From a virus (Duplodnaviria > Caudoviricetes): DNA of 64,000 nucleotides. The stretch spans positions 4,093-68,092 of IMG/VR virus record IMGVR_UViG_3300017689_000002; one strand, 5' to 3'. The notes under the pieces were generated by a model. The model was not told where the DNA came from. It was given only the letters and a program-made list of their open reading frames with translations, and searched no databases. Shown here piece by piece: positions 1 to 64,000 of this stretch (positions within the stretch are counted from its first letter, which is position 1; the number at the start of each line of letters is the position of its first letter). Position numbers and translations under genes: made by a program.

Positions 1-443
1 AACCCCCCACGTCCATCGGGAGAATATCGCCTGTCGAGAACATTGTCAAGCACTTCTTCAACTTCTTGCTCGACAATATCATTGTAGTTGGCATCACTGT
101 AATGACGAAGGTCAAGGTTCTCGAGCATTTTCCAGAACCACGAGGCGGGCGTGCCATACGAGTTGAAGGCCGCCCGCCTCGATAGTGCAATTAAGACCTC
201 GAACATAGACGCATCCATGTCAGGCCAATCTGGTTCAGAATATCTGAAGATCTCAAGATACTCTTCTCGGAGCTCCTTGCCGTCTTCCCCACGATTGCTA
301 TCGTTATGCACAAACCACCTAAAAGGCTTGATGTGCAGCTGACGGATCAGCATCATATACGATCGATGGGGGTTCCGAGTTCGGACTACCTCAGCTTGCT
401 CACAGAGCCAGTTAAAGTAGCCCTCTTGGCTGGAAAATGTCAA
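1..443 (-). CDS. Conserved phage hypothetical protein, 3' end cut by window edge
   Basis: Hand-translated: TTG start overlapping the upstream TGA; reads MTFSSQEGYFNWLCEQ...LHIKPFRWFVHNDDSNRGEDGKELR...WFWKMLENL...RYSPDGRGG with no stop before base 1. Confidence 0.7.
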   Translation of the reverse strand, partial: MTFSSQEGYFNWLCEQAEVVRTRNPHRSYMMLIRQLHIKPFRWFVHNDSNRGEDGKELREEYLEIFRYSEPDWPDMDASMFEVLIALSRRAAFNSYGTPASWFWKMLENLDLRHYSDANYNDIVEQEVEEVLDNVLDRRYSPDGRGG

Positions 444-1141
444 TCATCAGCCCTCGATCCGATCCGCAAGCCCGTCTCGGGATCGATCTGGAGGACAACC
501 TCCTGGTAGCTACGCACGTCACGCGTAACTTCGAAGTCGGTACGCATCTTACCAGCTCGGATGAACACCTGGTCGGGGTCCTGCGAAATACCACCAAAGC
601 TCGAGGTGGCGTCAGGTCCGAGAAGGTTCTCGATATCCGGGATGACCTCTTCGTTGTCGTCCATGAGGGTATCGTCCTGCTGGAAATATGTGATGCTGAT
701 CTTATCGAAGTGATTCCAGTCAGCGTCCATGAAGTCCTCGTAGGAAATAACGTGAGGCTCCATGTTGTCAGGCATGGGGAGATCTTCGACGGTAACTTCG
801 ACCTCACCCAGGTTCGTGATCACCGGGATCTCAGGATCCGGCGCCTCGGTGGGAGCACCATCGTATCCCAGGTCACGGATCTCCTTCGAGAAGTCGTCGA
901 GCTGTTCGTCGATATCTTCGCGCTGCTCCTCGAGGTTACGGACAGTTGCCAGAGCGGCGGCCGGCGTAGCAAACTCTCCCGACTTGTATCGACGGTCATA
1001 GGTCTGCTTGACGGACTCGATCTCCTCGTCAATCAGCTTGACGTACTTACGCTTGGTCAGAGCGTAGGCCACCCCACCACCAATCGAAAGTCCGAGTCCG
1101 AAAATAACAACCTCTGTAACGACTGCTTTGTTGACGTTCAC
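440..1141 (-). CDS. Acidic hypothetical protein with N-terminal hydrophobic segment
   Basis: 233-aa ORF, SD AGGAG, coupled to neighbours. Confidence 0.75.
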   Translation of the reverse strand: MNVNKAVVTEVVIFGLGLSIGGGVAYALTKRKYVKLIDEEIESVKQTYDRRYKSGEFATPAAALATVRNLEEQREDIDEQLDDFSKEIRDLGYDGAPTEAPDPEIPVITNLGEVEVTVEDLPMPDNMEPHVISYEDFMDADWNHFDKISITYFQQDDTLMDDNEEVIPDIENLLGPDATSSFGGISQDPDQVFIRAGKMRTDFEVTRDVRSYQEVVLQIDPETGLRIGSRADD

Positions 1142-1329
1142 TTAGTGCTCCTCTTGTGGTTTTGTTCTTTATTTTGCTTGAGTGACGCAGCCAGTGCCTG
1201 GAGTCCTTCGTGGTCACGGAGCTTCTGTACGAGATGTTCCTTAGGTTCAAATTTGAACTTGGGCTCGTCTTTGGTTGTCTCTTCGTGAGAAACGATTGAA
1301 TCTGGACGAATATCTTTGGGGGTAGGCAT
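1138..1329 (-). CDS. Small hypothetical protein
   Basis: 63-aa ORF overlapping neighbours by 1-4 nt. Confidence 0.5.
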   Translation of the reverse strand: MPTPKDIRPDSIVSHEETTKDEPKFKFEPKEHLVQKLRDHEGLQALAASLKQNKEQNHKRSTK

Positions 1330-1544
1330 CAGTTTGCTCCCTTACTGTCGAAGACCAGGCCACAGACACAACGGTGCTTATCGGTGTGATCCTCTACCGA
1401 GCGGCAGTGGTGTTTGGCCTGAATGCCATTTGGTTTCGTGTGCAAACACGTAGCTTTACACTTATATTCAAGCTTGGGTACGGGTTCAACCGGCCCGACG
1501 TTGTACTTGACATCTTTCAGATACTTACTTGCAACTTCGGGCAC
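1329..1544 (-). CDS. Small Cys/His-rich hypothetical protein
   Basis: 71 aa with CxxxC, HxC, HxCxCG. Confidence 0.55.
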   Translation of the reverse strand: MPEVASKYLKDVKYNVGPVEPVPKLEYKCKATCLHTKPNGIQAKHHCRSVEDHTDKHRCVCGLVFDSKGAN

Positions 1545-1555
1545 GGTTGAAACTC

Positions 1556-1807
1556 CTATTGGTTCGGCTTGATGTGTTCGGCGATTTTCATAGGCTGGAA
1601 GCCGGCCCAGTAGACCTCGTCGCCAGGCTTACCCTGAGAGACAACGATCACCGGAGCGGCTCCCAGACCCAGGGACTGAACTGCTGCGAGGTTATCAGGA
1701 TCGAGAATATCTTCGGTCTCGTACTTGATACCCTTAGCGTTAAACGCCTTCTTGGTCATGTCGCACTGCATACAATTGGGCTTGGTGTAGATGATTACAG
1801 ACTGCAT
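1556..1807 (-). CDS. nrdH: NrdH-like glutaredoxin
   Basis: YTKPNCMQCDMTK CxxC motif, APVI, WAGFQP. Confidence 0.9.
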   Translation of the reverse strand: MQSVIIYTKPNCMQCDMTKKAFNAKGIKYETEDILDPDNLAAVQSLGLGAAPVIVVSQGKPGDEVYWAGFQPMKIAEHIKPNQ

Positions 1808-1919
1808 ATTTACTTTCTATCTCTATCTTCTGGGTAGTTGTCAAGATCCCAGCTACTGTTAAGGACCTTACCGATATTCTCAGCAACTTCCTTCAACCAG
1901 AATCCGGTTTCTTCCATAT

Positions 1920-2816
1920 TTAGATCTTGTCCCAGATGGGCCCGTCGACGTTGAAGTCGAGTCGGATGTGACCCTCGGTGCCGTCGATGAACGCGCCCTT
2001 CTTGATGTTGTTGAAGTCGTAGAGCCCGAAGTCGATGAAGTCGTCACCGTTGTCAGCGTTGAAGATCCAGCCAACAACCGAGCCGGCAGACGTGTCAGCG
2101 AAGCCCAGCGCGTCGTACACATCGTTCAGGAACACGTGACCCCGTGCCTTAAGACGGTCGTTCATGTAAGCCTGGATGCTCTTGAGGAAGGCAATGTTGT
2201 AGCCCTCGTTCTCGTTCCAGTTGACGTTCTCACGAGTGAACATCACCGAGTAGTCGGTCTTACGGTCAAGGTCGGGATCGAAGACCATGGCGACCTCCTT
2301 CTTACCGTCCTCGCCCTTCTGGTCAACCGCACGCAGGCCCATCTTGAACTGCTTGTCCTTGTCCTCGCCATATTCCTCGACGACGCGCTCACGGTACTTC
2401 GCGAAGCTGCTGTCGACCGCCTTGTAGGCCGCGAGCAGACCGACGTTGCGCTTCTTCAGGAGGCCGTGACCGCCGAGGACCGATGCGGTACCCAGCAGGA
2501 CCAGTCCACCCGAGGGGGCGTAGAGCTTGACGATGCCGTAGGATCCCTTGATGTAGGCCTTGGTCAGGTCTCGCTTCTTGTTGCGCTGGTCCGACTCCTC
2601 GACGTAGTAGTGGTCGTGAACCGCACGGACGCCGTCCTCGAGATCCGTAACCTTCTGCTCGAGCTGGAGGGTTGCACGGCTAGCCAGGACCGCACCCGTC
2701 AAGACAGCGCCCAGACCCGCGACCGTCAGGATCTCCGGGCTGTACTTCTGACCCAGGAGGATCGTACGTGCCGTCTTGTTGGTGACGACGTTCTTGATGT
2801 TGCTGATGGCGCTCAT
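1920..2816 (-). CDS. Conserved phage protein (DUF6353-like), paralog of 8298-9056
   Basis: Hydrophobic N-terminus (PEILTVAG), KLYAP, LAAY..YRERV, FLNDVY..LG, VGW pattern. Confidence 0.7.
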   Translation of the reverse strand: MSAISNIKNVVTNKTARTILLGQKYSPEILTVAGLGAVLTGAVLASRATLQLEQKVTDLEDGVRAVHDHYYVEESDQRNKKRDLTKAYIKGSYGIVKLYAPSGGLVLLGTASVLGGHGLLKKRNVGLLAAYKAVDSSFAKYRERVVEEYGEDKDKQFKMGLRAVDQKGEDGKKEVAMVFDPDLDRKTDYSVMFTRENVNWNENEGYNIAFLKSIQAYMNDRLKARGHVFLNDVYDALGFADTSAGSVVGWIFNADNGDDFIDFGLYDFNNIKKGAFIDGTEGHIRLDFNVDGPIWDKI

Positions 2817-3001
2817 TTTTTCTCCTTGGTGATTTCTTCTAGATTGTCAAGAGCCTGTGCAAGTACAGGCCATTCTTTGCGCAGCTTTCGCTGCATACCT
2901 CGGTGGTAGTCTGGAACCCTGCCAGGGTCTGTCCAGGCTTTGAATATCTTGATTAGAGCCCCGGTCAGTGGATCAATGGGCTCCGGGTTCGGAATATCCA
3001 C
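2813..3001 (-). CDS. Small hypothetical protein
   Basis: 62-aa ORF in operon context. Confidence 0.55.
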   Translation of the reverse strand: MDIPNPEPIDPLTGALIKIFKAWTDPGRVPDYHRGMQRKLRKEWPVLAQALDNLEEITKEKK

Positions 3002-3127
3002 TACTTCAACTTTCCCTGGCTTCTCATGCGCTCGTAGATAGCCGCAACCTGGTAGTAGGGCTTACTGTCGATATTCTTGTGTCCGGACTTGTAGAGAGCC
3101 TTGCGCATCTGTTCGATCGTCATTTTT

Positions 3128-3412
3128 CTACCCTTCTACCTTTTCGATTTTCTCGGACTGGACCCAGCACTCGATAGACCAGAGACGCAGATCGATATCC
3201 ACATCTTTAAGCCAACCGTCACCCCGAAGAGACACAGTAGCTCGATTGCGACCGAAGTCACGCTCATATCCTTCGAGGATCCCAACACGTACCCTCATCT
3301 TGTCTGGAAGAAGCGTGTCGGAGTCTTTTGAAGAGCGGGGGATGATCTGGATCTTTACGATCCTCCCAAGATACTTGGGATTAAATCCTGGCATTTGATA
3401 ATCCGACATCAT
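3128..3412 (-). CDS. Hypothetical protein
   Basis: 94-aa ORF with SD AGGAG. Confidence 0.6.
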   Translation of the reverse strand: MMSDYQMPGFNPKYLGRIVKIQIIPRSSKDSDTLLPDKMRVRVGILEGYERDFGRNRATVSLRGDGWLKDVDIDLRLWSIECWVQSEKIEKVEG

Positions 3413-3418
3413 ATTCTC

Positions 3419-4093
3419 CTACTGAGTAATTTCTTCCGTGGGCGGAAGCTCAATGATATAGCCCTGACGGACGTTACGGACACCGGCGTCGATGAGGTTG
3501 AACCAACCCCACTTGTCATCAGCCCAGCTGCCAGAAATACCAGCGCTAGCGTAGAAGTCCGACACCGAGACCACATCGTAACGGTCCACGAAGTCACGCA
3601 TACGGTCCAGGACTACTTCAGCGTCACCCCGAGTGGGGAAGACAATCTCTTTGAAGTCGTGAGTCGCTCGACCTCGCTGAGAAATAGTCCGCGGCGCAGC
3701 CTCCTGAGGACGCATACCACCATTCACAGGCCGGTTATACGCCGTCTGCTGACGTGCAGCTCCGACCGGACCACCCTGACGAGTAGAGCGAACGCCACGA
3801 ACCTCACCGTACAACATACGCTCGATACCCTGGCTGACCACGTCAGTGATCGTAGCCTTGACTGCCGGCATGATCACATCGAACATGATGAACTGACCAA
3901 CACTGTGAGCGTCGTCACCAGCAAAGGTATCCACGATACGACGACCGAAGGGGCGCTTACGTTCGATAGCAGTGCCCGAAACGATCTTGGTCACCGGCTC
4001 CTTCTCAGGAGCTTTTGCCAGGTTGCTAGGCTCTTCTGTGCTACCCTGAGGCTTCTTCTTGCTGTTGCTCGAGTAGTTGTTAGGATCCGCCAT
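3419..4093 (-). CDS. Conserved phage hypothetical protein
   Basis: 224 aa, SD AAGGAAG, C-terminal VSVSDFY..DDKWGW..L..A.VR..R.GY.I.LP pattern. Confidence 0.7.
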   Translation of the reverse strand: MADPNNYSSNSKKKPQGSTEEPSNLAKAPEKEPVTKIVSGTAIERKRPFGRRIVDTFAGDDAHSVGQFIMFDVIMPAVKATITDVVSQGIERMLYGEVRGVRSTRQGGPVGAARQQTAYNRPVNGGMRPQEAAPRTISQRGRATHDFKEIVFPTRGDAEVVLDRMRDFVDRYDVVSVSDFYASAGISGSWADDKWGWFNLIDAGVRNVRQGYIIELPPTEEITQ

Positions 4094-4492
4094 TTTTCTT
4101 CTCTTCCTTCTGCAGCTTAGCTAGTTCTTGGAGCCAATAGTTGACTTCGTCTTGTCTATCGAGACCTCTGGCGGCCCGTAGCTCCATGCGTACCTGGTGG
4201 AGAGTATATATGCGCTCACCCATGCTTACGACGGATTCGCTCAAGTTCACTCTTGTAGAAATTCACCAGTTCGGGTCGACCTCGCTCTGCTGCACTCTCG
4301 ATCAAGTCGTGAAGTTGCTCTTCCGTGTAATCGATACTAGTCATGATATCCCTTAGCGACGGTTGCGGCTGCGTCCGATGGCGGAGATGACGACCACGAT
4401 GAGCCACAGACCTCCGGTGATGAGCGTCAAAGCCACATCCAAGAGAAGGTGGGCTCCGGTGTAGGGCTTCTGGTTGTAGGTGTAGGTAGCCA

Positions 4493-4978
4493 TTAGTTTT
4501 CTTCTTTCTTGTCAGTGTTGATGATGTTGCGCTCAGCTGCATAGCGAGCATCTGCGAGGGTGGGGTAGAAACCGTCTTCGTCCAGAACCTCAGACTCTTC
4601 GCGGTTTTCAGCGACTACGACACGACCATCGGGGTGGAAATATGCAGTCGGCTCGAACGGAAGACCGTCCAGGACTTCTTCCTTGATTGCTTCGGTGTCA
4701 ACGTGAACGTCAACGACCTTACGCTCGGCGAGGTTCTTCTGGATCCGAAGACCGGCAGAAATACCCTCGTTGACCTTGTCGATCTGACCCTCGAGGTAGT
4801 CGACAGATGCGCTCGATGCCATACCAGCCAGCGCGAAACCACCTACCGCGATGAGAATCTTCTTGCTGCGCTTGAGGTCCTCGGGCGTAGTAGCCTTGAC
4901 CGCGTTCTTGACGATCATACCCACGCCTGTCGAGACCAACATACCCGTTGCTGTCTTGATAATATCTGTGTTCATCAT
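4493..4978 (-). CDS. Hypothetical protein with two N-terminal hydrophobic segments
   Basis: Start moved to MMNTDII after SD AAGGAG; directly downstream of the promoter motif at 5024. Confidence 0.65.
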   Translation of the reverse strand: MMNTDIIKTATGMLVSTGVGMIVKNAVKATTPEDLKRSKKILIAVGGFALAGMASSASVDYLEGQIDKVNEGISAGLRIQKNLAERKVVDVHVDTEAIKEEVLDGLPFEPTAYFHPDGRVVVAENREESEVLDEDGFYPTLADARYAAERNIINTDKKEEN

Positions 4979-5098
4979 TTTCTCCTTGTTAAGTAGCCAA
5001 AAATGAAAGGCCATGTAAGGTCCTTCATACTAGTGCGTGTAATTCTTGCGAGGGGCGCCTGCTATATTTTCAACAGACGCCCCGCAAAGCAAGATATG

Positions 5099-5701
5099 TT
5101 ACTGGGCGTTCTTCTGTGCAGCCTTCCAAGCCTGGAAGTCCTCGAACGTGGGGGCGTCATCGAGAGGGGTTTCAGTCGGCGTGGGCTGTGCGTCCAACTG
5201 AGGAGCTGCCGTGGGGATCTGCACGGGCTCGTTGACCGTCTGGGGCTCAGGTGCCTGGGGCTTCTTGTATCCCTGCATCTGGGCCTCCGAGCGCTCACGG
5301 GCAGAGAGCGACTGCTGGATCTTTGCCGCCTGCTCATCCATACCCTTGGGCGCGATGCCGTTCACGAACACAGCAGCAGCGTCGGCGTCCGTAGCAAGCT
5401 CCATGAACAGCTTGGAATATGCCTCGGTCGAGGTGAAGCGCTCGAGAATATCTTCGGTCTTGTGGAAAGAACGACCGTCAAGAGACTTCTCACCGTAGGC
5501 CGCAGCGATGATGTCCTTGAACGCCTGGATGATCTTGGCGCCGTCCATCTCCGCGGCGATCTTCTGGATCTGCTGCTGGAAGTTGTTACCCTCTGCGCTG
5601 AGCTGGATCGAGAGGGCCTCGGCCTGCGTGAGGTTGAAGTAGAAGTCCTCAGTGCGCTCGTTGTTGTTGAAGTCGGTGTACGTGATGGTCTTCTTGAACA
5701 T
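5099..5701 (-). CDS. Putative tail assembly chaperone-like protein, located outside the tail operon
   Basis: MFKKTITYTDFNNNERTEDFYFNLTQAE...AYGEKS.DG..F.K...F..TEAYSKLFMELATDADAAA.FVNGI; recalled from siphovirus genes that follow the tail tube gene. Confidence 0.5.
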   Translation of the reverse strand: MFKKTITYTDFNNNERTEDFYFNLTQAEALSIQLSAEGNNFQQQIQKIAAEMDGAKIIQAFKDIIAAAYGEKSLDGRSFHKTEDILERFTSTEAYSKLFMELATDADAAAVFVNGIAPKGMDEQAAKIQQSLSARERSEAQMQGYKKPQAPEPQTVNEPVQIPTAAPQLDAQPTPTETPLDDAPTFEDFQAWKAAQKNAQ

Positions 5702-5794
5702 TAAATTTCTCCTGTAAGGGTTAGAATGGATGAATTGACAAGCTCGTCGAACTCGTCAGCGGGAATAAGTAGCGTGAGGCCGGTGTTCAGTTCC

Positions 5795-6460
5795 TCAAGC
5801 ATTTTCGACGGCATCGTAGGTGGTGTTATCAATCTTACCATACGTGTCGATATACGTCTCGCCCTTTTCCTTGTTGTGGGTGACTTCGTAGATCTTACCG
5901 TCGGCAATGGTTGTGCTCAGGAGAGCCTTCCAGTTACCGAGGATATAACTGAACGTAATGACATAGACATCATCGATATCGACCGACGTGCCCTTGTAGT
6001 TCAGTTCAAAGGCAAGAAGGCGTCGAGCGACTAGAGGATAGTCAGTCCCCTCGTCCGCAGAGCTGAACGGAATGAATTCGGGGCGAGCTTCCGCCATTTC
6101 CTTGTCCGCCTCAGCCTGCTCGATGAGTGAGTTGTAGCTCTCCTCTTCGTAAAGCTCGTAGTCTTCCCAGAAAGTTGACTCCTTGAAGAAACCACCAAAC
6201 CAATCATCTTTGTCCTTGATGATCACGCTGCCGGCCGTGAAACGGGCAACGCTAGCATCCGCATCGCCACTGGTCGAAATATACCATGCAGGAGAGTGGA
6301 GGTCCGTATCGTCCTCACCCTTGTCATAGTATTTGTCGACCTGATCAGTACCACTCGAATGGAACCAATCCCGAATCGGGACGATACCCTCAGGACTACC
6401 GTCCCAGAAAGCGGCCTCGATGATGCGGTCAGGGTTTTCTTTGCTCACGAACTTTTGCAT
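5795..6460 (-). CDS. Two-domain hypothetical protein; N-terminus belongs to the K..IEA.Q...GD.I..F paralog family
   Basis: MQKFVSKENPDRIIEAAFWDG...GSVIIKDKD...F.EDYE. Confidence 0.6.
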   Translation of the reverse strand: MQKFVSKENPDRIIEAAFWDGSPEGIVPIRDWFHSSGTDQVDKYYDKGEDDTDLHSPAWYISTSGDADASVARFTAGSVIIKDKDDWFGGFFKESTFWEDYELYEEESYNSLIEQAEADKEMAEARPEFIPFSSADEGTDYPLVARRLLAFELNYKGTSVDIDDVYVITFSYILGNWKALLSTTIADGKIYEVTHNKEKGETYIDTYGKIDNTTYDAVENA

Positions 6461-6462
6461 GA

Positions 6463-6768
6463 TCAGTCCTCTTTCTTTTCGTATTTCAATTGGAAGATCT
6501 CATCTTTACAGGGGTAGAGACCGACAGAATCTCGAAGAATCCATTCTCCTGGCGTAATGGTTACCCACGTATTATTAGCTTCGACATACAGCTCAGTTAC
6601 ACGGAAGATAACTCGGTTGGGACCAATTCGATTGTCCTCACGGATCCGACGAAGAGACCCAGAACCAAAGACCTCTGTCATTTCTTTCTGTAGTACCTTG
6701 AAAGTACCAGTGAACCGAACAGCGGTGACCTCAGAAGGCTTACTGATATATTTGTTACTCGATGACAC
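6463..6768 (-). CDS. Small phage protein of the K.Y..KP..V.A...GEWI...YPCK.EIF..KYE family
   Basis: GTG start at 6768; KYISKPSEVTAVRFTG...PGEWILRDSVGLYPCKDEIFQLKYE. Confidence 0.65.
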   Translation of the reverse strand: MSSSNKYISKPSEVTAVRFTGTFKVLQKEMTEVFGSGSLRRIREDNRIGPNRVIFRVTELYVEANNTWVTITPGEWILRDSVGLYPCKDEIFQLKYEKKED

Positions 6769-7645
6769 CGGCGTCAGCCTTTCCTCGACGGATCCGTGCG
6801 ATGATGACCAGAGCAGCACCCAGCAGTGCCAGGACAGATCCGATTTTGACGGGGAACACCCACTCGTCGGATCCGGTGTATGCCAGAGCCTGAGTGGTCT
6901 CAACAGGCTTAACAGCCGTCAGAGTCACCGGAGTGGTGTCCACAACCTGCTCCTCGACAACGGGGGTAACCGGCGTCACAGGGGTCTCTGCGGGCTGCTC
7001 AGGGGTGATTACGGGCTCTTCGGGCGTCACAGGAGTCTCAGGCTCCTCGGGAGTGACAACGGGCGGCACAACAACCACCGGGCATTCCTCCTCTGTCGTG
7101 GCTTCCTGGCGAACAGACGTCGTGGGGACGGTCTCACCGGCCTTCCAGATGTTGCCCTCCTTGTTGTAGACCCAGTCGGTGGTGTTCGTGGTCGTAGTGA
7201 TCTCGACGAGGTGCGTGTCGCAGTCAGGGATCCCACGAGTGTCAAACGACTCGACGATGGGCGCCGGCTTGTCCGGAACAACCACACAGTCAGGCAGAGC
7301 GGTCACGACGCCACGGGGGTGGAACGGAGCATCATCAGCAGGACTGTTCAGCACACCACCAGCGATGAGCGCCTGGTACTTCTTCTCGAGCTCGGGGCTG
7401 TCGATGGTGTACTTGTCGTCCTGTCGGATCCCGCCGCACTCGAGGACCGTGAGGGTCTGCGGGACAGCGAACGGCGACTCGACCGAAGCCGGTGAGGGAG
7501 CGTACCAGGTCTGCGTGACGTCGTACTTCTTGAAATATGGGTTCTCAGTCGCCGAGGCTGAAGGAGCCGCAAGCAGAGCGAACACGGACATGAGCAGGAT
7601 CGAGACAAGGGCAACAACGGAGCCCCAAAGCAGGTTTTTCTTCAT
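6755..7645 (-). CDS. Secreted, sortase-anchored (LAxTG) cell-wall protein
   Basis: Signal peptide ending ASA/T, Pro-Glu-Thr-Val stalk (TPEEP repeats), LAYTG then TM helix then RIRRGK. Confidence 0.8.
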   Translation of the reverse strand: MKKNLLWGSVVALVSILLMSVFALLAAPSASATENPYFKKYDVTQTWYAPSPASVESPFAVPQTLTVLECGGIRQDDKYTIDSPELEKKYQALIAGGVLNSPADDAPFHPRGVVTALPDCVVVPDKPAPIVESFDTRGIPDCDTHLVEITTTTNTTDWVYNKEGNIWKAGETVPTTSVRQEATTEEECPVVVVPPVVTPEEPETPVTPEEPVITPEQPAETPVTPVTPVVEEQVVDTTPVTLTAVKPVETTQALAYTGSDEWVFPVKIGSVLALLGAALVIIARIRRGKADAGVIE

Positions 7646-7659
7646 CAGTTTTTCTCCAA

Positions 7660-7908
7660 TTATTCTGTTGTGTGATCACGGATAAGGCCGACTTGTAGAT
7701 CAAACACCCGAGTACAGCGATATACCTCACTGGCTGTGGATGCGTACTTCTCTACTGCGGCTTTGAACCAATTGTGTAGACGGGTTGATTCATTTTCAGG
7801 AGCATCGACAACCATCCATGCAGCCTCATGAAGAGCGTCGTAGCTGTCTTGCTGTGTGAATTTGCGAGCTAGCGATCGAATACGGACTTGGTCTTTTGTC
7901 ACGGCCAT
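7660..7908 (-). CDS. Hypothetical protein
   Basis: 82-aa ORF with SD. Confidence 0.55.
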   Translation of the reverse strand: MAVTKDQVRIRSLARKFTQQDSYDALHEAAWMVVDAPENESTRLHNWFKAAVEKYASTASEVYRCTRVFDLQVGLIRDHTTE

Positions 7909-7968
7909 AGTGTACTCCTATTTTGAAGGGGACCTGCTGTAAGTGCTACAGGCCCCCTACGGATGTGA

Positions 7969-8157
7969 CTAGTCGACCTGCGTGACCTCGACGATTGCAT
8001 CACCATCGATGACGACCGTGTCGCCCCTGGTGAACTTGTCGAGGACTGCCTGACCGACGAAGTAGCCGACAGCCACTGCAGCGCCCTGGAGACCTCGCTT
8101 AATGAGGACCTCCTTGTTCTCGTTGATGGTCTTACCGAGTGCCTTGAGCTTGTTCAT
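7969..8157 (-). CDS. Small single-TM protein
   Basis: 62 aa, SD GAAAGGAG, one hydrophobic helix. Confidence 0.65.
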   Translation of the reverse strand: MNKLKALGKTINENKEVLIKRGLQGAAVAVGYFVGQAVLDKFTRGDTVVIDGDAIVEVTQVD

Positions 8158-8169
8158 TTGTTTCTCCTT

Positions 8170-8295
8170 TCAAGAGAGATATAGTTTCTTACATGAGTCA
8201 CATGTGACTTCGGATGTGGCAGTCGTAGCAGCGCGTACATCGTCGAGAGAGATACCACAATATGTGTAGTAGTCACCTTTGAAGTACCCGTGCAT
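8170..8295 (-). CDS. Small Zn-finger-like protein (41 aa, not in ORF track)
   Basis: Hand translation MHGYFKGDYYTYCGISLDDVRAATTATSEVTCDSCKKLYLS fills the gap exactly. Confidence 0.5.
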   Translation of the reverse strand: MHGYFKGDYYTYCGISLDDVRAATTATSEVTCDSCKKLYLS

Positions 8296-8297
8296 GG

Positions 8298-9056
8298 TTA
8301 CCAGATCTTGTGATAGTTGGCTACCGGAGGAACCGTGTAGTCAATGGAGATGCAGGGGACACCTGCCGTGAGGATGGTTGCAAACGAGATGTCCAGCATG
8401 TGGTCACCATCGAAGCCGACCTCTTCGCCTGCCGTGGTAGCTGCGAGACCGATCTTTCGATAGAAATCGTTCAGCGAGGCGTAGGAGGCGTTGTTGATCA
8501 GCGCGTTGATGTCATTCATAGCACTACGAACAGTCTCGACAGTGCTCTTGAACGAACGTCCAGAATACATGTCGTAAAACAACTGCTCGTTCTCAGCGAT
8601 GATTACCTCTTTGTCACCAATGGGCTCCCGCTCGAGACGCTTCTCAGCAACGCGTGCACGAATCTTCTCTTCGGTCTTGGTGCCAACTTCGTCAACCACG
8701 CCCTCCTTGTACTCGTGGTATGCCCTCTCAGTGAGAGAATATGCAGCAGCCAGAGCACCTGCACGCTTACTGCTCACTCGGTTGGAAGCGATGATAGCCG
8801 CGATCGTAGCACCACCCATAGCAACAGCAGGAGCGTAGGGGCGCCAAGCAACCTTGCAGACCTCGAGCTTGGTGAGTTCTGTATCTGGATGGTTGTAGTG
8901 GAAGTCGTCGATCTCTCGAAGCACCTGAGGGGTGGCCTTGACCGCCAGAACGGTTGTCGTGACCACCCCACCGACAGCGAATACCGTCAAAAGAGCCGGA
9001 GCGTTGTCATTGAGCGTCTTGCCGAATGTCTTCAGCAGGTTTGTTACGTCTACCAT
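8298..9056 (-). CDS. Conserved phage protein (DUF6353-like), second paralog
   Basis: PALLTVFAVGG..AVKATP, RPYAP, LAAAY, FYDMYSGRSF, YASLNDFY. Confidence 0.7.
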   Translation of the reverse strand: MVDVTNLLKTFGKTLNDNAPALLTVFAVGGVVTTTVLAVKATPQVLREIDDFHYNHPDTELTKLEVCKVAWRPYAPAVAMGGATIAAIIASNRVSSKRAGALAAAYSLTERAYHEYKEGVVDEVGTKTEEKIRARVAEKRLEREPIGDKEVIIAENEQLFYDMYSGRSFKSTVETVRSAMNDINALINNASYASLNDFYRKIGLAATTAGEEVGFDGDHMLDISFATILTAGVPCISIDYTVPPVANYHKIW

Positions 9057-9058
9057 AT

Positions 9059-9292
9059 TTATGCCTGTTCTTGATCGAAAATGGGCTGGGGCTTGACGGG
9101 TCGTCCATACTTGTCGTACCCCAGGACATGCAGGGTGGCGAGCTCCTCAGGATCGATCTCCACCATGGGGGCTTCGTTGTGAGCGTTCAGCTCGTTACCG
9201 ATCCGGTGCAGGGCACGAAGGACCATAGCGCCGAGCACCGTCCAGCAGATGAAAATGATAAGGATTGCGAATGCGGGGTTGATGTAATCCAT
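9059..9292 (-). CDS. Small membrane protein
   Basis: N-terminal TM helix, 77 aa. Confidence 0.6.
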   Translation of the reverse strand: MDYINPAFAILIIFICWTVLGAMVLRALHRIGNELNAHNEAPMVEIDPEELATLHVLGYDKYGRPVKPQPIFDQEQA

Positions 9293-9789
9293 TAGAAACT
9301 GGGCCTACCTTCTTGAAGAGTGTCGAACTCGTAACCTTTACCGGTCAGATATGTGATACTGTCTTGGTCTTCGAGCCAGACCTTGCTGATACCCTTTCTG
9401 TACCACCCAGTGGGATATACGAAGGGTCGGACTTTAAGTTCCTCGTTTGCCTCGGCGGGAACGTCCTTCTCGAAGTCCAGCTGGTTCTGCTCCTCCTCGA
9501 CGAGCGCGCTCAGGAGCAACAGGTAGTTGAGGTGATCGCCCAGCTTCTCAGTCCACATCTCAGGACTCGCGAGCTCGGGCTGTCGGATGAGATCGTAGAC
9601 CGAGACCGTGTGCTTGGCCATCATACCACCAAGAGCCTCCCGGGGCGTGATTCCCTGGAGCTTAGCCGCCACCTGAAAGTTATGCAGACGGTCACCATCA
9701 GTGGCATATTCGCCCGCCTTCTTGATGAGCGTAGCCTTGCAGGACTCGATTCGAGCCTCGATGTTGCGGTTGAAGTTGTTGCTGTCCAT
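9292..9789 (-). CDS. All-alpha nucleotide pyrophosphatase-like (MazG/DUF1599-type) protein
   Basis: KKAGEYA...DRLHNF...GMMAKH...EKLGDHLNYLLLL pattern. Confidence 0.55.
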   Translation of the reverse strand: MDSNNFNRNIEARIESCKATLIKKAGEYATDGDRLHNFQVAAKLQGITPREALGGMMAKHTVSVYDLIRQPELASPEMWTEKLGDHLNYLLLLSALVEEEQNQLDFEKDVPAEANEELKVRPFVYPTGWYRKGISKVWLEDQDSITYLTGKGYEFDTLQEGRPSF

Positions 9790-9800
9790 CAGATTTCTCC

Positions 9801-11931
9801 TTAGTCTTTGAGGGGTTCGGTCGAGATCAGCGCGTAGCCGTAGTCTTCGACATATCTACCAAATCCTTCGCGCTTGTCTTTGGGCTGAATGAACGGACGC
9901 TCTTTGAACATCTCCTCGCGAGCTCCCTCGAGGGTAGCGTGTAGTGACATGAGGGTGGGCGTCGAGTGATACGAGTCAGCGTTGAGCGACCAGAGTACAT
10001 AGATCAGGGTTTCCATCAGATTTCTCCTTATTCGTCGTAGTTCTTAGGACGCAGCCGTACGTCTTTAGATATCGTTAGGGTGTATTGATCAGGGTTGTAA
10101 ATGTCCATAGGTTCCGGATCCGTGTGCCACTCCTCGAGAATATACAAGGGAGCGAGCTCTTTGAACTTTTCCAGAGAACCCCCGAAGAGGCTGAGGATAT
10201 ACTCGTCGACCTGAGCCGCTAAGTCTCTCTCAGCCTCTTCGATGGCCTTGTGCAGGTAGAACTCGATCTTGTCCATCAGTGGTCCTGGAGGTGGTATTCC
10301 TTCACCTCGTAGGATCCGTCTTCCAGTCGACGAGCGATGATCTCCCACGTGCTGCAGTGCAGGGTGATGTCCATTCGCAGCCACCCCCGGTAGATGGGCA
10401 TGTCGTCACTGCGTTCCTCGGGCTCGGTGTTGAGCCACTTACTGACAGCAGCCTGGTGTTCTTCGTACGGCCCCCACTCCACCGGGTTGGCGCAGCTGTT
10501 GGACAGCAGGACGTCGAGGGTGAGAGGCGTGTGTTCCTGGTTGAGTTCGGCGATCTCAGTCATCATTTTTCTCCTTAGAAGTCTGCGGAATACTTGTAGT
10601 GTACGTTGGCAAGACCTACCTGATCTCTATCGACAAAAGCACAATGCTTGTCGAAGAACTCCATGATCTTGTTGTAGTTGACCATATTACCGCTGTAATT
10701 ACGGACACCCTCTTCGAAGTTGAGTCGAACGCTAGTGCGCTCCCAGACAGCGGCAGCGACCCAGAAGGTGACAGCATCTTCAAGAGCGACCATATCTCCG
10801 GTCTGAGTGTACTTGCGCCCAAAATTGTAAAGCGCGTGGACGTCATCGAAGTCGAGCATCGGTTTTCTCCTTAGTTGAAAGCGGCGCCGTTTTGGACGTT
10901 GCGAACCGTGATGTTATCGCCCGTGAAGAGAGCTGCATCGTCCGGTGTCATGCACCATGCGATGATGGTGTTTCCGCGGTAGATAGCATAGCCGTGCCGA
11001 CCACAAGCGGACATGTCAATCTTTTCCATTAGTATTTCTCTCCCGTGATGATGGGCCAGAGACCCGAGATGCGGAACGCGTCGTTGCCTACGCGAATGGT
11101 GTCTGACCTACCACTACCGTTTTGGACATTAAGGTGGCATTTCTTGTGATAATAGCGATAGGTTCGATCAACCTTCACTTTCACCATGTTTTTGTCAGAC
11201 ATGACATGTCCGCAGTGATTGCAGTGCTGTCCCGAATTAGCCATCAGTTTGCCTCTCTGACTTCGAACTTACGGTCGGGGTACTGGACTGCCCAGTCGGC
11301 TTGCATACGCTCCAGGCGCTCCTTGTTACGGGAATACATAGCGACTTTGCCTTCGGGGGTAACGAGCTTGTACATCAGATGTTCTCCATTTTCTGTTTGA
11401 CCGTGTCCTTTTTGATCTCGTCCTCAAACCACTCGACTCTAGCACGAAGCTGGTCCGAGATAATATCCAAAGTGCGAACGTCTCGACGAAGGGTCTGGAG
11501 ACCCGCCCAAAATCCTTGTCGAAGACGGGCCTTATCGATGAACTCGTCCATGAGTGCAATGTTGATTGCGACCTCATCCAGGACCTCCGGCGAGAGCGTC
11601 TGAGCGTACTTGTAACCGAGAGCATTCATGTCCATGACCTCTTCGAGCGTTGCCTTGATCATCAGTTCTCCTTGAGAAGTTCGGAGAACCAAGCGTGGTC
11701 CTCGAGTTTACCATTGCAGTGCTCGCAGATTGCGCCACGAGCCAGGGGCATATCAAACGCACCATCACATGCCTCTACGGGCGGTTGATAGTGCGCATCC
11801 ATTTCCTCTTGCGAATTTGGCTGAAAGCCGCATTTGCATTCCATCCAGGAACCAAATGCGAAAGAGACATAGCTCCAACCATGATACTTTGGATCATTCT
11901 TGGCGAAAACTTCAGCCACAACAGTGTTCAT
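9801..11931 (-). other. Run of about eight small hypothetical genes (9801-10016, 10028-10276, 10276-10566, 10575-10859, 10871-11029, 11029-11244, 11375-11662, 11662-11931)
   Basis: Tightly packed minus-strand ORFs, most with AAGGAGAAA-type SD; no recognisable family. Confidence 0.6.
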
Positions 11932-12125
11932 CAGTTATCCTCCTGGTGCGAAACAGCCTTTGCGATGGTAGTTGCGACGAGCCCATTTACGAGCGTCAGG
12001 ACTACGACCGCTGTGAGGATCTCACGCTTATTCAGTCGAATCCCCTCCTCAACGACGGTGGTCTTGTTCTTGTTCGGTTCAGCGTCAACCATCTTGAGCT
12101 CCAGTTTCTTGTTCTTAAACAGCAT
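11931..12125 (-). CDS. Small single-TM protein of the promoter-cassette array
   Basis: SD AAAGGAG; MLFKNKK start; C-terminal TM. Confidence 0.6.
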   Translation of the reverse strand: MLFKNKKLELKMVDAEPNKNKTTVVEEGIRLNKREILTAVVVLTLVNGLVATTIAKAVSHQEDN

Positions 12126-12191
12126 GGTGTCTCTCCTTTGCAATCGAGCAAAAGATAAAGGCCGTGTGAGGGTCTTATCTTTTTGTTGTAA

Positions 12192-12392
12192 TTAGTCTTC
12201 GGGGTCGGTGTCTTCTTCGTCGGACCAGCTGTCCAGAGCGGTCTTGATGACGTGACCGAGGACTGCGACAGTCAATCCGCCGACAACTGTGAAGACCGTT
12301 TTGGTCAGCAGTTGCTTGCGAAGAATCTTGTTCAGTCGGACGATCTCTTCATCAGAGGCGTTCAGGATGGTGGTGGTTTCGTTGATGTCCAT
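12192..12392 (-). CDS. Small single-TM protein of the promoter-cassette array
   Basis: SD AAGGAG; preceded by promoter motif at 12420. Confidence 0.65.
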   Translation of the reverse strand: MDINETTTILNASDEEIVRLNKILRKQLLTKTVFTVVGGLTVAVLGHVIKTALDSWSDEEDTDPED

Positions 12393-12423
12393 TTTATCTC
12401 CTTAGTTGAGGTTATTACTTCTA

Positions 12424-12546
12424 CTATAGGGCTTGTAATTCTTGCGAGGCTGAGCTCTCTTCGCAGGTTCGAATCGGGGCGTGATTTACACCACAATCCG
12501 GGCACTTGACAACGATAAAAGCGGCGGGAATTTTCAGATCATACAT
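12424..12546 (-). CDS. 40-aa Zn-finger-like peptide (not in ORF track)
   Basis: SD AAGGAG; MYDLKIPAAFIVVKCPDCGVNHAPIRTCEESSASQELQAL. Confidence 0.5.
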   Translation of the reverse strand: MYDLKIPAAFIVVKCPDCGVNHAPIRTCEESSASQELQAL

Positions 12547-12607
12547 GATGTATCTCCTTAGTAAGAAAACTAAAAGACCGTGTGAGGGTCTAGTAGTTTT
12601 GTTGGTA

Positions 12608-12808
12608 TTAGTCTTGGTTGAGGGTGCTGGCGAGGAACTTCTCGGCGAGGCCTTCGCTCACGATGAACTCGTCACGCTGGTTGAGGAGGGCTCCGTAGAC
12701 GACGCTGGAAATCACAGTGGAAACTGTAACGCCGGCGACGTACGCGAAACCGACCTTGTGGGCGGCGACGAAGTTAACGGGGGCTTTGGCGATCTTCTTG
12801 ATGTCCAT
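12608..12808 (-). CDS. Small single-TM protein of the promoter-cassette array
   Basis: True start MDIKKIAK after SD AAGGAG; the 229-aa track ORF is a read-through artefact. Confidence 0.65.
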   Translation of the reverse strand: MDIKKIAKAPVNFVAAHKVGFAYVAGVTVSTVISSVVYGALLNQRDEFIVSEGLAEKFLASTLNQD

Positions 12809-12864
12809 GATGTGCTCCTTAGTTAGGGTTAATACTTCTATTAAGAGGCTTGTAATTCTTGCGA

Positions 12865-12962
12865 GACACAAAGAAAACAAGAAGGATTGCGAATGATAAT
12901 TGGCAATGTTGACTAGCTTGTTACGGCTATGGGCTTCTTGTTTTAATGGGAAGATTAGATCT
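12865..12962 (-). ncRNA. Candidate structured ncRNA A
   Basis: No ORF or SD; directly after promoter motif 12965-12992; perfect 11-bp closing stem 12874-12884/12934-12944 with two inner hairpins. Confidence 0.45.
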
Positions 12963-13032
12963 TCTTCATTACAGTGTGAGTAAATCCTGCGAGCAAAACT
13001 TAAAGTCCTTGTGGGGACTCTAAGCCTTGAAC

Positions 13033-13239
13033 TTACTTCTCTTCCTGGATGGTGGTGTTCTTCTTGGCAGCACGCTTGGTGCGACGGTCCGAATACTTCT
13101 CGTAGGCGATTCCGATCAGCATCATACCGCCGAACGCTCCGGCCGTGGAAACGACGGAGAGCGCGAGGGTCTTTGCGATCTGAACGCCAAACGAGTCTTC
13201 GGTGGCGTCGATGTCGTTGGTGATGTCTTCGATGTCCAT
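13033..13239 (-). CDS. Small single-TM protein of the promoter-cassette array
   Basis: SD AAGGAG; promoter motif at 13266. Confidence 0.65.
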   Translation of the reverse strand: MDIEDITNDIDATEDSFGVQIAKTLALSVVSTAGAFGGMMLIGIAYEKYSDRRTKRAAKKNTTIQEEK

Positions 13240-13330
13240 GATTTCTCCTTGGGTTAGTTGGGGGGTTCATTATAGGCCTTGTAAATCCTGCGAGCAAAAA
13301 TTTAAAGGAGAGTAAACTTCGCGGTTACTT

Positions 13331-13428
13331 GCATTCAGATAGTGGGGTTTGCACCTAATGATCTAGTCATCACGACCTAGCATTTGTCAAGCAAATGTGT
13401 GGGGTCTCTTAAGGGTATCTGAATACTC
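13331..13428 (-). ncRNA. Candidate structured ncRNA B (multi-branch)
   Basis: No ORF or SD; directly after promoter motif 13432-13459; 11-bp closing stem 13416-13426/13331-13341 enclosing three hairpins, one with a GCAA tetraloop. Confidence 0.55.
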
Positions 13429-13500
13429 TTCTTCATTATAGGCCTTGTAAATTCTGCGAGCAAAAGAGAAAGTCCGTGTTAGGGACCTCTCTTTTGTTCC

Positions 13501-13746
13501 TTAGAAATTAAGGGTGATGTCTTTGAATTTGATGTCGGTGAATACTCGATCCGAGTGCTTCTTCAGCACGTCGATGGGCATGTCTTCGAGAGCACCCAGG
13601 TAAGCTTTCGACATGTAATCGAAGCTGGCCTCCTTGTTGCGGATGCGGGCTTTGAGTTTGTCGATGTAGATTGACTGGGCACAAGCGACGATGATGCTTG
13701 TGGCGGCTGAACCAGCGAGGATGAGGATACGGGTTTTGTCGTCCAT
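13501..13746 (-). CDS. Small protein with N-terminal TM, promoter-cassette array
   Basis: Start MDDKTRI after SD AAGGAG; promoter at 13771. Confidence 0.65.
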   Translation of the reverse strand: MDDKTRILILAGSAATSIIVACAQSIYIDKLKARIRNKEASFDYMSKAYLGALEDMPIDVLKKHSDRVFTDIKFKDITLNF

Positions 13747-13831
13747 GATTATCTCCTTGGTTTGGTGGGGTTCATTATAAGCCTTGTAAATCTTGCGAAC
13801 AAAAGAGAAAGGCCTTGTGGGCCTCACTCCT

Positions 13832-14086
13832 TTAAACTGTTACAGAACTGAGTAGTTCCATGTCTTCGGCGGTCAGAGTTACTTCCTCCGTTTTCGTGTT
13901 GACAATGGCGTAAAGGCGTTCGATCTTGCAGGTATAATATTGACCGGGCTTTATGGGCAACTCGGGATCATCGAAATGTCCGAGCCATTTGTAGCCACGA
14001 TCTCTTAGTCCTTGCAGGATCTGGCTCGCTTTGTGTACGCCACCGTCTGAGAGTTCGGGGAAGGAAAGCTGAATTCGTTGATTCAT
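13832..14086 (-). CDS. Small soluble hypothetical protein, promoter-cassette array
   Basis: SD GAAAGG; promoter at 14107. Confidence 0.65.
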   Translation of the reverse strand: MNQRIQLSFPELSDGGVHKASQILQGLRDRGYKWLGHFDDPELPIKPGQYYTCKIERLYAIVNTKTEEVTLTAEDMELLSSVTV

Positions 14087-14211
14087 GGTTTACCTTTCTT
14101 TTGGGGTTCATTATAAGCGCTGTAATTTGTGCGAACAATTTTTTAAAGCGTTGTAAAACTAAAAGCCTTTGTGGGGCTGTTAGTTTTTGTGGAACTTGTA
14201 CTGGGGTTTTA

Positions 14212-14340
14212 TTACTTCATGATCTTGTTGCAGATGGCCTGGTTGGCGTCGTTGATCATCACGGGCACGGATTTGACTGCCGTGGAGGCGATGAAGACGG
14301 CGACCATGGGGACAGCTTTGACAGTGTTGATGATGTTCAT
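14212..14340 (-). CDS. 42-aa hydrophobic peptide (not in ORF track)
   Basis: SD AAGGAG; MNIINTVKAVPMVAVFIASTAVKSVPVMINDANQAICNKIMK; promoter at 14367. Confidence 0.55.
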   Translation of the reverse strand: MNIINTVKAVPMVAVFIASTAVKSVPVMINDANQAICNKIMK

Positions 14341-14432
14341 TGTGTTCTCCTTAGTAGTGGGTTTCTTCTATTATAAGCCTTGTGATTTCTGCGAAGAAAG
14401 AAGGAGTACGTGTTAGGTACTCGATCTTTTGA

Positions 14433-14639
14433 CTACGCCTTGTGAGGGTCCAAAGTCATGTACATGGTGAAACCTTTGCGGTGGACGTTGTAGTCGTAGG
14501 AACCGGGTTCGACGGTGTGGTTGATACCACCAACCGATTTGAGCAACTTTGCGAGTGCTTTCTGGCGGATGGAGGTACCGTACATGTCGTAACGGTCTTC
14601 GGTGACTACAACGAGCAGGGGCTTGGTCTTCTTGAACAT
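14433..14639 (-). CDS. Small hypothetical protein, promoter-cassette array
   Basis: Start MFKKTKP after SD GAAAGGA; promoter at 14662. Confidence 0.6.
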   Translation of the reverse strand: MFKKTKPLLVVVTEDRYDMYGTSIRQKALAKLLKSVGGINHTVEPGSYDYNVHRKGFTMYMTLDPHKA

Positions 14640-14794
14640 GGGTGTTCCTTTCGTTGTGGGGGTCATTATATAGTGTGTAATTCTTGCGAACAATTTTTTA
14701 AAGCGTTGTAAAATAGGAGTACCTGTGATTTCGCTTTGTGGGCGGGTCACAGGTACTCCTATTTTGATTACGTCTTTGTTGGTTGTTGCGTGGG

Positions 14795-15085
14795 CTACTT
14801 GCCTTTGCCGACGAAACTCAGTGCTTTGGTCACAATCACTTCACCGCTCTTCTCGAACACGAGGATTGCCGCGATTCCGATGAGGTTGCTTGCTGGCTGG
14901 AGCAGATCGACCATCCCCACTCGACGCTTCTCCTGGGTAGGAGGGAGCATCTTGTGGAGGCGTTCGATCTGCTCGAGGTGCAGAACATAGTCTTCGGAAC
15001 CGACGACGAATCCGCGGAGCTCTTCGATGAGTTCGGCGATTGCGGTCTTAAGTTGGGTCTCGTGTGCGTTGGTTTTAGTAAACAT
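14795..15085 (-). CDS. Small protein with C-terminal hydrophobic segment, first gene of the array
   Basis: SD GAAAGGAG; promoter at 15109. Confidence 0.65.
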   Translation of the reverse strand: MFTKTNAHETQLKTAIAELIEELRGFVVGSEDYVLHLEQIERLHKMLPPTQEKRRVGMVDLLQPASNLIGIAAILVFEKSGEVIVTKALSFVGKGK

Positions 15086-15127
15086 ACGGGTCTCCTTTCA
15101 AGAGGGTTCTCATTATAGCCCGTGTGA

Positions 15128-15493
15128 TTACTGCGAGGCTCCCGTATTGGTCACCTTGAACACCATAGTACCCTTGTCCTTGACCGACTCCAGATCGTTC
15201 TCCAGAACCAGCTTCAAAGAGTCGCCATCCTCGGAGGGAGTGACGAGAACTTCGCCGTCAATACCCTTTTCGGACCTCTTGTAGTTACTCTTGCTCACCT
15301 TGACCGTAACACCCAGGAATACGGAGACGGCCGCGATAATACCAACGACCTCTTCCGCGTAGGGAAGCCCTACGATCTGTGAAATGGTGAAGTACAGCGT
15401 GCCCAAAGCCGGCAGGTAGACCAATGCGGCATTGCGGAACGCGTCGTAGGTCACAGGGCCCAGGGTAGGACTAGTCTTGCTGTGGTCGGACAT
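15128..15493 (-). CDS. Holin (Dp-1-type) at end of tail operon
   Basis: Start MSDHSK after SD GGAGG; two TMs, VYLPALGTLYFTISQIVGLPYAEEVVGIIAAVSVFLG..KVSKSNY. Confidence 0.7.
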   Translation of the reverse strand: MSDHSKTSPTLGPVTYDAFRNAALVYLPALGTLYFTISQIVGLPYAEEVVGIIAAVSVFLGVTVKVSKSNYKRSEKGIDGEVLVTPSEDGDSLKLVLENDLESVKDKGTMVFKVTNTGASQ

Positions 15494-15656
15494 ATACTGC
15501 CTCCGTGTCGGGTGTATTGTAATCGATTCCGGTGATCTCAGTGAATTCATCTGCCGTGATCCACTTTTTCAGGACAGCATTACGAAGTCTAGTCTCGTTC
15601 CAGAGGCTATTCTCCCAGTAATACTTGACCTGCTCATATTTAGGGCTGTGTTCCAT
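15471..15656 (-). CDS. XkdX-like small protein
   Basis: YEQVKYYWENSLW...AVLKKWITADEFTEITG; position after tail fibre genes. Confidence 0.6.
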   Translation of the reverse strand: MEHSPKYEQVKYYWENSLWNETRLRNAVLKKWITADEFTEITGIDYNTPDTEAVYVRPQQD

Positions 15657-15964
15657 TAGAGCTCCACATCTGCCATCATAGCGAGATACTCGATGTTGGC
15701 CTTCATGTTCTCGATTTCCCAGTTAACCTCTGGAGTTTCCTCGAAAGCGTACCAGAACTCGCCGTCTTCCCCAGATGGCTTCTTGACAAACCTAACGTTA
15801 GTAAGTTCCTGCGTTACTGCGTTGTTAGTCACGAACACCTGGGTCTGCGGACCTCGAACATCACTGAGATCGAGTTCCACGTCTGAGATATACAGAGTGA
15901 GGTTCTTAGTCAGTCTGTCGAAGTTGACACCATTGAGAAAGGTAATGTTATAGATATCATCCAT
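15656..15964 (-). CDS. Tail-tip accessory hypothetical protein
   Basis: 102 aa ending NIEYLAMMADVEL, between fibre and XkdX-like gene. Confidence 0.55.
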   Translation of the reverse strand: MDDIYNITFLNGVNFDRLTKNLTLYISDVELDLSDVRGPQTQVFVTNNAVTQELTNVRFVKKPSGEDGEFWYAFEETPEVNWEIENMKANIEYLAMMADVEL

Positions 15965-15980
15965 CGGGTTGCCTTCTTTC

Positions 15981-17174
15981 TTAGATGATACAGGCGACAG
16001 CTCGGACGCCTAGAATGGCCGTAACGTTACCTTCGTTCTGAACTGACTGGAACGGTGTACCGACGTAAGCGGCCTTACCGGTCTTAACCAAGTCGCGAAG
16101 CCACGATCCAGGTCCAGCTGCAGCACGAATATACTCAGGGGCCAAACGGAACAATGCCAACTGAGTAGCACCATCAGTCTGCGTCGTCTTGTAATATGTC
16201 TGACCAAACATCATCAGACCAGAAGCAACATGGGCAGTAGCAGTGTACCAACCGACGTTGGACGGAGAGCCATCACTGGTAACACCGTTGACGTAAATGG
16301 TCTTGATGGGGTATACGTGCGAGCTACCAAATGCCGTCTTCACCAACGGTCCCACATTGTTGGTGACTTCCTTATCAATAGCCGTAGTAACATAACCAGA
16401 GTCGGTGACGTTACCAGCATTCCACTGGCAAGAAGTGACGTTTGTATCAGACACAACAACCAGGTGGGGTTTGGTGTTGTTTGGGTTACCCGAGTTGATG
16501 TAATAGTTAATATCAGCGATACGGTAGTTGACGCTGTTGATGCGCCAGTAGTCACCAATATACAGATCTTCGAACGTCTGGTTTGCAATCGCAGCACTTT
16601 GTGCAGCAGTAACCGCAGTACCCAGGTACTTACCACGGAAGACGTTACGGTGCATAACCGAGGGATCCGTGCTTGGGTTAAGCAGTCGGCTAGCAGCGTA
16701 AGGAGTTGCCGCAGTACCGATCATCTTTGTGAGGTTAGCTGCTACGATAGCGTTGTTGTTAGCCGTACGAGCCACGTAATATAGCGCATACTGCTTTACT
16801 GTAGCTGTTGAGACGAGAGTGGGTCGCTGAGGGCTGGTGCCTGCTGTACCACGCTGATAGAAAATACGGTTAGCCCGAACTGACTCTGAGCTGTCCATTT
16901 CTAGGATGATAGCATCAATACGAGGATTAGCAGCATCTGCAGCATCCGCTGTAATCGACACTTCAGCGTCGTTGTATGTCCATGTCTGCTTGAACCAGCT
17001 ACGTCCAGTCCCCAAAATAAGGTTCTGGGTACCGTTAGCAGTTACACGAAACTCGTTACCAAATCCCGAGATGATGCCCTCATCAAGGACGGCATCAAAC
17101 ATACGTGCAAAGTCAACTGCGTCATACTTTCTATCCCCAGATACGGAGTTGTAGAATCCATATTGGACGGTCAT
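15981..17174 (-). CDS. Baseplate or receptor-binding minor tail protein
   Basis: N-terminal GFYNSVSGDRKYDA baseplate-type segment; C-terminal GDYW..YRIADINYY domain; position. Confidence 0.7.
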   Translation of the reverse strand: MTVQYGFYNSVSGDRKYDAVDFARMFDAVLDEGIISGFGNEFRVTANGTQNLILGTGRSWFKQTWTYNDAEVSITADAADAANPRIDAIILEMDSSESVRANRIFYQRGTAGTSPQRPTLVSTATVKQYALYYVARTANNNAIVAANLTKMIGTAATPYAASRLLNPSTDPSVMHRNVFRGKYLGTAVTAAQSAAIANQTFEDLYIGDYWRINSVNYRIADINYYINSGNPNNTKPHLVVVSDTNVTSCQWNAGNVTDSGYVTTAIDKEVTNNVGPLVKTAFGSSHVYPIKTIYVNGVTSDGSPSNVGWYTATAHVASGLMMFGQTYYKTTQTDGATQLALFRLAPEYIRAAAGPGSWLRDLVKTGKAAYVGTPFQSVQNEGNVTAILGVRAVACII

Positions 17175-17197
17175 GTTTATCCTTTCTATGGGATAGT

Positions 17198-18265
17198 TTA
17201 AGTAGCAGCCAGGGTCGGATATGCTTTCATACCCGTCGGTGTGTAAGCTCTAATGAACTCTACCACGCGAGAGGAAGCACCAGCACCGTACGAGTTTTCC
17301 ATCTGGATAATATCGCCCATCCAGAAATGCGTAAGGTACTTAGCAGAGTCGACGATCTCAATCGAACCATCAAAGGTAGTAACCACACCGTTGTCAGTAA
17401 GGTTTTCGAGTCCCTTTTGCTGAAGTTGTTTCAGATATGTCGCAGCTGGAGTGGTAGCCCCATCCACGGTAGAGGTGATACTCGAGGCATCAGTGTAGAT
17501 CTCTCGTCTGTTTAGACCGCTAGCGGTTCCAGACTTGATGGCGATTTGAGCGAAGCGCTTGTTTGCGTCTTGACCTTCACCACCAACCAAAGTAACAGTC
17601 TTGCGGCCACGAACCGACCTAAGATATGTACTACCACCCATGTTGTCAAAGTCTGGAGAGAACATGACAACCTGACGAACACCCTGGCTATAACTACGAT
17701 CGACGCCTGCGTACAACTTGAACTGGAATACACCAGGAGTCGGCATCAGAATTTGGAAACCAATATCATACGCAGCACAGAGTTCCGAGATTGCCGTGTA
17801 CAAATTAGTACCCAGATATTGAGTATCAATCTGCAAGCTGGTAATCAAGGGATCCGTCGAGTCAATCATCGAAAGGTTGCTGATCTTACGAGTAGAGTCA
17901 GTTGGTGAGATAGCTGCTTCATTGAGCAATCTCTTGACAGCTGTCTGCAAGCTTCCAGAGAGTGTGTAGTACCCCCATAGAATTCGGCGGTCAAGAATAT
18001 ACTCAAGCGATACACCAGTGACTTTGAGTTTAGAACCAGATTCAGCGTCGTCGACGATCTCGATCGTGTCAAGGATCATAACACGGTAATCTTCGTCAGA
18101 TACCAGGTAGTAGTCTTCTTTGTACTTTGAAATATTCGCACGGCTGGCTGCAACATGTAGCTCAAAGTCACCAGCAGATGCATATCGATCTGTCCAGATA
18201 AGAGTATCGTAATCTTCAACAACGTCAACTGCTTGAAAGCTTGTGTTAAGAAGAGTATATGCCAT
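17198..18265 (-). CDS. Baseplate hub / Tal-like minor tail protein (ReqiPepy6 Gp37-like)
   Basis: Y.TLIWTDRY..AGDFELH, RRE.Y.DA, ..GDI.Q.E pattern; follows Dit. Confidence 0.75.
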   Translation of the reverse strand: MAYTLLNTSFQAVDVVEDYDTLIWTDRYASAGDFELHVAASRANISKYKEDYYLVSDEDYRVMILDTIEIVDDAESGSKLKVTGVSLEYILDRRILWGYYTLSGSLQTAVKRLLNEAAISPTDSTRKISNLSMIDSTDPLITSLQIDTQYLGTNLYTAISELCAAYDIGFQILMPTPGVFQFKLYAGVDRSYSQGVRQVVMFSPDFDNMGGSTYLRSVRGRKTVTLVGGEGQDANKRFAQIAIKSGTASGLNRREIYTDASSITSTVDGATTPAATYLKQLQQKGLENLTDNGVVTTFDGSIEIVDSAKYLTHFWMGDIIQMENSYGAGASSRVVEFIRAYTPTGMKAYPTLAAT

Positions 18266-18267
18266 TA

Positions 18268-19179
18268 CTACAACCCTTCGTAATATGTCAGGCTTTCCAT
18301 GGTGATTTGGAGATTAGCAACGCCGGACGTAGCACTGTAGGAGAATGTGTTTTCACCCTTAGACAGTGACAGCCAAGACGATCCGCGCTCAAATGCATTG
18401 AGGATATTTGTGGTAGTACCTCTGCGGAACAACTTGACGGACTTGGAACCCTTGTTGGTGTTGATTAGGATCTCGTCACCAGCGCTGATACCTGTACCGG
18501 TCATGCTTGCGATGGTCGTAGAGTTGATTCGAACAGCTTCGTTGTTAACCGGATCGTAAATAACAACGTTACCTACGTTACCCAGAGCCTTGATCGATAT
18601 CTTGAGACCGACTTCGCCATCGCCTTCATAGACGACGGTACGTTCGTAGTTGGTGTTCAAACGACTGAACTCCAACAAGTCTTCAGTGAGTGATTCGTTA
18701 GAGAACGGGAATTCAAACAACGCTTCAACGTTGAAGAAGAGAGTGTTAGTGACGCCGTCTTCACTGACGTCAAGGAAATATGCGCTTTCGCAGACGATGG
18801 AAACCTGAGTAGTTCCTTCTGCGCTGAAAATTGTGGGGGCGTTGGATTCAACGTATCCGGTAACACCTGCTAGGCGCGTACCAGTATCGAAGATCAACGT
18901 GACCATCTTACCAATAGGGAAATATCGATAAGACTTGAGGCGGTTTGCTTCGATAGAGGGGTTATCGGTGAACCCCAACTTGAAGACAATATTCCGCCCC
19001 CCTACGGTGGACGAGTTGTAAATTACCCCGTCCACCGTAGAGATTTTGGAAGTGTTGATATCCGCTTTGACAGGACCGAGGCCCTCGATGTCAAACACCT
19101 TGAAACCCGACGACTCGGGATCGTTCAACTGTAGGGTTAGAATTTCCCCCAAGTAGTTAACAACTGTTGCGGATTTCAC
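18268..19179 (-). CDS. Distal tail protein (Dit-like)
   Basis: Directly after tape measure; IEGLGP, RNIV, GYVES, W..L.KGEN.F.Y. Confidence 0.75.
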   Translation of the reverse strand: MKSATVVNYLGEILTLQLNDPESSGFKVFDIEGLGPVKADINTSKISTVDGVIYNSSTVGGRNIVFKLGFTDNPSIEANRLKSYRYFPIGKMVTLIFDTGTRLAGVTGYVESNAPTIFSAEGTTQVSIVCESAYFLDVSEDGVTNTLFFNVEALFEFPFSNESLTEDLLEFSRLNTNYERTVVYEGDGEVGLKISIKALGNVGNVVIYDPVNNEAVRINSTTIASMTGTGISAGDEILINTNKGSKSVKLFRRGTTTNILNAFERGSSWLSLSKGENTFSYSATSGVANLQITMESLTYYEGL

Positions 19180-22100
19180 GGCTTCTTGATCACTTCCTTT
19201 GTTGTGGACAGCAGGTTCTTGGTGTTCCTGTAGATTTCTACGGCATCCAAGGCCTTAGGCGAATTGTTGTACTGCTTGAGTTCGATCTTTGGACCACTGT
19301 TATCCGTAGCAACCGCGGTCTTAGCAGCGAACTGTGCTTCGGCATTGCTTCTTTCGATAGCAGCTGCTTCAGCATAAGGACGTCCAACATCGAGCGTGGG
19401 CGATCCGAACATACCATTAACGAGTCTCGAATCCCTCTGGATCGCAGAAAGATCAAGCACTGGTGTAATGGTTGGGGCTGTGTTCATTTCGTTTGTGACG
19501 ATATCACCCAGGCGAGCCATACTCGACTTGAGGTTGGACATTGCTTCATTACCCATATCTACAACCGCGTCACTCATCATATCAGAGTTCTTCTCGATAC
19601 CCAAAGCAGCACCTTCAGCAGACCACGCACCAACCTTGAAGAATTCCTTCGAGGGGGATGCGATACCGAGAAGATCCTTTGCTGCAGACAGAGCCTTACT
19701 AGCCATATCTTTAGCTGCCTGGATAGCACGAGAGGCGCCACTCGCAAGACCACCGGTCATACCATCAACGATGGCTGTTGCTAGACTCAAACCAGCTTCG
19801 CGCATTCTGGCCGAGTTCCGGTTAATACCGTCAGCAAGACCCTGAACGAACGAAATAACTAGGTTGATACCAGACTGAATGATGCGAGGAAGCTGCGCGG
19901 AAATACCATTAATGAACTGCACAATCAGGTTAGCAGCAGCCGCAACGATTCCACCGATATTAGCGGCGATACCGTTTAGGATACCAATAACCAGCTTGGC
20001 GCCTCGATCCACCAAGACCGGAACGCCCTGTGCAATTCTGTCGGCCATCATAAGCACCAACATCCACAGGGTGTCGATGATTTGTGGCGCAACAGCTCTA
20101 ATAGCAGCTATCAGAGACAACAGTACAGTAGTAATGGCACCAACGAATGCAGGACCGCTGACCGCAATGACGTTTGCAAACGCCACAACACCTAGAGCAA
20201 ATTGCTCCATGGCGAATGGAATCTGTGCAATCACTGCACCCAACAGGACTGTGATTGTCGATGCTAGGATAGCTCCCGAAGCAGTAAGAGCGGTCAAACC
20301 AACAGAGAAGGCCAGGAGACCCACACCTGCTGCAAGAACACCAACACCGATCAGACCCATTGCAATACCCAGACCAATAAGACCTGGAAGTGCGGGAATA
20401 AGGAGAATACCAGCGACACCGATAATCGTCAATGCAGCAGCGAGAACTGTAAGGCCCGCACCAATCTCGGCCCATGTCATCTCACCGAGTGTGGTGAGGA
20501 CCGGAGCCAGGATAGCTAGAGCCCCTGCAGCAATCACAAGTGCAGCAGCACCCGGAAGAGCTGCCACCATAGCGGTCAGGCCGACAGCGAGAATGATCAA
20601 GGATCCGGCAAGAATCGCCATCACCTTACCAAACTCACTCCACGACATCGTCGCCATTTCCTGAAGAGCCCCCGACAGGACCACCAGTGCAGCAGCGGCA
20701 ATAACCAATGCTGCGGCACCTGGGAGGGCTGCAGTCATCAGATATAGACCACCAGCAATGATGGCTAGGGATCCTGCAAGAGTTGCCATAGCAACAGCAA
20801 ACTCACCCCAGGACATTCCACCCATAGAGGCTAGAGCATCGCTGAGAATAAGAAGTGCTGCTGAGGCAACCACCAACGCTGCAGCACCACCCAAGGCGCC
20901 CGTCATAAGGTTCAGACCAACAGCAAGGATGGCCATCGAGCCAGCAAGAGCGGCCATAGCTACGGCGAGTTCGCCCCAAGTCATGCCGCTCATTTTCTCG
21001 AGGGCACTACTGAGGATAAACAATGCTGCAGAAACAACAACCAGCGATGCTGCCTGAACGGCCATATTTGTAGGCATCAGGCGCATAGCTCCCGCTAGAA
21101 CACCTAGACCCACAGCCACACCAGCCATACCCTTGGCCATTTCAGCCCAGGACATGCCCGAGAATTTCTCGACAGCCTTCGCTAGAATAAGCAAAGAACT
21201 AGCAAGAATAACCATGGCGATACCGGTAGTGATCATTCCCGGAGCACTCTTAGAAAGTCCCTTAGAGAGACCAACCATGAGACCCATGAGGACAGCGACG
21301 CCGGTAAGGCCCTTGGCCAACTCATCCCAGTCATATCCTGCGAGCTTACCTACAGCCAGCGCCAAGATACCAATGGCAATAGCGAGCACAATCATTGCTG
21401 CGCCAAGAATGGTCATCTTAGCAGCGCCCGTAGCAGTTCCGATTTTCTCGAACACCGCCATAGCACCAGCAAGCTGGCCCATCATTACCGTGATGGCACC
21501 CAGCGACACAGCCAACTTAGCAGAGTCAATAAATGACAAAGCGACAATTGACACCGTGAGCAAAGCCAAGGCGCCTGCGATTTTCAGGAGCGTATCAGCC
21601 TTGAGGTTAGCCTGCATCTGCTCGAGGGATCCGGTGACCCCGTCAAGGATCCCCTTCATCTTATCGAGGAAGCCGCCGGCGATATCATCGCCACCTTCAG
21701 TGAACTTATCAACAAACTTCTTGATGAGTAGCACCACACCAGCCAGAAGGCCTGTGTTGATGAGGTCAAGAATCGAGTCGAAGTTACCGCTTGAGAAGGC
21801 AGTCTTAAGACCATCCATCACACCGCCGAATACTTCTCCCAATCGATCAGTCAGAGGACTAATAAATGAGAAGAAGGCTCGGGCACCAGCTGTAGCGCCA
21901 TCCCAGACGGACCGGAATGTTTCACCAATCTGACCCAGACGGTCACCAATCCTACCGAATATCGAGAGGACGCCATCGAACCCACTGAAGTCAGGAGTTT
22001 CGAAATTGGTGAACAGAGAACCGATAAGTTTACCAAGACCAACAAGCAGGCCAAGGGGGACAGCCAGTACATTCTTAAGTCCTGTGAAGAACTTGGTCAG

Positions 22101-23648
22101 ACCTTCACCATTTTTGATGGCATCTCGAACGCTGACCAAGAAATCACCGAGGGATCCGGTGATGTTGAGGATGCTAGTGCCCCCACCATCCATCATACCA
22201 AACAGATCAGCGAAGACTCCAAAGAGCCCCACAATGATCATTCGACCGATGTCTAGGACGGCAAATATGCCCTTGAATGTACTCTTAAGATTGGCTGAGT
22301 TCTCTCCGCTAAGCGTAAGAGTAGCAGCAAAGTCTCGAATAGCGACTGTGATGTTGTAAAGCTGCTCGCCAGTTGTTGCGGGGAAGATTTCTCGGAAGGC
22401 GTCCTTGATAGGCGTAACCACACTCATCAAGGCTGTGAATGCGTTCTTGACTGTGTCGATTAGAGCGGTACGACCGCCCATGTCTTTCCAGTCTTGCAGC
22501 ATGTTATTACGAGCATCCGAAGACGCGTCGATCATACCACTGAGAGTCTGATAGACTCCCGACCACATAGCTTTAGCCTCTTCGAAGTCACCGAAGATAA
22601 GCTGCCAAGTCTTTGCCCATCCGGATCCCGCAGTTTCCTGCAGAGTTCCCATGAGCTGAGTAACAGTCTTAACCTCAGTAGCAGCAGCCTTGGCGGTCTT
22701 AGCGGTCTGCTGAATAGCCGCGATCTCGGCCTCAGAGAAGCCTTGTGCCGCAAGTTCAGCATCCGTAAGGTCACCAGTGAACTGCTGAAGTGTTGCCGTC
22801 AGGACATCCTTAGACAGCCACGGAGTTCCACCACCGTCTGCGGAAATTGAGTCTCGGAAAGACTCACCAGCAATCTTGACGTTCTGCATCGGGCCCTCAA
22901 GAGAGACCGCAGATTCCTCAAGTTGTCCCATTTTGACGGCTGTGGTAGCAAGTGCACGCTGGAAGACCGTACCACCCATACCGGCGTTGACCACCGAGTT
23001 CCAGTCCATAAGCCCGACCTTGCCGGACGAGATAGCCTGGGAGAGCTGGTACATAGCCGTAGCAGCTTGCTGCGAGTTAGAGCCCGAGAGTGCCGCCAGG
23101 TTGGCGATACCCTTAATCGAGGCTGTCGACTCTTTAAGACCAACACCAGCAGCCGTGAAGGTACCGATGTTTCGAGCCATCTCGGCAAAGTTGTAGATGG
23201 TCTGGTCGGAGTAGGTGTTAAGTTCAGCAAGCGCACTGTTAACATCAGTCAGAGTAGCGCCAGACGCCTGCGTGTTAGCAAGAATCGTCTGAATAGAGTT
23301 TAGGTTAGTCTCGTACTCCTGCAGACCCTGTTTGATCGGGTCGACGGTAAGAGACTTGACAAGCTGAGAGCCGGCCGCGATAGCCGACTGAGTAATCGTA
23401 GCCAACGCAGTAACACCAATTACGGTGAGAGCGTTGAACTTAGAAGCGATGGTTTCGACACCCTGGGCAATGTTAGCCAGAGAGAAGCGCTTACCGGCAG
23501 CGTCGAGTTCAGAAAGGCTAGCCGCGGATCCCTTGAGATCCAAACCCTTCTTCAGGTCGCCGAGAGACTTGTTTGTGTCAGCAACACCCTTTTGGAACTG
23601 GGCGTTGTTGAACTTCATCTCTACGACGCGTTCGTCAATGCTACTCAT
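19176..23648 (-). CDS. Tape measure protein
   Basis: 1490 aa, Ala/Gly/Leu-rich repeats, N-terminal TMP domain (YSDQTIYNFAEM...YQLSQAISSG). Confidence 0.95.
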   Translation of the reverse strand: MSSIDERVVEMKFNNAQFQKGVADTNKSLGDLKKGLDLKGSAASLSELDAAGKRFSLANIAQGVETIASKFNALTVIGVTALATITQSAIAAGSQLVKSLTVDPIKQGLQEYETNLNSIQTILANTQASGATLTDVNSALAELNTYSDQTIYNFAEMARNIGTFTAAGVGLKESTASIKGIANLAALSGSNSQQAATAMYQLSQAISSGKVGLMDWNSVVNAGMGGTVFQRALATTAVKMGQLEESAVSLEGPMQNVKIAGESFRDSISADGGGTPWLSKDVLTATLQQFTGDLTDAELAAQGFSEAEIAAIQQTAKTAKAAATEVKTVTQLMGTLQETAGSGWAKTWQLIFGDFEEAKAMWSGVYQTLSGMIDASSDARNNMLQDWKDMGGRTALIDTVKNAFTALMSVVTPIKDAFREIFPATTGEQLYNITVAIRDFAATLTLSGENSANLKSTFKGIFAVLDIGRMIIVGLFGVFADLFGMMDGGGTSILNITGSLGDFLVSVRDAIKNGEGLTKFFTGLKNVLAVPLGLLVGLGKLIGSLFTNFETPDFSGFDGVLSIFGRIGDRLGQIGETFRSVWDGATAGARAFFSFISPLTDRLGEVFGGVMDGLKTAFSSGNFDSILDLINTGLLAGVVLLIKKFVDKFTEGGDDIAGGFLDKMKGILDGVTGSLEQMQANLKADTLLKIAGALALLTVSIVALSFIDSAKLAVSLGAITVMMGQLAGAMAVFEKIGTATGAAKMTILGAAMIVLAIAIGILALAVGKLAGYDWDELAKGLTGVAVLMGLMVGLSKGLSKSAPGMITTGIAMVILASSLLILAKAVEKFSGMSWAEMAKGMAGVAVGLGVLAGAMRLMPTNMAVQAASLVVVSAALFILSSALEKMSGMTWGELAVAMAALAGSMAILAVGLNLMTGALGGAAALVVASAALLILSDALASMGGMSWGEFAVAMATLAGSLAIIAGGLYLMTAALPGAAALVIAAAALVVLSGALQEMATMSWSEFGKVMAILAGSLIILAVGLTAMVAALPGAAALVIAAGALAILAPVLTTLGEMTWAEIGAGLTVLAAALTIIGVAGILLIPALPGLIGLGIAMGLIGVGVLAAGVGLLAFSVGLTALTASGAILASTITVLLGAVIAQIPFAMEQFALGVVAFANVIAVSGPAFVGAITTVLLSLIAAIRAVAPQIIDTLWMLVLMMADRIAQGVPVLVDRGAKLVIGILNGIAANIGGIVAAAANLIVQFINGISAQLPRIIQSGINLVISFVQGLADGINRNSARMREAGLSLATAIVDGMTGGLASGASRAIQAAKDMASKALSAAKDLLGIASPSKEFFKVGAWSAEGAALGIEKNSDMMSDAVVDMGNEAMSNLKSSMARLGDIVTNEMNTAPTITPVLDLSAIQRDSRLVNGMFGSPTLDVGRPYAEAAAIERSNAEAQFAAKTAVATDNSGPKIELKQYNNSPKALDAVEIYRNTKNLLSTTKEVIKKP

Positions 23649-24022
23649 GCAGAGGTCACCACCTTCCAGACTTCATCTGCGATCTTATCAAACACGGGAC
23701 GAATCGCAGGATTGATGTAGTTCCGACCAGCAACATAACCACCAGTTCCGGTACCGTGACCGTATTGGAGAATAATCGCGATAGGAACACCATCAACTAC
23801 GTGACCGTTGGTCCAGGTAATGACGGCGGAGCTCTGAGATATCTTTACAGAATAGTCCCAAAGCGCCGCCGTCTCACCCGAATCAACAGGAGTTGCCGAC
23901 GAGAGAGCTTGTACACCCTGTTGACCTTGCTTACTTACTGCCCTGAACATTTCGCCGCGAGACATAGCGTTCAGAAACTTGAAAGTTCGTTTTAGATCAC
24001 CACTAGATGTAAAGCTAATCAC
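23645..24022 (-). CDS. HK97 gp10-like tail completion protein
   Basis: SATPVDSGETA..W...AIILQYGHGT..G..V.GR.YINPA. Confidence 0.7.
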   Translation of the reverse strand: MISFTSSGDLKRTFKFLNAMSRGEMFRAVSKQGQQGVQALSSATPVDSGETAALWDYSVKISQSSAVITWTNGHVVDGVPIAIILQYGHGTGTGGYVAGRNYINPAIRPVFDKIADEVWKVVTSA

Positions 24023-24036
24023 AGCAACTCCTTATA

Positions 24037-26559
24037 TTATAGCGGACTCGAGATCGGACCCGCTAGTTGCCAAATACCACTAGTATCAACAATATATAGT
24101 GAATCGTCAATCAACACACTATCACCAATGGCACTTCTTGACGGCAGATTCTTGAAATACGAAACCACTGATACTGAGGTTGCCGGATCATCAAACCAGT
24201 AAGGAGTGAGGATCTGGTCATGATATGCATAGCTGGCAAGACCACCATCGAAGTACGGATATGCCTCCGTTCCTTCGTAGATAGCTAGTGCATCAACCCA
24301 CATTTCACTGTCGCCAATAGCCGCACCGTTGTAGAACCTTAGAATAGCCGCATCATTATCTAGCGTAACAGTCCAAACAATCTCAAAATCTCCTGCAACG
24401 TTAGGTGCTGAAGGAGAATATTTAGCAGATCCATCATTGAGATAGAAACGCCGAGCTGTACCACCGGGAGATGTTTGTGCTGCCGTCAATCGACCTCGGA
24501 TGCGCATCGTATACGTTCCGCCAGCCTTCAAAGCGTCAGCCGGCAAAGGCATAAACGTGTCACGACTGGTGGATGTTGGAATAATCCTAGCGGAACTAGG
24601 ACCAGACGCACTCCATTCAGTTGACTGAATAACTGCGGCTAGAGTGGGATATGCGAGGACGCCAGCAATAGCTAGACCCGTCTTGATAGTTGTGCTATCA
24701 TCAGGAGTACCTGTCCAACTAGTTGAGAAATCACCGACGTTAGGAGTGTTACCATCATAGTAGGCATTACTTACGTTGCCTTCATAGATCGAAAGTGCGT
24801 CAAACCAGACGTCGGGATCACCCATCATGCCGTTATTATACAGACGCAGATACCAGTTACCAGAACTAGGAACAGTGAATACCAACTTAGCTCGCTGCTC
24901 ACCAACCTCATTCGGGAACGTATATGTGACGTTGTTAGTTCCACCGGTAGTACCAGTAAGCACTACAGTGGCAGCAGCACCTCCAGTTGGATATTTCTCA
25001 GCACGTCTATGCGTCACACCTAGAGTATAGGTCTTGCCAGCTTCTAGACCTCTAGGATTACCAACACTAGCAATCTCGGTATAAGCACTGCCTCGAGCAG
25101 AGTAGGTAGAAATAAGCCTGAGTGATTTACCGCCAAATGCAGACCAATCGGAAGATTGAACAGCATAAGCAACAGATGCTGGTGTGGGATATTGAGTAAT
25201 ACCAGTACCCTGCTTCTGACTAGAACTTGGTGCCGTTCCATTCCAGATATAGATGAAGTCTCCGGCATTAGTAGTATCACCGTCGAAATAAGCCAAAGCT
25301 ACTGGTGCTTTTTCGATGAGGACATCGCCCATTTCGAAGATGTCACCCGACGTACCTGCTCCAGCAGTAGATACCATAGCAACGTTGAACAAATCAGTCG
25401 TGCTAACTGCCCGATCCAAGGTGAGAAGAATAACACTCTCACGCCAAGTCAGAGGACTAGTCCCATCAACAGTAATCAATCCTTCGGGGAAGTAATAATT
25501 ACCATTGTTCGTGTGGGCTTGAATCCGATAGGGTCGAGTAGCCCGTGTCTTGACTCGGATCGCAATCTTATCTCCAGCCACCAATGATGTATCAGACGGA
25601 GCGCTGAAGACATATGGAGTAGCGGATCCGTCGGCTGTCGAACGCACTGCAAAACGAGTTGCGTCCCATTGTGCGGCAACAGAAGACAGCGCCACCCCCG
25701 AATATCTAGCCGTTGTCTTAGGGTTTGGATTGGTGCACAGATTGGACCGAACCGTGATAGCGGCGCCCGGGTTCTGGAAACTAGGATTGGTAGCCAAGTT
25801 AGTCTGAACAGTGACGACACTACCACTCAAAGACTCAAAGCTCGGGTTGGTAGCCAGGTTAGTAAGGGTAGCCCTATCGGCAGAGATCTTACCAACAAAG
25901 TTGAGAGCAGAAGTGAACTTCCAGAACTCAAACAGGGATGCCAGCTGCATCATGCTAGGAATACGAGGCTCGATACCGTCGGCACCGTACAAATATCCCT
26001 CGACATAGCTCAAGAGACCAGGCGCCGTCTTAGTTGAATCGATGTAGTAGTGAGCACTAGCTCGTCTACCGGATACCGAAACGGGACGGGTTGTCAGATC
26101 CCAACTAAAAGTCAGAGGATCGACGTTAGAATCCTGAGTCTGGTGATTCTTTTCGGTCGGAGATGCAAGAGCATTGTAAACCAGGTGGATGCGATATCCT
26201 AGAGAAGTACCATTGACATCGTCACCTAGTAGAGTACGATAGGAAAGAGAGAATTCTTGACGAGGCTGGAGTCCAAAGGCCAAACCGTTGCCGTCGAACG
26301 CTGTACCATCAATCTCAGCAAACTCGTCAGGGTAGGTGTAGGCTTCGATAGATGCTTCAAAGTCTTCCGGAGCGGTGTCGTTCAAATATTTGTAACCGTT
26401 GACATAGTAGGGAGTTGCTCCCCCGCCAACAATCTTTTCGGATACGGAGATAAGACCGTTCCAAGGAACACCGGGGCCGTCGTTAGGATACAGAACTCCA
26501 CGATCAACGCCGACTTCGAATTTGCGTTGTCCGGTAGCACCCCAAACAAGCTTTGCCAT
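24037..26559 (-). CDS. Second tail-tube-like protein fused to three carbohydrate-binding-like domains
   Basis: N-terminal ~200 aa clearly paralogous to 27157-28023 (LVW..TGQR.FE.GVD.GVLY, WNGLISVSE, FEA.IEA.TYPDEF); NLATNPSF and YFDG repeats. Confidence 0.8.
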   Translation of the reverse strand: MAKLVWGATGQRKFEVGVDRGVLYPNDGPGVPWNGLISVSEKIVGGGATPYYVNGYKYLNDTAPEDFEASIEAYTYPDEFAEIDGTAFDGNGLAFGLQPRQEFSLSYRTLLGDDVNGTSLGYRIHLVYNALASPTEKNHQTQDSNVDPLTFSWDLTTRPVSVSGRRASAHYYIDSTKTAPGLLSYVEGYLYGADGIEPRIPSMMQLASLFEFWKFTSALNFVGKISADRATLTNLATNPSFESLSGSVVTVQTNLATNPSFQNPGAAITVRSNLCTNPNPKTTARYSGVALSSVAAQWDATRFAVRSTADGSATPYVFSAPSDTSLVAGDKIAIRVKTRATRPYRIQAHTNNGNYYFPEGLITVDGTSPLTWRESVILLTLDRAVSTTDLFNVAMVSTAGAGTSGDIFEMGDVLIEKAPVALAYFDGDTTNAGDFIYIWNGTAPSSSQKQGTGITQYPTPASVAYAVQSSDWSAFGGKSLRLISTYSARGSAYTEIASVGNPRGLEAGKTYTLGVTHRRAEKYPTGGAAATVVLTGTTGGTNNVTYTFPNEVGEQRAKLVFTVPSSGNWYLRLYNNGMMGDPDVWFDALSIYEGNVSNAYYDGNTPNVGDFSTSWTGTPDDSTTIKTGLAIAGVLAYPTLAAVIQSTEWSASGPSSARIIPTSTSRDTFMPLPADALKAGGTYTMRIRGRLTAAQTSPGGTARRFYLNDGSAKYSPSAPNVAGDFEIVWTVTLDNDAAILRFYNGAAIGDSEMWVDALAIYEGTEAYPYFDGGLASYAYHDQILTPYWFDDPATSVSVVSYFKNLPSRSAIGDSVLIDDSLYIVDTSGIWQLAGPISSPL

Positions 26560-26576
26560 GATGCACCTTTCTTTGT

Positions 26577-27128
26577 TTAGCCCTTGGTTCCCAATTCAGC
26601 TTTTCGCTTTGCGTTTAGATCGCGGTTTCTAGCGGCCAACTGAGCGGGACTCATTTTGGACTTGGCCTTACCCGTGTTCTGTTTGTCGCCGATAACCTTG
26701 ATCAAGGTCATCAAACGACTAAAGTGCCAATACTGCACTTGGAAGTCAATCTGACCCGTGACAAGCCAGTAATATACAACTTCAGATGTAATGATCTCGT
26801 TGCGACCGGGTTTATCCGGCGTAGCACCAAACCAAGTCGCCGAACGCTTAGCGTTGATGTACCGGTTGATGTCGTCAAGATCCGAAGCGGAAAGTAGGTG
26901 ATAGACGGCGGGATCGACGTCTTTGTTCAGGGTCATGCAGCGAACGTAATCGAGGACCTGAACGTTAGTCTTTTCGGCATTACCCAGGAAGGGAATCTCC
27001 CAAGTTTCCTCCCATTTTGAAATGGAGACCAGGGAATGCTCTAGCTCAAGCACAAACTTAACTGGAGGAATGAATTGGTTGATCTCCGCATTCCACAGTT
27101 CTTGTGTTTCAACTTCAAGTCTGAGCAT
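26577..27128 (-). CDS. Tail assembly chaperone (T-like)
   Basis: Start MLRLEV after SD AAGGAG; LELEHSLVSISKWE..W..PFL, DYVRCMT, WHFSRLMTLI; follows tail tube. Confidence 0.65.
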   Translation of the reverse strand: MLRLEVETQELWNAEINQFIPPVKFVLELEHSLVSISKWEETWEIPFLGNAEKTNVQVLDYVRCMTLNKDVDPAVYHLLSASDLDDINRYINAKRSATWFGATPDKPGRNEIITSEVVYYWLVTGQIDFQVQYWHFSRLMTLIKVIGDKQNTGKAKSKMSPAQLAARNRDLNAKRKAELGTKG

Positions 27129-27156
27129 TCCCTGATCTCCTTTCCTAATTGCTGGT

Positions 27157-28023
27157 TTACGCGAAGGTGTAGACCCAGTCGTCGTCCGAGCTGGCCGAGA
27201 GCTTGTAGCCCTGCGTCGCAACCGCGGTGACAACGGTGTCCTTCGTGATCGTAACGGTTCCGCTGACGGCCTTGCCATCGATGCGGTACTGAACACCGGT
27301 GACCGTGGGGATCGTGATGACCTTGGTCGTGGCGTTGTACGACGGAGCCGCCGCAGTGACGGCCGTGTTGGTACCCGACATGATGGAGGCAATCTCGGCG
27401 GGGAGGGGCAGACGGGGGTCCGTAGCGCCGCTACCGTAGAGGATGGCCTCGATCTCAGCAAGCTTGGCTGCCGGGACCTTGGTCGAGTCGATGGTGATCG
27501 TAGCCGACGGCTTGCTACCAGGAACGTCGACCGCGGTGGTCGTGAGCTCCCAGCTGAAGGTGATCGCCTCAGGCGACTCGTTGACGGTACCGAACGCCTT
27601 CTCCGTGGGAGCAGCAAGTGCCCCATAGATAAGGTGGATCTTGTAACCCTTGTCGGTACCAAGAACGTCATCACCAACGAGCGTGCGGTACGAAAGACCA
27701 AACGTCAGACGGTTCTGCTGACCGACAGTGATACCAGGAGCGATCTCCTTGGTACCGTCGTTGGCCGCAAACTCATCGGGGTAGGTGAAGGCTTCGATGG
27801 TTGCACCGAACTCCTCCGCCGAGATGAGGTTGAGGTACTTGATGTTGTCGGCGTACATCGGAGTAGCTTCGGCACCCGAGGGGCTTTCGCTAATCGAGAC
27901 GAGACCATTCCAGGCCACGCCATTGACGTAGTTGCCGGCACTATCGCGCTGGTAAAGGACACCCTTGTTAACGCCGGTTTCGTAACGGCGCTGACCGGTG
28001 GCATCCCAAATGAGTGCTACCAT
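27157..28023 (-). CDS. Major tail (tube) protein with C-terminal Ig-like domain
   Basis: phi13-type tube motifs; GC-rich high-expression codon usage. Confidence 0.9.
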   Translation of the reverse strand: MVALIWDATGQRRYETGVNKGVLYQRDSAGNYVNGVAWNGLVSISESPSGAEATPMYADNIKYLNLISAEEFGATIEAFTYPDEFAANDGTKEIAPGITVGQQNRLTFGLSYRTLVGDDVLGTDKGYKIHLIYGALAAPTEKAFGTVNESPEAITFSWELTTTAVDVPGSKPSATITIDSTKVPAAKLAEIEAILYGSGATDPRLPLPAEIASIMSGTNTAVTAAAPSYNATTKVITIPTVTGVQYRIDGKAVSGTVTITKDTVVTAVATQGYKLSASSDDDWVYTFA

Positions 28024-28034
28024 TATATACTCCT

Positions 28035-28340
28035 TTAGAAGTAAAGATTGTAAACGAAGTGGTTCAGTTTATCTGCTCTAAACGCGCGTCCAAAGGAGCA
28101 CCTAGGCAATTTGGAGATCGCGTGATGAACCGGACTGTCCGGATCCCTATCGATTACCGTGATTTCCCAACGCCAAGTCTGAAGATATGGCGCGTTGTCT
28201 GCGTGTTGGGTAGAGAGCTCATCAATGTTGTAAATGATGGCGGGGTACTTCATCTGCGTATTGCTAGGCTGTTGGAAGTGGACTTCGTCTGAGCCTAGAA
28301 TAACCTCAAGGAGTGTCTGAAGTTCAAGCCTTCGGTCCAT
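28035..28340 (-). CDS. Tail terminator
   Basis: V.FQ.P....MKYPAIIY...HADN.PY; position. Confidence 0.7.
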   Translation of the reverse strand: MDRRLELQTLLEVILGSDEVHFQQPSNTQMKYPAIIYNIDELSTQHADNAPYLQTWRWEITVIDRDPDSPVHHAISKLPRCSFGRAFRADKLNHFVYNLYF

Positions 28341-28644
28341 TGTACACCTCCCCCAAACGCAGAATAAGACGGGGACGCTCTACATCGACAGTTGTAACCG
28401 TCCAGAGCGTCCCCATCCATTCGACGTACTGAATGGCAGCGAAGTGTTCGTTGGCAAAGGCGTCAGCAACAATACTGATTGAGTTAGAAACAGCGAGATC
28501 GCTAATAGGTCTCTCACCCTCAAGCCTGCGGATATTTTTGAGGACGTCACCGAAGTATTCTTTCTCAACGATGACGTCCTCAGTTACTCCGGGCTTGGTT
28601 CTCACAGAATGCGAATAGCCGACCTTACCGAAGAATCGTGCCAT
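28324..28644 (-). CDS. Head-tail stopper (head closure) protein
   Basis: MARFFGKVGY, ISIVAD.FA.EHF..I.YVEWMG..W.V; position. Confidence 0.7.
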   Translation of the reverse strand: MARFFGKVGYSHSVRTKPGVTEDVIVEKEYFGDVLKNIRRLEGERPISDLAVSNSISIVADAFANEHFAAIQYVEWMGTLWTVTTVDVERPRLILRLGEVYNGPKA

Positions 28645-28652
28645 TTTGAAGA

Positions 28653-30854
28653 CTACGCGGTGTAGATGTAGTCCCAGTTGTTAACCGTGTTCGCCGGGAA
28701 CGAGTAACCCTTGGCGGCGCGAGCCTCAACGGTCGTGTCCTCAGCAATGGTACGGTTACCGTCCTGCACGTCAACACCATCGATCGAGTAGATGACACCG
28801 TCAACGTCCGGGATCGTCAGCACGTGGGTCGAGCTGTTGTAGGACGGCTGCGGCGGGGTCACCACGGTGCCGAGCGAGCGCTTGATGACGACAGCCGACT
28901 TGGGCTTGGTCAGGGCACCCGAGACACGGGTCTCGATCAGGTACTTCTCCTGGTTGAAGTCGATGTCGAAGTCGCTGAACATCGTGACATCGCCACCGCG
29001 GTCCGTACCGATGGTGTAGTCGGTCAGGTTGACCACGATACCAAGGATGTCGGGAGCGTCGTCCATGACCTCGACGGTCACGATCTTGGCAACACGCAGA
29101 GCCGAAGCCAGAGCAGCCTCGGTCTCGTACAGACGACGGCCCATCTTGTCCTCGAGGAGGATGAGGTCGGTCAGCGTCTTGTCCGTGGTGTAGAACGTGG
29201 GGGTACCGGTACCCTTGTAGTACGTACGGGCACGGAGGACAGCGGTGATGATCTCCTTGGGAGCCAGCTCCGAGGTCAGGTTGACCTGGTGAGCGTACAT
29301 CTCGTTGTCGTAGGCGATCGGACGGATGTGGTCCTCGTCGATCTTGTCGTCGTCATCCGCGTCACGACCGTCACCGATCAGGATGGCACGAGCAAGTTCC
29401 TCGTCGAGCATGACGCGCATCTCGGCCTTGAGCCAAGCAACGATGTCCAGCGAGGTGATCTCCAGGATGTCGTCCCGGTCGAGCTTCTGCTTCTTGTAGA
29501 TGGTCTTGGCCGTGGTGACACGCTTCAGGAGCTTGATCACCTCGTCCTTCTTGAGGGTGCCCTTGACGTAACCCTTGGCGCGAGCCTCTTCGGCCGTGAT
29601 GTCAACAGCAGTCGACTTGATTCGCGAGAAGGGAGCCTTGCGGGTGGCGCCCAGGACGTCCTTGACCCACTCGGTACGACGACCGATGATCTCAGGCGAG
29701 TTCGCCAGGTTCTGAGCATCCGGGAACAGGACATCGATGTTGTCGATACCATACTCACCAGCGTGAGCCAGCACGGACTCGGACAGGAGGCCGAACTTCG
29801 GACCGTCCTTGACGATCGTGGAAACCTCGGAGTGGCTCAGCGTGTGCTGTGCCGTGGTCGAACCACCGTTACCGGCAGTGTCAAAAATGTTGCGGCCCAT
29901 GTCGGTACCTTCCTGGTGTGCGAGAGTGTCGGAGTTGTTGTCACCCTGAGCAAGGGTGGTGCCGTTGGTGGCTTCGCCGATCATGAAGTAGACCAGCGCT
30001 TTCTGCTCTTCGGTGAAGCTGTCGAATACATCTTCGGCGGTCTTATCGGCCATGTTAGTTCCTTCTGCGTGAGAAATGTCGGAGTCTTCTTCATCGTCGT
30101 CTTCGTCATCATCGTCATCTTCGTCCCCAAGGGCCTCAGAAAGCATGTGACGGACAACAGCTGCTTGAGTGTCATCGAGCGTATCAAGTACGTCGGCGAT
30201 ACTCAGTTCGTCATCCCCTTCTTCATCCGAGTGGCCCAGGGCCTCAGTAAGCATGTGGCGAACCACAGCAGACTGCTCTTCGGTGAAAGTGGCGAAGACG
30301 TCGGCGATACTCTTTTCCTCATCACCATCGGTATGAGCGATAGAGGCCTGCTCGTCCTCGACTACCTCCTCGCCGGGAGTAATCGAGTGCGTGTCGTCGT
30401 TGAAGATAATAGCTTCCTCTTCAATCGGCGTCATGGTACCATCACCGTGCATCATGTTGACGTTATCGATGGTGGCGCCAGGGTTAGCACCAGCAAGAAC
30501 GAGACTGACCTCACGAATCATACCGTGAGTAACGTCCTTACCAGTAACTCCGCTGTGGACCAGCTGGTTAGCGTAGATGGACAGAGCCTCCACGTCGCCG
30601 TGCTGGACGAGCTGCTTAGAGTCCCGACCCTTCTCGGTGTCATTGAAGAAGCCGTAGGCGTAAACGCCATCTTCACGGTGCTCCAGAATTGCGTGACCGA
30701 GAACGTTCTCAGGACCATTGTGCTGGTGCTGCCAGACGAGAGGGACACGCTGCTTGTCCTGGTGCTGGAAAGCACCCGACATAATTGTCCGACCATCGGA
30801 GCACTTGATACCATTCTTTGAAGCGTAACCGCTAAAGTCAGGCTTGGGTGCCAT
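28653..30854 (-). CDS. Prohead protease-scaffold-major capsid fusion protein
   Basis: Start MAPKPDFSGYA after SD AAAGGA; HK97-type protease (VWQHQH..VLGHA, EVSLVLAGANPGA), acidic scaffold, capsid body (YGIDNIDVLFP...DIDFNQEKYLIETRVSGAL). Confidence 0.9.
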   Translation of the reverse strand: MAPKPDFSGYASKNGIKCSDGRTIMSGAFQHQDKQRVPLVWQHQHNGPENVLGHAILEHREDGVYAYGFFNDTEKGRDSKQLVQHGDVEALSIYANQLVHSGVTGKDVTHGMIREVSLVLAGANPGATIDNVNMMHGDGTMTPIEEEAIIFNDDTHSITPGEEVVEDEQASIAHTDGDEEKSIADVFATFTEEQSAVVRHMLTEALGHSDEEGDDELSIADVLDTLDDTQAAVVRHMLSEALGDEDDDDDEDDDEEDSDISHAEGTNMADKTAEDVFDSFTEEQKALVYFMIGEATNGTTLAQGDNNSDTLAHQEGTDMGRNIFDTAGNGGSTTAQHTLSHSEVSTIVKDGPKFGLLSESVLAHAGEYGIDNIDVLFPDAQNLANSPEIIGRRTEWVKDVLGATRKAPFSRIKSTAVDITAEEARAKGYVKGTLKKDEVIKLLKRVTTAKTIYKKQKLDRDDILEITSLDIVAWLKAEMRVMLDEELARAILIGDGRDADDDDKIDEDHIRPIAYDNEMYAHQVNLTSELAPKEIITAVLRARTYYKGTGTPTFYTTDKTLTDLILLEDKMGRRLYETEAALASALRVAKIVTVEVMDDAPDILGIVVNLTDYTIGTDRGGDVTMFSDFDIDFNQEKYLIETRVSGALTKPKSAVVIKRSLGTVVTPPQPSYNSSTHVLTIPDVDGVIYSIDGVDVQDGNRTIAEDTTVEARAAKGYSFPANTVNNWDYIYTA

Positions 30855-30910
30855 TTTGAAGTATTCCTTTCTGTTCCTTGCGGACCGAGGTCCGAGTAGT
30901 CTTAACTGCG

Positions 30911-32197
30911 TCAACCATCAGCAGACCTGGCTCGATCTGTGACGGCATCCAGCTCACCCACATCGACCGGCGGCAAGGCTTCTTGACCTGCAGCTGTTTT
31001 GGCGATCGGCATGTTCGAGTTACGCAGTTCGTTGGCCTTCGGATCCTTAGAAGGACGGAAGCCAATGATGCCACGAACCTCGTTGGAAGAGAGGATCTCG
31101 TTTCGGGTAAATTTGTCAGCAATCTCGGCCATAGAGCCAACAGGAACCAGACTGAACGGATCCCTGAAGAACTTGATGGTCTGAAGCTGGGTGCGAGCTG
31201 TCTTCGTAAGGAACGTACGAGTCATAGCTTGCGTGACCGCGGTCATGATGGGTTCAATGGTGCGGTTGTAGTAGTTGAGCATGACTTCTTCGGAGGCAGA
31301 GCCCTCAAAGACTTCTTTAGTAATGCCCAGCTGACCATAGAGCATGTTGGTCAGATACTCGACCTGTGCCAACATGTTGTTCTCGGCGGGACGGTTGAGC
31401 TGTGTGATCTTCTCGTTGCCGTCCACGTATGCAATGCCGTACTTAGACCCCTTGAGCTGCATCTCGATGTCTTTACGACGAGCGTTTGCTTGTTCTCGTT
31501 TGGTGTCGGTACGAACTGTATACGGCAGCTGAACGATAAGGTCCAACTTACCCGAACTGGTCTGTTCGTCAATAGCATCCAGCATCTGCAGTTTACGAGT
31601 GAGACGCGACAAAGTCGAGTTAGGCTCGTTCATGACAGACGATAGAGGGTTTTCGACAATAGCAACCGCCGACTTCGACATCACCATTTCCTGATGAAGC
31701 CCAGTGCGATCATTGTAAACATTAACTCGGACGTGCCGCGGATACCAACCGATCACCTCAGCAACTCGCAAGGTACGAATATCGTACCCTGTGTAGATGT
31801 TAGGGTTCTCGGAAGTATCAACCGGAACAATAGCGATAGCGCCCTTATCCAACAACGTCATTACGACGTCCTGCATAAAGGCACGAGCACCTTGATCGAT
31901 ATTAGCCTCAACGCTCAAGCAATTATTCAGACCACTAGAGACCGGCTCGAGAAACTGGTTGTTCTCATCCAGACGAGCATGAACCACATCAATGGCGGCC
32001 GCGTCAATAGCAATGCGAGTGTAGATCGAGTTAGTGAACGACCTGTCATTGCCCATGTTAAGTCGAACTTTATCAGGTCGCTGTCCATAAGACATACCTA
32101 CCTGAGGCCCTACATTAAATGGAGAAAGACGATCCTCTTCAGGACGCGTAAACGCGTTCCAAGCGTGGGCAAGTCTATCACGTATGTTATCCGCCAT
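30911..32197 (-). CDS. Portal protein
   Basis: About 428 aa between terL and capsid; RLAHAWNAF, KLDLIVQLPY, LQLNRP-like, NEILSSNEVR. Confidence 0.9.
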   Translation of the reverse strand: MADNIRDRLAHAWNAFTRPEEDRLSPFNVGPQVGMSYGQRPDKVRLNMGNDRSFTNSIYTRIAIDAAAIDVVHARLDENNQFLEPVSSGLNNCLSVEANIDQGARAFMQDVVMTLLDKGAIAIVPVDTSENPNIYTGYDIRTLRVAEVIGWYPRHVRVNVYNDRTGLHQEMVMSKSAVAIVENPLSSVMNEPNSTLSRLTRKLQMLDAIDEQTSSGKLDLIVQLPYTVRTDTKREQANARRKDIEMQLKGSKYGIAYVDGNEKITQLNRPAENNMLAQVEYLTNMLYGQLGITKEVFEGSASEEVMLNYYNRTIEPIMTAVTQAMTRTFLTKTARTQLQTIKFFRDPFSLVPVGSMAEIADKFTRNEILSSNEVRGIIGFRPSKDPKANELRNSNMPIAKTAAGQEALPPVDVGELDAVTDRARSADG

Positions 32198-32229
32198 GGT
32201 CACCTCCTTTCTGTATTAGAAGTTAGAGG

Positions 32230-32817
32230 CTAGCGACCCGTTGCGGCAGTAAGAGCTCCAGCGACACCGAAGAGAACAGCTGATGCAACCAGAGCCTGAG
32301 TAGCTTCCTTAGTGGTAGAAGACGTGGCCGTGTCCCAGGTGTCGCTGTACTTGTCAGAGGCGGCCCGCAGAGCGCGCTTTGCAGCCACCTTACCCTGAGT
32401 CTGCTTGTCAATCTTGTACTGCTGGCGAGCCTTCTGGTACGCCTCAGCGTCCTTCGGGAGACGGTTACGTGCGTCTTCGATGTTCTTGTTGTAGGCATCG
32501 CGGTCGGACTTACGCGCCTCTTTGTTTTTTGCACGAAGATCAGCCTTATTGGCGGCCTTCGTGTTCTTGATAGCCCCACCAGCGGCACGTCGGTTAGCCC
32601 CCAGATTCGAGCCCCCACCACTGTCAGAGCGCGCGGAACGCTTGCCCCACTTCATGCCCTTCACACCAAAGTGCTCAAGGAAATCATCAACTGCCACATC
32701 ATTAGCCATTTCGGCTCCTTCGTTAGTTTGGCTATGAGCCGCTTCGGTTTCTTCCACGTCCATAGAAATGATCTGGCCGTTAGAATCGTATTCTACTTTA
32801 AATTTGAAATCAGCCAT
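32230..32817 (-). CDS. HxGVKGMKWG-motif protein 1 (possible internal start at 32709)
   Basis: FLEHFGVKGMKWGKR; basic helical C-terminus. Confidence 0.75.
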   Translation of the reverse strand: MADFKFKVEYDSNGQIISMDVEETEAAHSQTNEGAEMANDVAVDDFLEHFGVKGMKWGKRSARSDSGGGSNLGANRRAAGGAIKNTKAANKADLRAKNKEARKSDRDAYNKNIEDARNRLPKDAEAYQKARQQYKIDKQTQGKVAAKRALRAASDKYSDTWDTATSSTTKEATQALVASAVLFGVAGALTAATGR

Positions 32818-33278
32818 TAGAGATCCCTAATCGTCCAGTCAGGCATTCCGTCAGTTTCGACATTGTAGTCGAGCGCAACAACCTTTTTCTTGCCCGAGGG
32901 ACTAACGCCCATCTCAGCAGCTGCCTCATTCCAACTATCAGTAGCGAGTTTAGAATACCCTTTGTAATACTTGGTTGCAATGGCTTTGTTTTTTGGAGCG
33001 TTAAGATCTTTACCCTTAAACTCGGGCTGGTCGTTATAGGCCCCGAGTTTTGCGTTGATCTTTCGGGCGCCACTGTTGAAAATGGCATAAGGATAACCGC
33101 TAGTCATCTTCTTTTCCCATTTAGCGTCAGCTTTAGCAAGCTTCTTTTCGGCTCTTGAGGGTTTAGTAGAGCCTCCAGAACCGCTAGAACCTCCAGAGTC
33201 GCCACCACTGTCAGAGCGCGCGGAACGCTTGCCCCACTTCATGCCCTTGACACCGAAGTGCTCAAGGAAATCATCAAC
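32615..33278. repeat. 77-bp direct repeat (32615-32691 and 33202-33278)
   Basis: 75/77 identical; both differences synonymous; encodes VDDFLEHFGVKGMKWGKRSARSDSGG. Confidence 0.9.
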
Positions 33279-33290
33279 ACTATCAGTCAT
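32817..33290 (-). CDS. HxGVKGMKWG-motif protein 2
   Basis: Start MTDSVDDFLEHFGVKGMKWGKR. Confidence 0.75.
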   Translation of the reverse strand: MTDSVDDFLEHFGVKGMKWGKRSARSDSGGDSGGSSGSGGSTKPSRAEKKLAKADAKWEKKMTSGYPYAIFNSGARKINAKLGAYNDQPEFKGKDLNAPKNKAIATKYYKGYSKLATDSWNEAAAEMGVSPSGKKKVVALDYNVETDGMPDWTIRDL

Positions 33291-33291
33291 G

Positions 33292-33813
33292 TCAACCCCA
33301 AAGGTTTCTAATGTTAGCGGTTCTCGGATCGTTAGCAATGTCTTTGATGGTGCGCTTACCATATTCTAGGAGTGCTTTATCAACACCCGCATTGTGAGCG
33401 GCACCAGCAGCACCAAGAAGAACAATACTTGCGGCCGAAGCGTTACGCATATTACCTTTAAGAACGTTGACAACACCCCTAGTAGTTTTCTGGGCACCCT
33501 TTACGGTATCAGTACGCTTGCGTTTACCTCGAGCTTCTGAAGCTCGCTTAGCCATATCCTGACCATTCAGCTGTCGTTCAAACGACTCTTTGTAAGCAGC
33601 ATCTTTAGACTTAGACTGAACAGTGCCATTGATGAGGCGACGTCTGACTCCTGCGCCCTCACCATAGTACATTTTAGCGCGAGCAAACTCTTTAGCGTCT
33701 TTACCGGCGTCTCTCTCGGTTCTACGCGAAGTACCAGCCGGACGCGAGGATGTCTTTCCCCATCGCATACCTTTAACGCCATAGTGAGCTAGAAACTCAT
33801 CTACTTCACTCAC
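33292..33813 (-). CDS. HxGVKGMKWG-motif protein 3
   Basis: MSEVDEFLAHYGVKGMRWGK. Confidence 0.75.
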   Translation of the reverse strand: MSEVDEFLAHYGVKGMRWGKTSSRPAGTSRRTERDAGKDAKEFARAKMYYGEGAGVRRRLINGTVQSKSKDAAYKESFERQLNGQDMAKRASEARGKRKRTDTVKGAQKTTRGVVNVLKGNMRNASAASIVLLGAAGAAHNAGVDKALLEYGKRTIKDIANDPRTANIRNLWG

Positions 33814-35558
33814 TCAAATTCCTCCTTATTGGCTTTGTATGCGATCCAGGCATCCATGAGAGCCGATACGTTGTCAATCTTTTCAGCGTGCCGCTTCTTA
33901 AGCAGCTTGCGGTTACCGTTAGTGTCTTCCAGAGTAACAGCATTACCCATAGCAAACGTCATGAGCTCCTGATCGAAGATAAGCATTCGCTGCTCACTCA
34001 GAATCTTGAGTTCACCCAAAGGAACCGATTCAGTCTTGACGCCCTGAATAACCTTGACAATCCCGTTAGGATTGTTCTCCGCTTCCCAGCGTTTGACGAA
34101 TTCGGTAGCGTTGTAGGGGTCGTAACCAAAGGCTGCAACTTCCCACTCTTGCTTAGTAATGTATTCCTCTAGATCTTCATAAACTGTCATCATGTCTAGG
34201 ACAGTACATTCGATCACAACGAGGCTACCCTCATTGATGAATTGATCGTACTTGATGCGCATGGCTCCGGGGAGCTTCTGCAAAGTCAGTGAAGAAATAT
34301 AGCTGCGGGTCTTGACGCCGAAGGTGCCGTTGGCCAGCGGGAACAAGAACGTGAACGCACAGAAGTCATCACCCTGTGAGAGGTCAGCACCCATGGCACA
34401 AGGCATCTGCCAGAACTCATTGAACTTATTGAACTTGATGGTTTCTTCATAAGTGAAGAAGTAGGTGTAACCCTCCATCGGGATACCAAAGCGCTTGGCC
34501 AAGATATCGTTACGTGAGGCCGGGGCTTTCTCAGCTCGTTCAACCTCTTGGTGATACACCTCGTAAGGTACGGTCTTTCCGATGTTCGGTTGAGCCTTAA
34601 CCCACATAGCGGGGTTGTCGACTTCAGAAATATCGTCGAGCTTGTAGTACCAAATCGAGACGTGAGGGTTGTAGTAGTCACCCTTTAGGATGTCTAGTAG
34701 TTCCATTTTGATAGTGTCACCACTACCGTTACGGACAGTACCCTCGGAACTCATAGCTACGATGACATAGTCGTCTAGCTTAGATGCTCCCTGTTCAATA
34801 GCACCAATGACGTCTTCGCGGATGTCTCCGGAAAGCCACTCGTCGATCGTTGACACCTTAGGTCTGAGACCCTGGAGTTTGTTGATCGACATAGGTCGGA
34901 CTTCGAGAATGGATCCTGTCAGGAAGTTCTCGACACCCTTCTTGGTAGACGCTAGTTTCACTCGGTTGATGCGGGAACCGCTGGTGTTCTGCATAGAACC
35001 GTCGGTGAGGAACTTAAAGAGTGGACCACGAGATCGAGTAATAGCAGTCCGAGCGGGACTCATGACCTCTTCTGCCTGCTTCATGGTAGGAGCGGTAGTG
35101 ATCTGGTGGGTAGTGGCGGTGTCGATGTTCAAGAAGTACATCTGAATGCACTCTGCGTACATGGACTTAGCAGCACCACGAGCAACAATCAGATACTGCT
35201 TTTGTATCAAACGCTTCTTGATCGTCTTCATCACGTAGGAGCCACCGTGATTGTCTGCGTGAGGCACGTAGACCTGACGATCGACAAAGTAATACCAACC
35301 AAACAGTTGTTCTGCCCAGATCTTGAATGTGTCAAGAAGGTTGAGATCAGAACCGTCAGTAAGTGTTAGTTCGTTTTCGCAATAGGCGATGAATCCATCT
35401 ACGGCTTTGTCGTCGTAATAGAAGTTGGGGTTAGCAATGAGATCATCGATTCGAAGCATCTCCATGCCAACTTCTCGATTGACATAAATTTCATCCCGCA
35501 TCACAGCGTCGCGAAACAATCCGTAATACTTAGGTGTTGCTTTATTCGACAACGACAT
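33810..35558 (-). CDS. terL: Terminase large subunit
   Basis: 582 aa; Walker A ARGAAKS, Walker B TIDEW, nuclease GADLSQGDD...KIDNVSALMDA. Confidence 0.92.
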   Translation of the reverse strand: MSLSNKATPKYYGLFRDAVMRDEIYVNREVGMEMLRIDDLIANPNFYYDDKAVDGFIAYCENELTLTDGSDLNLLDTFKIWAEQLFGWYYFVDRQVYVPHADNHGGSYVMKTIKKRLIQKQYLIVARGAAKSMYAECIQMYFLNIDTATTHQITTAPTMKQAEEVMSPARTAITRSRGPLFKFLTDGSMQNTSGSRINRVKLASTKKGVENFLTGSILEVRPMSINKLQGLRPKVSTIDEWLSGDIREDVIGAIEQGASKLDDYVIVAMSSEGTVRNGSGDTIKMELLDILKGDYYNPHVSIWYYKLDDISEVDNPAMWVKAQPNIGKTVPYEVYHQEVERAEKAPASRNDILAKRFGIPMEGYTYFFTYEETIKFNKFNEFWQMPCAMGADLSQGDDFCAFTFLFPLANGTFGVKTRSYISSLTLQKLPGAMRIKYDQFINEGSLVVIECTVLDMMTVYEDLEEYITKQEWEVAAFGYDPYNATEFVKRWEAENNPNGIVKVIQGVKTESVPLGELKILSEQRMLIFDQELMTFAMGNAVTLEDTNGNRKLLKKRHAEKIDNVSALMDAWIAYKANKEEFE

Positions 35559-35573
35559 TGCTAACCCTCCCTT

Positions 35574-35963
35574 CTACTTCTTAATCGCTCCAAGAACTGC
35601 GTTGAACGATGCCTCTACGGCAAGTTTGGCACCCTGCTTGGCGTATTCGCTAGCAAGTTGCTTACCCGTCTTGCCTAGAACGTCTTCAGCAATTTTTTGC
35701 CCGCGATACTTAGTATTGGGGCTGAGCTTAGAATATTGCTGCTCTAGGTTCATTCGAGTAATAGCAGTCTGAAGCTCGGAGTTACTAAGAGCATCTGTAC
35801 CACTACGCTTAGCTTTGAACTTCAAATCTTTTGCAGTCGACGCATCAGGGTGTGTGGGATCCCTCGACAAAGAAATCTGTTTGGTAGAACTAGATTTCCT
35901 CTTGCCCCACTTCATGCCCTTAACACCGTAGTGCGCGAGATAGTTTTCTGTTTCTTGACTCAT
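35574..35963 (-). CDS. HxGVKGMKWG-motif protein 4
   Basis: YLAHYGVKGMKWGKR; LSNSEL..AITRMNLEQQY. Confidence 0.75.
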   Translation of the reverse strand: MSQETENYLAHYGVKGMKWGKRKSSSTKQISLSRDPTHPDASTAKDLKFKAKRSGTDALSNSELQTAITRMNLEQQYSKLSPNTKYRGQKIAEDVLGKTGKQLASEYAKQGAKLAVEASFNAVLGAIKK

Positions 35964-35978
35964 GTTACTCCTCTCTCG

Positions 35979-37553
35979 TTAATATACGGTGGACACGTCA
36001 ATGACGCCGGATACTTGCAAGGCTTTGGCACCATAACCAACAGCGGTCTGAGCTGCTACTGCAGTAGGAACAATATGTCCGAGTACCTTCTTAGTATCAG
36101 CAATACTCATCATAGTTGCCCATGTACTAGATGAAGCGGTGTACTCGAGTCCCAGGAAGTCCCAATAGCTAGCGTATTTAGCTGCATCCCCATTGTTCAC
36201 GTCAGCAGTGTAGAAATATCCCCAAACCAAGCAACCAATTGCATGGAATTCATTCGCAATTGCAATACCGGTACCATAGAACTTTCCCATGATACGGTTC
36301 TTGTAATCGGGAATGGTCTTGATGTAGTTATAAAGATCTACTCGACCAGCTGTAGAAATATACTTCGGGTCTAGCATGAGAGTGTGCGTACCCGACCACC
36401 GATTGACCAGATCGGTTAGTCGGTAGTATTTAGCAGTGTTGAATCTAGAATCTCCACGACTGGGAAGGTCTTGAATAAGCGCTTCAATCTCAGCATCTGT
36501 ATGATCGCTAAAGAACCAGTCAGTACCGCCGTTTGCCGCAGATGGACCAACAGAAGAACTTGTTCGGTTTGCTGTATTGTCATGGGCGCCCCAGAAGGTA
36601 CCGTCTTTAGAACGGACCAGAGACATCTCCATGACATCGACGTGACAGATAGCGGATTCAAGATACCCACGCTCGCTGTGTTCCTGGTAATCCTTTGACC
36701 CGCCTCGGTGCGCCATGGTCCAAACACGAGTCATACTAACGAGATCTGGAACTAGAGATCCAGGATATACAGCAGTGACCTTAGCCAGCTGAATTTCCTG
36801 CGAACCATCCCACCAAGAAACCTTGCCGTCAATAATGTTACCTTGACCGTCGCTGATCTTCAAAGCAAGTCGAGTAGGAGTAGCATCGACTGCCGGCGGA
36901 ATAACCAGCATGAAGGATCCACGGTTACCCGTTTGGTTAGGCCAACCTCGAGATACGGCGTCTCCAGTAGAACCATCAGCAGTGAGTTTACGGTGCGCAA
37001 TAAGGAACGAGTTGATGGGGTTAGACCCAGCAATGATTGTCCAATATAGCTTAGTAAAGGGAGAGTCGACGGTCATTACGTCAGACTCGGTAGCCGCTGT
37101 GGCTTCTGCCTGGATGGATATGGCAAGGGATCCGGCAACTGCTCCGGACACCCCAGGTGTGGTCTGTGTCGTAAGGTTAGCGCCCTTAGAAAAGGCTCCC
37201 TTCAACCACGTTGAAATATCAGTTACACCACCGCTACCCCACTGAACATCAGCAAAAGCCGCGCCAGTTTTGGCTTGAGTAAAGGTCCAGGTGTTAGGAT
37301 CTCCATCTACTCGTCGCTTGGCAAATACCGATAGGATACGAGAGCCAAGAAGTGACGGAGCCAACACCTGGACCCAACCCGAATTGCTGGGTGCCGTGAT
37401 GGCATGGGCTTCCGAATTTGAAGCAGTTGTATGGATTGAGGCAACCATCCAGTCACCAACAGCAGGACCATCGGAACTAGGGACATTTACCGGAATCGGA
37501 GTTGTGCCCGAGTTGGTGGTTGTGAGGTGATTTTTGTATAGTGCCTCAGCCAT
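35979..37553 (-). CDS. Virion-associated glycerophosphodiester phosphodiesterase (beta-rich N-domain plus GDPD)
   Basis: MAHRGG...EHS...EMSLVRSKDG...HD GDPD signature; structural region. Confidence 0.8.
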   Translation of the reverse strand: MAEALYKNHLTTTNSGTTPIPVNVPSSDGPAVGDWMVASIHTTASNSEAHAITAPSNSGWVQVLAPSLLGSRILSVFAKRRVDGDPNTWTFTQAKTGAAFADVQWGSGGVTDISTWLKGAFSKGANLTTQTTPGVSGAVAGSLAISIQAEATAATESDVMTVDSPFTKLYWTIIAGSNPINSFLIAHRKLTADGSTGDAVSRGWPNQTGNRGSFMLVIPPAVDATPTRLALKISDGQGNIIDGKVSWWDGSQEIQLAKVTAVYPGSLVPDLVSMTRVWTMAHRGGSKDYQEHSERGYLESAICHVDVMEMSLVRSKDGTFWGAHDNTANRTSSSVGPSAANGGTDWFFSDHTDAEIEALIQDLPSRGDSRFNTAKYYRLTDLVNRWSGTHTLMLDPKYISTAGRVDLYNYIKTIPDYKNRIMGKFYGTGIAIANEFHAIGCLVWGYFYTADVNNGDAAKYASYWDFLGLEYTASSSTWATMMSIADTKKVLGHIVPTAVAAQTAVGYGAKALQVSGVIDVSTVY

Positions 37554-37556
37554 AGT

Positions 37557-37772
37557 TTAAGCTCTCCAGTATACGGGACCCACAGGGGTATCAATCGGTA
37601 CAACTGTGACACCAGCAGCCAAAAGAGGAGGAGGTGCGGCTGCGTTGATGAGTCCTCTAGCGGCGGAAGGCGTAGTAGCAGCCATGAAGTTTTTAGCTTG
37701 GCTGCTTACGTCTCTTAGGTCAAGTGCATCGTTGGGCCCCGAGGCGCGGGAGCCGCGTTGTGGGGTTGCCAT
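37557..37772 (-). CDS. Small structural-region protein
   Basis: 71 aa, coupled between fibre genes. Confidence 0.55.
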   Translation of the reverse strand: MATPQRGSRASGPNDALDLRDVSSQAKNFMAATTPSAARGLINAAAPPPLLAAGVTVVPIDTPVGPVYWRA

Positions 37773-38566
37773 TATGCTCCAATAGAAATGTGAATCGCGT
37801 TAGCTGCAACAGAACCCTGGGCAACGATTCGAACCGTGTTCAGGTCAACAATGAAGTAGTCATAGTCAACCTTCTGGCCAGTCGACAGATCCTTGACCAG
37901 GATGGAATTGACGTTGGCATTCAGGTTGTGGGCAATGTCAATGCTGGTCGTGAAGGCGGGAACGTTTGTCGCATACCGCTTAGCAAGCAAACCAAAGTTC
38001 GAGTCAATCGAGACACCGTTAGCGTCGACAACAACACCACCACTTGCCTTGGCCTTGACCGAGAAAGCAGTACCTGAAAGGTTGAGACCATCACCGTTAG
38101 TGTAAGCCTGGCCAGTTCCCGTCAGCGCCCAGACAAGAGCCGAGGTACCAACCACCGGGTCGTTAGCGGTCTGGTTGAACGTCTTGTCGGCGTTCGTGCT
38201 ACCAGCCATGACGGTAACCGTAGCTGCCTGAAGCTCAGCATTGGCGTCAGCGTCATCTGCACGAGTAGGAGCACCAGAAGCGTTAACGACATAGATACCA
38301 TTTTGAATGCCATCAGTCTGATCCTTGATGAGGATCCGGTTGCCGGCGACAAGCTGAACACCGTCAATGGTCTGACCAGCGGCGAACGACGTGGCAAGGG
38401 TGCCCGACGTCGTGGTAGCAACGCGAACAGGCTGCTTCCAAACGTAGCCCTGTGCAAGAGCGTCGACGTATGCCTTGTTGACACCATCGGTCGGGTTAGT
38501 CGGGGAAGCGACTCGGGTAATAGGCTGGTTGTTGACATCGGCGCCGGAGCGAAGCTGGGTAGACAT
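37772..38566 (-). CDS. Fibre, whisker or decoration protein
   Basis: IT.VASPTNPTDGVNKAYVD, WKQPVRVATT, DGVQLVAGNRILIKDQT..QNGIYVV fibre motifs. Confidence 0.65.
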   Translation of the reverse strand: MSTQLRSGADVNNQPITRVASPTNPTDGVNKAYVDALAQGYVWKQPVRVATTTSGTLATSFAAGQTIDGVQLVAGNRILIKDQTDGIQNGIYVVNASGAPTRADDADANAELQAATVTVMAGSTNADKTFNQTANDPVVGTSALVWALTGTGQAYTNGDGLNLSGTAFSVKAKASGGVVVDANGVSIDSNFGLLAKRYATNVPAFTTSIDIAHNLNANVNSILVKDLSTGQKVDYDYFIVDLNTVRIVAQGSVAANAIHISIGA

Positions 38567-38576
38567 AGTTCAATCC

Positions 38577-38894
38577 TTAGATGAAGGCCAGGATCCCTCG
38601 GGTGGGTTCCGGGAAAGAGACAGAGATCTGTTCAGTGGTGCTAATGACGTCGCCGTAGATGACAATGTCATTGTGGTCATAAGTTACGACCGAGACTGGT
38701 CGTCGGCCCAGCTTGTGAGCGACGACCCAAAGAGATTCAGGGAGTTCGATCGTAACCTCTCGAGGTTTAGCTCCACCTTCTCCGCCAGCCACTAGCGAAT
38801 CAAGCCATTCCTGTTCAGTTCCTACGAAACCGTTCTTTACAGCAACTTGGTAAGCAGAGTCACCTTTAATGTTGCCAACAAGATGCTTAGACAT
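38577..38894 (-). CDS. Collar or fibre-associated small protein
   Basis: GDSAYQVAVKNGFVGTEQEWLDSL motif. Confidence 0.6.
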   Translation of the reverse strand: MSKHLVGNIKGDSAYQVAVKNGFVGTEQEWLDSLVAGGEGGAKPREVTIELPESLWVVAHKLGRRPVSVVTYDHNDIVIYGDVISTTEQISVSFPEPTRGILAFI

Positions 38895-39376
38895 TAACCC
38901 TTCCTCCAAAGATTACCTGTAGCAGGATCCAGAGCAAGATCGCCTTCTTCCATTTCTTTGGGAAGAGGGTCACCGTCTTTGTAATCAAAGACCACTGCAT
39001 CGCCACCAGAAGAGACGGCAAAGTCTCGAGCATCAGGATTAAAGTCGAACTCGGTAACACTCAATCGGAATTCGAGTTCTTTGATCTGTTCCTGGTAAGC
39101 TGTAAGTACGGATCCAGTCGGAGGATCGAAAACTACTCGAGTCTTCAGATAGATATAACTCTTCACAAACTCAACGTGCGTCTTACCGTCAAGGTAGTCA
39201 GACCACTTGGTGGTTCTGTCCCTGATAGCGAACCCCTCTTTAGGAGTCGCCCCAATGGAGTGCAGTACACCGAAGGCGCTGTTGATAAAGATCTGAATAT
39301 CGATGTCAAACGCTGTATAGTCTGGGGTCATCCCCAAGAGCTTCTTGATGTCATCGAGAATACTGTCGTCAGCCAT
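38894..39376 (-). CDS. Head-to-tail adaptor (connector) protein
   Basis: SILDDIKKLLG...FD.DI..FINSAF..L..IG...VKSYIYLKT..FDPP. Confidence 0.7.
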   Translation of the reverse strand: MADDSILDDIKKLLGMTPDYTAFDIDIQIFINSAFGVLHSIGATPKEGFAIRDRTTKWSDYLDGKTHVEFVKSYIYLKTRVVFDPPTGSVLTAYQEQIKELEFRLSVTEFDFNPDARDFAVSSGGDAVVFDYKDGDPLPKEMEEGDLALDPATGNLWRKG

Positions 39377-39396
39377 ACGCACCTCCTCAGGGCGAA

Positions 39397-39810
39397 TTAC
39401 CAGGGTCGTGTGTCTCCGGGAGCTCTTTCGACGAAAGGCTGCGGAAGAAGAGATGCATCACCGTAATGGATTGCGTTATGTGTGTTGTGACTAACTGAGA
39501 TGAGATTGTCAGGATCCAGAATAAGTGGATTGCCGTCTTCGATGTCTTCAGCGGTCATCGGAATGATGTGATGGATAAGTATGTTGCCGGCGATCTCGTG
39601 ATCGAACACGCCCATATCAAGTCCGTTGTCTCTTACCATCACATCACGCCGGGCTGTGCGCCACTCTTTCGAGCGGTAGAACTGTTGGTTAATATAGCGA
39701 TCGAAACCAAAGGTCTCTTCACCGACTCGACCATCCAGTCTAAGGTATTCAAACCGATCCTCAAAAGTTTCAAACCTTCTGAGCTCAGTATATGATCTAG
39801 TCCTCGGCAT
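39397..39810 (-). CDS. HNH endonuclease (packaging-associated)
   Basis: Start MPRTRSY overlaps terS stop; WR..R..V.VRD...IHHI.P...NL...HN.HNAIH. Confidence 0.8.
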   Translation of the reverse strand: MPRTRSYTELRRFETFEDRFEYLRLDGRVGEETFGFDRYINQQFYRSKEWRTARRDVMVRDNGLDMGVFDHEIAGNILIHHIIPMTAEDIEDGNPLILDPDNLISVSHNTHNAIHYGDASLLPQPFVERAPGDTRPW

Positions 39811-40144
39811 CGTCGAATGTCTCCTCACCTTTGTATGTGGTGAAGGCTCGAAGTGCCTGGTCCAGAAGTTTCTGGGTATCCTGCTGAGAATCGCCAGATG
39901 CAATCTTTGCTTTAGACAACTCAATGTCTTGTTCGATTTTCTTGAGCTCTAGTTGTTCACGAATGGAACCGAGTTTCAAGAAGTGTGTCATCACCTGTGA
40001 AGAAGCAGTACCCTCACGCATCTGCTTCTCAGCTAGGTCGTGAGCAAGAGAAATCATCTGATTCTCTCGAGCTTCTACAGTGGTGGCCGGAGGACGAGCA
40101 GGTCCATCAAGACTCGGCTTCTTAGTTACCACTACAGTGCTCAC
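39797..40144 (-). CDS. terS: Putative terminase small subunit
   Basis: 115-aa helical protein upstream of HNH and terL; SD AGGAGG. Confidence 0.55.
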   Translation of the reverse strand: MSTVVVTKKPSLDGPARPPATTVEARENQMISLAHDLAEKQMREGTASSQVMTHFLKLGSIREQLELKKIEQDIELSKAKIASGDSQQDTQKLLDQALRAFTTYKGEETFDDAED

Positions 40145-40170
40145 CTCCTAGTTGGACAATGTATTGGGGC

Positions 40171-40291
40171 GGGGGTCTCCTTCAGGAGCACCAGATATCG
40201 AATGCGCTGGCAAGGCGCCTCTTGAAAGGAGATGGGCTGATGGACACCCGTTTGAGTTTTTCGATACCTGGTACTCCGGAGGGAGACCCCC
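40171..40291 (-). ncRNA. Candidate structured ncRNA C (32-bp stem with multi-branch loop)
   Basis: Arms 40171-40202 and 40260-40291 are 28/32 complementary, two of four gaps G-U on the minus strand; three small inner hairpins; fills the intergenic gap. Confidence 0.6.
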
Positions 40292-40299
40292 ACACGTTT

Positions 40300-40710
40300 C
40301 TAGCGCTTACGAATTTTCACAAGCGAGTTCTCGTCAGGTGCACGCTGCACTCGGTGAGGACTGAACTTGCGAATTGCTAGAAGGATAATAAGTGATGTAA
40401 TAGTGTACGAGACGTACCCATACGCAACCAGACGAACAATGGGTCTCCACCAGAGAACATCTCCGGGGAACTCATACCACATCCGACCACGAGTAGGATC
40501 AATCCAAACACTAATAAACACAAGTCCGATCACACCGATTAGCGAAAGAGCAAACCGGAAGATAAGACGGCCACCAGTAGTGGCATTGGGCTGGAAGAGT
40601 AGGTAATACCCTACCACGAAAATTACTAGAGCAATTCCAATGTATCCGATTAGGAGATTTGAAAGCACCCATGCATAAGGATTAAATTGGCTAATCCAAT
40701 CCGCCATCAC
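40300..40710 (-). CDS. Multi-pass membrane protein (holin-like, lysis cassette)
   Basis: Three to four TM helices, basic C-terminus. Confidence 0.6.
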   Translation of the reverse strand: MMADWISQFNPYAWVLSNLLIGYIGIALVIFVVGYYLLFQPNATTGGRLIFRFALSLIGVIGLVFISVWIDPTRGRMWYEFPGDVLWWRPIVRLVAYGYVSYTITSLIILLAIRKFSPHRVQRAPDENSLVKIRKR

Positions 40711-40919
40711 TGAGACTCCCTCGGTTCAAGGTTCTTGGGAATCAAAGTAAATTCGAAGTCCCCACCAAACCCATTCTCATTAGTTCTCCAGACCAACCAT
40801 GAACTTATGAAGTTTACGTGCGATTGACGCTCGCTAGTCTTCTTCAAGGATTCCTCAGCCTTGCGGATGAGGTGTTCTGGATCGACCTTGTTTGATCGCT
40901 TTTTCTTGTACCAGCTCAT
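40707..40919 (-). CDS. Small lysis-cassette protein
   Basis: 70 aa, coupled both sides. Confidence 0.55.
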   Translation of the reverse strand: MSWYKKKRSNKVDPEHLIRKAEESLKKTSERQSHVNFISSWLVWRTNENGFGGDFEFTLIPKNLEPRESQ

Positions 40920-41230
40920 TGCTTCGGCTCCCCTCTCTTGGGGACGGTCTCTTCGAAGAAGTGCTTCGTGATCTCGTTCGCCGTAATAAGCTGGCCGTTT
41001 TGTGTGGTTAGCACGTCGTTGGCTTTTGAGGCCAAGTTAGCAGCTTCTTCCATGCGACGAAAACGTGCACCTGGAACCCACCACTCCCTGAATGATCCGG
41101 TTACGATCAGTAGGCAGAGTCCGATGAACAGTGACCAGCCGCCGAAGGCCGCCCAGTCCCGTGTAAGAAACGCGGTGATAGGGTCAGAGCCTTCGGCGAC
41201 GAGCGCACTGATATTTGATGCCTGAATCAT
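40916..41230 (-). CDS. Single-TM membrane protein (holin-like)
   Basis: TM helix plus short coiled coil, directly after endolysin. Confidence 0.6.
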   Translation of the reverse strand: MIQASNISALVAEGSDPITAFLTRDWAAFGGWSLFIGLCLLIVTGSFREWWVPGARFRRMEEAANLASKANDVLTTQNGQLITANEITKHFFEETVPKRGEPKQ

Positions 41231-41252
41231 GTGCGCTCCTAGTGGTCAGAAG

Positions 41253-42083
41253 TTAAACGCCGTACTCGGCGCACTTCTCAGCCCAACCACCCTCGGTGAG
41301 ACCCACGATGGACGTGAGCTTCTCCGGGGGCACGTAGAGCTTACCGCGCTTAGCGTTAGCTGAATCGTTCGCGTTAGCCTTGTCGACTTCCTGGTTGTAA
41401 ACCACAAACTTGGCACGGTGGTTTGCGTAGTCCTGCTCTGTGAAGAAGATGAATCGTCCCTCTTCAATCGGACCATCCTTCTCCTGTCGACCCTTGAGGC
41501 CGGGGCCGAACACAGCAACCTGTCCGGTCGCCTCTCGACGCCAATATTCGCGCATGGGCATTTCGTCTTCTTCCTCTTCGACTACCGGATCGGTAGGATT
41601 GTTCGGGAACGGTTTGGCAGAACCAGAAGCGGTGCTGCTGTATGCAGATAGATCAATCTTCGGAGGGCCGATGATGGTAGCGTGCCAATCTTCACTAGCA
41701 ACATTACGCTTCATACCAACGAGAGCATAGGCCTCGTCACGTACAGCCTTCATGTTTGTGTTAGTGTCAGTCGAGCGACCATAGCCGTGCTCTGAAGTTC
41801 CGGGGTAGGCGGCTGCCGGAGTCTCGCCCCGAGCCTGTCGACCTTTCTGGAACCACTGGTTGGGTGTCTTGTCCGAAGTCTGGTACGAGTATCGGCAAGC
41901 ACGGTCGGCTTGGACTCCCAACCAACGGTAACCCTCGGTTCCGGTGATCCATCCGCCTCGTTTGCGAACGTACTCGAAGACAAACTTGATGCGTCGATAC
42001 AGATCTGGTGAGAGCCACATGCCCTCGAAGTAGATCAGAGCCGAGCGAGGGGCAGTTCCGTTAGCGTAGTCAGTTACTTCCAT
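41253..42083 (-). CDS. Endolysin, M15-type Zn peptidase
   Basis: EGYR...Q...AAYPGTSEHGYG.S.D...EDWH Zn-binding pattern. Confidence 0.8.
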   Translation of the reverse strand: MEVTDYANGTAPRSALIYFEGMWLSPDLYRRIKFVFEYVRKRGGWITGTEGYRWLGVQADRACRYSYQTSDKTPNQWFQKGRQARGETPAAAYPGTSEHGYGRSTDTNTNMKAVRDEAYALVGMKRNVASEDWHATIIGPPKIDLSAYSSTASGSAKPFPNNPTDPVVEEEEDEMPMREYWRREATGQVAVFGPGLKGRQEKDGPIEEGRFIFFTEQDYANHRAKFVVYNQEVDKANANDSANAKRGKLYVPPEKLTSIVGLTEGGWAEKCAEYGV

Positions 42084-42209
42084 CTGTTCTCCCCTTTCAA
42101 TAGGGTTTGGTAGGCTTTGCCGGTAGTTCTAGACCACTTTGTACCTACCGCCCAGAGGGGTAAAAAGTGGATTGTTTGCCCAAAAAATCCCTCCGGGGCT
42201 ATTTTTGGG

Positions 42210-42218
42210 AGGCAGGCG
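42210..42218 (-). other. Candidate cos overhang CGCCTGCCT (genome terminus)
   Basis: In the only GC-island intergenic gap between last and first genes; resembles CGCCNNCCT overhangs recalled for related phages; HNH next to terS supports cos packaging. Confidence 0.5.
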
Positions 42219-42277
42219 ATGCGGGAGGGGGGCCGGATTCAATAGACCCCCCTCCCCTACTAAATATTTTTTGAGAT

Positions 42278-42520
42278 TTATGAATTTGGAGCAGCAACTT
42301 TTCGGTAGATGCCCAAAACATTTTCTTTTACTATCTCATCGATCGCATACTCGAGTGCAAGTGATTGATCAACTTCACTTAGTTCATCGCTTGACTTAGT
42401 GATCCGAGCAAGCAGACCACTAGTACAGTAGCCGGCTTGCTCATCATACTGATACCATTCATCCCAATGTGTGAAAGGATTGAAAGGATTGTCTGTAGTA
42501 GTTAGCATGTGTTCGTTCAT
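42278..42520 (-). CDS. Conserved acidic hypothetical protein after the polymerase
   Basis: MLTTTDNPFNPF..WDEW..YD...GY.T.GLLARI. Confidence 0.7.
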   Translation of the reverse strand: MNEHMLTTTDNPFNPFTHWDEWYQYDEQAGYCTSGLLARITKSSDELSEVDQSLALEYAIDEIVKENVLGIYRKVAAPNS

Positions 42521-42536
42521 AGACTTTCCTCTCTAT

Positions 42537-45239
42537 CTATTCACTAAGAGCATCATTGAGTGTTGATGTAGGCACACCAAGGGCATCAGAGATCTCTGCC
42601 TGGGTGTAGCCAGAAGCCAGCATCTGCTTAGCTCTTGTAACCTTAGCAGGCACCATGACTGTAGCAAGACGGGGAGTAGCCAACTGCTTGACTAGATCCA
42701 CATCAGTGTTAGCAAGGATTGCTTCTAGCTTGTTGTTAGTAATAGCACCTGCTTGAATGGCCTTCCATTCGTTAGGTGTGATGTCCACAGGTTCCTTCTT
42801 AGCACCCACTCTAAGACGTGCTTCAGTAAGTGCTTGACCCTTGATCTTCTTAAGGTCAGCTGCATCCATGTTGGGGTCAGCCTGGCGCTTAGCGGAGATG
42901 GTGGCATTAGCAAGTAGCTGGGCCTGTCGTTCCTGGGGCTTGTTCCTGAAGGCCAGGGCCAGTTTACTATTGAGGGAGGCTACCTCAGCAGCATAGGTCT
43001 GCTTAGCTGTAGGTGAGTAGGGTGTGGACTTGGTACTGATGTAGGCCTTACGAGAGTCGTTAGCTAGGGCCTTGAGCTTGTTAGCGTGGTCAGCATAGAC
43101 AAACTCCATAGGTGTACCAACACCCTTGATCAGACTGCGTGCATCATCTACCTCAGCCATACGAGTAGACTTGGTAGACTTCTGTACCACCTTGCCTGTA
43201 GTGGCCGATACATACGATGCACCTGTACGCTCATACATCTTGCGTCCAGTACGGGGGTCAATACGACCACCATTAGCAGCAGACCTATCCTTACGCTCAT
43301 CCACACGGACAGCCGAAGAGGCCTGTGAAATAAGCGTACTAGCACCTGACCTAGAGGTACCTTGATAGTCCTTCTTGAGCTGGGCTATATTATTATCAAT
43401 AGCCGACTGCTTCCAGTTGAGGTTGTGCTTCTCAGCATCAATAACAACCATCGAGTGCTTGACAGCTCGAGCGATCTCAGAGTGAGGTGCACCCTTGACA
43501 GTCATATCCGTAATGAGGTTAGAGACGTCGCCCATTTTCAACTGCTTGGTGCGAGGACTCATTTTCTTCATGCCAGGGTAGGCAGGATATGCAGCTTGCG
43601 GATCGAAGCCCTTAAGAGCAGCCAAGGGAGCAGCACTCTTAATTTGCTTGTTGTTATTTGGGATGACCAGAACAGTGTCACCATCGAAGTCAGCACCAGA
43701 AAGTCGACCAGCGACCTTGGAGTTGATACCGACAGCATCCTGTGCATTTCCCATAACCTTCTTGGCAGCGGCAACACGGTTATTTACCGTCAGTTCAGGG
43801 ATCTCAAAGATACCACCATGAGGATATCGAACAAGCGCAACACGCTCACCATCACGGAACTGAGGTGCGTAGATCTCAGTGTCCTTCATTGCGTTGATGG
43901 GCAAAATAACCTGAGTCTTCTGACGAGGCAGAGCTGCTGCTTTCAAGTGAACAGCGGAAGAATCCAGATCATCAGAAAATGAATCGAGAAGCTTGCGTCG
44001 AACAGCCGGGTTAGTCAGAGACATAATCTCGTCGTACTCGGCTTTCTTGATTGCATATTTGAGCTCGAGCTGCTGCTTAGCCAAAGCGGGAGACTGCTTG
44101 GACAGGACCTGAGAAGAGATATTCTTAGACCACTTGTCCCAGTCACCTTCCTCGTTGACGATATTCATCGAGGAGAGTTGCGTCTTGCCCTTGCTGTCAA
44201 CATAGTGTCGTTGGCTGACGATGGATCCGAAGGGGTTATCTCCGTCTTCCTTCATCGGCTTCATAGCCTTGAGCTTGTCGCCCTTGTCACTCTTATTCGT
44301 GTTGAAGCGGAGGTCAACGCCATCAGGCAGATCATCCGTGTACATTGCCATACCCTTGAGGTAGTGCGTACCATCAACGGCAACACGAACTTGAGCATAC
44401 TGCTTAGTGCCCAAGGAAATATCATCCACGCCACGACGGACCTGAATAACACCGTCCATGTCAGCGCCACCGTCTTCGGCATATCTCACTTCAATGCGCT
44501 TCGAAGACACATTGCGGGGAGTTTCAAGCCCAAGAGCGGTGTGACCACGATCCTCAGAATATGTCTGAATGGAACGGATCTTGTCCTTGTTGTCAACCAG
44601 TTCTTTGAAGGTTGCGTCCGGCGGAGCGAGAACCTTCAGACGAGTATATTCGCCGGTACCGACCTGCTGGACCTTCAGGTACATGACCTGATATCCTTCT
44701 TCTTCCAGCATAGCCACTGCCGTGTTCATCTTGGTAGCACTAACACCACCGAGACGATCACCGTACTGAGTACCAGTACCAATATCAAGGAAGCGCTTCT
44801 CGCCAACCTCATCCTTCAACACATTGGCTGTGTCAATAAGGTTGTCGGCCTTTGCCTGAGTCGTAGGATCTAGAAGGGCACGAACATTAGATTCGTTAAC
44901 GCCCATCTGTGCACCGATGGCGACATTAGACATGCCTTTTTCTTTGAGCTTACGTGCAGTGTTGATCTGTGACTGCTTCTGCTCATTTTTAGCGATAGCC
45001 TTAGCAGCACGAAGTTGGGTCGTAGAAATACCCATACCTTCGGCGATCTTCTGCTCGCTGAGACCTTTAGCCTGAAGACCGGCCACATAGTCCAGGAACT
45101 GCTTGTTACGCTGGTTGGGGTTTTCGCCCGAGCCCCAAGGATATCTTCCACTCTTGTGAAGGATTCCAATGTGCTGCAGAGCACCCTCAAAGTCATCGTC
45201 TACTTCAACGCTGTAGATATCTTCACTCATTAGCAGCAT
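42537..45239 (-). CDS. Single-subunit two-barrel RNA polymerase-like protein with terminal HTH domains (start may be 45230)
   Basis: Catalytic GADFDGD at 43677-43691, VALVRYP, YAQVR...YLKG; two N-terminal and one C-terminal HTH. Confidence 0.8.
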   Translation of the reverse strand: MLLMSEDIYSVEVDDDFEGALQHIGILHKSGRYPWGSGENPNQRNKQFLDYVAGLQAKGLSEQKIAEGMGISTTQLRAAKAIAKNEQKQSQINTARKLKEKGMSNVAIGAQMGVNESNVRALLDPTTQAKADNLIDTANVLKDEVGEKRFLDIGTGTQYGDRLGGVSATKMNTAVAMLEEEGYQVMYLKVQQVGTGEYTRLKVLAPPDATFKELVDNKDKIRSIQTYSEDRGHTALGLETPRNVSSKRIEVRYAEDGGADMDGVIQVRRGVDDISLGTKQYAQVRVAVDGTHYLKGMAMYTDDLPDGVDLRFNTNKSDKGDKLKAMKPMKEDGDNPFGSIVSQRHYVDSKGKTQLSSMNIVNEEGDWDKWSKNISSQVLSKQSPALAKQQLELKYAIKKAEYDEIMSLTNPAVRRKLLDSFSDDLDSSAVHLKAAALPRQKTQVILPINAMKDTEIYAPQFRDGERVALVRYPHGGIFEIPELTVNNRVAAAKKVMGNAQDAVGINSKVAGRLSGADFDGDTVLVIPNNNKQIKSAAPLAALKGFDPQAAYPAYPGMKKMSPRTKQLKMGDVSNLITDMTVKGAPHSEIARAVKHSMVVIDAEKHNLNWKQSAIDNNIAQLKKDYQGTSRSGASTLISQASSAVRVDERKDRSAANGGRIDPRTGRKMYERTGASYVSATTGKVVQKSTKSTRMAEVDDARSLIKGVGTPMEFVYADHANKLKALANDSRKAYISTKSTPYSPTAKQTYAAEVASLNSKLALAFRNKPQERQAQLLANATISAKRQADPNMDAADLKKIKGQALTEARLRVGAKKEPVDITPNEWKAIQAGAITNNKLEAILANTDVDLVKQLATPRLATVMVPAKVTRAKQMLASGYTQAEISDALGVPTSTLNDALSE

Positions 45240-45261
45240 TCCCTCCGTTCAAATATGGTAA

Positions 45262-45840
45262 TCACGCGAAAGCTTCAGCACGCATACGGTCGATGATCGC
45301 ATCGGCGCTTAGCAGTCGCTCACGGATGGGGATAATATCATCCAGTTGCGGTTCGAAGATTCGGACTTCATCATTCTGGTAAATACGGAGCTCAACATCA
45401 ATAGTCATGATGTCAACCTTGTATTCAATGCAGAAGAACACAACGTAAATAAGAAGCTGATCAAACGAGGCCTCGTGGACACCCGTCTTGAGGTCGGCGA
45501 TGATGAGCTTGTATCGGTTCTGTCCAGGGATCTTACGGTAACCAATAGCATCAGCTGTACCGAAGGCATTTGCCGACGCAACCAACATGACCTCAGGTGA
45601 AAGGCGAAGACCAATGCAGTCGTTCACATATTGGTTGAGTGTGGCGGTCGTGTCAGGAAGCTTGACCTTCATCTCAATGAGGTGCTTAGCGAGCTCGTGG
45701 AGCTGCGTGCCCTTCATGGCGTCGAGACGAGTCATGTACGTGTCGACGATCTTGTCGTCGTTGTACCTGATCCAGTGATATTTGCTGGCACTAAGTGTAG
45801 CGTGCCGACCCTCGATGTCGGCGTGGTTCTTCCAGAACAT
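45262..45840 (-). CDS. PD-(D/E)XK / Cas4-like exonuclease
   Basis: GTQLHELA, EV, GTADAI, DLKTG, QLLIY. Confidence 0.75.
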   Translation of the reverse strand: MFWKNHADIEGRHATLSASKYHWIRYNDDKIVDTYMTRLDAMKGTQLHELAKHLIEMKVKLPDTTATLNQYVNDCIGLRLSPEVMLVASANAFGTADAIGYRKIPGQNRYKLIIADLKTGVHEASFDQLLIYVVFFCIEYKVDIMTIDVELRIYQNDEVRIFEPQLDDIIPIRERLLSADAIIDRMRAEAFA

Positions 45841-45903
45841 GGTTCTCCTTTTAATGAAGACAAATATAGACTACCATCACGTAACGTCTATACTGTCAGT
45901 TGC

Positions 45904-46197
45904 CTATCGACCGTCGAAGAACTCTTTCAAGAACGTCAACACATCTTTCTTGTTCTCAGGATATACCGTTGTAGCAAACGATAGAGCTGCCAGCTTGTCC
46001 AGATACCATTCCTGGTTTGGCTGATATGGCGCCCGAGCAGATCGCTTACATTCCAGGACCGCCCAGCGCTCATGCCAGAGAACTGTGAGGTCGGGGAAGC
46101 CTTGTCGATATCCTGAGTCGTTCTTGAGGATGACACAGCCGGGGAAGAGGAACTCAATATCCTTGATTAGTTCAGCTTGGAACTGACTCTCTAGCAT
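45904..46197 (-). CDS. VRR-NUC-type nuclease (resolvase-like)
   Basis: ESQFQ, QGFPDL, LECK, PNQ. Confidence 0.8.
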   Translation of the reverse strand: MLESQFQAELIKDIEFLFPGCVILKNDSGYRQGFPDLTVLWHERWAVLECKRSARAPYQPNQEWYLDKLAALSFATTVYPENKKDVLTFLKEFFDGR

Positions 46198-46253
46198 TGT
46201 CACCACCTCAAGCAAAAATATAAGTCGTTGTAGAGCAGAGGTATTCTACTCCT

Positions 46254-46570
46254 TCTATTACAATATGCGTAATTCGTGCGTGGACATCAAAAGGCGGAGA
46301 ATTTTTTTAAATCGATGTAAATCTTGCGAACGGCCTCGTGGCCAAAAACCCACTTATTTTACCAACTTCTATTCAACTTTTTGTAATAGACATATACCTC
46401 TATTATTTTTTCGCGTATAGAAGTTATAGATAAAAGTGGGTTTTTGGCCACAAAACGCGTCCACAAACGTCCAAAACAGCCCTTTTTGCGTCCACAAACG
46501 TCAATTTTCGACATTTGGGATTTTCCGATGTCCACGCACGAATTACAACGCTCGAACTTGTTTGTGGACA
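46254..46570. other. Candidate replication origin with nested inverted repeats and iterons
   Basis: Perfect 20-bp IR 46269-46288/46527-46546, perfect 18-bp IR 46338-46355/46434-46451, AT-rich core, 15-bp direct repeat at 46457 and 46488. Confidence 0.55.
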
Positions 46571-46587
46571 TCGGAACCCAAAACCGA

Positions 46588-46962
46588 CTACTTTTTTTCG
46601 TATCGACGACGGTCAAACCGCCAATAGTTGTTGCCAGCAGCCACTGGTTTCAACCAGCACTCCGCCTTAACATTGCGAATATATACACTGAATAGCAGGT
46701 TCTCCAATGCCAGATTGTACGAATCACCATCCTTATAGTCGACAGTGACATCGCGATAGTCACCCTCGAAGAAGGCATACATGATCAGTTTCCATACAGG
46801 TCCGCGATATGAGGTCTCCTCGGACTTGATAGCAATCCACAGGATCCCTTTACCCTTGTCCCAAGGCTGCACCAGCTCACCTGACGGATCCGTGACCCAT
46901 CCACGTGAGCTGACAGAATAACCCTGGAACCCAGGAAGCGGATGCCAGATCTCTCTACTCAT
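46588..46962 (-). CDS. NUMOD4 protein with degenerate HNH
   Basis: EIWHPLPGFQGYSVSSRG; VDYKDGDSYNLALENL. Confidence 0.7.
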   Translation of the reverse strand: MSREIWHPLPGFQGYSVSSRGWVTDPSGELVQPWDKGKGILWIAIKSEETSYRGPVWKLIMYAFFEGDYRDVTVDYKDGDSYNLALENLLFSVYIRNVKAECWLKPVAAGNNYWRFDRRRYEKK

Positions 46963-49900
46963 AGATGCACCACACCTGTGTCAATAAGAGCATTGAAGAC
47001 CACAAACACTAGAAGACAAACCATAGCGAAGGACAGATGATCCCTGCCGCCTGCATCAGGAACTTTTGTGAATATACCATGTACCGGTGCATCAATAGTA
47101 TGACCACAGATGTCACATGCTCCGCTGCCGTCTTTCTTTCGAACCCAATTGTGATCCCAGTCAGGCACTCTCAACCACCCTCTTCCGATACTCACGGATC
47201 CGATCATCGTGGTTACGACCCAGACGTCGGTGTTGATCCCAGATAGCTGAACCACCATATCCTCGGATGCACGGCTCCTTAGGACCAGCCCAGCACACAG
47301 GGCAATCGATGTCTAGCGGAGGCGCATCAATATGAGTCATGGTCGACTGCAGGTCAACCCTCTGGTCGTGCCAGACACCATCAGTCTCACCCATATCCCA
47401 CTGAGGGTTGCAGGCTTCACCACCGATAGCACCACACACGGGGCAGGGAGTGAACTGAGGATATACCTCGTCCAGCTGGTCAGTGATCTCTTTGACGAGC
47501 TCCTCACACTCATCTAGAGTACGACTACCAGTGTTGCCCACATATTCGAAGACAACATGCAGCAGACGCCTAGCCCGCTCAGCATCACCCAGTTCAATAG
47601 TTGTCATTTTTCAACCGTTCATCATCACTCAGATCAAAAAGCTCTTTGCTTAGCAGATTAGCTTGTCTACGCATATATGTCTTGTTTTCATTAGTGACGT
47701 CAGGTAGAAGATCCATCGCCTCTTTAAACACGGGCATACCACAATCAATCAGTTTATTCAAGAGGTTCAACTCGAATTTGTCTAGAGTGATCGTGACCGA
47801 CGCTTCTACCGGAGCTTTAACATGACTCCTCATTTTTCAGCCCCATAGATGTCGAACCCCAACTCCTCAAGATTCCTAATACGCGGCTTGTGCATCTTCT
47901 CGAGATCAGGGATAAAGCGTTTGACTTCACCATGCTCATCAAGGACTACACAATACTGATCACCACCACGTCCACATGTCGAGCAAACAACCGTACCAAA
48001 CAGCAAATCAGATAGCATACCACGGTCGTCTTTAAGCTTGTGTAGAATGACCTTATACTTTTTAGCCTTAAACCTTTTCAGCCTATCGATATTTGCATCC
48101 ACCTCTGCAATGGTCTGAATCAGCAATGCCTGCAGTTTATTCATTGATAACTTCTTTCTTGGTGAGAATCATAACACCGTCACGGTTCTGCAACGGTTTG
48201 AACGCAATGTCGATAGACTCAACAATAGGTAGTACATGGATATAGTCACCAGTGAGACTTAGCTCAGGTTCCGATTCGTGGATCTCGATCTCGAGGTTTC
48301 TAATCACAGGGAACTCATGTGTGATCTTCATACCTTTCGATTCAATGATCACCGTCATCTTATCGAATTCTGTAGGATATAGCTCTTTACTCACATCTCC
48401 ACCATTACTCTCTCTATGCCGAGTTCTATTGCGATGCAAATACGATGATGCCCATCCCAGATACGTCCATCGTTACCTAGGAGGATCGGCTGAATATCGT
48501 CAGCGAAACCAATACCCTCGTTGAGCACACGCTCTAGGATCCTGAAGGTCTTCGCCTTGTCCCTACTAAATAGGTCGAGGCATTCCTCCATCCAACCCCA
48601 GTCTCGTGAACCTGGACGATATAGATCCACGAGATCAGCAACGCGCACCTCAGTTAGTATGGGTTTATTACTCTCTAACACTGTCAAGCACATCCTGCAT
48701 ACGCTCAATTTGCTTTGGGTCGGTCTTATCAAATATGTTGTCCGCTGATGCCAAGTAGTCTAGAATCTCGCCAAGACCATCTCTTAGGATAGCAAGCTCC
48801 TCCTGAGTAACAACCAGAGAAACTCGTCTATTATTACCCGTCGGTTTTGCTTGCACGTTCAGCCGCCTCCTTAGCCAACCCAGAAACCAATTTATCCGTC
48901 ATCAAGGCTCTCATAGGTTCTGCCTGATTTTTGAGCTCAGACATGTCAGTACCCATCAGCTCCAAAGATATGATCCGTTCCTTCAGGTGCTCTAGAGCCA
49001 GCAAGAGCGTGCCATATTCTTCGCCAGAGACAAAGAGAGCAAGCTCATTAGAGTCAGGCGTTTCAATAATTCTCATCAGTACCGATCCCTCTTCTTACCA
49101 ACCACGAGCTTAGCTACGAAGATAACAGCCTTCACAACGCCTCGTACGACTACCCACAACAGCTTACTGATAATATGACTCATTACTTATCCTCACATCC
49201 ACATTCATCGGTGTGTCGTCTTCCATGTTTACCATTGGGACCCAGAGGCCTAAGGATATCAATCTGGTCAATCAAACGCTGCAGGATAGCCACGTCTGTC
49301 TTAGTGTCGTCGAATGGAATAACCAGACCCTTACGGATCCGTTCACCTTCGGCACTCTGAGCCCTACAGAGAATTTCTCTAAGGGACTTAGGATCCTCAA
49401 TCTGAAGTTGTGCCATCTTTAGTATCCTTAACTACGCCTGATATATCAACTAGTTTTCTGACCGCATCTGCCAGACCCTCCTGGTGTGCCACACTGCTGA
49501 CATCGTGACCACAGACATTACAACGGGAGCTACTGGGGAACTCCTCACTACGCTCCCAGATATGCGGTTCGTATGCGTAACTACCAGCCATTAAAACAAC
49601 CACCCATCAAGCACATTGTACACGACAGCAACACTAGATAGAATAAGCGAAAACACCGAGAATCTCATAGCGAATCGGCTCTCTTTTTGTGCTTTGTTTT
49701 TAGCATCTTTAGAAATACGCTCTTCGTAAGACAGCGAATCTTCAGACTTCGACCAGGTACTCCCAGCAATATCTACACCATGCACCGCGTGCTGCTCAGG
49801 GAGCCCACAGAGCTGACACACGGATCCGTAGGCTCCACTGCTACCGAAGACGAACTCATGAGTCGCGTCGTCTCCAGGCTTACTAAACTTCGCCATTACT

Positions 49901-50078
49901 TTTTCTCCTTAATCTGGTCCATCAGGAACTTCAAAACTTCTCGATCTTTGGGATAATATGCACCAGCAACGGCCTGCCTAAGCACCTGATACGTCTCCTC
50001 CGGATCTCCAGCATCAATCATGAGGATCTCTTCGCGAGGATCGTAATATGGATCCTTGTACCGCCAGTGTTTACCCAA
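46959..50078 (-). other. Array of about 14 small hypothetical genes, several with CxxC Zn-finger motifs and TM anchors
   Basis: Coupled minus-strand ORFs, for example 47161-47607, 47830-48144, 49397-49603, 49591-49896. Confidence 0.6.
48391..48681 (-). CDS. ParB/sulfiredoxin-like domain protein
   Basis: PILLGNDGRIWDGHHRICIAIELG. Confidence 0.7.
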   Translation of the reverse strand: MLESNKPILTEVRVADLVDLYRPGSRDWGWMEECLDLFSRDKAKTFRILERVLNEGIGFADDIQPILLGNDGRIWDGHHRICIAIELGIERVMVEM

Positions 50079-50652
50079 ACCAAGGCCTCACAATCAGCGC
50101 AACGATCGCCGACACGACACCGTTAAAGAGCAACAAGAGCAAATAACGACTCGTCGACAACGTGATGGTCCTTTTTTTCTTAGGTTCTTGTTCGTGAATT
50201 ACGCTACGAATATCTGCAGAAGTCAGAGGGGTGATAGGCAGACTCTCCCTATCAATATAATCCTGCATAAGACCGCTAGAGTCGTAGTGCGACCCAGTCT
50301 TAAACCCCAGACCACACATCATGCATTTATCACGCCGCTCGGCTTCGTCAGCCGGCCAGCGTCGGAACATGTGGAATCCATCTTCACGGCTCATGACTTC
50401 AAGACCATCCCTGATAGTGTTGTATATTTCATGCAGTTCTGTATACCTTTCTCGGCCACAACGTATACAGAGACGTTCGTTATAAGAACCTGGCTTAAAC
50501 GTGTGATAGTCGGAACTAACACCAGCCAACAGATGCAATTCGCTGTTTTTTCTCTGACCGCAATACATGCAGAACTGTCGGTTGTCGACTTCGTTGTTAG
50601 TCCTTTCAGGCCATGGACTAAACGTATGGTAATTGTCTCCAATCTTCACCAC
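50071..50652 (-). CDS. Triple Zn-finger protein with C-terminal TM anchor
   Basis: Three H.F...CxxCG...H units. Confidence 0.65.
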
Positions 50653-52184
50653 TTAACCTCCTTCTCGTTGAACGTTTTTTTCTGCGCCAATGCTTTCTCA
50701 ATGAGCTGGTCGATTCTGGCAGCTGATCTAAACACGTAGTAATATAGATTGGTGAACGGCGTGTTCAACCGATCGATACGACCTTGCGACTGCTCATAGA
50801 TTTTCCAGCTGTAATTGAGAGAGTAAAACGCCATGGCATCAGTTGTAATGCAGTTCCAGGCTTCGGAAGCAGCAGTATATTGTGCCAGGTATAGCCACTT
50901 GCCGCCTTCTGGGACGGGTTCATGCCTGTGACCATTCCACTCCTTAGTCAAATATCCTAGCGTCTCAGAGAGCGTCCTGAGGGCGAAGAGCTCATAGTCG
51001 AAGTTGTAGAACACGATAAGCTTGGGGTGCTCTTCAAGTAGTTGCATGAGAGCACCCAGTCTCGAGGGATCCGAGTTTACCAGCTTACGTCCAACAATGA
51101 ACATCTCACCGACATCCTTCAGTGGACGATCCTCATAGATATGCCAACGATCTATCCAGACACGACGAAATAGGGCTTCGTCATGTCCGACAAGGATTTG
51201 TCTAATGACACGCTTAGTTGCGCGCGCATACGGCATTTCCACCAGTATTCGGTTACGATACTTGACAAGTCGGTTGACTTCCACAAACCGATCGATCTTT
51301 GGGAAATTTCCGTAGCGGGCGTATACGGCATGGGTACGTAGGAATTCCGTGCGGTTCTTATACCATCCGTTAGCCACGAATACTGGTATATAGTCCACCC
51401 ATGTGTCTCCAGGAGTGGCAGAGAGCATGATCCACTGATTAGCTTTGGCAATCTTGAGGAAGGCCTTAACCCAAGCTCCGCTACCAACAAGACGCTGCTC
51501 ATCAAATATGAAGAAAGCATCCTTTACCTCCGTATAGTTGACAATATTGTTCCAGGAATCGACTACAAGTGCGGGGGGAACTCCGACTTGTTGCTGTCCG
51601 GATCCCACTCCGCCCATGGAGCCATCAGATGCTTTTCGAACTCGTCCGGTGTGTACGGCATCGGCATTCTTCTCATCAGTTCTTTGATTCTTGGATGTGG
51701 ATCCATTCCGTGAGACATCAGACTGTCCCACGCCTGCTTGTCTCGCCCCATCAGCCGATCCAGCTCCTTGTCCGGAATATGTTGGCCAATAGGACGCACT
51801 CCGCTTCGTAGATATCGCGAAGGCCGCAGCTTCCTCTTCCCAGTCCGCACTGTCGCGTTTGCGTGCCGTTGTGATGACGTATATATCGACGGCTTTGGGG
51901 GTTGGCTGTACCGTAGTGTTAGCTCTTGCAATACTAGAGCTGCTTCCTCCGCCGTGTATCCCAGACTCGGACCCTCCGGAGATATCGGTCGAATCTTCTC
52001 CGCCGCCAATCGACCTTGGTACGACGCATCCGAAACTATCGATCCTGTCTCGATATAGGACTTGGGTTGTATAGTAAGCCAGCGCTGTACGGCTTTTACC
52101 CGTGCCGACACCGCCTTTGAGAACTTTACCATTAGATATCTTTCCTACTGCTTCTCGTTGATGTTTGTATAGATTAACTGACAA
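50646..52184 (-). CDS. SF2 (SNF2/UvsW-like) DNA helicase with two low-complexity insertions
   Basis: [28 protein letters not shown] motifs. Confidence 0.88.
51563..52132 (-). CDS. Candidate overlapping gene in the +1 frame of the helicase (189 aa)
   Basis: ATG with SD-like AGGA; protein-like composition exactly where the helicase frame is Gly/Ser-rich; stop falls at the return to helicase motif VDSWNN. Confidence 0.45.
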
Positions 52185-52445
52185 TCAGATCCACGTCCCT
52201 GGTTCTCGGAAGATAAGCCATCGCAGCCAGACGACGAACTTACTCCTTTTTTTCATCGTTGCCTTACGCCAATTGCGACGAGGGACTTCGAAATGCACCT
52301 TGCATCCTGGACAGAAGAATACAACGCACTTCTTGTTGAGATTACTAGCACCTGACACAATCAAAGAGTGTTTCTTTTTAGTACCACCGCATGGCAGATT
52401 AGGACTAAAGGTCCACTCCTGCAAGATATCAGTATCGCTCATCAA
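52185..52445 (-). CDS. Small Zn-ribbon-like protein
   Basis: PCG, FFCPGC. Confidence 0.55.
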   Translation of the reverse strand: MMSDTDILQEWTFSPNLPCGGTKKKHSLIVSGASNLNKKCVVFFCPGCKVHFEVPRRNWRKATMKKRSKFVVWLRWLIFREPGTWI

Positions 52446-52925
52446 TTACCTCCTAGTGTTGAACTGCGACATCCTCAGGTTGAGAACGTTGTTGTTTTCA
52501 GTATTGCCATCCAGATGCCGCACCTCCTTTGCAGGATCCCAGTCGTAGAGAAAGGCCACAGCAACCAGACGAGCTACGTTACGATTGAACCTACCCTTTT
52601 CATTAGGGAGGGTAATCATAACGCTTTTTTTGTTAGTTCTCTGTTTCATGATGCGCTTGGAATATGAGTTACGGATGTTGCCATTATCGCTAACCTCGTA
52701 ATCCGGGAACTCATCGATTGTTCGCCAGTCTTCAGCAAACTTCATGAGCTCAAAGGGGGCCAGGAACTCAAGGACAGCCATATCTGTCGTAGCCGGCCCG
52801 GTGTTGTACCCAGCCCCATACCAACGTCCATTTTCCAGGCGCCAGGGATCACCCCTACGATCTAGGTAGATCCCTGGCGCCTTGGGAAGTTCGTACTTCT
52901 TAATCATGACTCTTACGGTTAGCAC
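52446..52925 (-). CDS. NUMOD4-HNH endonuclease-like protein
   Basis: EDWRTIDEFPDYEVSDNG; EVRHLDGNTENNNVLNL. Confidence 0.75.
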   Translation of the reverse strand: MLTVRVMIKKYELPKAPGIYLDRRGDPWRLENGRWYGAGYNTGPATTDMAVLEFLAPFELMKFAEDWRTIDEFPDYEVSDNGNIRNSYSKRIMKQRTNKKSVMITLPNEKGRFNRNVARLVAVAFLYDWDPAKEVRHLDGNTENNNVLNLRMSQFNTRR

Positions 52926-53223
52926 TCTTATGAGACATCTTAAGGTTGTCTACTCTCAAGTTAGTCATGTCACCGTCCTTGTACTCGATTGCCTTTTTTT
53001 CGTCAAACTCAGGAAGGAAATATTGAGCAACCAGACGAGAGACGAGGAACGACTTCTGAATACTGTTAATATACAGAGCTACTCGAAGTTGGCCGTTCTT
53101 AGGGCTGACGGCCTTAGGGGTAAGCATATATCCTGTGTCAACGTTTAGGACCCGGCCCAAGTTACTGACCTGGTACTTGTTATACCCTCGGATACCTGCC
53201 CAAACCTCTTGTAGGTCACTCAT
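52900..53223 (-). CDS. NUMOD4 protein with degenerate HNH
   Basis: EVWAGIRGYNKYQVSNLGRV; IEYKDGDMTNLRVDNL. Confidence 0.75.
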   Translation of the reverse strand: MSDLQEVWAGIRGYNKYQVSNLGRVLNVDTGYMLTPKAVSPKNGQLRVALYINSIQKSFLVSRLVAQYFLPEFDEKKAIEYKDGDMTNLRVDNLKMSHKSANRKSHD

Positions 53224-53407
53224 GCTCTTCCTCGATATATTGGTAGTGGAAACCCTGATGAGTTTCTCTTTCCTTACGCAAACACCTGTAGATTGCGCTG
53301 TAATCACCATTAACATGTCTTGCTGCTTCTCTTGCCGATTCGAACTCCTGATCCGTTTCTACAATAAGGACATGCTTTGGCTTAGGCGGCACGCGAATTC
53401 CACGCAA
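53216..53407 (-). CDS. Stand-alone NUMOD1-type HTH protein
   Basis: FESAREAARHVNG..SAIYRCLR..R.THQGFHY. Confidence 0.7.
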   Translation of the reverse strand: MRGIRVPPKPKHVLIVETDQEFESAREAARHVNGDYSAIYRCLRKERETHQGFHYQYIEEEHE

Positions 53408-54218
53408 TCACGATACCCGTACTGGTCTCATCGACGCTGAAGTTGACACCCGCACGCATCTGAAGCTCCTGCATAGCCCGAGCAAACAACTCGAACTGAA
53501 CCATCGGCGTAGCCTCGACGACGTCGTTCGACAGGAAGTAGGATCCCTGACCCTGAGAGAAAATATCAGAGTCGATGGTGTCGATGACGGTCGGAGCGAA
53601 CTTGACCTCTTCACCCTTTTCCACAGGTGCACTGGGTACAATTTCTGTAGGATATGCTTGAGGCTGGGGGGTCTCAATCGCTGCCGGCTTCGCTTCTTCC
53701 TGCATCATATCAAAGTCCTCAGGAATATCGCGGATACCGATACTGAAACCATAACCGTAATAGAACGGGTTACCGGGAGACCAACCCACCTTGAGTTCAA
53801 GCATGTCCCCCATATCAGCATAGATATGCCAGGTCGTAAAAGCGTCAGTCGTACCCACTCCGGTGATAACATGGTCAACGGAATCGACATTGCGCAAGAA
53901 GGATTCGATCTCAGTATATGCGCAGCAATCACCGATGCCCACCATGGTCACCTGTTTTCCATTGTCGAGTGTGATGACAAAGCCCGAACCAACACTCTCA
54001 GTCCCATAACCGTACGGGTCGTATTCTACCTGCCGATTATCGTCTACTCGGACAATCTTGTGACCAATAATCAGTTCCTCGAGCTTGTCGCGAGACTGAG
54101 GCATTGTTCCATCATCCTCAAAAACATAATCGACACCGGCATCATACCTGTCTGGACGTGCTTTCCAGTCAGCATGCAGCTTGTTGAGATCTTCCTTGGG
54201 GTAACGCTCTTCGGTCAT
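53382..54218 (-). CDS. Acidic hypothetical protein
   Basis: 278-aa ORF with SD AAAGGAG-like element. Confidence 0.65.
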   Translation of the reverse strand: MTEERYPKEDLNKLHADWKARPDRYDAGVDYVFEDDGTMPQSRDKLEELIIGHKIVRVDDNRQVEYDPYGYGTESVGSGFVITLDNGKQVTMVGIGDCCAYTEIESFLRNVDSVDHVITGVGTTDAFTTWHIYADMGDMLELKVGWSPGNPFYYGYGFSIGIRDIPEDFDMMQEEAKPAAIETPQPQAYPTEIVPSAPVEKGEEVKFAPTVIDTIDSDIFSQGQGSYFLSNDVVEATPMVQFELFARAMQELQMRAGVNFSVDETSTGIVIAWNSRAA

Positions 54219-54629
54219 TTGCTTTCCTCTTTCTTAGTCCACTTGACAATAATACCCGCGGGTACTTCTGCTTGATCCATTTGCATACCGAGCATATCAA
54301 TACGACGTCTGATAGCCCAACCTAGATCAGCGGCTTCAACAAGACTGTGTGAGTCGAGCCATTCGTTATCGATCAGCAGCTCGTCAGGCTCATCGGTAAT
54401 CAGGTCAAGAAATTCCATTATTCAAACTCCGGTTTCCAACTGACGACATATCCCTCACGTAGGGGGTCGTAGGTCACATGGATGAACACACCATACTCCA
54501 ACGCTTTTGGCGTCAGCACCTGACCCAGTGTAATAACATCGACATAGGTATTTACGAACAAACTGTCTGGCAGAAACCTACTACCCCGACCCGTCGAGAA
54601 GTCAACAACCTCAACCTTGACGACATCAC

Positions 54630-55139
54630 TCATGCTGCTGACTCCTCTTCAATCGGATCCTGAATAAGTGCATATACCGCAGTCCTGGTGACAAGTCCAT
54701 CTCGGCTAGGGTGCGGATCCCAGAGGATATCCCCTGTGACGGCGTCGGCAATCACAGCGTGATCAAAGTCTCCCCGGGGAGACAGACCAACTAGAATAAC
54801 CTTACCGGGCGCCTTCTCTGGCTCTGCGTACACAGGGAACACCACGTCAAGCTCGACGATATTCCAGCCATGGGCCTTACGCTGAACCCACTGTACCGAT
54901 CGATCCCACCAGTTGTAGTCAGGCGTGATCTCTGACAAATATACGAAGTGCTCTACCGTATACCATGGAACATTCAGCATGATCGCCAAGCAGACCCGCC
55001 AGCAATCTCCCGAGATACCGCTGGGGTGATCTACGAAGCGCATATTCTGTCGCTCTAGGTCAGTCGTAGCAGCTCGGTAAGGACTGCTGTGGAACGACTT
55101 AGGGTTCCTCATGAATGCGTCAGATGTTGCCAAACTCAT
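54630..55139 (-). CDS. Papain-like (C39-type) cysteine peptidase-like protein
   Basis: GDCWRVCLA...DHAVI...WDP putative Cys-His-Asp triad. Confidence 0.45.
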   Translation of the reverse strand: MSLATSDAFMRNPKSFHSSPYRAATTDLERQNMRFVDHPSGISGDCWRVCLAIMLNVPWYTVEHFVYLSEITPDYNWWDRSVQWVQRKAHGWNIVELDVVFPVYAEPEKAPGKVILVGLSPRGDFDHAVIADAVTGDILWDPHPSRDGLVTRTAVYALIQDPIEEESAA

Positions 55140-55335
55140 CGAAGTGTCTCCTCATAGTGCTCTACGCAGAGCGCCTGTCCGTCTTTGATTGTTACTGCTT
55201 GTTGATCATCGAGTGCAATGTATTTCTTAGTGTCGTTATGAAAGCGGGGATATCCTCCATAAGCATCCAGACACTTAACACAGATAACCAGAGCCATACC
55301 ATTGCTAAATGTTCGAGTGTTTTCGTTGTTACGGT

Positions 55336-56064
55336 TCACGGAGCAACCCTCCCATTACGCACAAACGCGTCATAGGTGGCCGGCATGAGCTCAGCGAAGA
55401 TCTTCTCGATCTGCTCAGCACCCATCTGGATCTCGAGTTGAGGATATGACTTGACTGCACTATCCTCAGACTCAACCCGGAGGCTCAGGAAGTTCATCAG
55501 TGACCGAGCGTTGACAGTCCAGTACATCTGACTGTAGATGTTGACCGGGAGGACCATACGAGCGACCTCGGGAGCAACTTTAGACTCGATCATTGCCTGG
55601 TAATAATCCCAAGCAAAGATAGTATTATTCTCTAGAACAGACTGAGTATAGTCCTTATCGTAATCTTTTTCGATATATCCGCTTTTCTCAGCGTCAGAAA
55701 GAGAGACAAATTTGGGCTTCATCTTAGTTCCGATGTTGAACACTTTACGATCCTGGGCAGGAATATAGAATTTACCCGGAAGCTCAGTATAACGACCAGA
55801 CATCTCGTTAAAGCTCGAAATACGGTGTCGCTGCCATTCACGGAAGACAAACAGCGGCGCCTCGACAAAGAACGTCATAGCATTGTGCTCAAAAGGCGAA
55901 CCATGCTTACCGAACATAAGCGAGTCAATCAGTCGCTGGGGTACGGTCTTAGGGTTGTTCTCACCCTTACTGGACACCTGTGCTGCCTGCACAACCATAT
56001 CGTCGCTGGCCATTGCCCTGATCAGCTTGACGGTGATGTCGCTCGAGAACTCTACTTCACTCAT
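55336..56064 (-). CDS. thyX: Flavin-dependent thymidylate synthase
   Basis: HGSPFEH, REWQRHRISSFNEMSGRY, ARMVLP; start MSEVEF. Confidence 0.95.
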   Translation of the reverse strand: MSEVEFSSDITVKLIRAMASDDMVVQAAQVSSKGENNPKTVPQRLIDSLMFGKHGSPFEHNAMTFFVEAPLFVFREWQRHRISSFNEMSGRYTELPGKFYIPAQDRKVFNIGTKMKPKFVSLSDAEKSGYIEKDYDKDYTQSVLENNTIFAWDYYQAMIESKVAPEVARMVLPVNIYSQMYWTVNARSLMNFLSLRVESEDSAVKSYPQLEIQMGAEQIEKIFAELMPATYDAFVRNGRVAP

Positions 56065-56359
56065 TGGTCTGAACCTCCTCGTTAGTTGTTGCTGCCTTAG
56101 GGACCACCCAGTCCTCTTCGAATTCCTTGGGTCCCATAACTCCATACCGATACTGCTCATCCACAATATCGGTAACCACCACGTACTGTCCAACCGTGAC
56201 CGTAGCGTCTCCGAGCTTCATCACCAGACCGTCCTCGGTCTCGCGGACACGACCACCGATACGCTGCGCGACGTCGTCGATATTCTCTTCGGTCAGCTGG
56301 ACTGCAAAGATGTACTGGTTTCGGTTGAAGGACTTAAAGGGCTTGCGTGCTCTAGGCAT
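56057..56359 (-). CDS. Member of the K..A.Q.T..N...V...GG...G.YVV paralog family
   Basis: YIFAVQLTEENIDDVAQRIGG...VGQYVV...KEFEEDW. Confidence 0.65.
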   Translation of the reverse strand: MPRARKPFKSFNRNQYIFAVQLTEENIDDVAQRIGGRVRETEDGLVMKLGDATVTVGQYVVVTDIVDEQYRYGVMGPKEFEEDWVVPKAATTNEEVQTNE

Positions 56360-57734
56360 TGTTTTCTCTCTTTCTCGGAATTTTAGTTTAACCCAGGTTA
56401 GTTGTATGAAGTGAGACCGTTTGCATACCTGCGAAATATGTATCCAGCCTATCATAGTAAGCATTACTAGCAGCTTCGAGATATGCGGGCGCTATAATGA
56501 TAGAGCGGATTGGCCAACCCTGCACCTCTGGAACGCTGGTGGCAATTTTGTAATTGGGAACCAGTAGGTCTTTAGCGTAAAGTTCTCCAGCCTCTTTCGA
56601 GGTGGCAATAATAAGAACGGGTAGATCAGCTTTTTCCCACAGCTCTTCGCCCGCCTCATCTTGATGACGGCCCTGGTGTCCCTCGGGAAGGACACATCTG
56701 TTGCGTAGGCAGAGTGTCATTTTTTCTCCGTAATGTTGCCAGTGTATGGATTTTCTTCAAACTCTCGCTCTTCGACGTCTACATATTCGAGCTCGCCACC
56801 TTTCCAGGTCCGAACAAGTTTAACCGGGAAATCGGTATGCTTGTCTGTACCCTCTAGTGTGTATTCATCGACATAAGCTTTACTGGTGTAACCTGATTTA
56901 GTCGTGTATCCGACTTTAATTTCGGACATTATCTTCCTCTTTCTTTGAGTGTCCTCAACACAGGTTGCTTCGGAAATACCAACAGTAGATACTCGTTACC
57001 CGCTGGAGTAATATAGAAGTCGCCGCGGCAACCACACGCACAACCATCAACCAATCCCCGCTTGATTAGCTGACCCATCTTAGCACGGATTAGCTTTTCG
57101 GGAATATGAGGCATCAGGCGTTCGAGGTCCCAAATCTGCATCCAACGATCATCGGTACGACGAGCGAAGAACTGCAGAATAAGAAGGAAACCAGCATCAG
57201 GCAGATGCTTAGCTTGGAACTTTCTGATTAGCATTTTTTCTCCGTTCTCCAGCTTCTACATAAGCCTGATATACAGCGCTTGCTTTTACGAACTCACCAA
57301 GCTTCTCGTATTTGTTAGCAAGTTCCATCAAATGAGTAGGACCATGTGCATCATCATGAGCCGCATCGTAACCTTTCTGGATTTGACGCTCACGTTCAGC
57401 AGCAACCTGTTCCTTAAATGTAGTCATCATACCTCCGTAGGAACGATATTCAGATCGGCCAGACGTTCATAAGCCTTGTTGATCTGCTCGTCAGTGGGAT
57501 GGGTATACAACAAGATGATATCGGGAGAGACACCCCAGGCCACGGCAGTCGCAATCTGAGCACTGTAGTGAGCGATCTTACCAATACCGTACCAAGGAAG
57601 TTTTGAATAATCAAAACCCATGTTATCGGCGTATTCTTTTTGGACGTCTTTGACTGTAGGATGTCTCAGAACTTCGTTAGCTTGTTCGACAACGGCTTTC
57701 CGAATAGCTTCTCTTTTTTCATCAGTCGTCAGCA

Positions 57735-58091
57735 TCACTTCTCCTTGATTTGATCAGTCCACGGCATCTTCAAACCGTCGTTCTTGCTCCGGGGGACGTA
57801 GTGAATATGCAGGTGTTTTACGGTCTGTCCTGCGTTCTCACCACCGTTGACAATAAGGTTGTAGTCATACGGTTTCCTTGCAGCATACTGGGATGCCGTG
57901 TTGAACAACAAACCTGTAAGGGCTGGAACGTCATGAGGATATGTTGAATGCTCTAGAGCAATGAAAAGCATATGACCCGGCACAACGGGATTTAGCGGTT
58001 CAAAGTAATATACACCCATACCCTTCCACTGCTCCGCGGACCCGTCAGCAATCTTAGCACAGAAAGGACAATTACCAGGCATATTTACCAC
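57735..58091 (-). CDS. HIT family hydrolase
   Basis: CPFC, PVVPGHML, NGG..AGQTV.HLHIHYVP. Confidence 0.9.
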   Translation of the reverse strand: MVNMPGNCPFCAKIADGSAEQWKGMGVYYFEPLNPVVPGHMLFIALEHSTYPHDVPALTGLLFNTASQYAARKPYDYNLIVNGGENAGQTVKHLHIHYVPRSKNDGLKMPWTDQIKEK

Positions 58092-60081
58092 TCCACCGTA
58101 ATCGTGCCATTGTCATAGGTCGTATTGAACAGTAGCGTAGAGTCCACTTGTTCGTTGACATGACGCTGAACAAATTTAAGATCTTTATCGTTCTTAATCC
58201 AATCCACATCGTGATACCTGAGTCTTTTCGCACTACTGTTTTTTAGTACAGTTTCTATACTTTCCACCAAATGTGCGAGTTCTCTAACCGGAATACCGAT
58301 CCAGGAATTGTTTTTTGGCTCAGGTTTCTCATCCTCACCAATCAAGACATACCACGTCCACTCCTCGGCAGGGGCGTCGAAATTGGGCCCGCGGTCTCCA
58401 GAGGGGGCACTACTACTCGCAAATACGTATTCGTCCTCTTCACCAGCCTTAAGGGCCTTTGTGAGTTCGGCGATGGTCAGCTTACCCTTACCACTAATTC
58501 GACGCTGCATCGAGTTTCTCCCGCTTCTTTTCGATTGTGAAATATGGGTAGTTTGCTTCAGGAACTACATGCAAACTGAACATCTTAGTATTCACAGTCG
58601 ACTCGAAACGACTACGAATCTGTTCAACGGTGTACTCAATCTTGAGTAGGAGTTCAAGTGAGGTCTTGTAGTATTGGTGATCAGTGACAGCCAGCTGACT
58701 AACCATCTCAGCAAATAGGAAGTCCAATGCCTCCCACTCGTCGCGAGGCCAACTGGTCCGCAGGTGATTCTCTTTGTGATCGCCGTAGTGATCCTTGTAC
58801 AGAGCGCAAATACGTCCATTACGCGACACATCCTTGCACAACGGGGGCTTACTCACTGCTGGTCCTCCTTAACAAACTCGATGTGGAACGGTACGTCGTC
58901 TTTCAGAGCTTCATGAATAAGGTTTTGACCACCTACATAATTTCTACCATCATAAAGGTATGGCGTCTCAAACTCGATCTCAATTGTTACACGCTCAAGC
59001 GTCGATACCAGTTCCCCTGTAAAGACAGTGTTTCCTACTCGAATATCGACAGGACCTTTAATCTCTGTAACGCGCATCATCACTTACCACTCCCATATTC
59101 TTCATCTACGTAATCTTTGCCTTCTTCTAGAAGACCCTTGATTTCGTGCTTAGCCATACCATCAGCACTCTCCAGAGAATATCCCCAGGTCTCGACACCT
59201 TCTTCATCAAACTCGCGGAAGAAGATAGGCACTGCCCAATGTACGATGACAGTCTGATCCGTGTCTTCGCCATTTTCTGCCCACATCGCATTGAAGTGAT
59301 TGCGGATAGCATCCTCGAGCTCTCGCCAGGTCTGCTCTGAATCTTTAGACTGCTCGGTCACCAAATTCCCAATCTATGCTCTCTACGCCCTCAGTGTCTT
59401 GGTCGCGCCACGTGTTTGCGTTAATGACTCCTGGATATTTAATACCGTTGTCCATGAACAGTACCCCAGGATCTCTTCGAACCAACTGCTCCCAGCGGAT
59501 CTTCCACGACTCATTGGTAGCCTTCTCGCGATCGAAGCGAATATAGCCACTGATGGGACCGAGGCGACCAGCTACGACCACCTTGCGCGGATCTTGAGTA
59601 AAGGAATAACCAGAGAACGTTTTGCCCTGTATGGTCTTCAGATATTCTGGGTCCTCAATACGACCCTCTACAATACCACGTTTGTGATCAATTGCACTAA
59701 TGGTACCGACACGCTTACCGTTCTCGTCATTCAGCGGCATGTCTTCAGGAAACTTCATTGGTTTCTCTCCTTCTTGACGTCAATCAGTTCAGCTCGGATT
59801 GCGCGTCGTGAAATATGAACAGCGTAGAAAGCACGCCAAACTGCTCCTAGCTTTGTGTTGTGAAACGTTGCTAAGTTCTTCCGCGACAATTCATCATAAT
59901 ATACTCGCCATGGTTTGTTTCGCAGTTTCTCAGAACGATTCACCGGTTTCTTAGGTTTACGCTCGAACAGATATTCAGTCATGAGATTTCCTTGCCGCAA
60001 TGCATACATCTAGCAATCAAGAACTGATCCTCACGCTCGTAAACGAATTCGTGACCAAATATATAAGTACAACCCTGCCAC

Positions 60082-60369
60082 TTAAGCACCGTCAGCCGCC
60101 AACCACTCCCAAGCGATTCGCGTGCATTCTTCGCACATGGGATAGTTTTCCGGGTTACGCTTGGGTACCCAGCGATATCCACAGATAGCGACGACCTCAA
60201 GGCCCAGTTCTTGAGCAGTTTTGAGAATCTCCTGCACCGACATCTGGTAGTTACCAATATGCTGATTGGCCGGAGGACTGATGTAGTGCGTTCGCGTGTC
60301 TCCCGTCAGATCCTCGAGCAGTGTGTCCATATCAACTTCGACATGGGTGTCTTCCATCGTGTTACTCAT
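60082..60369 (-). CDS. DUF3039-like protein
   Basis: HY...VVAICGYRWVP.R.P..YP.CEEC. Confidence 0.65.
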   Translation of the reverse strand: MSNTMEDTHVEVDMDTLLEDLTGDTRTHYISPPANQHIGNYQMSVQEILKTAQELGLEVVAICGYRWVPKRNPENYPMCEECTRIAWEWLAADGA

Positions 60370-60381
60370 TACTTCATCTCC

Positions 60382-60885
60382 TTAAATATAGCGGATCTCG
60401 CCGCGTACGGGCTTAGGACCCTCGATGCCCTCATCCAGGTTACGTCTGCGACCCTGCGAGTCATACCAGACATACGGCAGGTCGTCGGGAACACCCGGGA
60501 ATATAGGACCGTAGTATTCCGGATCCTTACGAATAAGATTGGACTGCATACCGTAGTGGAGATCCTCCTGACCAAGCCAGGGCGGAGTGTACTCCCAACG
60601 GCCTACCATCGACGAATATGTATCGAACAAGTCATACGTACGCTCCATCGAGACATGATTAAAGCCTCGCATTACATGCCACTCGTGGTAGAACGCCTCC
60701 TGATATCGCAGCAGCGTGATCTCGTGGCCAGCCCACATGTCGACGGCCGAGTGATGAATATAGCCGCGGTTCAGCAGGATAGCCTGCATGATCTGATAGG
60801 TCTCGGTGATCTGTTTGCCCAGTCGCTTCTGATCGAGCACTCGAGCTGACTCCGCAAAGTCGGGGTACGGCAAAAATGTCTGCAT
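60382..60885 (-). CDS. Pyrimidine-dimer DNA glycosylase (endonuclease V-like)
   Basis: MQTFLPYPDF..SA..LD.KRLGKQ..E..Q, H.AV.MW.G, PPWLG, H..MQSNLIRKDPEYY. Confidence 0.75.
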   Translation of the reverse strand: MQTFLPYPDFAESARVLDQKRLGKQITETYQIMQAILLNRGYIHHSAVDMWAGHEITLLRYQEAFYHEWHVMRGFNHVSMERTYDLFDTYSSMVGRWEYTPPWLGQEDLHYGMQSNLIRKDPEYYGPIFPGVPDDLPYVWYDSQGRRRNLDEGIEGPKPVRGEIRYI

Positions 60886-60922
60886 GTGAATTGTCCACTA
60901 ACGCTTAAAGAAATAACGTGTA

Positions 60923-60958
60923 GAGGGGGTGACAGCCCGTCAGGACCATCACCCCCTC
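60923..60958 (-). terminator. Intrinsic terminator-like hairpin
   Basis: Perfect 10-bp GC stem followed on the minus strand by a U-rich tract. Confidence 0.55.
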
Positions 60959-60969
60959 ATAGGATATAG

Positions 60970-62221
60970 CTACTTGAGTCCCTTTCGAGTACCGTAGGGG
61001 CCGATCTCCGTCCAGCGCTCTTCGAAGTCATCCTTACGAACCACGTAGAACGTCTTCAGACGGGTGTCTCCACGGACAATATAGTCGCCGACACCGGCAA
61101 CACGAACGCCCTTGGGGGTGTGGACACGAATACGGTGGTTCTTCTCCTCACCCTTTTTGTTGACATCGATGACAACGACGCCGACGGTCCAGTTACCCAA
61201 ACCGATCAGGTTCTTCTCGGTGACCTGGACAGCCTTCGTGGTCTCGCCAGCGTTGTCCTTGTAGTGCTTGGTCTTGATAGTAGGCATTTTCTTTGTTTCC
61301 TCTTCTGTGTTTTGATTGTTTTTGGGGTAGATCCAGATTACAGCTCTAGGCACCGCGGAGTCCGGTTTGCTCGTACAGACGATTGAACTCCGTTTCATCC
61401 ATGCCGAAGAACCGATTGGTGTCAAACTCGCGACACACATATTCCGTGAGATGGACAGGGATGACGCCATCGACAGTGGGTACCATGACGGCCAAGTCAC
61501 TAGCGCCGTCGCTCATCACGCGGCCGCCTACCCAGTTCGAGACGTCTTCGTAGTTGTCCATCGTGACCTGCATGGCCTCAATGGGATTGCCACGCTTCTT
61601 GTAGTGCTTCGGCCGCTCTCTAGTCATTATTGATACGCTCCATCGGCATGAAACTGTCAAGGAATTCGGCGTCAGTGACCACACGATATTCTCTGTCCAG
61701 AATAATCCAATCACCAAACTGGGCAACGACACGCTGCTCTTCGTCGGCATTCTTGGTAATCAAGAAAATGACAGTTTCACCCTCTACACTGTAGAAATTT
61801 GCGTGTAGATTTTTAGCAACGTTATGAAGCTGGTCACGCATCACACGGACAGCCTTAGTGACGGGTGGTCGGGGTATGAAACGACGGACAATCTCCCGAT
61901 AAGAGGTGTCTAGCGGAACCATTACTTTACCTCCGTGAAATATAGATCGACGTCCCAGACAGACGTGACCCCAAAGGTGCCTGTGCTATTGTACAACAGC
62001 CAGTAACCAAGGTTGACAGTCACATCTTTTTCCTGACCAGGTCCTTGTACAACGAGTTTGTCGTTCTGGAAATCAACGACGATACCACCCTTGTCAATAA
62101 CCCAAACCGCAACCTGACGCATGAGTTCTTCATGGTCTTTCGCTGCGATGCTAGTAGTCATCAACGGAACTTGAACGGCTTCGATGATTGCCGCGTTACG
62201 TACTAGTTTCTTTGCTTCCAC
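60970..62221 (-). other. Four tandem paralogous small genes (60970-61287, 61346-61627, 61620-61922, 61922-62221)
   Basis: Each has (T/I)(K/E)A(V/M)(Q/R)V...V..W.G...GD(Y/W)I...F. Confidence 0.7.
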
Positions 62222-62370
62222 AGATATCTCCTTTCAAGAGAGGGGCCGGCAGCTCTCACCACCGGCCCCAGGGAGTTACTTATTTTTCGAAGCCGCGAGC
62301 CCCAGGAGAGCGCCCAAGAAGAACGAGATCAGCGTGATGACCGATCCCGTAATCATGTATGCGAGTTCCA

Positions 62371-62895
62371 TTAGTCCTCTTCGGTGAAGTGAGGACGCGA
62401 GCTCAGAGCACTTGCAGCACCATCTCGCTCCACGTCAGCGTACTTCAGGTCCAGCTCGTCCTCGACGATCGTCGCGTAGAGGCTGGAGAGGTAGGTGGAA
62501 TATCCCGTGCGACCGTTCATCTCGTAGAACGACGGCTCAAGGATAACATCGATCTTCTCGAACTCAGCGAAGTCCAAGACCTGCAGCTCGTCCTCACCCA
62601 GGGGGGACTTACCACGAGAGGTGATCATCATGATCTTCGGATCCTTGACCGCGTAGCTGACCTTGACTTTGATCCAGTCCTGCTGCGGCTCGTCGGGGTC
62701 GTCACCTTCACGACGCTTGAGCTGCTTGACGTTCCAGCCCTCGGCCTCCATCGAGCGGGCAAGCTCGTAGGGAAGCAGAACACCCACGTTGCGGTCGCCC
62801 GCAGCATTGAACTGGTCCTTCTTTCCACTGAAGTTGCGGAAGATGAGACGGGTGTCCTCGATAACGCGCTTGCCGAGCTTAGGCTTGTTTGCCAT
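62371..62895 (-). CDS. Probable single-stranded DNA-binding protein
   Basis: RLIFRNFSG...GDRN..V.L...GWNVK...KV.Y; acidic tail. Confidence 0.55.
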   Translation of the reverse strand: MANKPKLGKRVIEDTRLIFRNFSGKKDQFNAAGDRNVGVLLPYELARSMEAEGWNVKQLKRREGDDPDEPQQDWIKVKVSYAVKDPKIMMITSRGKSPLGEDELQVLDFAEFEKIDVILEPSFYEMNGRTGYSTYLSSLYATIVEDELDLKYADVERDGAASALSSRPHFTEED

Positions 62896-62934
62896 TATAT
62901 GTTGTCCTTTGTTGTTTTAGTGTTGTGTTTTGTG

Positions 62935-63189
62935 TTACTCGCCGAGAGGCGCAGTTTCGGCAATTGCCTTGTGCGACCACATCGACGTCTCTTCGAGAGC
63001 CGTAAAGACCAGACTCTTGTAGCGACCACTGGGCAGATTCATGTCGAGATATTCAGCGAACTCCTTGTAGGCCGAACGCAGCTCTTCGTGAACCGGCTTG
63101 GTAGCATTTTCACCTTCGATGGTTGCCTTATGGAAACCGAAACGACTCTCGATTTCCTCAGGACCAACACTAGACAGATCGGGTTTCAT
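62935..63189 (-). CDS. Acb2/Tad1-like helical hairpin protein
   Basis: RFGFH...HEELR...A..L...P.GR.KSLV.TALEET.MWS.KAIA. Confidence 0.5.
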   Translation of the reverse strand: MKPDLSSVGPEEIESRFGFHKATIEGENATKPVHEELRSAYKEFAEYLDMNLPSGRYKSLVFTALEETSMWSHKAIAETAPLGE

Positions 63190-63680
63190 ATTCAGATTCT
63201 CTCTCAGCCTTGTCGGCTGCGTCTTTTGCTTCTTCCAGGACTTTAGCGAAATTCTCAAACGCCTCTGATGCTGCGCGTGCCGCTAGAGCAGCTTGGATAT
63301 AAGGCCGCTTCAGATCGGTGTTGTCCTTCATCGCTTGTTCCAGGCTTTTCGTCCGCGCTTAGCCATCTTGCGCGCCCCGAACAGGATGTTCTTACTCGGG
63401 GAGTACAGCACAGAACCACGCTTGGGTCGGAACCCCAGTGCATAGACCACGTTACGGACGGTGTTCATCTTTCCCATTTTTATCTCCTTTTTGGTTTACG
63501 GTGTTTTCTTCTGCGGTTGATTACTGCCTGATATTTAGTTAGCCAAACTACGTCACAGATGATAACCACAGCCATGACAAACGCTAGGACCATAGCTACT
63601 ATTTGCTCGGCATCCATAGTGGTGATGACACCCCCAGAATGATAAGCACAACGATAATATCGCTGATCAGATCATACATG

Positions 63681-64000
63681 CTACTCCTTAGACACCCAAG
63701 TTTCGATGTTATCTTTAGCAGTCATATTCACGACCATAGTGGCGCCCCGACTTTCGTCACGAACAAATGCGACACAGAGATCGATACCCGAATTGACCAT
63801 TTGTGCATTGCGAACGAAGCCGGCTTTCTTTCCATGAGTCTTCCAGTCAGCTGGGTGTAGCTCCACCTGACCCCCAATCTCGTTTACCCAGATATCCTCA
63901 GCAATGCGATCAGCTCCTGTAGGACACTCGCCGGATACCAGGATAGCCTCTCCTCCGAGATACTGCAACGCGGTGTAGAGGACTGTGCTGATTTCTTCTC
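63681..64000 (-). CDS. SLOG / DUF2493 (YspA-like) protein, 5' end cut by window edge
   Basis: VSGECPTGAD.IAE..W...PADW..HGKKAG.VRN..MV; frame open to base 64000. Confidence 0.75.
   Translation of the reverse strand, partial: EEISTVLYTALQYLGGEAILVSGECPTGADRIAEDIWVNEIGGQVELHPADWKTHGKKAGFVRNAQMVNSGIDLCVAFVRDESRGATMVVNMTAKDNIETWVSKE

Follow-up and report, generated by a model that had tools for sequence, protein, structure and literature searches.

Our results suggest that a 30-base motif, present in 13 copies on one strand of a 68-kb phage genome, serves as promoter for a single-chain two-barrel RNA polymerase that the phage itself encodes, a reading to which we give a probability of about two in three. 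The motif was attributed to this enzyme because it accompanies the polymerase gene in phages of two bacterial phyla, and it is this co-distribution that argues for the original prediction, in which the phage polymerase reads a promoter specific to the phage. We found no published description of the motif in the literature.

An exact search for TCGCA-N3-WTYACW gave the same 12 boxes in the window (the whole 64,000-nucleotide stretch that was analysed) and in the entire 68,092-bp record, all 12 on the minus strand, which is the coding strand, where shuffles lead one to expect 0.23 +/- 0.47; their high ends are at 5051, 12447, 12864, 12992, 13293, 13459, 13798, 14134, 14394, 14689, 15136 and 46329. 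TRTART comes exactly 5 nt after nine of the boxes (0 expected), as TATAAT in seven cases, TATAGT in one and TGTAAT in one. The motif that had been proposed is real, but the three remaining boxes depart from the hexamers listed for it: the boxes ending at 5051 and 12864 are followed by TAGTAT and CTTAAT, and the one ending at 46329 by TTAAAA. At a threshold of 12 bits, a matrix derived from these 12 boxes matched the minus strand 13 times and the plus strand not at all, and it recovered the copy first placed at 46254, which is real and has a TGTAAT hexamer but a degenerate box. The supposed half copy at 46316-46329 indeed lacks a proper hexamer, but its box is exact. The start coordinates first given mark the same sites, but they fall consistently 2-3 nt inside the 30-nt spans and were given without the minus strand. 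Conserved bases continue 3' of the hexamer as GAA(C/G) or AGAAG, and 6 of 12 copies have TTG(C/T)TC at a distance of 17 nt before the hexamer, rather than the five that had been counted. The copies are as follows:

15107..15136, minus strand: candidate promoter copy; TCGCAGTAATCACA, N5, TATAAT, GAGAA; 32.5 bits
14660..14689, minus strand: candidate promoter copy; TATAAT; 33.3 bits; preceded by the AT-rich stretch TTTTACAACGCTTTAAAAAATTGT
14365..14394, minus strand: candidate promoter copy; TATAAT, AGAAG; 37.1 bits
14105..14134, minus strand: candidate promoter copy; TATAAT; 35.8 bits; AT-rich upstream stretch as at the copy ending at 14689
13769..13798, minus strand: candidate promoter copy; TATAAT, GAACC; 42.6 bits
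13430..13459, minus strand: candidate promoter copy; TATAAT; 40.6 bits; ahead of the 138-nt ORF-free unit sRNA1
13264..13293, minus strand: candidate promoter copy; TATAAT, GAACC; 42.6 bits
12963..12992, minus strand: candidate promoter copy; TGTAAT; 32.4 bits; ahead of the 102-nt ORF-free unit sRNA2
12835..12864, minus strand: candidate promoter copy; CTTAAT; 35.4 bits
12418..12447, minus strand: candidate promoter copy, last of the array; TATAGT; 37.5 bits
5022..5051, minus strand: isolated candidate promoter copy; TAGTAT; ahead of the gene at 4493-5014
46252..46281, minus strand: degenerate candidate promoter copy; ACGCACGAATTACG, N5, TGTAAT, AGAAG; 19.4 bits
46316..46329, minus strand: box-only copy; TCGCAAGATTTACA, then TTAAAA instead of a proper hexamer

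The first copy of the cassette array, 15107..15136, extends into the 3' end of the ORF that precedes it, and a terminator hairpin (13809-13825) stands directly before copy 13769..13798.

As originally predicted, one copy (46252..46281) heads the operon that contains the polymerase, and we found no convincing terminator between this copy and the structural genes. The operon comprises:

45904..46215, minus strand: small endonuclease, the first gene of the operon (phrog_93; Circum gp96 is in the same place)
45262..45840, minus strand: Cas4-family exonuclease (phrog_3953, E 7e-62; annotations of relatives)
42537..45239, minus strand: predicted 900-aa single-chain two-barrel RNA polymerase (GADFDGD, fold model, PHROG 4291)

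The 900-aa protein belongs to PHROG 4291, the 'phage 1706 orf75' family (E = 0), and is 38-60% identical to family members. The metal-binding DxDGD loop is present as GADFDGD (residues 515-521), of which G515, A516, D517, D519, G520 and D521 are invariant across 53 sequences. An AlphaFold model (mean pLDDT 81.4, pTM 0.65) has a double-psi beta-barrel core fold, and the top PDB folds retrieved with Foldseek were QDE-1 (1.5e-9), P23-45-type gp64 (4.4e-7), RDR2 and gp96, followed by beta-prime and Rpb1 subunits. By motif and modelled fold the protein is a two-barrel RNA polymerase, for which DNA-templated RNA synthesis is predicted; no assay of an enzyme of this family turned up in the literature. 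It has two N-terminal HTH modules (approximately residues 55-74 and 97-130) and a C-terminal one (residues 871-897) that is sigma-region-4-like (Sigma70_r4_2 match), so the earlier designation of 42537-45239 as a phage RNA polymerase with HTH domains agrees with the loop, the match of the model to two-barrel folds and the modules at both ends. Residues 1-42 are disordered yet bear a conserved SGRYPWGSG.

The motif is distributed like the polymerase gene, in phages whose hosts belong to two bacterial phyla. It occurs in register in polymerase-bearing phages of Curtobacterium, Arthrobacter, Streptomyces, Faecalibacterium and Lactococcus, and it was present in 6/6 isolates with the polymerase, which represent six host genera. 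Yotsuba has 9 copies, Circum 8-10, Moozy at least five, FP_oengus 13, of the form (A)CGCGAAAAAT.CA-N5-CTTTAT-GGA, and P092 11, of the form TTTACA-N5-TATAAT-GA; neither in the full copies of the window nor in any relative does the gap between box and hexamer depart from 5 nt. The motif is conserved even in phages without megablast-level DNA similarity to this one. In a set of 50 IMG/VR records holding the strict 25-nt motif, 31 carry the polymerase, as do all 18 of those that are at least 90% complete; the base rate of the polymerase in isolate phages is about 0.5% (250 of 50,697 records). When 67 loci picked by the polymerase alone were scanned with a matrix trained on the window only, all 42 matches lay on the strand of the polymerase gene, the best ones mostly 890-1010 nt upstream of the polymerase gene. 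An orthologous copy precedes the gene by approximately 900-1000 nt in most of 58 polymerase loci, and TATAAT is the best-conserved part of this polymerase-operon promoter. A local variant was counted ten times in 17 Mb of sequence from the genomes of five Clostridia lysogens, nine of them in the prophage beside the polymerase, and a reversed control gave 0 matches in the same genomes. The comparison across genomes that had been proposed as a check thus came out in favour of tracking, both in the near-complete records and in the strand counts. Such a co-occurrence could instead mirror the common ancestry of the whole lineage, with another conserved factor as the reader.

The sequences support the view that the motif would not act like a sigma-A promoter, given that there is no fixed -35 element and that hexamers in relatives are deviant. 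No copy of the motif passes a consensus scan for a TTGACA-like -35 hexamer 16-18 bp before the -10, and consensus sigma-70-type sites are unenriched (25 vs 20.0 +/- 4.7; 9 vs 14.7 +/- 3.8). The hexamers of relatives, which include TTTAAT (5/9 in Yotsuba), CTTTAT (12/13 in oengus), TTTTAT (in Clostridia prophages) and TATAAC, lack A-11 or T-7, and in the window the CTTAAT of copy 12835..12864 is without an A at hexamer position 2. The original prediction had also offered an alternative in which TTG(C/T)TC serves as the -35 element; this is weakened because the TTG is 20 nt from the hexamer in Circum and absent in other relatives.

Further indications come from the cassette array, whose modular units each close with an ordinary intrinsic terminator. 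Two of the units are ORF-free:

13297..13434, minus strand: sRNA1, structured non-coding unit; MFE -29.3 kcal/mol, z -2.6
12866..12967, minus strand: sRNA2, structured non-coding unit; MFE -19.0 kcal/mol, z -3.9

The 3' end of sRNA2 is a long terminator stem. In sRNA1, which had no tRNA match and no Rfam match, the first bases past the hexamer pair with the bases just before the T-run to form a closing helix. A hairpin with a T-run also follows copy 5022..5051 and begins at the first base past its hexamer; in sRNA1, in this hairpin and in a Yotsuba small RNA the helix starts 0-1 nt past the hexamer, and a tRNA-like gene of oengus starts 2 nt past it. Because these RNA structures and the tRNA-like gene begin where they do, we infer that transcription starts 0-2 nt past the hexamer, which would put the box at approximately -25 to -12 and the hexamer at -6 to -1. 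The position of -31 to -18 first given for the box came from the assumption that the hexamer is a -10 element.

If the motif is indeed the promoter of the phage polymerase, the enzyme would bind the 14-bp box as duplex DNA through one or more of its fused HTH modules, would melt the A/T-rich hexamer exactly 5 bp downstream and would initiate at a conserved G or A, 0-2 nt past the hexamer. The box can be described as two TYRCA-like half-sites one helical turn apart, of which the downstream TTACA resembles a -35 hexamer. It is plausible that the HTH modules are the readers of the box; a search for covariation between one HTH helix and variants of the CGC half-site found no link. Eleven copies would serve the cassette array, which lies immediately behind the tail genes and is made up of tiny genes and two small RNAs, copy 5022..5051 would serve a downstream gene block, and the weaker copy 46252..46281 would serve the nuclease-Cas4-polymerase operon and probably the approximately 30 kb of structural genes behind it. 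Several points count against a reading by the phage polymerase. The TATAAT hexamers of the window are what host sigma-A would want, a sigma-less enzyme has no evident mechanistic need for TATAAT, and the intrinsic terminators of the cassettes are a signal known for the host polymerase. No other promoter type was found in the genome and the polymerase gene lies behind a copy of the motif, which makes it difficult to account for the first polymerase molecules; they could be delivered by the virion, or stem from host reading of some copies or from read-through.

These same points lend some weight to the view that the copies are host promoters of a hybrid kind, in which sigma-A holoenzyme uses the hexamer as a -10 and a phage HTH factor makes up for the missing -35 contact from the box, which would then lie at about -31 to -18. 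T4 MotA/AsiA middle promoters are a precedent for such sigma appropriation. Seven hexamers are perfect TATAAT and 9/13 fit TAnnnT, TATAAT is conserved best at the orthologous polymerase-operon site, the cassettes sit where early genes are expected and have ordinary terminators at their ends, and no other class of promoter is visible on which the host could start. The position of the box relative to the hexamer also fits the actinobacterial PafBC 'sigma adaptation' type, in which a canonical -10 is combined with a -26 element and a -35 is lacking (PMC8635444). The PafBC and MotA/AsiA promoters and ours are alike in that they lack a -35, have a hexamer that looks like a canonical -10 and carry a box between the two positions, but the former work through host sigma-A or sigma-70 with a true -10 and starts approximately 7 nt downstream, whereas here the hexamers of relatives do not obey the -10 rules and transcription appears to start directly next to the hexamer. 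Sigma-70-family factors need A-11, which TTTAAT, CTTTAT and TTTTAT in the relatives all lack, and structured RNAs and a tRNA-like gene 0-2 nt past the hexamer are too close for a -10. In addition, the architecture is constant over hosts of two phyla and tracks the phage polymerase, no MotA, AsiA or WYL-type factor was found among the 24 window proteins scanned (Pfam or PHROGs), and no sigma factor, MotA or AsiA is listed in the annotations of relatives. We therefore regard host promoters of this kind as unlikely.

It is less probable still that the box is an operator at which a phage regulator (a repressor or timing factor) acts on weak -10-only host promoters while the polymerase uses other sites. 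Asymmetric stoperator and operator sites exist in some actinobacteriophages, and near the polymerase operon there are box-only copies at 46316-46329 (minus strand) and 46534-47 (plus strand) without a usable hexamer, so that the box can stand alone as a candidate binding site. The only relative that has been characterised, YonO, uses one start to transcribe late genes (PMC5467207), which would also suit an operator. The invariant 5-nt gap and the conserved initiating bases are better suited to one composite promoter, however, and no intergenic gap yielded a second motif on which the polymerase could act. That the likeness of the copies is a mere trace of recent cassette duplication, without common function, would accord with the modular cassettes, two of which have a common 24-nt upstream junction, but the genes flanking the copies are unrelated in sequence. 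Conservation of the motif across genomes, in phages without megablast-level similarity and at an orthologous site in dozens of loci, contradicts duplication, which we find scarcely credible.

A bolder form of the phage-polymerase reading, which we put forward tentatively and consider rather doubtful, joins these elements into a self-contained transcription programme without host RNA polymerase, with 13 promoters and a one-polypeptide core plus sigma. The enzyme would be made late, from an operon in common with the structural genes, and would then either travel into the next cell or be what the first-entering genome end expresses first. Its built-in sigma-region-4-like HTH would recognise the -35-like TTACA, 5 bp from the melted hexamer, so that the protein would be a minimal single-polypeptide fusion of 'core' and 'sigma' functions. 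If true, hundreds of phages that infect Actinobacteria and Firmicutes would have such a programme, which could also be put to use as a novel system for orthogonal expression.

The nearest parallel is Thermus phage P23-45, in which promoters with a GC-rich motif for gp64 and an AT-rich motif for gp96 were mapped by ChIP-seq and cappable-seq (PMC10770324). There too, the compact two-barrel polymerase of a siphovirus is accompanied by a conserved upstream motif, which relatives without the enzyme lack, and our co-occurrence argument is the same as that of the paper (PMC10770324). The model of the 900-aa protein matches the gp64-type fold. In contrast to P23-45, the promoters here are predicted from sequence, their motif is different, and the 900-aa enzyme has no detectable sequence relation to gp64 or gp96 and has fused HTH modules at both ends. 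YonO of the Bacillus prophage SPbeta, which transcribes a long late operon from one start (PMC5467207), is likewise a single-chain enzyme of approximately 100 kDa with a DxDGD loop, akin to RdRP/QDE-1-type enzymes, and its late operon recalls the copy that heads the polymerase-plus-structural block here. No fused HTH modules are reported for YonO, however, and its promoter sequence is undefined; Ruprich-Robert and Thuriaux treated the phage 1706 group as a separate family.

The 900-aa protein is a member of the HTH-RdRP-HTH / PHROG 4291 / phage 1706 orf75 family. A signature protein of the 'HTH-RdRP-HTH' type was described for an actinophage supercluster and for Lactococcus and Faecalibacterium phages, with RNA polymerase activity and HTH at both ends already predicted, in a paper in which the word 'promoter' has 0 occurrences (bioRxiv 10.1101/842583). 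The family and its predicted activity were thus known, and what is new here is the promoter motif and its co-distribution with the polymerase gene.

The promoters of T7, T3 and SP6 belong to single-subunit phage polymerases of the Pol I fold. Like them, the motif would work as a contiguous element of approximately 30 bp, with an upstream part for duplex recognition, a TATA-like A/T-rich part before +1 and conserved initiating purines, and it occurs in many copies per genome on one strand. The sequence is different, however, and the polymerase fold is unrelated; here HTH modules presumably recognise the promoter, whereas in the T7-like enzymes a specificity loop does so.

The repeated motif described in the original prediction was confirmed by exact search, shuffles and a matrix scan of the window, which covers bases 4093-68092 of a 68,092-bp IMG/VR virus record with a completeness rating of 100% and whose minus strand holds almost all the plausible genes. 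The box TCGCA-N3-WTYACW occurs twelve times, always on the minus strand, as compared to 0.23 occurrences expected from shuffles, and the whole 68,092-bp record contains no exact boxes beyond the same twelve. TRTART lies exactly 5 nt past the box in nine of these copies, where none would be expected. A 30-nt matrix (26 bits) trained on the 12 exact copies and used with a cut-off of at least 12 bits gave 13 matches on the minus strand and none on the plus strand. The thirteenth is the previously listed copy at 46254 (46252-46281, minus strand), recovered even though its box, ACGCACGAATTACG, is degenerate; its hexamer is TGTAAT. Apart from the known 13, no additional weak copy scoring above 8.2 bits was found before the structural genes. 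The majority of the hexamers in the window are perfect TATAAT, and the hexamers originally described account for most copies but not for those with box high ends at 5051 (TAGTAT), 12864 (CTTAAT) and 46329 (TTAAAA). Alignment of the 12 copies reveals further conservation beyond the original description, with GAA(C/G) or AGAAG directly after the hexamer.

In the direction of transcription, replication genes are followed by a 230-nt intergenic region and the genes for an endonuclease, a Cas4 exonuclease and a 900-aa protein (42537-45239, minus strand). Next come the lysis, head and tail genes, which take up about 27 kb, then an array of tiny genes spanning 3 kb, and finally further non-structural genes. 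The last of these is a 1,282-aa ORF at the position of the DNA primase-polymerase in relatives. The array has ten copies of the motif, each placed between a hairpin-plus-T-run and a ribosome-binding site; an eleventh, copy 15136, stands at its head, where it overlaps the end of the ORF before it. Copy 5051 lies about 7 kb past the array, and the 230-nt region before the operon carries one full copy and one box-only copy. No other repeated element was found in any other intergenic gap of the window, and no convincing minus-strand terminator was found between the polymerase operon and the structural genes. Two promoter copies are preceded by one and the same 24-nt A/T-rich stretch, TTTTACAACGCTTTAAAAAATTGT (14690-14713 and 14135-14158, minus strand), possibly an upstream enhancer or else a remnant of duplicated cassettes.

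The 900-aa protein is a predicted RNA polymerase. It has the GADFDGD motif, matches PHROG 4291 from end to end, and shows HTH matches at both ends, including Sigma70_r4_2 and GerE. A sequence search against PDB chains returned nothing meaningful and only the fold search gave matches. The best PDB fold matches of an AlphaFold model built from 53 sequences (mean pLDDT 81.4) are all two-barrel polymerases, namely QDE-1, P23-45-type gp64, plant RDR2 and gp96, followed by bacterial beta-prime and eukaryotic Rpb1. Published predictions had already described the family as polymerases carrying HTH modules at either terminus (bioRxiv 10.1101/842583; PMC2919709), and homologs are present in 250 of 50,697 phage records.

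The distribution of the motif tracks that of the polymerase gene, as the original prediction had anticipated. All five polymerase-bearing phage genomes inspected carry a motif built in the same way, present in multiple copies on one strand, mostly between small genes where the non-structural genes begin; in the four actinophage and Lactococcus genomes, the copies come after the tail and lysis genes.

Motif in five polymerase-bearing phage genomes
Yotsuba (Curtobacterium): TCGCA-N3-WWWACA-N5-TATAGT or TTTAAT-AGA(A)CCCC
Circum (Arthrobacter): TCGCGTAAATTACA-N5-TATAAT
Moozy (Streptomyces): TCGCA-N3-TTTACA-N5-TATAAT, TATAGT or TGTAAT-GAGACCCCTAC
FP_oengus (Faecalibacterium): (A)CGCGAAAAAT.CA-N5-CTTTAT-GGAAGG
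P092 (Lactococcus): TTTACA-N5-TATAAT-GA(A/G)A

A strict 25-nt pattern was found in at least 108 stretches of IMG/VR, and in the first 50 records with this pattern the polymerase is present in 31, including every one of the 18 with a completeness of at least 90%. Conversely, in 67 IMG/VR loci picked by the polymerase alone, the window-trained matrix gave 42 matches on the polymerase strand and 0 on the other, with the best match in most loci 890-1010 nt before the polymerase gene, which is the place of the 46254 copy. Five Clostridia lysogen genomes (17 Mb) contain ten sites of a local motif variant and none of a reversed control pattern; nine of the ten lie no more than about 26 kb from the polymerase gene, on its contig and strand. 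DNA similarity cannot explain the shared motif, because megablast of the cassette array against the 50,697 phage records gave no match. The 11 nt that follow the hexamer in Moozy, GAGACCCCTAC, do not vary among the copies between 22.7 and 27.0 kb, a much stronger downstream conservation than that of the window, and their reverse complement occurs once nearby.

Judging from RNA structures rather than mapped ends, transcription seems to start adjoining the hexamer. Two promoter-driven, ORF-free and strongly structured regions ending in a T-run are probably small RNAs:

13297-13434, minus strand: sRNA1, 138 nt, z -2.6
12866-12967, minus strand: sRNA2, 102 nt, z -3.9

The closing helix of sRNA1 begins at the first base past the hexamer. 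Similarly, a hairpin followed by CATTTTTGG (4996-5026, minus strand) runs from the first base past copy 5051 and precedes the ribosome-binding site of the next gene, an 81-nt structured RNA in Yotsuba (27791-27871) begins one base past the hexamer, and a tRNA-like gene detected by ARAGORN in FP_oengus starts 2 nt past it. If transcription began 6-8 nt downstream instead, each of these RNA structures would lose its 5′ arm. Searches of the whole window for tRNAs and Rfam families gave no matches, including for sRNA1 and sRNA2; in relatives, this promoter drives tRNA-like genes (FP_oengus, P092) or the Yotsuba RNA. The hairpin after copy 5051 may serve as a leader terminator or attenuator, acting differently on host and phage polymerases, and the promoter-proximal Yotsuba RNA is closed by the same TTTCATTTTTGG ending.

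The motif is probably not an ordinary host promoter, because it lacks a fixed -35, its upstream TTG is variable, the hexamers of relatives are off-rule and the start seems to adjoin the hexamer. Consensus sigma-70-type sites occur at chance level with no motif copy qualifying, and no canonical host promoters stand out elsewhere in the genome. The TTG noted in the original prediction does lie 17 nt from the hexamer in the window, but it is at 20 nt in Circum and is part of the T-run of the preceding terminator in Yotsuba. The hexamers TTTAAT, CTTTAT and TTTTAT in relatives lack A-11, and TATAAC lacks T-7, thus breaking the -10 rules. PafBC (PMC8635444) and T4 MotA are precedents for a hybrid promoter, on which a phage HTH factor sitting at around -26 would adapt the host holoenzyme. 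Since TATAAT, mostly perfect in the window, is also favoured by host sigma-A, the evidence of this phage alone leaves room for such a promoter, which we nevertheless regard as unlikely. Our results suggest instead, with a probability of about two in three, that the motif is a promoter read by the phage's own polymerase. The polymerase gene is itself preceded by a copy of the promoter proposed for its product, and no other promoter type was seen in the genome. The first polymerase would be brought in with the DNA, made from copies that the host reads, or produced by read-through from upstream.

In function, the motif resembles the promoter sets of other phage polymerases, and the argument runs as it did for gp96 and gp64 of P23-45, whose motifs are missing from relatives that lack the enzyme (PMC10770324). 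The enzyme belongs to the phage 1706/PHROG 4291 family of predicted polymerases. Its characterised cousin YonO is the only relative demonstrated to serve as a phage's transcriptase, with its promoter sequence undefined (PMC5467207). No description of the motif was found in the Arthrobacter, Rhodococcus, Faecalibacterium and supercluster phage papers searched. What appears to be new here is a candidate promoter for a polymerase family that had none described. Polymerases of the two-barrel single-chain type are regarded as models for the ancestral RNA polymerase, and a sharply defined 30-bp candidate is now at hand for a large, cultured and tractable phage family spanning Arthrobacter, Gordonia, Streptomyces, Curtobacterium and Lactococcus phages and gut Clostridia prophages. 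It makes directly testable by what means promoters are found by a two-barrel enzyme that has no sigma, whether fused HTH modules stand in for sigma, and whether such phages bypass host transcription; the existence of cultured relatives makes a direct experiment worthwhile. If true, our reading would correct the routine annotations 'HTH DNA-binding protein' and 'RNA-dependent RNA polymerase', and the compact polymerase together with its promoter could become an orthogonal pair for use in Gram-positive hosts.

An attempt to assign the CGC half-site by covariation to a second N-terminal HTH (helix NESxVR) was not upheld. The idea originated with Lactococcus P092, which has neither the helix nor CGC. 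Two polymerase loci (L185 and L186) keep the helix, yet their best matrix match upstream of the polymerase gene is without CGC, and a third (L188) lacks the Arg of NESxVR and has TCGCA. The Pfam domain DUF7211 (E about 1e-13 each; module DDFLEHFGVKGMKWGKR) is found at the N-terminus of three consecutive, paralogous small proteins between the large terminase and portal genes:

33292-33813, minus strand: DUF7211 protein
32817-33362, minus strand: DUF7211 protein
32230-32817, minus strand: DUF7211 protein

A disordered N-terminal motif of the polymerase, LxHYG...SGRYPWGSG (LQHIGILHKSGRYPWGSG), resembles this module by eye, and a common module would hint at capsid targeting. Such a signal was not substantiated, as hhalign gave a probability of 49% over just 12 columns and the Pfam DUF7211 profile did not match the polymerase.

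Upstream of the polymerase operon, a box-only copy on the opposite strand (46534-46547, plus strand; ACGCACGAATTACA) matches the box of the 46281 promoter at 13 of 14 positions. With 46316-46329 and the 46281 copy, this makes three boxes within 300 bp, which may be an autoregulatory arrangement. Just upstream of the promoter, a perfect inverted pair of TGGCCAAAAACCCAC (46339-46353, plus strand; 46436-46450, minus strand) surrounds about 80 bp of A/T-rich DNA. FP_oengus has the exact 15-mer twice in the equivalent position, and one IMG/VR polymerase locus has it as well; Circum and two other such loci have it with 1-2 mismatches. The pair may represent an origin or a regulatory site that has been kept across phyla.

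Follow-up and report, generated by a model that had tools for sequence, protein, structure and literature searches.

One cassette in the small-gene array of this uncultured actinobacterial phage appears to be a non-coding, promoter-driven slot with a stable predicted structure, as the first-pass annotation had proposed. The slot, here called slot B, covers positions 13331-13428 on the minus strand of the window, the 64,000-nucleotide stretch that was analysed; this stretch occupies bases 4093-68092 of an IMG/VR virus record that is 68,092 bp long and has a completeness rating of 100%. The best reading, which we favour tentatively, is that slot B would be a lineage-specific, stand-alone structured small RNA (sRNA). 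This reading is supported by an intact promoter box, the lack of coding capacity, an outlier fold that is independent of the transcript context, and the RNA genes found in slots of related phages. It is weakened by the lack of a homolog and of a terminator, by the arbitrary windows that fold equally well, by the recombinogenic nature of the array, and by the resemblance of the ACCCCAC elements and the tail to leaders and terminators.

The phage itself belongs to a recognisable group. PHROG matches in the window outline a siphovirus-type module, with TerL, portal, protease/capsid, major tail, Dit and minor tail proteins. At 42537-45239, on the minus strand, a 900-aa protein matches phrog_4291, described as 'RNA-dependent RNA polymerase' (E = 0, 1312 bits). 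This protein has 250 relatives among cultured phages, most of them annotated just as 'helix-turn-helix DNA binding protein', and the top matches are in Curtobacterium phage Yotsuba (60%) and Arthrobacter phage Circum (59%). A further 71 relatives, at 40-67% identity, are found in IMG/VR. A two-barrel polymerase flanked by helix-turn-helix (HTH) domains has been proposed as the signature of an actinophage supercluster, whose members are Arthrobacter clusters AM, AU and AW, Gordonia DJ, Rhodococcus CC, Microbacterium EL and Streptomyces BI (bioRxiv 10.1101/842583). The 900-aa protein of the window is the HTH-flanked two-barrel (YonO/QDE-1-like) polymerase of this supercluster. At the DNA level, blastn against 50,697 phage genomes found no close cultured phage, and no relative of the window's minor tail protein was found in IMG/VR.

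Slot B is located within an array of monocistronic cassettes that runs from 15.1 to 12.1 kb on the minus strand. Each cassette consists of a promoter box, a short leader with AAGGAG, an ORF of 40-100 aa and a hairpin with a U-rich tail. The promoter box, TCGCRNNWWTYWCANNNNYTWTAAT, occurs in nine genome copies at no more than one mismatch, each of them on the coding strand; in the reversed control there are 0. Its conserved position is about -33 to -19, unlike a normal -35 element, and a sigma-70 scan flags none of these sites. In relatives there are 5-8 copies in each of four cultured phages, and the box is strand-consistent in 14 of 21 IMG/VR relatives, again with 0 in the reversed controls; the exact pattern has no match in IMG/VR. 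The copies cluster 3' of the tail genes, in a consistent strand orientation, in divergent phages that all have the two-barrel RNAP-like gene: at 12423-15136 (minus strand) in the window, 29014-30417 in Yotsuba, 24967-29257 in Circum, 27611-31722 in Zeina and 30015-33192 in Gordon. The eight cassettes neighbouring slot B all have AAGGAG or AAAGGA followed by ATG, and in six arrays of relatives 39 of the 43 promoter copies are followed by a Shine-Dalgarno (SD) sequence and an ORF of at least 25 aa, the other four being without.

The promoter of slot B is found at 13435-13463 (minus strand), directly upstream of the slot. It contains the copy TCGCAGAATTTACAAGGCCTATAAT at 13459-13435, with TTGC in front and a TATAAT -10 element at 13440-13435, and shows no mismatch to the repeated box. 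Earlier it had been called a perfect-consensus promoter. For the phage-specific box and the TATAAT this is right, but in terms of sigma-70 it is not: the -35-like hexamer, TTGCTC, agrees at 4 of 6 positions, and a scan of 12100-15200 is blank. A stand-alone sRNA should have a promoter of its own, and slot B appears to have one in the complete box and TATAAT. The slot begins about 7 nt past the promoter copy, and from the spacing rule only, transcription is predicted to start at the G at 13428 (minus strand), the 7th nucleotide after TATAAT. The next promoter copy, at 13266-13297 (minus strand), differs from that of slot B at 1 of 32 nt and drives a 68-aa gene at 13239-13033. In the region between, 13434-13298, there is no SD and no frame of more than 12 codons. 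A small peptide was considered as the product of slot B and rejected, the longest frames being 10-12 codons and lacking an SD.

The predicted fold is a four-way junction, in which an 11-bp closing stem surrounds three arms. The first 98 nt from 13428 have a minimum free energy of -25.5 kcal/mol and a z-score of -3.26, and 1 of 200 shuffled sequences is equally stable. In the closing stem, 13426-13416 (GUAUUCAGAUA, the 5' strand) pairs with 13341-13331 (UAUCUGAAUGC, the 3' strand), both on the minus strand. This stem was already described in the first-pass annotation, and it is recovered with 10 Watson-Crick pairs and one G-U pair, at probabilities of 0.83-1.0 in all transcript contexts tried. 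The first arm (13374-13406, minus strand) is compound: GACC and GGUC pair around CCACA and a hairpin at 13397-13381, with probabilities of 0.96-1.0, and the arm includes the first of two ACCCCAC copies (13405-13399). The second arm (13358-13373, minus strand) is GUGAU-GACUAG-AUCAU, at about 0.65. The third (13342-13355, minus strand) is GGU-GCAA-ACC followed by an unpaired CCAC, and includes the second ACCCCAC copy (13348-13342). Two hairpins that had been seen by eye, CAUUUG-CUUGA-CAAAUG and GGU-GCAA-ACC, are well supported, with pair probabilities of at least 0.98 and about 0.87, respectively. A third proposed helix, CUAG/CUAG, drops out: its probability is about 0, and the ensemble favours GACC/GGUC (0.96-0.98) and the GUGAU/AUCAU of the second arm. 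The pair probabilities are the same when slot B is folded as a 131-nt RNA, with upstream sequence, or as part of a 429-nt read-through transcript.

How unusual is such a fold? Among 726 arbitrary 98-nt windows on the minus strand (mean z -0.46, sd 1.24), 2.5% reach -3.26, so the stability of slot B alone is only suggestive. We also made a more telling like-for-like test, taking from each cassette the 98 nt that begin at its predicted start, with boundaries untuned. Here the z-scores are between -1.09 and +1.09 in the eight coding cassettes, -3.26 in slot B and -2.66 in slot A. Some of this difference is to be expected, since the leaders of coding genes avoid structure. Slot A is a second promoter-driven slot without an ORF, at 12865-12964 (minus strand), with z = -3.66 on its own boundaries; it folds into a 5' hairpin and two further hairpins enclosed by an 11-bp closing stem, which abuts a U run. 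The original observation of slot B is largely correct, and in the local context it is more than chance.

A stand-alone sRNA should also have its own terminator or a defined 3' end, and slot B lacks this. A terminator scan of 13298-13431 finds no canonical intrinsic terminator, while the same scan does recover the cassette terminators at 13825-13809, 13489-13469, 14422-14404 and 12591-12575. The slot is followed by a 3' tail (13298-13330, minus strand) with a weak AU-rich hairpin, AGUAAC-CGCGAA-GUUUACU, and then CUCUCCUUUAAAUUUUU. This hairpin stands 9-12 nt before a U5 run, whereas in slot A and in the RNAs of cluster AU, described below, the final stem abuts the U run. Since a canonical terminator is lacking, read-through into the next cassette is likely, and a discrete RNA of about 100 nt is not assured. 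That slot B gives a discrete transcript with a 3' end of its own, and that it has any function, is what we infer from the sequence.

In the cluster AU phages, promoter-driven slots in tandem have no credible ORFs and hold a family of RNAs. The family is found in 55 phage records and its alignment (A2) is free of gaps. It is built from a 7-bp closing stem that starts at the 5' end of the transcript, three hairpins (GACAC-GAAUG, a T-arm-like GGUUGAAAU and a long 3' hairpin) and a U run. Covariation is clear: 11 of the 26 pairs have changed on both sides, and 98.4% of the cells are paired, compared with 39-53% in slid controls; none of 500 shuffles reaches the observed level. Copies are located in Tokki (L005, 2603-2696 and 2753-2846), Gordon (L078, 439-532), L079 (412-505), L080 (417-510 and 567-660) and L081 (439-532), as well as at G016:C1:32785-32876 and G026:C1:18109-18200. 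The covariance model of the family (R2) also detects it in two IMG/VR relatives, with scores of 79 and 23.5 bits, and the Tokki copy, which was checked against Rfam, has no match there. Some of these RNAs carry no annotation; in Tokki, Shepard, Inked, Tenno and Brunswick, tiny hypothetical proteins have been entered in their place, probably as mis-calls.

The slots of cluster AU (Gordonvirus) resemble slot B in having the same promoter box, in their place in an array 3' of the tail/lysis genes and in their size, about 90-130 nt. Further, in both a long closing stem that starts at the transcript 5' end encloses three hairpins. However, there is no homology between them in sequence or by covariance model. 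A single-sequence covariance model of slot B (R1, self-control 125 bits) matches nothing in the AU genomes. R2, run over the window with cmsearch and filters off, finds nothing at slot B; its best match in the window as a whole is terminator-like (10.7 bits, E 1.2), while the positive controls give 108-110 bits in Tokki and 79 bits in the IMG/VR relative. The T-arm-like hairpin, the built-in terminator with its U run and the covariation support are all features of the AU RNAs that slot B does not have.

A second type of RNA is seen in Gordon, Caterpillar and Inked, where a slot holds a promoter-driven, tRNA-like minihelix of about 60 nt (Gordon L078 345-405; also in L079 and L081). It consists of a 7-bp acceptor-like stem, GGUAAGG/CCUUGCC, and a canonical T-arm, GCGG-UUCGAAU-CCGC, with no D or anticodon arms, and ARAGORN is silent on it. 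When the four slots without an ORF in the six arrays are studied, three contain an AU-family-like RNA, which in one case is directly followed by a tRNA-Lys(UUU) called by ARAGORN in an IMG/VR relative (L220 2938-3011, minus strand, the same as G026). tRNAs and tRNA-like RNAs thus share these cassettes. As ORF-less cassettes in this lineage are usually RNA genes, the prior for slot B being one is raised. Highly expressed intergenic non-coding RNAs have also been described in cluster A mycobacteriophages and Rhodococcus phage WC1 (PMC10986025). Like slot B, these are non-coding, of actinobacterial phages and obscure in function; unlike slot B, which is known from its sequence alone, they have been shown by RNA-seq, and they come from different phage lineages and genome positions.

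No homolog of slot B was found in the collections searched. R1 found nothing in 49 related records (42 from IMG/VR, together with Tokki, Lewando, Yotsuba, Circum, Zeina, Gordon and Giantsbane) and no match on 76 IMG/VR loci with the two-motif pattern. On nine JGI metagenome contigs with the common 20-mer it gave only local 27-nt chance matches, and on 37 GTDB loci with the closing-stem pattern a single 16-bit chance match. Elsewhere in the window R1 matches 37283-37377 (minus strand) weakly, at 17.4 bits and a rough E of 0.04; this is inside a 524-aa phosphoesterase/minor-tail ORF and probably a chance match. In near and distant blastn searches of the 50,697 phage genomes, the only matches are with cluster AU Arthrobacter phages and are confined to the terminator-promoter junction. 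The sole other sequence of slot B is a 151-nt freshwater metagenome contig, identical over 13293-13443, and the ENA/Logan contigs that encode identical neighbour proteins are re-assemblies of the same sequence, with zero variation. Among the public sequencing runs listed as containing the sequence, none is of RNA. Its flanking proteins (13501-13746 and 13033-13239) are singletons as well, with no relatives in 5.8 billion protein clusters or in IMG/VR. The lack of a homolog means that there is neither covariation nor evidence of purifying selection, and this is due to missing relatives, not to broken pairs.

The slot was also compared with the rest of its own genome. A decayed neighbour cassette was rejected, as Smith-Waterman alignment to the leader and ORF of the eight cassettes gives p = 0.39. 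With blastn-short only chance 9-12-mers are found in the rest of the genome, among them a 12-nt match at 40032-40043 of a kind expected about once by chance. Lacking similarity both to the coding cassettes and to the rest of the genome, slot B is no obvious fresh pseudogene.

A possible clue to function comes from the hairpins that end the cassettes. Hairpins just 5' of the promoter copies have a limited set of loops: CACAA (7 cases), CUAACAC (6), ACAC (3) and CCACAA(A) (3). Constant ACA loops on variable stems with C/G ends are found in the window, in Tokki, Lewando and Yotsuba and in two IMG/VR relatives. In the window, the terminator hairpins with ACA-type loops are at 12575-12591, 13000-13025, 13469-13489, 13809-13825, 14164-14178 and 14404-14422; ACA-loop hairpins are also seen at loci L005, L006, L085, L216 and L217. 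Two low-GC relatives, G042 and G038, have no near-constant ACA loops. That the loops are nearly constant across distinct phages suggests a sequence-specific reader of them. In slot B, the arm GACC-CCACA...GGUC is an ACA-loop hairpin with a mini-hairpin inserted in the loop and no U tract. Two readings of this central arm are possible: in a decoy, it would functionally mimic a signal that is recognised; in junk, it would be half of a terminator left behind.

Taken as a gene for a small non-coding RNA, slot B would fill one cassette of the modular array of promoter, small gene and hairpin, and transcription from the promoter at 13435-13463 would begin near 13428. The 5' end of the RNA would at once be locked into the 11-bp stem that closes the four-way junction of three arms, and the 3' tail would be unpaired and CU-rich. 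The likeliest mode of action, which we offer as a guess, would be that of a protein-binding or decoy RNA: almost all cassettes of the phage and its relatives finish with an ACA-loop hairpin, whose CC-CCACA half the central arm of slot B would copy, minus the U tract. The protein sponge suggested in the first-pass annotation is possible through this resemblance to ACA hairpins.

The other mode suggested there was pairing in trans, between two ACCCCAC elements without a partner in cis and GUGGGG targets. Both elements are present (starting at 13405 and 13348), but the ACC of each is paired in the predicted fold. The targets are not enriched: the coding strand of the 64 kb has 17, against about 16 expected, and the proposal of trans pairing is not supported. 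Further, CCCCAC(A) belongs to the general grammar of the array. Since neighbouring leaders (13770, 14661) and terminator loops (13016, 14176) carry it, ACCCCAC is not specific to slot B. Actinobacteria do have sRNAs with C-rich loops, for example the Rfam family 6C. Slot B resembles these in having unpaired C-rich motifs able to pair with G-rich targets; however, its C-runs are located in junctions and are partly paired, instead of being in hairpin loops, and it has no Rfam match.

The array itself changes between close relatives. Public runs X3, X4 and X7 contain relatives that are about 90-97% identical in the flanking cassettes. The contigs from these runs, collected at 80% likeness, leave 13304-13504 uncovered and have no bearing on whether slot B is absent there. 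A contig from X3, of a relative that is about 90% identical, runs from the terminator at 12566 straight into the promoter at 13295, which is direct evidence of cassette exchange via the repeated junctions. In a second X3 contig, which spans from 12980 to 12811, slot A and the promoter downstream of it are replaced by 41 other letters. Contigs that do cover slot A come from X3 and X7, with 9 and 5 differences, respectively. Cassette order and content thus differ between close relatives, as expected if repeated junctions recombine. Given the X3 join and the near-identical promoters on both sides of slot B, the array is recombinogenic and able to make junk junctions.

This leads to the strongest alternative, which we regard as somewhat unlikely but serious: slot B may be a non-functional by-product of cassette recombination, with an incidental fold. 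It would then be a patchwork of promoter, leader-like start, half an ACA-loop terminator, filler and terminator tail, derived from the repeated terminator-promoter junctions. Such an origin agrees with the single difference in 32 nt between the flanking promoters and with the different cassette order in the X3 relative. Parts of the slot can even be matched to possible sources: its last 30 nt or so, together with the promoter that follows (CUUUAAAUUUUUGCUCGCAGGAUUUAC), are almost a copy of the terminator-promoter junction found at 13010-12980, and CUUAAGAGACCCCACAC resembles the 5' arm and loop of the terminator at 13025-13000. The absence of homologs from every collection searched and of a terminator of its own would follow as well. 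However, slot B has a robust fold that, like the fold of slot A, stands out from the rest of the array, and its central 95 nt or so is unlike any other part of the genome. A useless insert of 134 nt between direct repeats should also be deleted easily, yet this one persists, and equivalent slots in relatives hold real RNAs.

Improbable, in our view, is that slot B is a cis-acting structured leader of the 68-aa gene, which would then have tandem promoters. The idea comes from UCUCCUU (13311-13305), which is complementary to the AAGGAGA SD of this gene: transcripts from the distal promoter would carry the pairing sequence and be translated less, while those from the proximal promoter would be translated freely. 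No terminator separates the two promoters, and in a model of the read-through transcript the SD pairs with 13305-13311 at about 0.5, by which its mean unpaired probability goes from about 0.46 to about 0.31. This effect is modest, though, and a full promoter lies between slot B and the gene. Moreover, terminators in the array usually have CUCCUUU as their 3' arm, and the X3 relative has another cassette in front of the promoter of the 68-aa gene.

Known RNA classes do not account for the structure. Rfam 15 gives no cmscan match at the gathering thresholds, with searches at E<=10 made on 2.4 kb and on 161 nt, which agrees with the earlier description of the RNA as undescribed. A C/D-box or K-turn RNA was rejected, as only snoRNA-type rows appear, at 12-13 bits against thresholds of 36-47. 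The slot shares the four-way junction, the 'cloverleaf-like' look, with tRNAs, and it was rightly said not to be a canonical tRNA: ARAGORN finds 0 genes in the window, Rfam has no tRNA or tmRNA rows at E<=10, and the T-loop GGTTCRAWTCC is absent from slot B even with one mismatch allowed. It further differs from tRNA in having no D-loop signature and no CCA/discriminator context. By analogy with the T-arm minihelix, the RNAs with T-arm-like hairpins and the tRNA-Lys(UUU) in slots of relatives, its junction architecture might be taken for that of a highly diverged tRNA-like decoy against a host tRNA-targeting defence, but we give this very little credence: besides the blank ARAGORN and Rfam results and the missing T-loop, the closing stem is 11 bp instead of 7, the sizes of arms and loops do not fit a tRNA, and the AU-family covariance model misses the slot.

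The sRNA reading of slot B can be extended to a wider and more speculative one, which we consider rather doubtful. In it, slots A and B would be lineage-specific representatives of an undescribed class of promoter-driven, structured RNA cassettes (tRNAs, tRNA-like minihelices, ACA-hairpin mimics) that are swapped like genes and act as decoys. The class would span the small-gene arrays of the two-barrel-RNAP supercluster, and its targets would be the reader of the ACA loops or RNA-targeting defences of the host. The broader pattern of RNA cassettes in the supercluster is a more valuable lead than the orphan slot B.

Little work has been done on phage small RNAs outside the models from enterobacteria and mycobacteria. 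Should slot B prove to be a real RNA, there would be further evidence that cassette arrays contain more than protein genes. About one in ten cassettes is an RNA gene under the same promoter, in Arthrobacter AU/AM, Curtobacterium, Gordonia and Streptomyces phages and in uncultured relatives. One consequence would be a correction of annotation, since several GenBank records call tiny 'hypothetical proteins' over RNAs. Another would be that the role of these RNAs could be studied in phages that are in culture and tractable, for example Gordon and Tokki, which grow on Arthrobacter.

Follow-up and report, generated by a model that had tools for sequence, protein, structure and literature searches.

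A predicted helix-turn-helix-flanked, single-chain two-barrel RNA polymerase and a promoter-like motif in a Caudoviricetes genome

Introduction

All cellular genomes are transcribed by an enzyme whose simplest relatives are the single-chain two-barrel RNA polymerases, among which YonO, crAss gp66, P23-45 gp64 and gp96, and QDE-1 have been studied at the bench or solved. QDE-1 and RDR2 are eukaryotic silencing enzymes acting on RNA or single-stranded DNA. An open reading frame of 900 aa in the virus record IMGVR_UViG_3300017689_000002 (Duplodnaviria; Caudoviricetes; genome G+C content of 50.7%) raises the question of whether a polymerase of this kind is encoded together with its own helix-turn-helix (HTH) domains and, if so, which template and which promoters it would use. 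The analysis covered 64,000 nucleotides of this record (positions 4,093 to 68,092), here called the window, to which all coordinates refer.

Results

The gene and its operon

The gene was found in an operon with an endonuclease and a Cas4-type exonuclease and is followed by a small conserved gene:

45904..46215, minus strand: endonuclease gene, first of the operon (PHROG 93)
45262..45840, minus strand: Cas4/RecB-family exonuclease gene (PHROG 3953, E = 7e-62)
42537..45239, minus strand: predicted HTH-flanked single-chain two-barrel RNA polymerase gene (900-aa ORF, PHROG 4291, AlphaFold2 model, fold matches)
42278..42520, minus strand: small conserved gene after the polymerase gene (PHROG 4303, E = 2e-37)

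The 900-aa chain of the preliminary description is a real reading frame on the minus strand, and every string quoted from it was found, namely YAQVRVAVDGTHYLKG (residues 281-296, window 44352-44399), VALVRYP (residues 467-473) and GRLSGADFDGDTVLVIP, which contains DFDGD (residues 517-521, window 43677-43691, coordinates verified). A plus-strand reading of 42537-45239 was ruled out by stops throughout. The length of 900 aa is counted from the first ATG; the second ATG at 45230 (897 aa) is the more likely start judging from the sequence, because the GGAGG Shine-Dalgarno lies 11 nt from it and 2 nt from the first, and because the version present in the protein collection (P0002) has 897 aa.

The Cas4 gene lies directly upstream of the polymerase gene in five of five complete relatives, and the PHROG 4303 gene is the last before the genome end in relatives (Yotsuba gene 85, Scap1 gp56). 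The IMG/VR record is permuted with respect to the cultured relatives, so the polymerase gene appears mid-contig. The positional counterpart of the endonuclease is Yotsuba gene 82 (annotated VRR-Nuc), matched by position alone. An origin-like non-coding region with long inverted repeats (46254-46570) is located just upstream of the operon.

Family membership and existing annotation

In profile comparison the gene product is a full-length member of the PHROG 4291 family (E = 0, 1312 bits, residues 16-899 on profile positions 7-906 of 909), which comprises 911 clusters at 50% identity (E < 1e-30) from phages of Arthrobacter, Gordonia, Streptomyces, Lactococcus and Faecalibacterium and from the human mouth. 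Identity to the cultured members is 38-60%, and the closest sequence in the collection is at most 73% identical. The expectation that such proteins would be labelled only as HTH proteins holds literally for most of the 250 phage records matched, which are named "helix-turn-helix DNA-binding domain protein", and the JGI labels are CsgD, XRE and biotin repressor. The label "RNA-dependent RNA polymerase" is already in use in PHROGs and RefSeq.

An HTH-flanked RdRP/YonO-like polymerase had already been proposed computationally for this family, in an actinophage supercluster (AM, AU, AW, BI, CC, DJ, EL), Lactococcus 1706-like phages and Faecalibacterium phage FP_oengus, where the supercluster members bear the name "HTH domain-containing protein / putative RNA polymerase" and the family alignment gave an HHpred probability of 95.7% to RdRP (Koert et al. 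2021, 10.1101/842583). Those members share with the present polymerase the N- and C-terminal HTHs and the DxDGD motif. The idea of a polymerase is therefore not new, and the gene adds a member to a family predicted in 2021; in the library searched, no biochemical work on any family member was found. The Pfam RdRP family (PF05183) is touched with 14.6 bits (E = 0.014) over residues 508-606 only, below the gathering threshold of 23.8, and this link is, at the level of sequence profiles, one of remote homology and not of membership.

Predicted fold and catalytic residues

An AlphaFold2 model built from an 83-sequence alignment (pLDDT 87.5, pTM 0.79) has two predicted double-psi barrels in its core:

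44145..44522, minus strand: the first of the two predicted double-psi barrels (beta-like; about residues 240-365), carrying the invariant residues Q283/R285/K295/G296 (full-model alignment)
43650..43940, minus strand: the second of the two predicted double-psi barrels (beta-prime-like; residues 434-530), which contains R471/P473 as well as the DFDGD loop (DPBB-domain matches)

The AlphaFold/Foldseek comparison with QDE-1 proposed beforehand placed double-psi-barrel RNA polymerases at the top of the list. All 25 Foldseek matches with E <= 0.001 are QDE-1, RDR2 or P23-45/P74-26 RNA polymerases, the best being QDE-1 (E = 5e-10), while weaker matches (E from 1e-3 to 4e-2) include P23-45 gp96, Pol IV and other multisubunit RNA polymerases. 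VIA-align gave Z = 16.0 for QDE-1 (374 aa aligned), 15.2 for maize ZmRDR2 (364 aa), 12.8 for P74-26 gp62 (347 aa) and about 10 for the largest subunits of multisubunit RNA polymerases. The fold matches in BFVD are P23-45 gp64, "RdRPs" of uncultured phages, and RNA polymerase subunits of crAss-like and giant viruses.

The second barrel matches isolated DPBB domains with Z = 9.6-9.8 and an rmsd of 1.9-2.0. For the first barrel, the full model aligns to QDE-1 from residue 240 (QDE-1 residue 681) onward, and this part co-aligns with the corresponding barrels of QDE-1, RDR2 and gp62 (Z = 12.8-16). When the barrel is folded in isolation (8 sequences, pLDDT 76.8), its matches are all weak (Z no higher than 4.9) and include RDR2 515-619, QDE-1 681-786 and gp62 87-188; most of its top 50 matches are proteins that we take to be double-psi-barrel proteins. 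Searching the PDB by sequence, both with the protein itself and with a profile of the 83 sequences, returned only HTH/repeat noise and a touch (E = 1.7) between the DFDGD region and a beta-prime subunit from a phage.

Two homologue alignments (149 and 83 sequences, 45-58% identity) were used for residue conservation, and in them Q283, R285, K295, G296, R471, P473, G515, A516, D517, D519, G520 and D521 are invariant. This includes the DxDGD motif of Mg-binding type and the QxR..KG element, both pointed out in the preliminary description, and the conservation of the three quoted motifs in the aligned sequences exceeds chance. The R-x-P ... DxDGD layout is also shared with QDE-1 and RDR2. The model and the fold searches back the view of one chain that combines a pair of double-psi barrels with a DxDGD loop and HTHs of its own, and support the gene product as a predicted single-chain RNA polymerase of the two-barrel fold of cellular RNA polymerase, QDE-1 and RDR.

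HTH modules and the N-terminal peptide

The catalytic core is flanked by helical modules and preceded by a short peptide:

45117..45200, minus strand: predicted-disordered N-terminal peptide, residues 14-41, consensus LxHYGxxRxSGRYPWGSG (pLDDT, conservation, hhalign)
44796..45113, minus strand: N-terminal helical module with two putative HTH units, residues 43-148 (Pfam sub-threshold, PHROG 3855, DeoR fold match)
42540..42782, minus strand: C-terminal HTH module, residues 820-900 (HTH_23, Tc3 fold match)

The earlier count of two N-terminal HTHs and one C-terminal HTH agrees with Pfam, PHROG 3855 and the fold matches. In the N-terminal module, GerE (residues 55-74) and HTH_7 (residues 89-110) fall just under the Pfam cut-off, PHROG 3855 ("HTH DNA binding protein") matches residues 83-124 with E = 4.7e-10, and model residues 82-131 align to the DNA-binding domain of DeoR (Z = 6.7). 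In the C-terminal module, HTH_23 at residues 871-897 scores 25.7 bits, above its Pfam cut-off, Sigma70_r4_2 stays just under its own (25.2 bits; cut-off 25.7), and model residues 857-900 align to the HTH of Tc3 transposase (Z = 7.0, rmsd 1.7). A modelled three-helix unit at residues 822-854 may represent another HTH at the C-terminus.

As only the HTH parts exceed database thresholds, the protein might be read as a DNA-binding regulator with a catalytically dead barrel core; this is very improbable, since 83-149 homologues at about 50% identity all retain the three DxDGD aspartates and the first barrel's basic residues.

Residues 1-41 have a pLDDT below 50, yet in the N-terminal peptide H23, G25, S30-Y33 and G36-G38 are conserved in at least 90% of the aligned homologues. 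With hhalign, the family N-termini matched 8 DUF7211 motifs with a probability of 90.8% (P = 1.2e-6), over 16 columns only. Pfam DUF7211 (PF23847) gave no match to the polymerase N-terminus at E up to 1, and when every ORF in the window and loci was searched with an HMM of the N-terminus, DUF7211 proteins came among the top non-polymerase matches, at non-significant E of 0.16-0.3. In this phage, the DUF7211 tag is borne by four small proteins of the head module. By this comparison the peptide resembles, and may be related to, the DUF7211 tag, an indirect hint of presence in the virion; literature searches on the DUF7211/GMKWG motif and on virion proteomics of cluster AM/AU/AW phages found nothing.

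Comparison with known polymerases

The best structural matches, QDE-1 and RDR2 (PDB 7Y7P, 2J7N, 7W82, 7W84), align over 364-374 residues that span both barrels in the same order as in the phage polymerase, with only 11-12% identity; the alignment is confined to model residues 240-738 and leaves the HTH regions unaligned. P23-45 gp64 and P74-26 gp62 (PDB 8F72, 8F5M) are phage single-chain two-barrel non-virion RNA polymerases (Foldseek E = 4e-7) of about 600 aa that align to the model core only (236-720); their phages are of a different lineage and sequence similarity to the present polymerase is undetectable. The P23-45 non-virion RNA polymerase is reported to transcribe DNA and to recognise its own DNA motif (Chaban et al. 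2024, PMC10770324). The crAss-like phi14:2 gp66 (PDB 6VR4, solved chain of 2166 residues) has the two-barrel fold in one chain and, going by the title of its PDB entry, offers a precedent for a virion-delivered phage polymerase, although its matches are marginal (BFVD E = 0.077; first barrel Z = 3.0).

The earlier grouping with SPbeta YonO did not hold by sequence, there being no significant relationship (BLASTP best E = 0.99; hhalign probability 0.9%), so that homology at this level was rejected, and the nearest folds are QDE-1/RDR2 and P23-45 gp64. YonO is likewise absent among the top 50 BFVD fold matches of the model. It is one polypeptide of about 840-900 aa, reportedly DNA-dependent (PMC5467207), and its R-x-P-H ... 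D-x-D-G-D spacing is alike, as read from a non-significant BLAST segment only.

The closest solved folds, QDE-1 and RDR2, are RNA-templated enzymes, an observation that weighs against the reading of a DNA template. An RNA-dependent RNA polymerase that copies phage or host transcripts, giving dsRNA or antisense RNA or amplifying the small non-coding RNAs from the cassettes described below, would fit these RNAi polymerases as top fold matches, the weak Pfam RdRP match (E = 0.014) and the HHpred value of the family (Koert et al. 2021, 10.1101/842583). Arguments against it are the three to four HTH modules of DNA type that are fused to the core, the DNA templates that QDE-1 is reported to accept as well (PMC9508822), and the reported transcription of DNA by the other phage single-chain two-barrel enzymes of known activity, YonO and P23-45 (PMC5467207 and PMC10770324); the label "RdRP" is itself merely inherited from the Pfam family name. 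Such a function is considered distinctly improbable.

A promoter-like motif

The window contains 12 copies, all on the coding strand, of a promoter-like motif of 27-30 nt, TCGCAnGAATTACA-N5-TATAAT-GAA:

12414..15138, minus strand: ten canonical promoter-like sites (PWM scores 36.6-48.3), with minus-strand 5' ends at 12449, 12866, 12994, 13295, 13461, 13800, 14136, 14396, 14691 and 15138
5018..5053, minus strand: eleventh canonical promoter-like site (PWM score 41.1)
46248..46283, minus strand: variant site ACGCACGAATTAC-N5-TGTAAT-AGAAGGAG, preceding the operon of endonuclease, Cas4 and polymerase genes (PWM score 29.5)

The maximum PWM score in shuffled controls was 8.9, and the scan of the window found no further site above the shuffle range and no copy in the structural and replication operons. 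The ten clustered sites head small promoter-gene-terminator cassettes. Streptomyces phage Scap1 and Curtobacterium phage Yotsuba have the variant motif at the equivalent place, and relatives from other hosts carry nine (Yotsuba), six (Scap1) and one diverged site (Lactococcus P092); neither SPbeta nor the structural arm of Yotsuba contains the motif.

In IMG/VR, the exact 19-base-specified pattern is present in at least 110 stretches, where about one is expected by chance on a rough estimate. Among exact-motif records with a completeness of 90% or more, all 12 also carry the polymerase gene. The 21 motif-positive records lacking this gene are all less than 85% complete and lack the adjacent Cas4 gene too, and they are thus regarded as fragments; the control for detecting the Cas4 and polymerase genes was positive in 5/5 cases. 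Shared descent of the phages is a confounder of this association between motif and gene.

The variant site lies within the conserved inverted-repeat non-coding region, both here and in Yotsuba, and the polymerase gene closes the replication module beside helicase, HNH and Cas4 genes; these features would suit a replication-initiation enzyme that makes a primer or R-loop transcript at the origin-like repeats (46254-46570). This role is improbable, given that 11 of the 12 motif copies lie far from that region and head small protein-coding cassettes, and that the phage has its own DNA polymerase/primase of 1282 aa, just outside the window (PHROG 4210, E = 0; primase PHROG matches at 119-436). A second primase is thus not needed, which weakens the polymerase as a primase.

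Who reads the motif

Since the TATAAT of the motif is a perfect -10 hexamer of the host type, host RNA polymerase with a phage factor could read it. In that case the gene product would be a true two-barrel RNA polymerase that transcribes the middle or late genes and does not read the motif, while the host enzyme fires the cassettes and the polymerase operon. The hexamer is consistent with this, as are the structural and replication modules without the motif and the position of the polymerase gene behind a motif variant, by which something else must transcribe it first. On the other side, the conserved columns of the motif occupy the would-be sigma-70 spacer and continue beyond the -10 element (information content), making it a poor fit to a host sigma-A promoter, and the upstream box is kept across phages of differing hosts, as expected of a conserved phage-encoded reader. 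The polymerase is also the sole HTH protein named among the conserved genes of the supercluster (Koert et al. 2021, 10.1101/842583), and no second conserved motif was noticed on informal inspection. Reading by the host enzyme is accordingly considered unlikely, if less so than the alternatives above.

Discussion

Here it is proposed, with a probability of roughly 60%, that the gene encodes a sigma-independent, DNA-dependent, promoter-specific phage transcriptase whose HTHs read the TCGCAnGAATTACA box. Two N-terminal and one or two C-terminal HTH units would be fused to a catalytic core in which the barrels face each other, the second holding the Mg-binding DFDGD loop and the first the basic R285 and K295. 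The HTH modules would recognise the conserved 14-bp TCGCAnGAATTACA box, the DNA would open at the AT-rich TATAAT element 5 bp downstream of it, and the enzyme would transcribe the small promoter-gene-terminator cassettes (5-15 kb) and, from the variant site, its own operon. For this polymerase we infer RNA synthesis, the DNA template, the HTH-promoter contact and the timing.

With 12 sites only and none in the structural and replication operons, either a second promoter class exists or the enzyme is not the main transcriptase. The variant motif before the polymerase gene also poses a start-up problem, unless host RNA polymerase fires there or the enzyme comes with the virion. For the latter, the N-terminal LxHYG...WGSG peptide, as an expanded DUF7211 tag, might load the polymerase into the capsid for injection with the DNA and early transcription, free of host factors, from the promoter conserved across hosts and read through its HTHs; this extension of the proposal is doubtful.

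The HTH-flanked family, with more than 900 clusters at 50% identity, is far more abundant than the bench-studied two-barrel enzymes and, among the enzymes compared, is the only one with fused HTHs and a candidate cognate promoter. The names "HTH DNA-binding protein", "CsgD family regulator" and "RNA-dependent RNA polymerase" probably mislabel thousands of entries. If the enzyme needs no help to read its promoter, it would offer a compact model of two-barrel promoter specificity without sigma, TFB or TFIIB, as well as a candidate tool for orthogonal transcription in Gram-positive hosts. If delivery with the virion were also true, ordinary siphoviruses of Actinobacteria and Firmicutes would carry a complete, portable, sigma-free two-barrel transcription system.

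Gene and genome context

The gene for the predicted HTH-flanked, single-chain two-barrel RNA polymerase is a single long ORF of 900 aa. The coordinates in the preliminary description hold (42537..45239), with the coding sequence on the minus strand, the plus strand being full of stops. The distance from the GGAGG ribosome-binding site is 2 nt for the first ATG and 11 nt for the second; because of this spacing and the presence of an 897-aa form in the public collection, the true start is probably at 45230. The window covers bases 4093-68092 of the 68,092-bp IMG/VR record, which is rated 100% complete, has a G+C content of 50.7% and represents a siphovirus-type genome with nearly all genes on the minus strand.

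Gene order around the polymerase (window coordinates unless stated)
116-3964 (genome positions, just beyond the window): DNA polymerase/primase, 1282 aa (PHROG 4210, E = 0)
58.5-46.6 kb: replication and nucleotide genes, including a helicase, several HNH endonucleases and thymidylate synthase
46.2-42.3 kb, minus strand: polymerase operon (endonuclease, Cas4 exonuclease, polymerase, one small gene)
42.1-16 kb: gene corresponding to the Yotsuba endolysin, followed by terminase, portal, protease-capsid fusion, tail tube, tape measure and tail proteins
15-5 kb: small-gene array

The endolysin counterpart was assigned by length and position, both as in the cultured relative Yotsuba. Because the genomes of cultured relatives end directly past the small gene downstream of the polymerase, the IMG/VR record is a permutation of their map. 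The non-coding stretch between the last gene of the operon and the endolysin (42084-42277) carries a G-run/C-run hairpin and, since those ends fall there, is likely the cos or terminator region. This 68-kb phage also has four HNH endonuclease genes (39397-39924, 46588-46962, 52446-52925 and 52900-53316), two of them adjacent. A 524-aa protein (35979-37553), matching a PHROG "phosphodiesterase" and weakly GDPD, is flanked by virion genes, and the Yotsuba gene at the same position is annotated as a minor tail protein.

Because the phage encodes its own separate DNA polymerase/primase, the RNA polymerase is unlikely to be a replicative primase. Priming at an origin is considered quite improbable.

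Family and conservation

The polymerase matched PHROG 4291 ("RNA-dependent RNA polymerase") from end to end (E = 0). Homologues were found by tblastn in 250 phage records, including phages of Arthrobacter, Gordonia, Streptomyces, Lactococcus, Curtobacterium, Microbacterium, Rhodococcus and Faecalibacterium as well as human oral and gut siphoviruses; a word-indexed search gave at least 8000 homologues, and an exhaustive search 911 clusters at 50% identity (E < 1e-30). The three strings quoted in the preliminary description are all present in the ORF. Residues Q283, R285, K295, G296, R471, P473, G515, A516, D517, D519, G520 and D521 were invariant in two alignments (n = 149 and n = 83) of members 45-58% identical, and on these sequence comparisons the ORF and its motifs are more than chance.

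Exactly this protein family was described by Koert et al. 2021 (bioRxiv 10.1101/842583), who reported the HTHs at both ends, an HHpred match to the Pfam RdRP, and the DxDGD and YonO/crAss motifs, and wrote that it "could potentially have RNA polymerase activity". The RdRP label is also present in PHROGs and some RefSeq records, and no biochemical or structural study of the family was found in the literature searched. As the nearest known sequence in the public collection is at most 73% identical, the gene is, by sequence, a new member of this known, computationally predicted family.

The Pfam RdRP threshold was not reached (14.6 bits against 23.8). Sequence comparison with YonO, from phage SPbeta, spoke against membership of its family (BLASTP best E 0.99; probability 0.9% in hhalign), the R-x-P-H and D-x-D-G-D motifs being in register within a non-significant segment.

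Among the homologues, four of about 1045 aa (P0018, P0033, P0041 and P0095) carry Pfam PF13563 (2'-5' RNA ligase/2H phosphoesterase) and exceed the usual length by about 150 aa, and in P0227 (1789 aa) the polymerase forms the C-terminal 730 residues; such fusions may point to a connection with the processing of RNA ends. Three IMG/VR homologues (G031:C1:340-2961, G022:C1:338-2956 and G005:C1:385-1065) have one in-frame TAG within the match, for which sequencing error, gene splitting and recoding of the stop codon are all candidate explanations.

Predicted fold and HTH modules

An AlphaFold2 model built from the 83-sequence alignment had a mean pLDDT of 87.5 and a pTM of 0.79, with disorder confined to residues 1-41 and 227-236. 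All 25 Foldseek matches in the PDB at E <= 0.001 were to the eukaryotic RNAi polymerases QDE-1 (5e-10) and RDR2 (6e-7) or to Thermus phage RNAPs (P23-45 gp64, 4e-7); weaker matches included P23-45 gp96 (E 1e-3), Pol IV and large subunits of multisubunit RNAPs. A Foldseek-independent search agreed, with QDE-1 at Z 16.0 (374 residues, model 240-737 against chain 681-1196), ZmRDR2 at Z 15.2, P74-26 gp62 at Z 12.8 and, at about Z 10, the largest subunit of multisubunit RNAPs across all domains, making QDE-1, RDR2 and P23-45 gp64/P74-26 gp62 the closest folds. Matches in BFVD were P23-45 gp64, uncultured-phage "RdRPs", and crAss-like and giant-virus RNAP subunits.

Double-psi-barrel structure, as expected in the preliminary description, is present in the model: residues 439-530 superpose on isolated or designed double-psi barrels at Z 9.6-9.8 (rmsd 1.9-2.0). 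The first barrel, folded alone from eight sequences (pLDDT 76.8), gave weak scores (best Z 4.9); its top 50, most of them proteins with a double-psi barrel, include RDR2 515-619, QDE-1 681-786 and gp62 87-188, as well as CDC48/VAT N-domains, designed DPBBs, expansins and molybdoenzyme cap domains. This isolated fold is consistent with a double-psi barrel and is no independent proof of one. The gene product is very probably a catalytically competent two-barrel RNA polymerase; a regulator derived from a dead enzyme is extremely improbable.

At the C-terminus, HTH_23 (871-897) was above the Pfam cut-off and Sigma70_r4_2 was 0.5 bit short of it, while residues 857-900 aligned structurally with the HTH of Tc3 transposase (Z 7.0, rmsd 1.7); the preceding three-helix unit of the model (822-854) may be another HTH. 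The N-terminus had sub-threshold Pfam matches to GerE (55-74) and HTH_7 (89-110), a match to PHROG 3855 "HTH DNA binding protein" (E 4.7e-10) and, at residues 82-131, similarity to the DeoR DNA-binding domain (Z 6.7).

Promoter-like motif and its association with the polymerase

The promoter-like motif noticed earlier is real, with 12 sites in the window. These share TCGCAnGAATTACA, 5 nt, TATAAT, and GAA or AGA, in many cases with a C-run behind it, and a T-rich tract immediately precedes many of them. A weight matrix from the 12 sites recovered exactly those 12 and one half copy, all on the coding strand, with scores of 29-48, where shuffled sequence reached at most 8.9. Eleven stand at the heads of small cassettes at 5-15 kb; the twelfth, a variant (ACGCA...TGTAAT-AGAAGGAG), precedes the endonuclease-Cas4-polymerase operon. 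The replication and structural modules contain no copy.

A conserved non-coding region (46254-46570) separates an HNH gene from the operon and contains the variant, a half copy of the box and CGCACGAATTAC in inverted form. At the matching position in Yotsuba there is a gap of 356 bp that carries long inverted repeats, and the region is a possible origin or control region. Between the Yotsuba cassettes (2300-5700 of the Yotsuba stretch), the gaps carry a short GC hairpin whose loop is of the CACAA type, together with a CTTTCCTTTTT-like tract adjoining the next promoter; this conserved ending may act as a terminator specific to the polymerase.

In Curtobacterium phage Yotsuba (60% identity of the polymerase; G+C of 59% over the stretch read), the corresponding cassette region contains nine sites, and the variant stands at the same place. 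Streptomyces phage Scap1 (57% identical) has six including the variant, and Lactococcus phage P092 (38% identical; 33% G+C) one diverged site; none were found in 50 kb of SPbeta or in the Yotsuba structural arm. An exact-pattern scan of IMG/VR gave at least 110 stretches, where by our estimate chance would give about one. The polymerase was found in 28 of the 49 motif-positive records searched, including all 12 with a completeness of 90% or more. The other 21 are fragments without that genome end and no counter-examples, since all fall below 85% completeness and lack the Cas4 gene, which always adjoins the polymerase (positive control 5/5). Because these phages are kin, co-occurrence alone is no proof of a functional link.

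The favoured reading, to which we assign a probability of roughly 0.6, is that the polymerase acts on DNA without sigma, that its HTH modules would recognise the 14-bp box and that it would transcribe both the array of cassettes and the operon that encodes it. Rather unlikely is the main alternative, in which host RNAP fires the motif sites and the phage enzyme uses other, unrecognised promoters: it would explain both the first expression of the polymerase gene and the absence of copies from the replication and structural modules, and TATAAT could suit host sigma-A. However, the best-conserved columns lie at the would-be sigma-70 spacer and run beyond the -10 element, and the box is kept across hosts with phage G+C from 33% to about 60%, which disfavours a plain host promoter. 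RNA-templated synthesis is very improbable.

N-terminal peptide and a possibly related motif of head-module proteins

Although the model shows residues 14-41 as disordered, they rank with the best-conserved positions of the family (consensus LxHYGxxRxSGRYPWGSG). A similar pattern, LxH[FY]GVKGM[KR]WG, occurs in four small head-module proteins near the terminase and portal genes.

Proteins with LxH[FY]GVKGM[KR]WG
35574-35963, minus strand
33292-33813, minus strand
32817-33362, minus strand
32230-32817, minus strand

The three of these scanned with Pfam all matched DUF7211 (PF23847), the fourth coming from a pattern search alone, and Yotsuba has three such proteins at corresponding places. DUF7211 was not mentioned in the literature searched. 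The polymerase had no Pfam match to DUF7211; in a profile-profile comparison its N-terminal motif and the DUF7211 motif aligned with a probability of 90.8% (P 1.2e-6) over 16 columns only. From this sequence likeness, the enzyme might be carried in the virion; the full version of this reading is rather unlikely. If true, it would solve the start-up problem of polymerase expression.

Follow-up and report, generated by a model that had tools for sequence, protein, structure and literature searches.

A candidate overprinted gene in the +1 frame of an insertion-bearing helicase gene of a tailed phage

The window, the 64,000-nucleotide stretch of phage DNA analysed here, carries on its minus strand a gene of 512 codons (50646..52184; frame 0 throughout) that begins with TTG in the list of open reading frames. 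This TTG directly abuts the TGA stop of the upstream gene and aligns with the ATG start of a homologous metagenomic gene, L003. The protein matches PHROG 62, 'DNA helicase' (E = 7e-48), and outside the two inserts described below it shares 61% identity with the helicases of Arthrobacter and Curtobacterium phages. Searches of Pfam, NCBIfam and PDB sequences returned no match, and the AF2 model resembles the Swi2/Snf2 cores of Rad54, ISWI and RapA (Foldseek E 1e-9 to 1e-11, TM 0.45–0.53). Alignment with homologs places the Walker A box GGVGTGKS (helicase motif I) at 52092..52115 and the DExx box DEQR (motif II) at 51492..51503, both on the minus strand in frame 0. Thus, from its Walker A and DExx boxes, its PHROG assignment and its structural matches, the protein is a Snf2-like SF2 helicase. 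Directly upstream of it are two NUMOD4/HNH endonuclease genes, and the gene just upstream of the helicase differs completely between the window and L003.

Two Gly/Ser-rich insertions, reported in the first-pass annotation, are borne out by alignment to homologous helicases. Measured as extra residues relative to the Arthrobacter and Curtobacterium phage proteins (about 46 and about 75), insert 1 is a Gly/Ser-rich loop of 46 codons absent from most homologs (residues 53–98; 51891..52028, minus strand), and insert 2 a Gly/Ser/Arg-rich loop of 75 codons (residues ~132–206; 51567..51791, minus strand). Both sit between motif I and motif II. The PHROG 62 helicases of Arthrobacter, Gordonia and Curtobacterium phages share with the window protein the Walker A box, DEQR and the C-terminal RecA-like domain, but the cultured-phage members that we found have neither insert, whereas the window helicase has both. 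The distance from Walker A to the SWN motif is 53–78 residues in 95 of 101 measurable homologs and 177 in the window. The earlier statement that homologs lack both inserts therefore holds for most of them, but not for seven further metagenomic helicases, which carry one or both inserts at the same sites with frame 0 intact. L003 (protein P0001) has both, each longer than in the window, and L053 (P0005) and L055 (P0003) have insert 1 only; these three and the window form a four-member clade. L056–L059 (P0006, P0015, P0004 and P0102) belong to other sub-clades, and their insert 1 sequences are unrelated. The insert-bearing clade has members from metagenomes only.

The AF2 model shows both frame-0 inserts as coil (pLDDT 24–35) flanked by confident strands, with pLDDT below 50 at residues 60–95 of insert 1 and 137–199 of insert 2. 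Such predicted disorder is compatible both with loops that the helicase merely permits and with dual coding. The inserts themselves cannot be aligned: no DNA match was found between clade members inside them, and in neither frame do the parts that they encode resemble each other among clade members. For the window and L003, protein similarity was not significant in the +1 frame of either insert or in frame 0 of insert 2; frame 0 of insert 1 was marginal (z = 2.0), and a z of 3.5 in the +2 frame of insert 2 is probably a low-complexity effect. A likeness ('SLG...L..EL') of the +1 text to the frame-0 inserts of P0006 and P0015 proved to be chance (z < 1.5). Inteins and introns were rejected, given inserts of 46 and 75 codons that are in frame in all genomes, form low-complexity coil and have no Pfam or Rfam match. 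Searches for closer relatives among viral contigs (by protein and by DNA patterns of the conserved blocks described below) and among genome and metagenome contigs and short protein fragments, and a protein search limited to the N-terminal part, gave nothing, or insert-less homologs only. The +1 ORF and P0001 are each the sole member of their 90% cluster.

Spanning both inserts is a second open frame, +1 to the helicase (51563..52132, minus strand), which runs for 189 codons from an ATG at 52130–52132 to a TAG at 51563–51565. The first-pass annotation had given this length correctly, and its observation that the frame closes where helicase motifs resume also held: the TAG overlaps the Leu-Val-Val codons of the frame-0 motif LVVDSWNN, and DEQR is the earliest strongly conserved helicase motif past it. 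The source-contig gene caller chose this +1 ORF, leaving a shortened helicase of 323 residues. In all eight insert-bearing helicases (the clade and L056–L059) a conserved Asn-Gly is written AAT-GG, which creates the same +1 ATG; AAT is used in 7 of 20 insert-less homologs with Asn-Gly. From this shared ATG the +1 frame is open for 261 codons in L003, 163 in L053 and 109 in L055, and it is also open in L056–L059. It reaches the SWN motif in five of the eight genes and ends 2–5 codons short of it in the window, L003 and L055, as compared with 4 of 16 insert-less homologs with the ATG that are open to SWN or nearly so. Thus, an alternative-frame ORF of 109–261 codons, with its start codon, is kept in every insert-bearing relative. 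Across the region no frame other than frame 0 and +1 is open in every one of the four clade members, the remaining four having 1–15 stops. Plus-strand antisense ORFs (51569–51811, 51738–52058 and 51859–52074) were not conserved and were set aside.

A Shine-Dalgarno-like run, AGGAAAG (52140..52146, minus strand), lies 7 nt upstream of the +1 ATG, and a GGAR run precedes the ATG by 7–8 nt in 8/8 insert-bearing genes, even where the frame-0 residues differ (GK, TE, EK, KE). This is weak support for a +1 start, because Lys, Glu and Gly codons give purine runs anyway.

Could an error in the assembly have created a false frame? Both inserts end at homopolymer C runs, where indels might be suspected, and the first-pass annotation had named such indels as a possible refutation. 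The contigs gave no sign of them. A second assembler's contig, which probably comes from the same sample, matches the window without a difference over 1101 nt (depth 10); contigs of a run from another study cover 51459–51792, nearly all of insert 2, with no indels; and seven more genomes have the same architecture with frame 0 open. Both runs were used as assembled contigs, and the runs listed for this DNA included no RNA run. We therefore rejected assembly or sequencing indels, which have a negligible probability.

The contigs from the other study also supplied polymorphism. Three mapped SNPs (51686, 51695 and 51755) all fall at frame-0 codon position 1, which is +1 position 3, and all three leave the +1 protein unchanged (I, H and R) but alter the frame-0 protein (Q>K, S>P and A>T). 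Under neutrality this pattern has P = 0.007–0.014, from three sites only in contigs of depth 2.5, and the count leaves out two unplaced differences in the neighbouring X2 contig (51459–51626).

The length of the +1 ORF is by itself weak evidence and not significant. Given the frame-0 protein and the codon usage of the phage, a +1 stop would be missing with a probability of 0.84 in insert 1, 0.59 in insert 2 and 0.09 over the whole stretch (0.025 for the whole stretch in L003), and other genes of the window contain off-frame stop-free runs of 183, 180 and 149 codons. Hydrophilic loops rarely make +1 stops, because such a stop arises only where frame-0 codon position 2 is T, and codons of that kind specify hydrophobic residues. 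Among 33 insert-less homologs, six have an open +1 frame across the N-terminal domain, and three of these lack the ATG; a stop-avoidance null expects 1.3 open frames. These figures, like the off-frame runs of 180–183 codons, speak for the main alternative, in which the helicase is the sole product, its inserts are disordered loops at a permissive site that evolve fast and are poorly adapted in codon use, and the +1 frame merely looks coding. The low model confidence (pLDDT < 50) and coil of the inserts, and the unrelated inserts found at the same site in other sub-clades, fit it too. We regard this alternative as a real possibility, though less probable than a nested gene; it does not predict that all three SNPs should be synonymous in the +1 frame, nor that 8/8 insert-bearing genes should combine the ATG with an open frame.

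Codon choice within the inserts points in both directions. Codons ending in A make up 0.28 of insert 1 and 0.18–0.44 of the ten inserts (at least 0.27 in nine of them), as compared with 0.14 genome-wide, and this choice lifts the +1 codon score of the inserts to about 0 per codon, as against −0.75 per codon for the +1 frames of ordinary genes; 0 of 138 control windows are positive. Against synonymous-codon resampling, the +1 codon scores of the ten inserts have z = 1.1–4.4 (mean 3.0), as compared with −0.05 ± 1.18 (maximum 2.8) for ordinary genes of the same phage. When codon composition was fixed and openness required, codon order added little (mean z 0.76 vs 0.21 in controls) and nothing significant, in keeping with a +1 frame that is a by-product of such loops. 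The signal could equally come from loops that lack codon adaptation. A likelihood based on synonymous codons failed to tell the frames apart and performed poorly even for the certainly coding middle segment.

Within the four-member clade we compared frame-0 synonymous divergence (pS) in the non-insert codons under the +1 ORF (18–51 and 98–131) with that in the downstream codons 207–505. It was 0.37–0.55 under the +1 ORF and 0.64–0.80 downstream, a ratio of 0.52–0.76 in 6/6 pairs (Fisher P from 0.02 to 4e-7), or about 0.6 of the gene's level, and the two disjoint pairs, window–L003 and L053–L055, each gave P ~ 1e-4. Amino-acid divergence was not reduced in parallel: pN was equal or higher under the +1 ORF (0.11–0.25 vs 0.10–0.20 downstream). 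In 526 pairs of insert-less homologs the pS ratio was 0.97 ± 0.13, and the 0.4% of pairs at or below 0.65 were near-identical mosaics with pN lowered too. Mismatches were spread evenly over the three codon positions in the constrained region (e.g. 10:10:9), as compared with 8:7:40 downstream.

The reduction is also confined to the overlap. Codons 1–17, ahead of the +1 ATG, were not suppressed (mean pS 0.64). A sliding scan placed the three lowest values of the clade at residues 21–40 (0.29), 31–84 (0.37) and 113–132 (0.37), with pS at least 0.45 elsewhere and at least 0.56 past the +1 stop. Outside the clade, L058–L059 was the one pair with a dip; it was absent in L056–L057, and pairs between sub-clades and most pairs among L056–L059 had none.

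Could the conserved third positions have another cause, or reflect mosaic history, as the by-product reading would have it? Recent recombination of the 5′ part was rejected: pN is not lowered as such exchange would require, unalignable inserts lie between the conserved segments, and the upstream gene differs between the window and L003. A synonymous freeze found only under the +1 ORF, only in the clade and at unchanged amino-acid divergence is thus left unexplained by a helicase with incidental loops. We infer that the constraint on synonymous sites is due to +1 translation.

The constraint is not evenly spread and is clustered in two blocks, one of 18 nt and one of 27 nt; block 1 lies in the stretch with the lowest pS of the whole gene (0.29, residues 21–40) and block 2 in that with pS 0.37 (residues 113–132). 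The codon-position comparison proposed in the first-pass annotation found frame-0 third positions frozen under the +1 ORF in the clade. Block 1 (52068..52085, minus strand; GCG CTG GCT TAC TAT ACA) encodes ALAYYT in frame 0 and RWLTIQ in the +1 frame, and its third codon positions are nearly invariant in the codon alignment of the clade. Block 2 (51807..51833, minus strand; GAA GCT GCG GCC TTC GCG ATA TCT ACG) encodes EAAAFAIST and, in the +1 frame, KLRPSRYLR; its third positions are common to all four clade members save in the first codon (GAA or GAG), and its clade alignment is also written with SCC as the fourth codon. The third positions of both blocks vary freely in L056–L059. Reduced frame-0 synonymous change confined to the overlap is thus observed, concentrated in these two blocks.

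The position of the two short blocks, one directly upstream of each insert, would also suit signals in the RNA or DNA itself, such as a site bound by a regulator or nuclease, or a point where translation pauses before each loop, with the +1 ORF incidental. The two NUMOD4/HNH endonuclease genes next to the helicase lend this some colour. We consider it improbable: there was no Rfam match, no repeats, iterons or promoter-like sites were found, the blocks are not mutually complementary as judged by eye, and such signals explain neither the SNP pattern inside insert 2 nor the conserved ATG. The idea of an origin of replication with iterons was dropped, as there are no repeats.

The first-pass annotation had also proposed paired programmed frameshifts or bypassing, whereby the helicase would be decoded from frame 0 to +1 and back twice and the +1 text would be part of the enzyme. 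The +1 text of the inserts is more like ordinary protein than the frame-0 text, and C runs stand at the insert ends. The sequence elements it cited are correctly placed: the AGGA run, two copies of GTCCTAT (52055–52061 and 51789–51795) and the C runs (51897–51901 and 51573–51578). However, frame-0 homology runs 9 and 3 codons beyond the two proposed shift sites: frame-0 YRDRIDSFG aligns with GRDRIDAFG in L003 and GGDLRINSFG in phage Caterpillar, and SASYWP is shared with L003. GTCCTAT is not conserved, being GTCCTCG and GTCATAT in L003, the nearest relative, and by our estimate about 10 pairs of repeated 7-mers are expected by chance in 570 nt. A homolog with the +1 peptide in frame was not found among 1.8 billion representative proteins, and the inserts of other sub-clades are unrelated to it.

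Frame 0 is, moreover, open through every insert in eight genomes, which such decoding would not need. The probability of an open frame 0 given the +1 protein ranges from 0.057 to below 0.0005 per insert. Because frame 0 is open although this would be improbable if only the +1 frame were read, both frames appear to be kept. We found no conserved slippery or take-off site followed by a frame 0 that is closed or unconstrained, and we know of no precedent for four shifts in one gene. Frameshifting or bypassing is accordingly very unlikely.

The predicted +1 product is an orphan. A phmmer search of 1.8 billion representative proteins of any length, carried out as the homology search that the first-pass annotation had suggested, returned only the ORF itself and one low-complexity match, and there was no homolog in Pfam or PHROGs. 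AF2 on four +1 sequences gave no confident fold (pLDDT 58, pTM 0.17, five isolated helices), the ESM Atlas's own model was poor (pLDDT 0.44), and neither offered a usable structural lead. The +1 reading of insert 2 is about 10% methionine, unusual for a protein. Orphan status and the want of a confident fold sit comfortably with a frame that is not translated; if it is translated, its basic motif and predicted helices suggest, as a guess, a small nucleic-acid-binding or regulatory protein.

On balance we lean towards the +1 ORF being an overprinted nested gene, an unproven candidate that rests on statistical signals in the sequence. We prefer it because it explains most simply why third positions are frozen, why the SNPs fall as they do and why an ATG with an open frame goes with the inserts. 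Of the original proposal of a nested gene, the parts that stand are the synonymous suppression, the three of three SNPs and the eight of eight ATGs with open frames; the insert-encoded +1 parts are unconserved and the product has no relatives. If the gene is real, 51563–52132 would be read in two frames. Frame 0 would yield the N-terminal RecA-like domain of the helicase, with the inserts as disordered Gly/Ser/Arg-rich surface loops between motifs I and II. The +1 frame would yield a separate 189-residue protein by internal initiation at the ATG at 52132 behind AGGAAAG, and its translation would end at the TAG overlapping the LVVDSW codons. This protein would consist of two short conserved motifs, RWLTIQ and KLRPSRYLR, lying on helicase segments with frozen third positions, and of a variable body supplied by the inserts. 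The inserts would then persist by adding sequence to the second protein, while the helicase would only have to tolerate them as loops.

A further step, possible but doubtful, is that the inserts exist for the sake of the second frame: a fast-evolving +1 protein would grow by insertion at permissive loops of the helicase, an essential replication gene, and the arrangement would recur in at least eight phage lineages with unrelated inserts. The protein could be, for example, a host-interaction or anti-defence factor. If this were true, large dsDNA phages would make and diversify new genes inside old ones.

Confirmation of the nested gene would give a rare long gene-within-a-gene in a dsDNA phage. 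A real +1 protein would mean that insertions in essential phage genes can be vehicles of new genes, that Gly/Ser-rich 'linkers' in phage proteins may at times be the shadow of another frame, and that synonymous-site suppression combined with insert-linked open frames makes a simple comparative test for more cases. If the protein is not real, the locus is a useful caution that hydrophilic loops automatically yield long protein-like +1 ORFs.

Long same-strand genes within genes are textbook knowledge for tiny viruses. In tailed phages, to our knowledge, annotations hardly ever include them, since gene callers do not allow such overlaps; at this locus the caller split the helicase instead. We likewise know of hardly any reports of long same-strand overlaps in dsDNA tailed phages. 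A literature search found no nested frame of 109–261 codons in a tailed-phage replication helicase on hypervariable insertions that recur across sub-clades. Same-strand overlaps of more than 60 bp are rare in prokaryotes according to a passage in bioRxiv 10.1101/724807. An overprinted gene as such would be of a kind already known, as with Rz1 in Rz and the overlaps of phiX174. With overprinting in small viruses (phiX174 B, K and E; many RNA-virus accessory proteins; reviewed in PMC8227390 and PMC6195259) the candidate shares odd composition, little structure, reduced synonymous change of the old frame over the overlap and a narrowly spread new protein. Those small viruses are under strong genome-size pressure and their overlaps re-use existing codons, whereas the candidate here belongs to a tailed dsDNA phage, on a contig of about 68 kb, and its overlap region grows by insertion.

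Two features of phage lambda are also comparable. Its origin of replication is a DNA element within gene O that the protein carries as a flexible linker; it is similar in that a second function resides in DNA read as a flexible linker between folded parts; unlike lambda ori, the inserts here have no iterons, AT-rich core or repeats and are not conserved as DNA. In the lambda spanin genes, Rz1 (about 60 codons) is embedded in the +1 frame of Rz, and both products serve one pathway. Unlike Rz1, the putatively expressed frame described here has 109–261 codons, lies in a replication helicase and largely on hypervariable insertions, and is an orphan. It is like Rz/Rz1 in what it would be: a complete second gene nested within another gene of a phage, +1 to it on the same strand and with its own internal start, here a candidate.

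Four insert-bearing helicases from other sub-clades (P0006, P0015, P0004 and P0102) carry independent, unrelated inserts; the loop that follows the Walker A helix is the insertion point in all of them. In these four genes the +1 frame is open from the same ATG as in the window, with an AAGGAG run upstream of that ATG. Among them, synonymous-site suppression was present only in the P0004-P0102 pair.

The window phage often has long stretches that stay open out of frame. The 754-aa gene at window 28653-30914 (-) has an internal +2 run of 183 codons without a stop. In the 375-aa ORF at window 26577-27701 (-), the +2 frame lacks stops for 180 codons, starting at codon 1, and synonymous codon usage is very atypical (z = -7.7); whether this ORF is assigned to the right frame, or has a second one, may be worth a look.

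Just upstream of the window helicase lie two NUMOD4/HNH homing-endonuclease-like genes (window 52446-53316, (-)). The gene order DUF7448, NUMOD4/HNH, small ORF, helicase is common to the window and the metagenomic locus L055, where the NUMOD4/HNH region occupies 753-1109; the helicase of a second relative, L053, is likewise preceded by NUMOD4/HNH genes (125-818) and small ORFs. The small ORF adjoining the helicase in the window is unrelated to its counterpart in L003, a third metagenomic relative, and thus the helicase start marks a mosaic junction. Directly 3' of the helicase, and overlapping it by 7 nt, is a gene for a 193-aa protein (50071-50652, (-)) in which a C-x2-C ... H motif occurs three times (CMYCG, CIRCG and CMMCG); these repeats look like zinc ribbons.

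On the source contig, automatic gene calls (L004 2486-3972; window 51563-52184) broke the helicase in two: the 189-aa +1 ORF, and a C-terminal fragment of 323 aa beginning at Met190. The helicase is therefore truncated in databases for this contig. At the helicase locus of Curtobacterium phage Pippin15 (PQ868951.1; L001 2200-3478), the +1 frame is open for 252 codons. There, a Walker A box lies upstream of the GenBank helicase CDS start in the same open frame, and the true start probably lies upstream of the annotated one.
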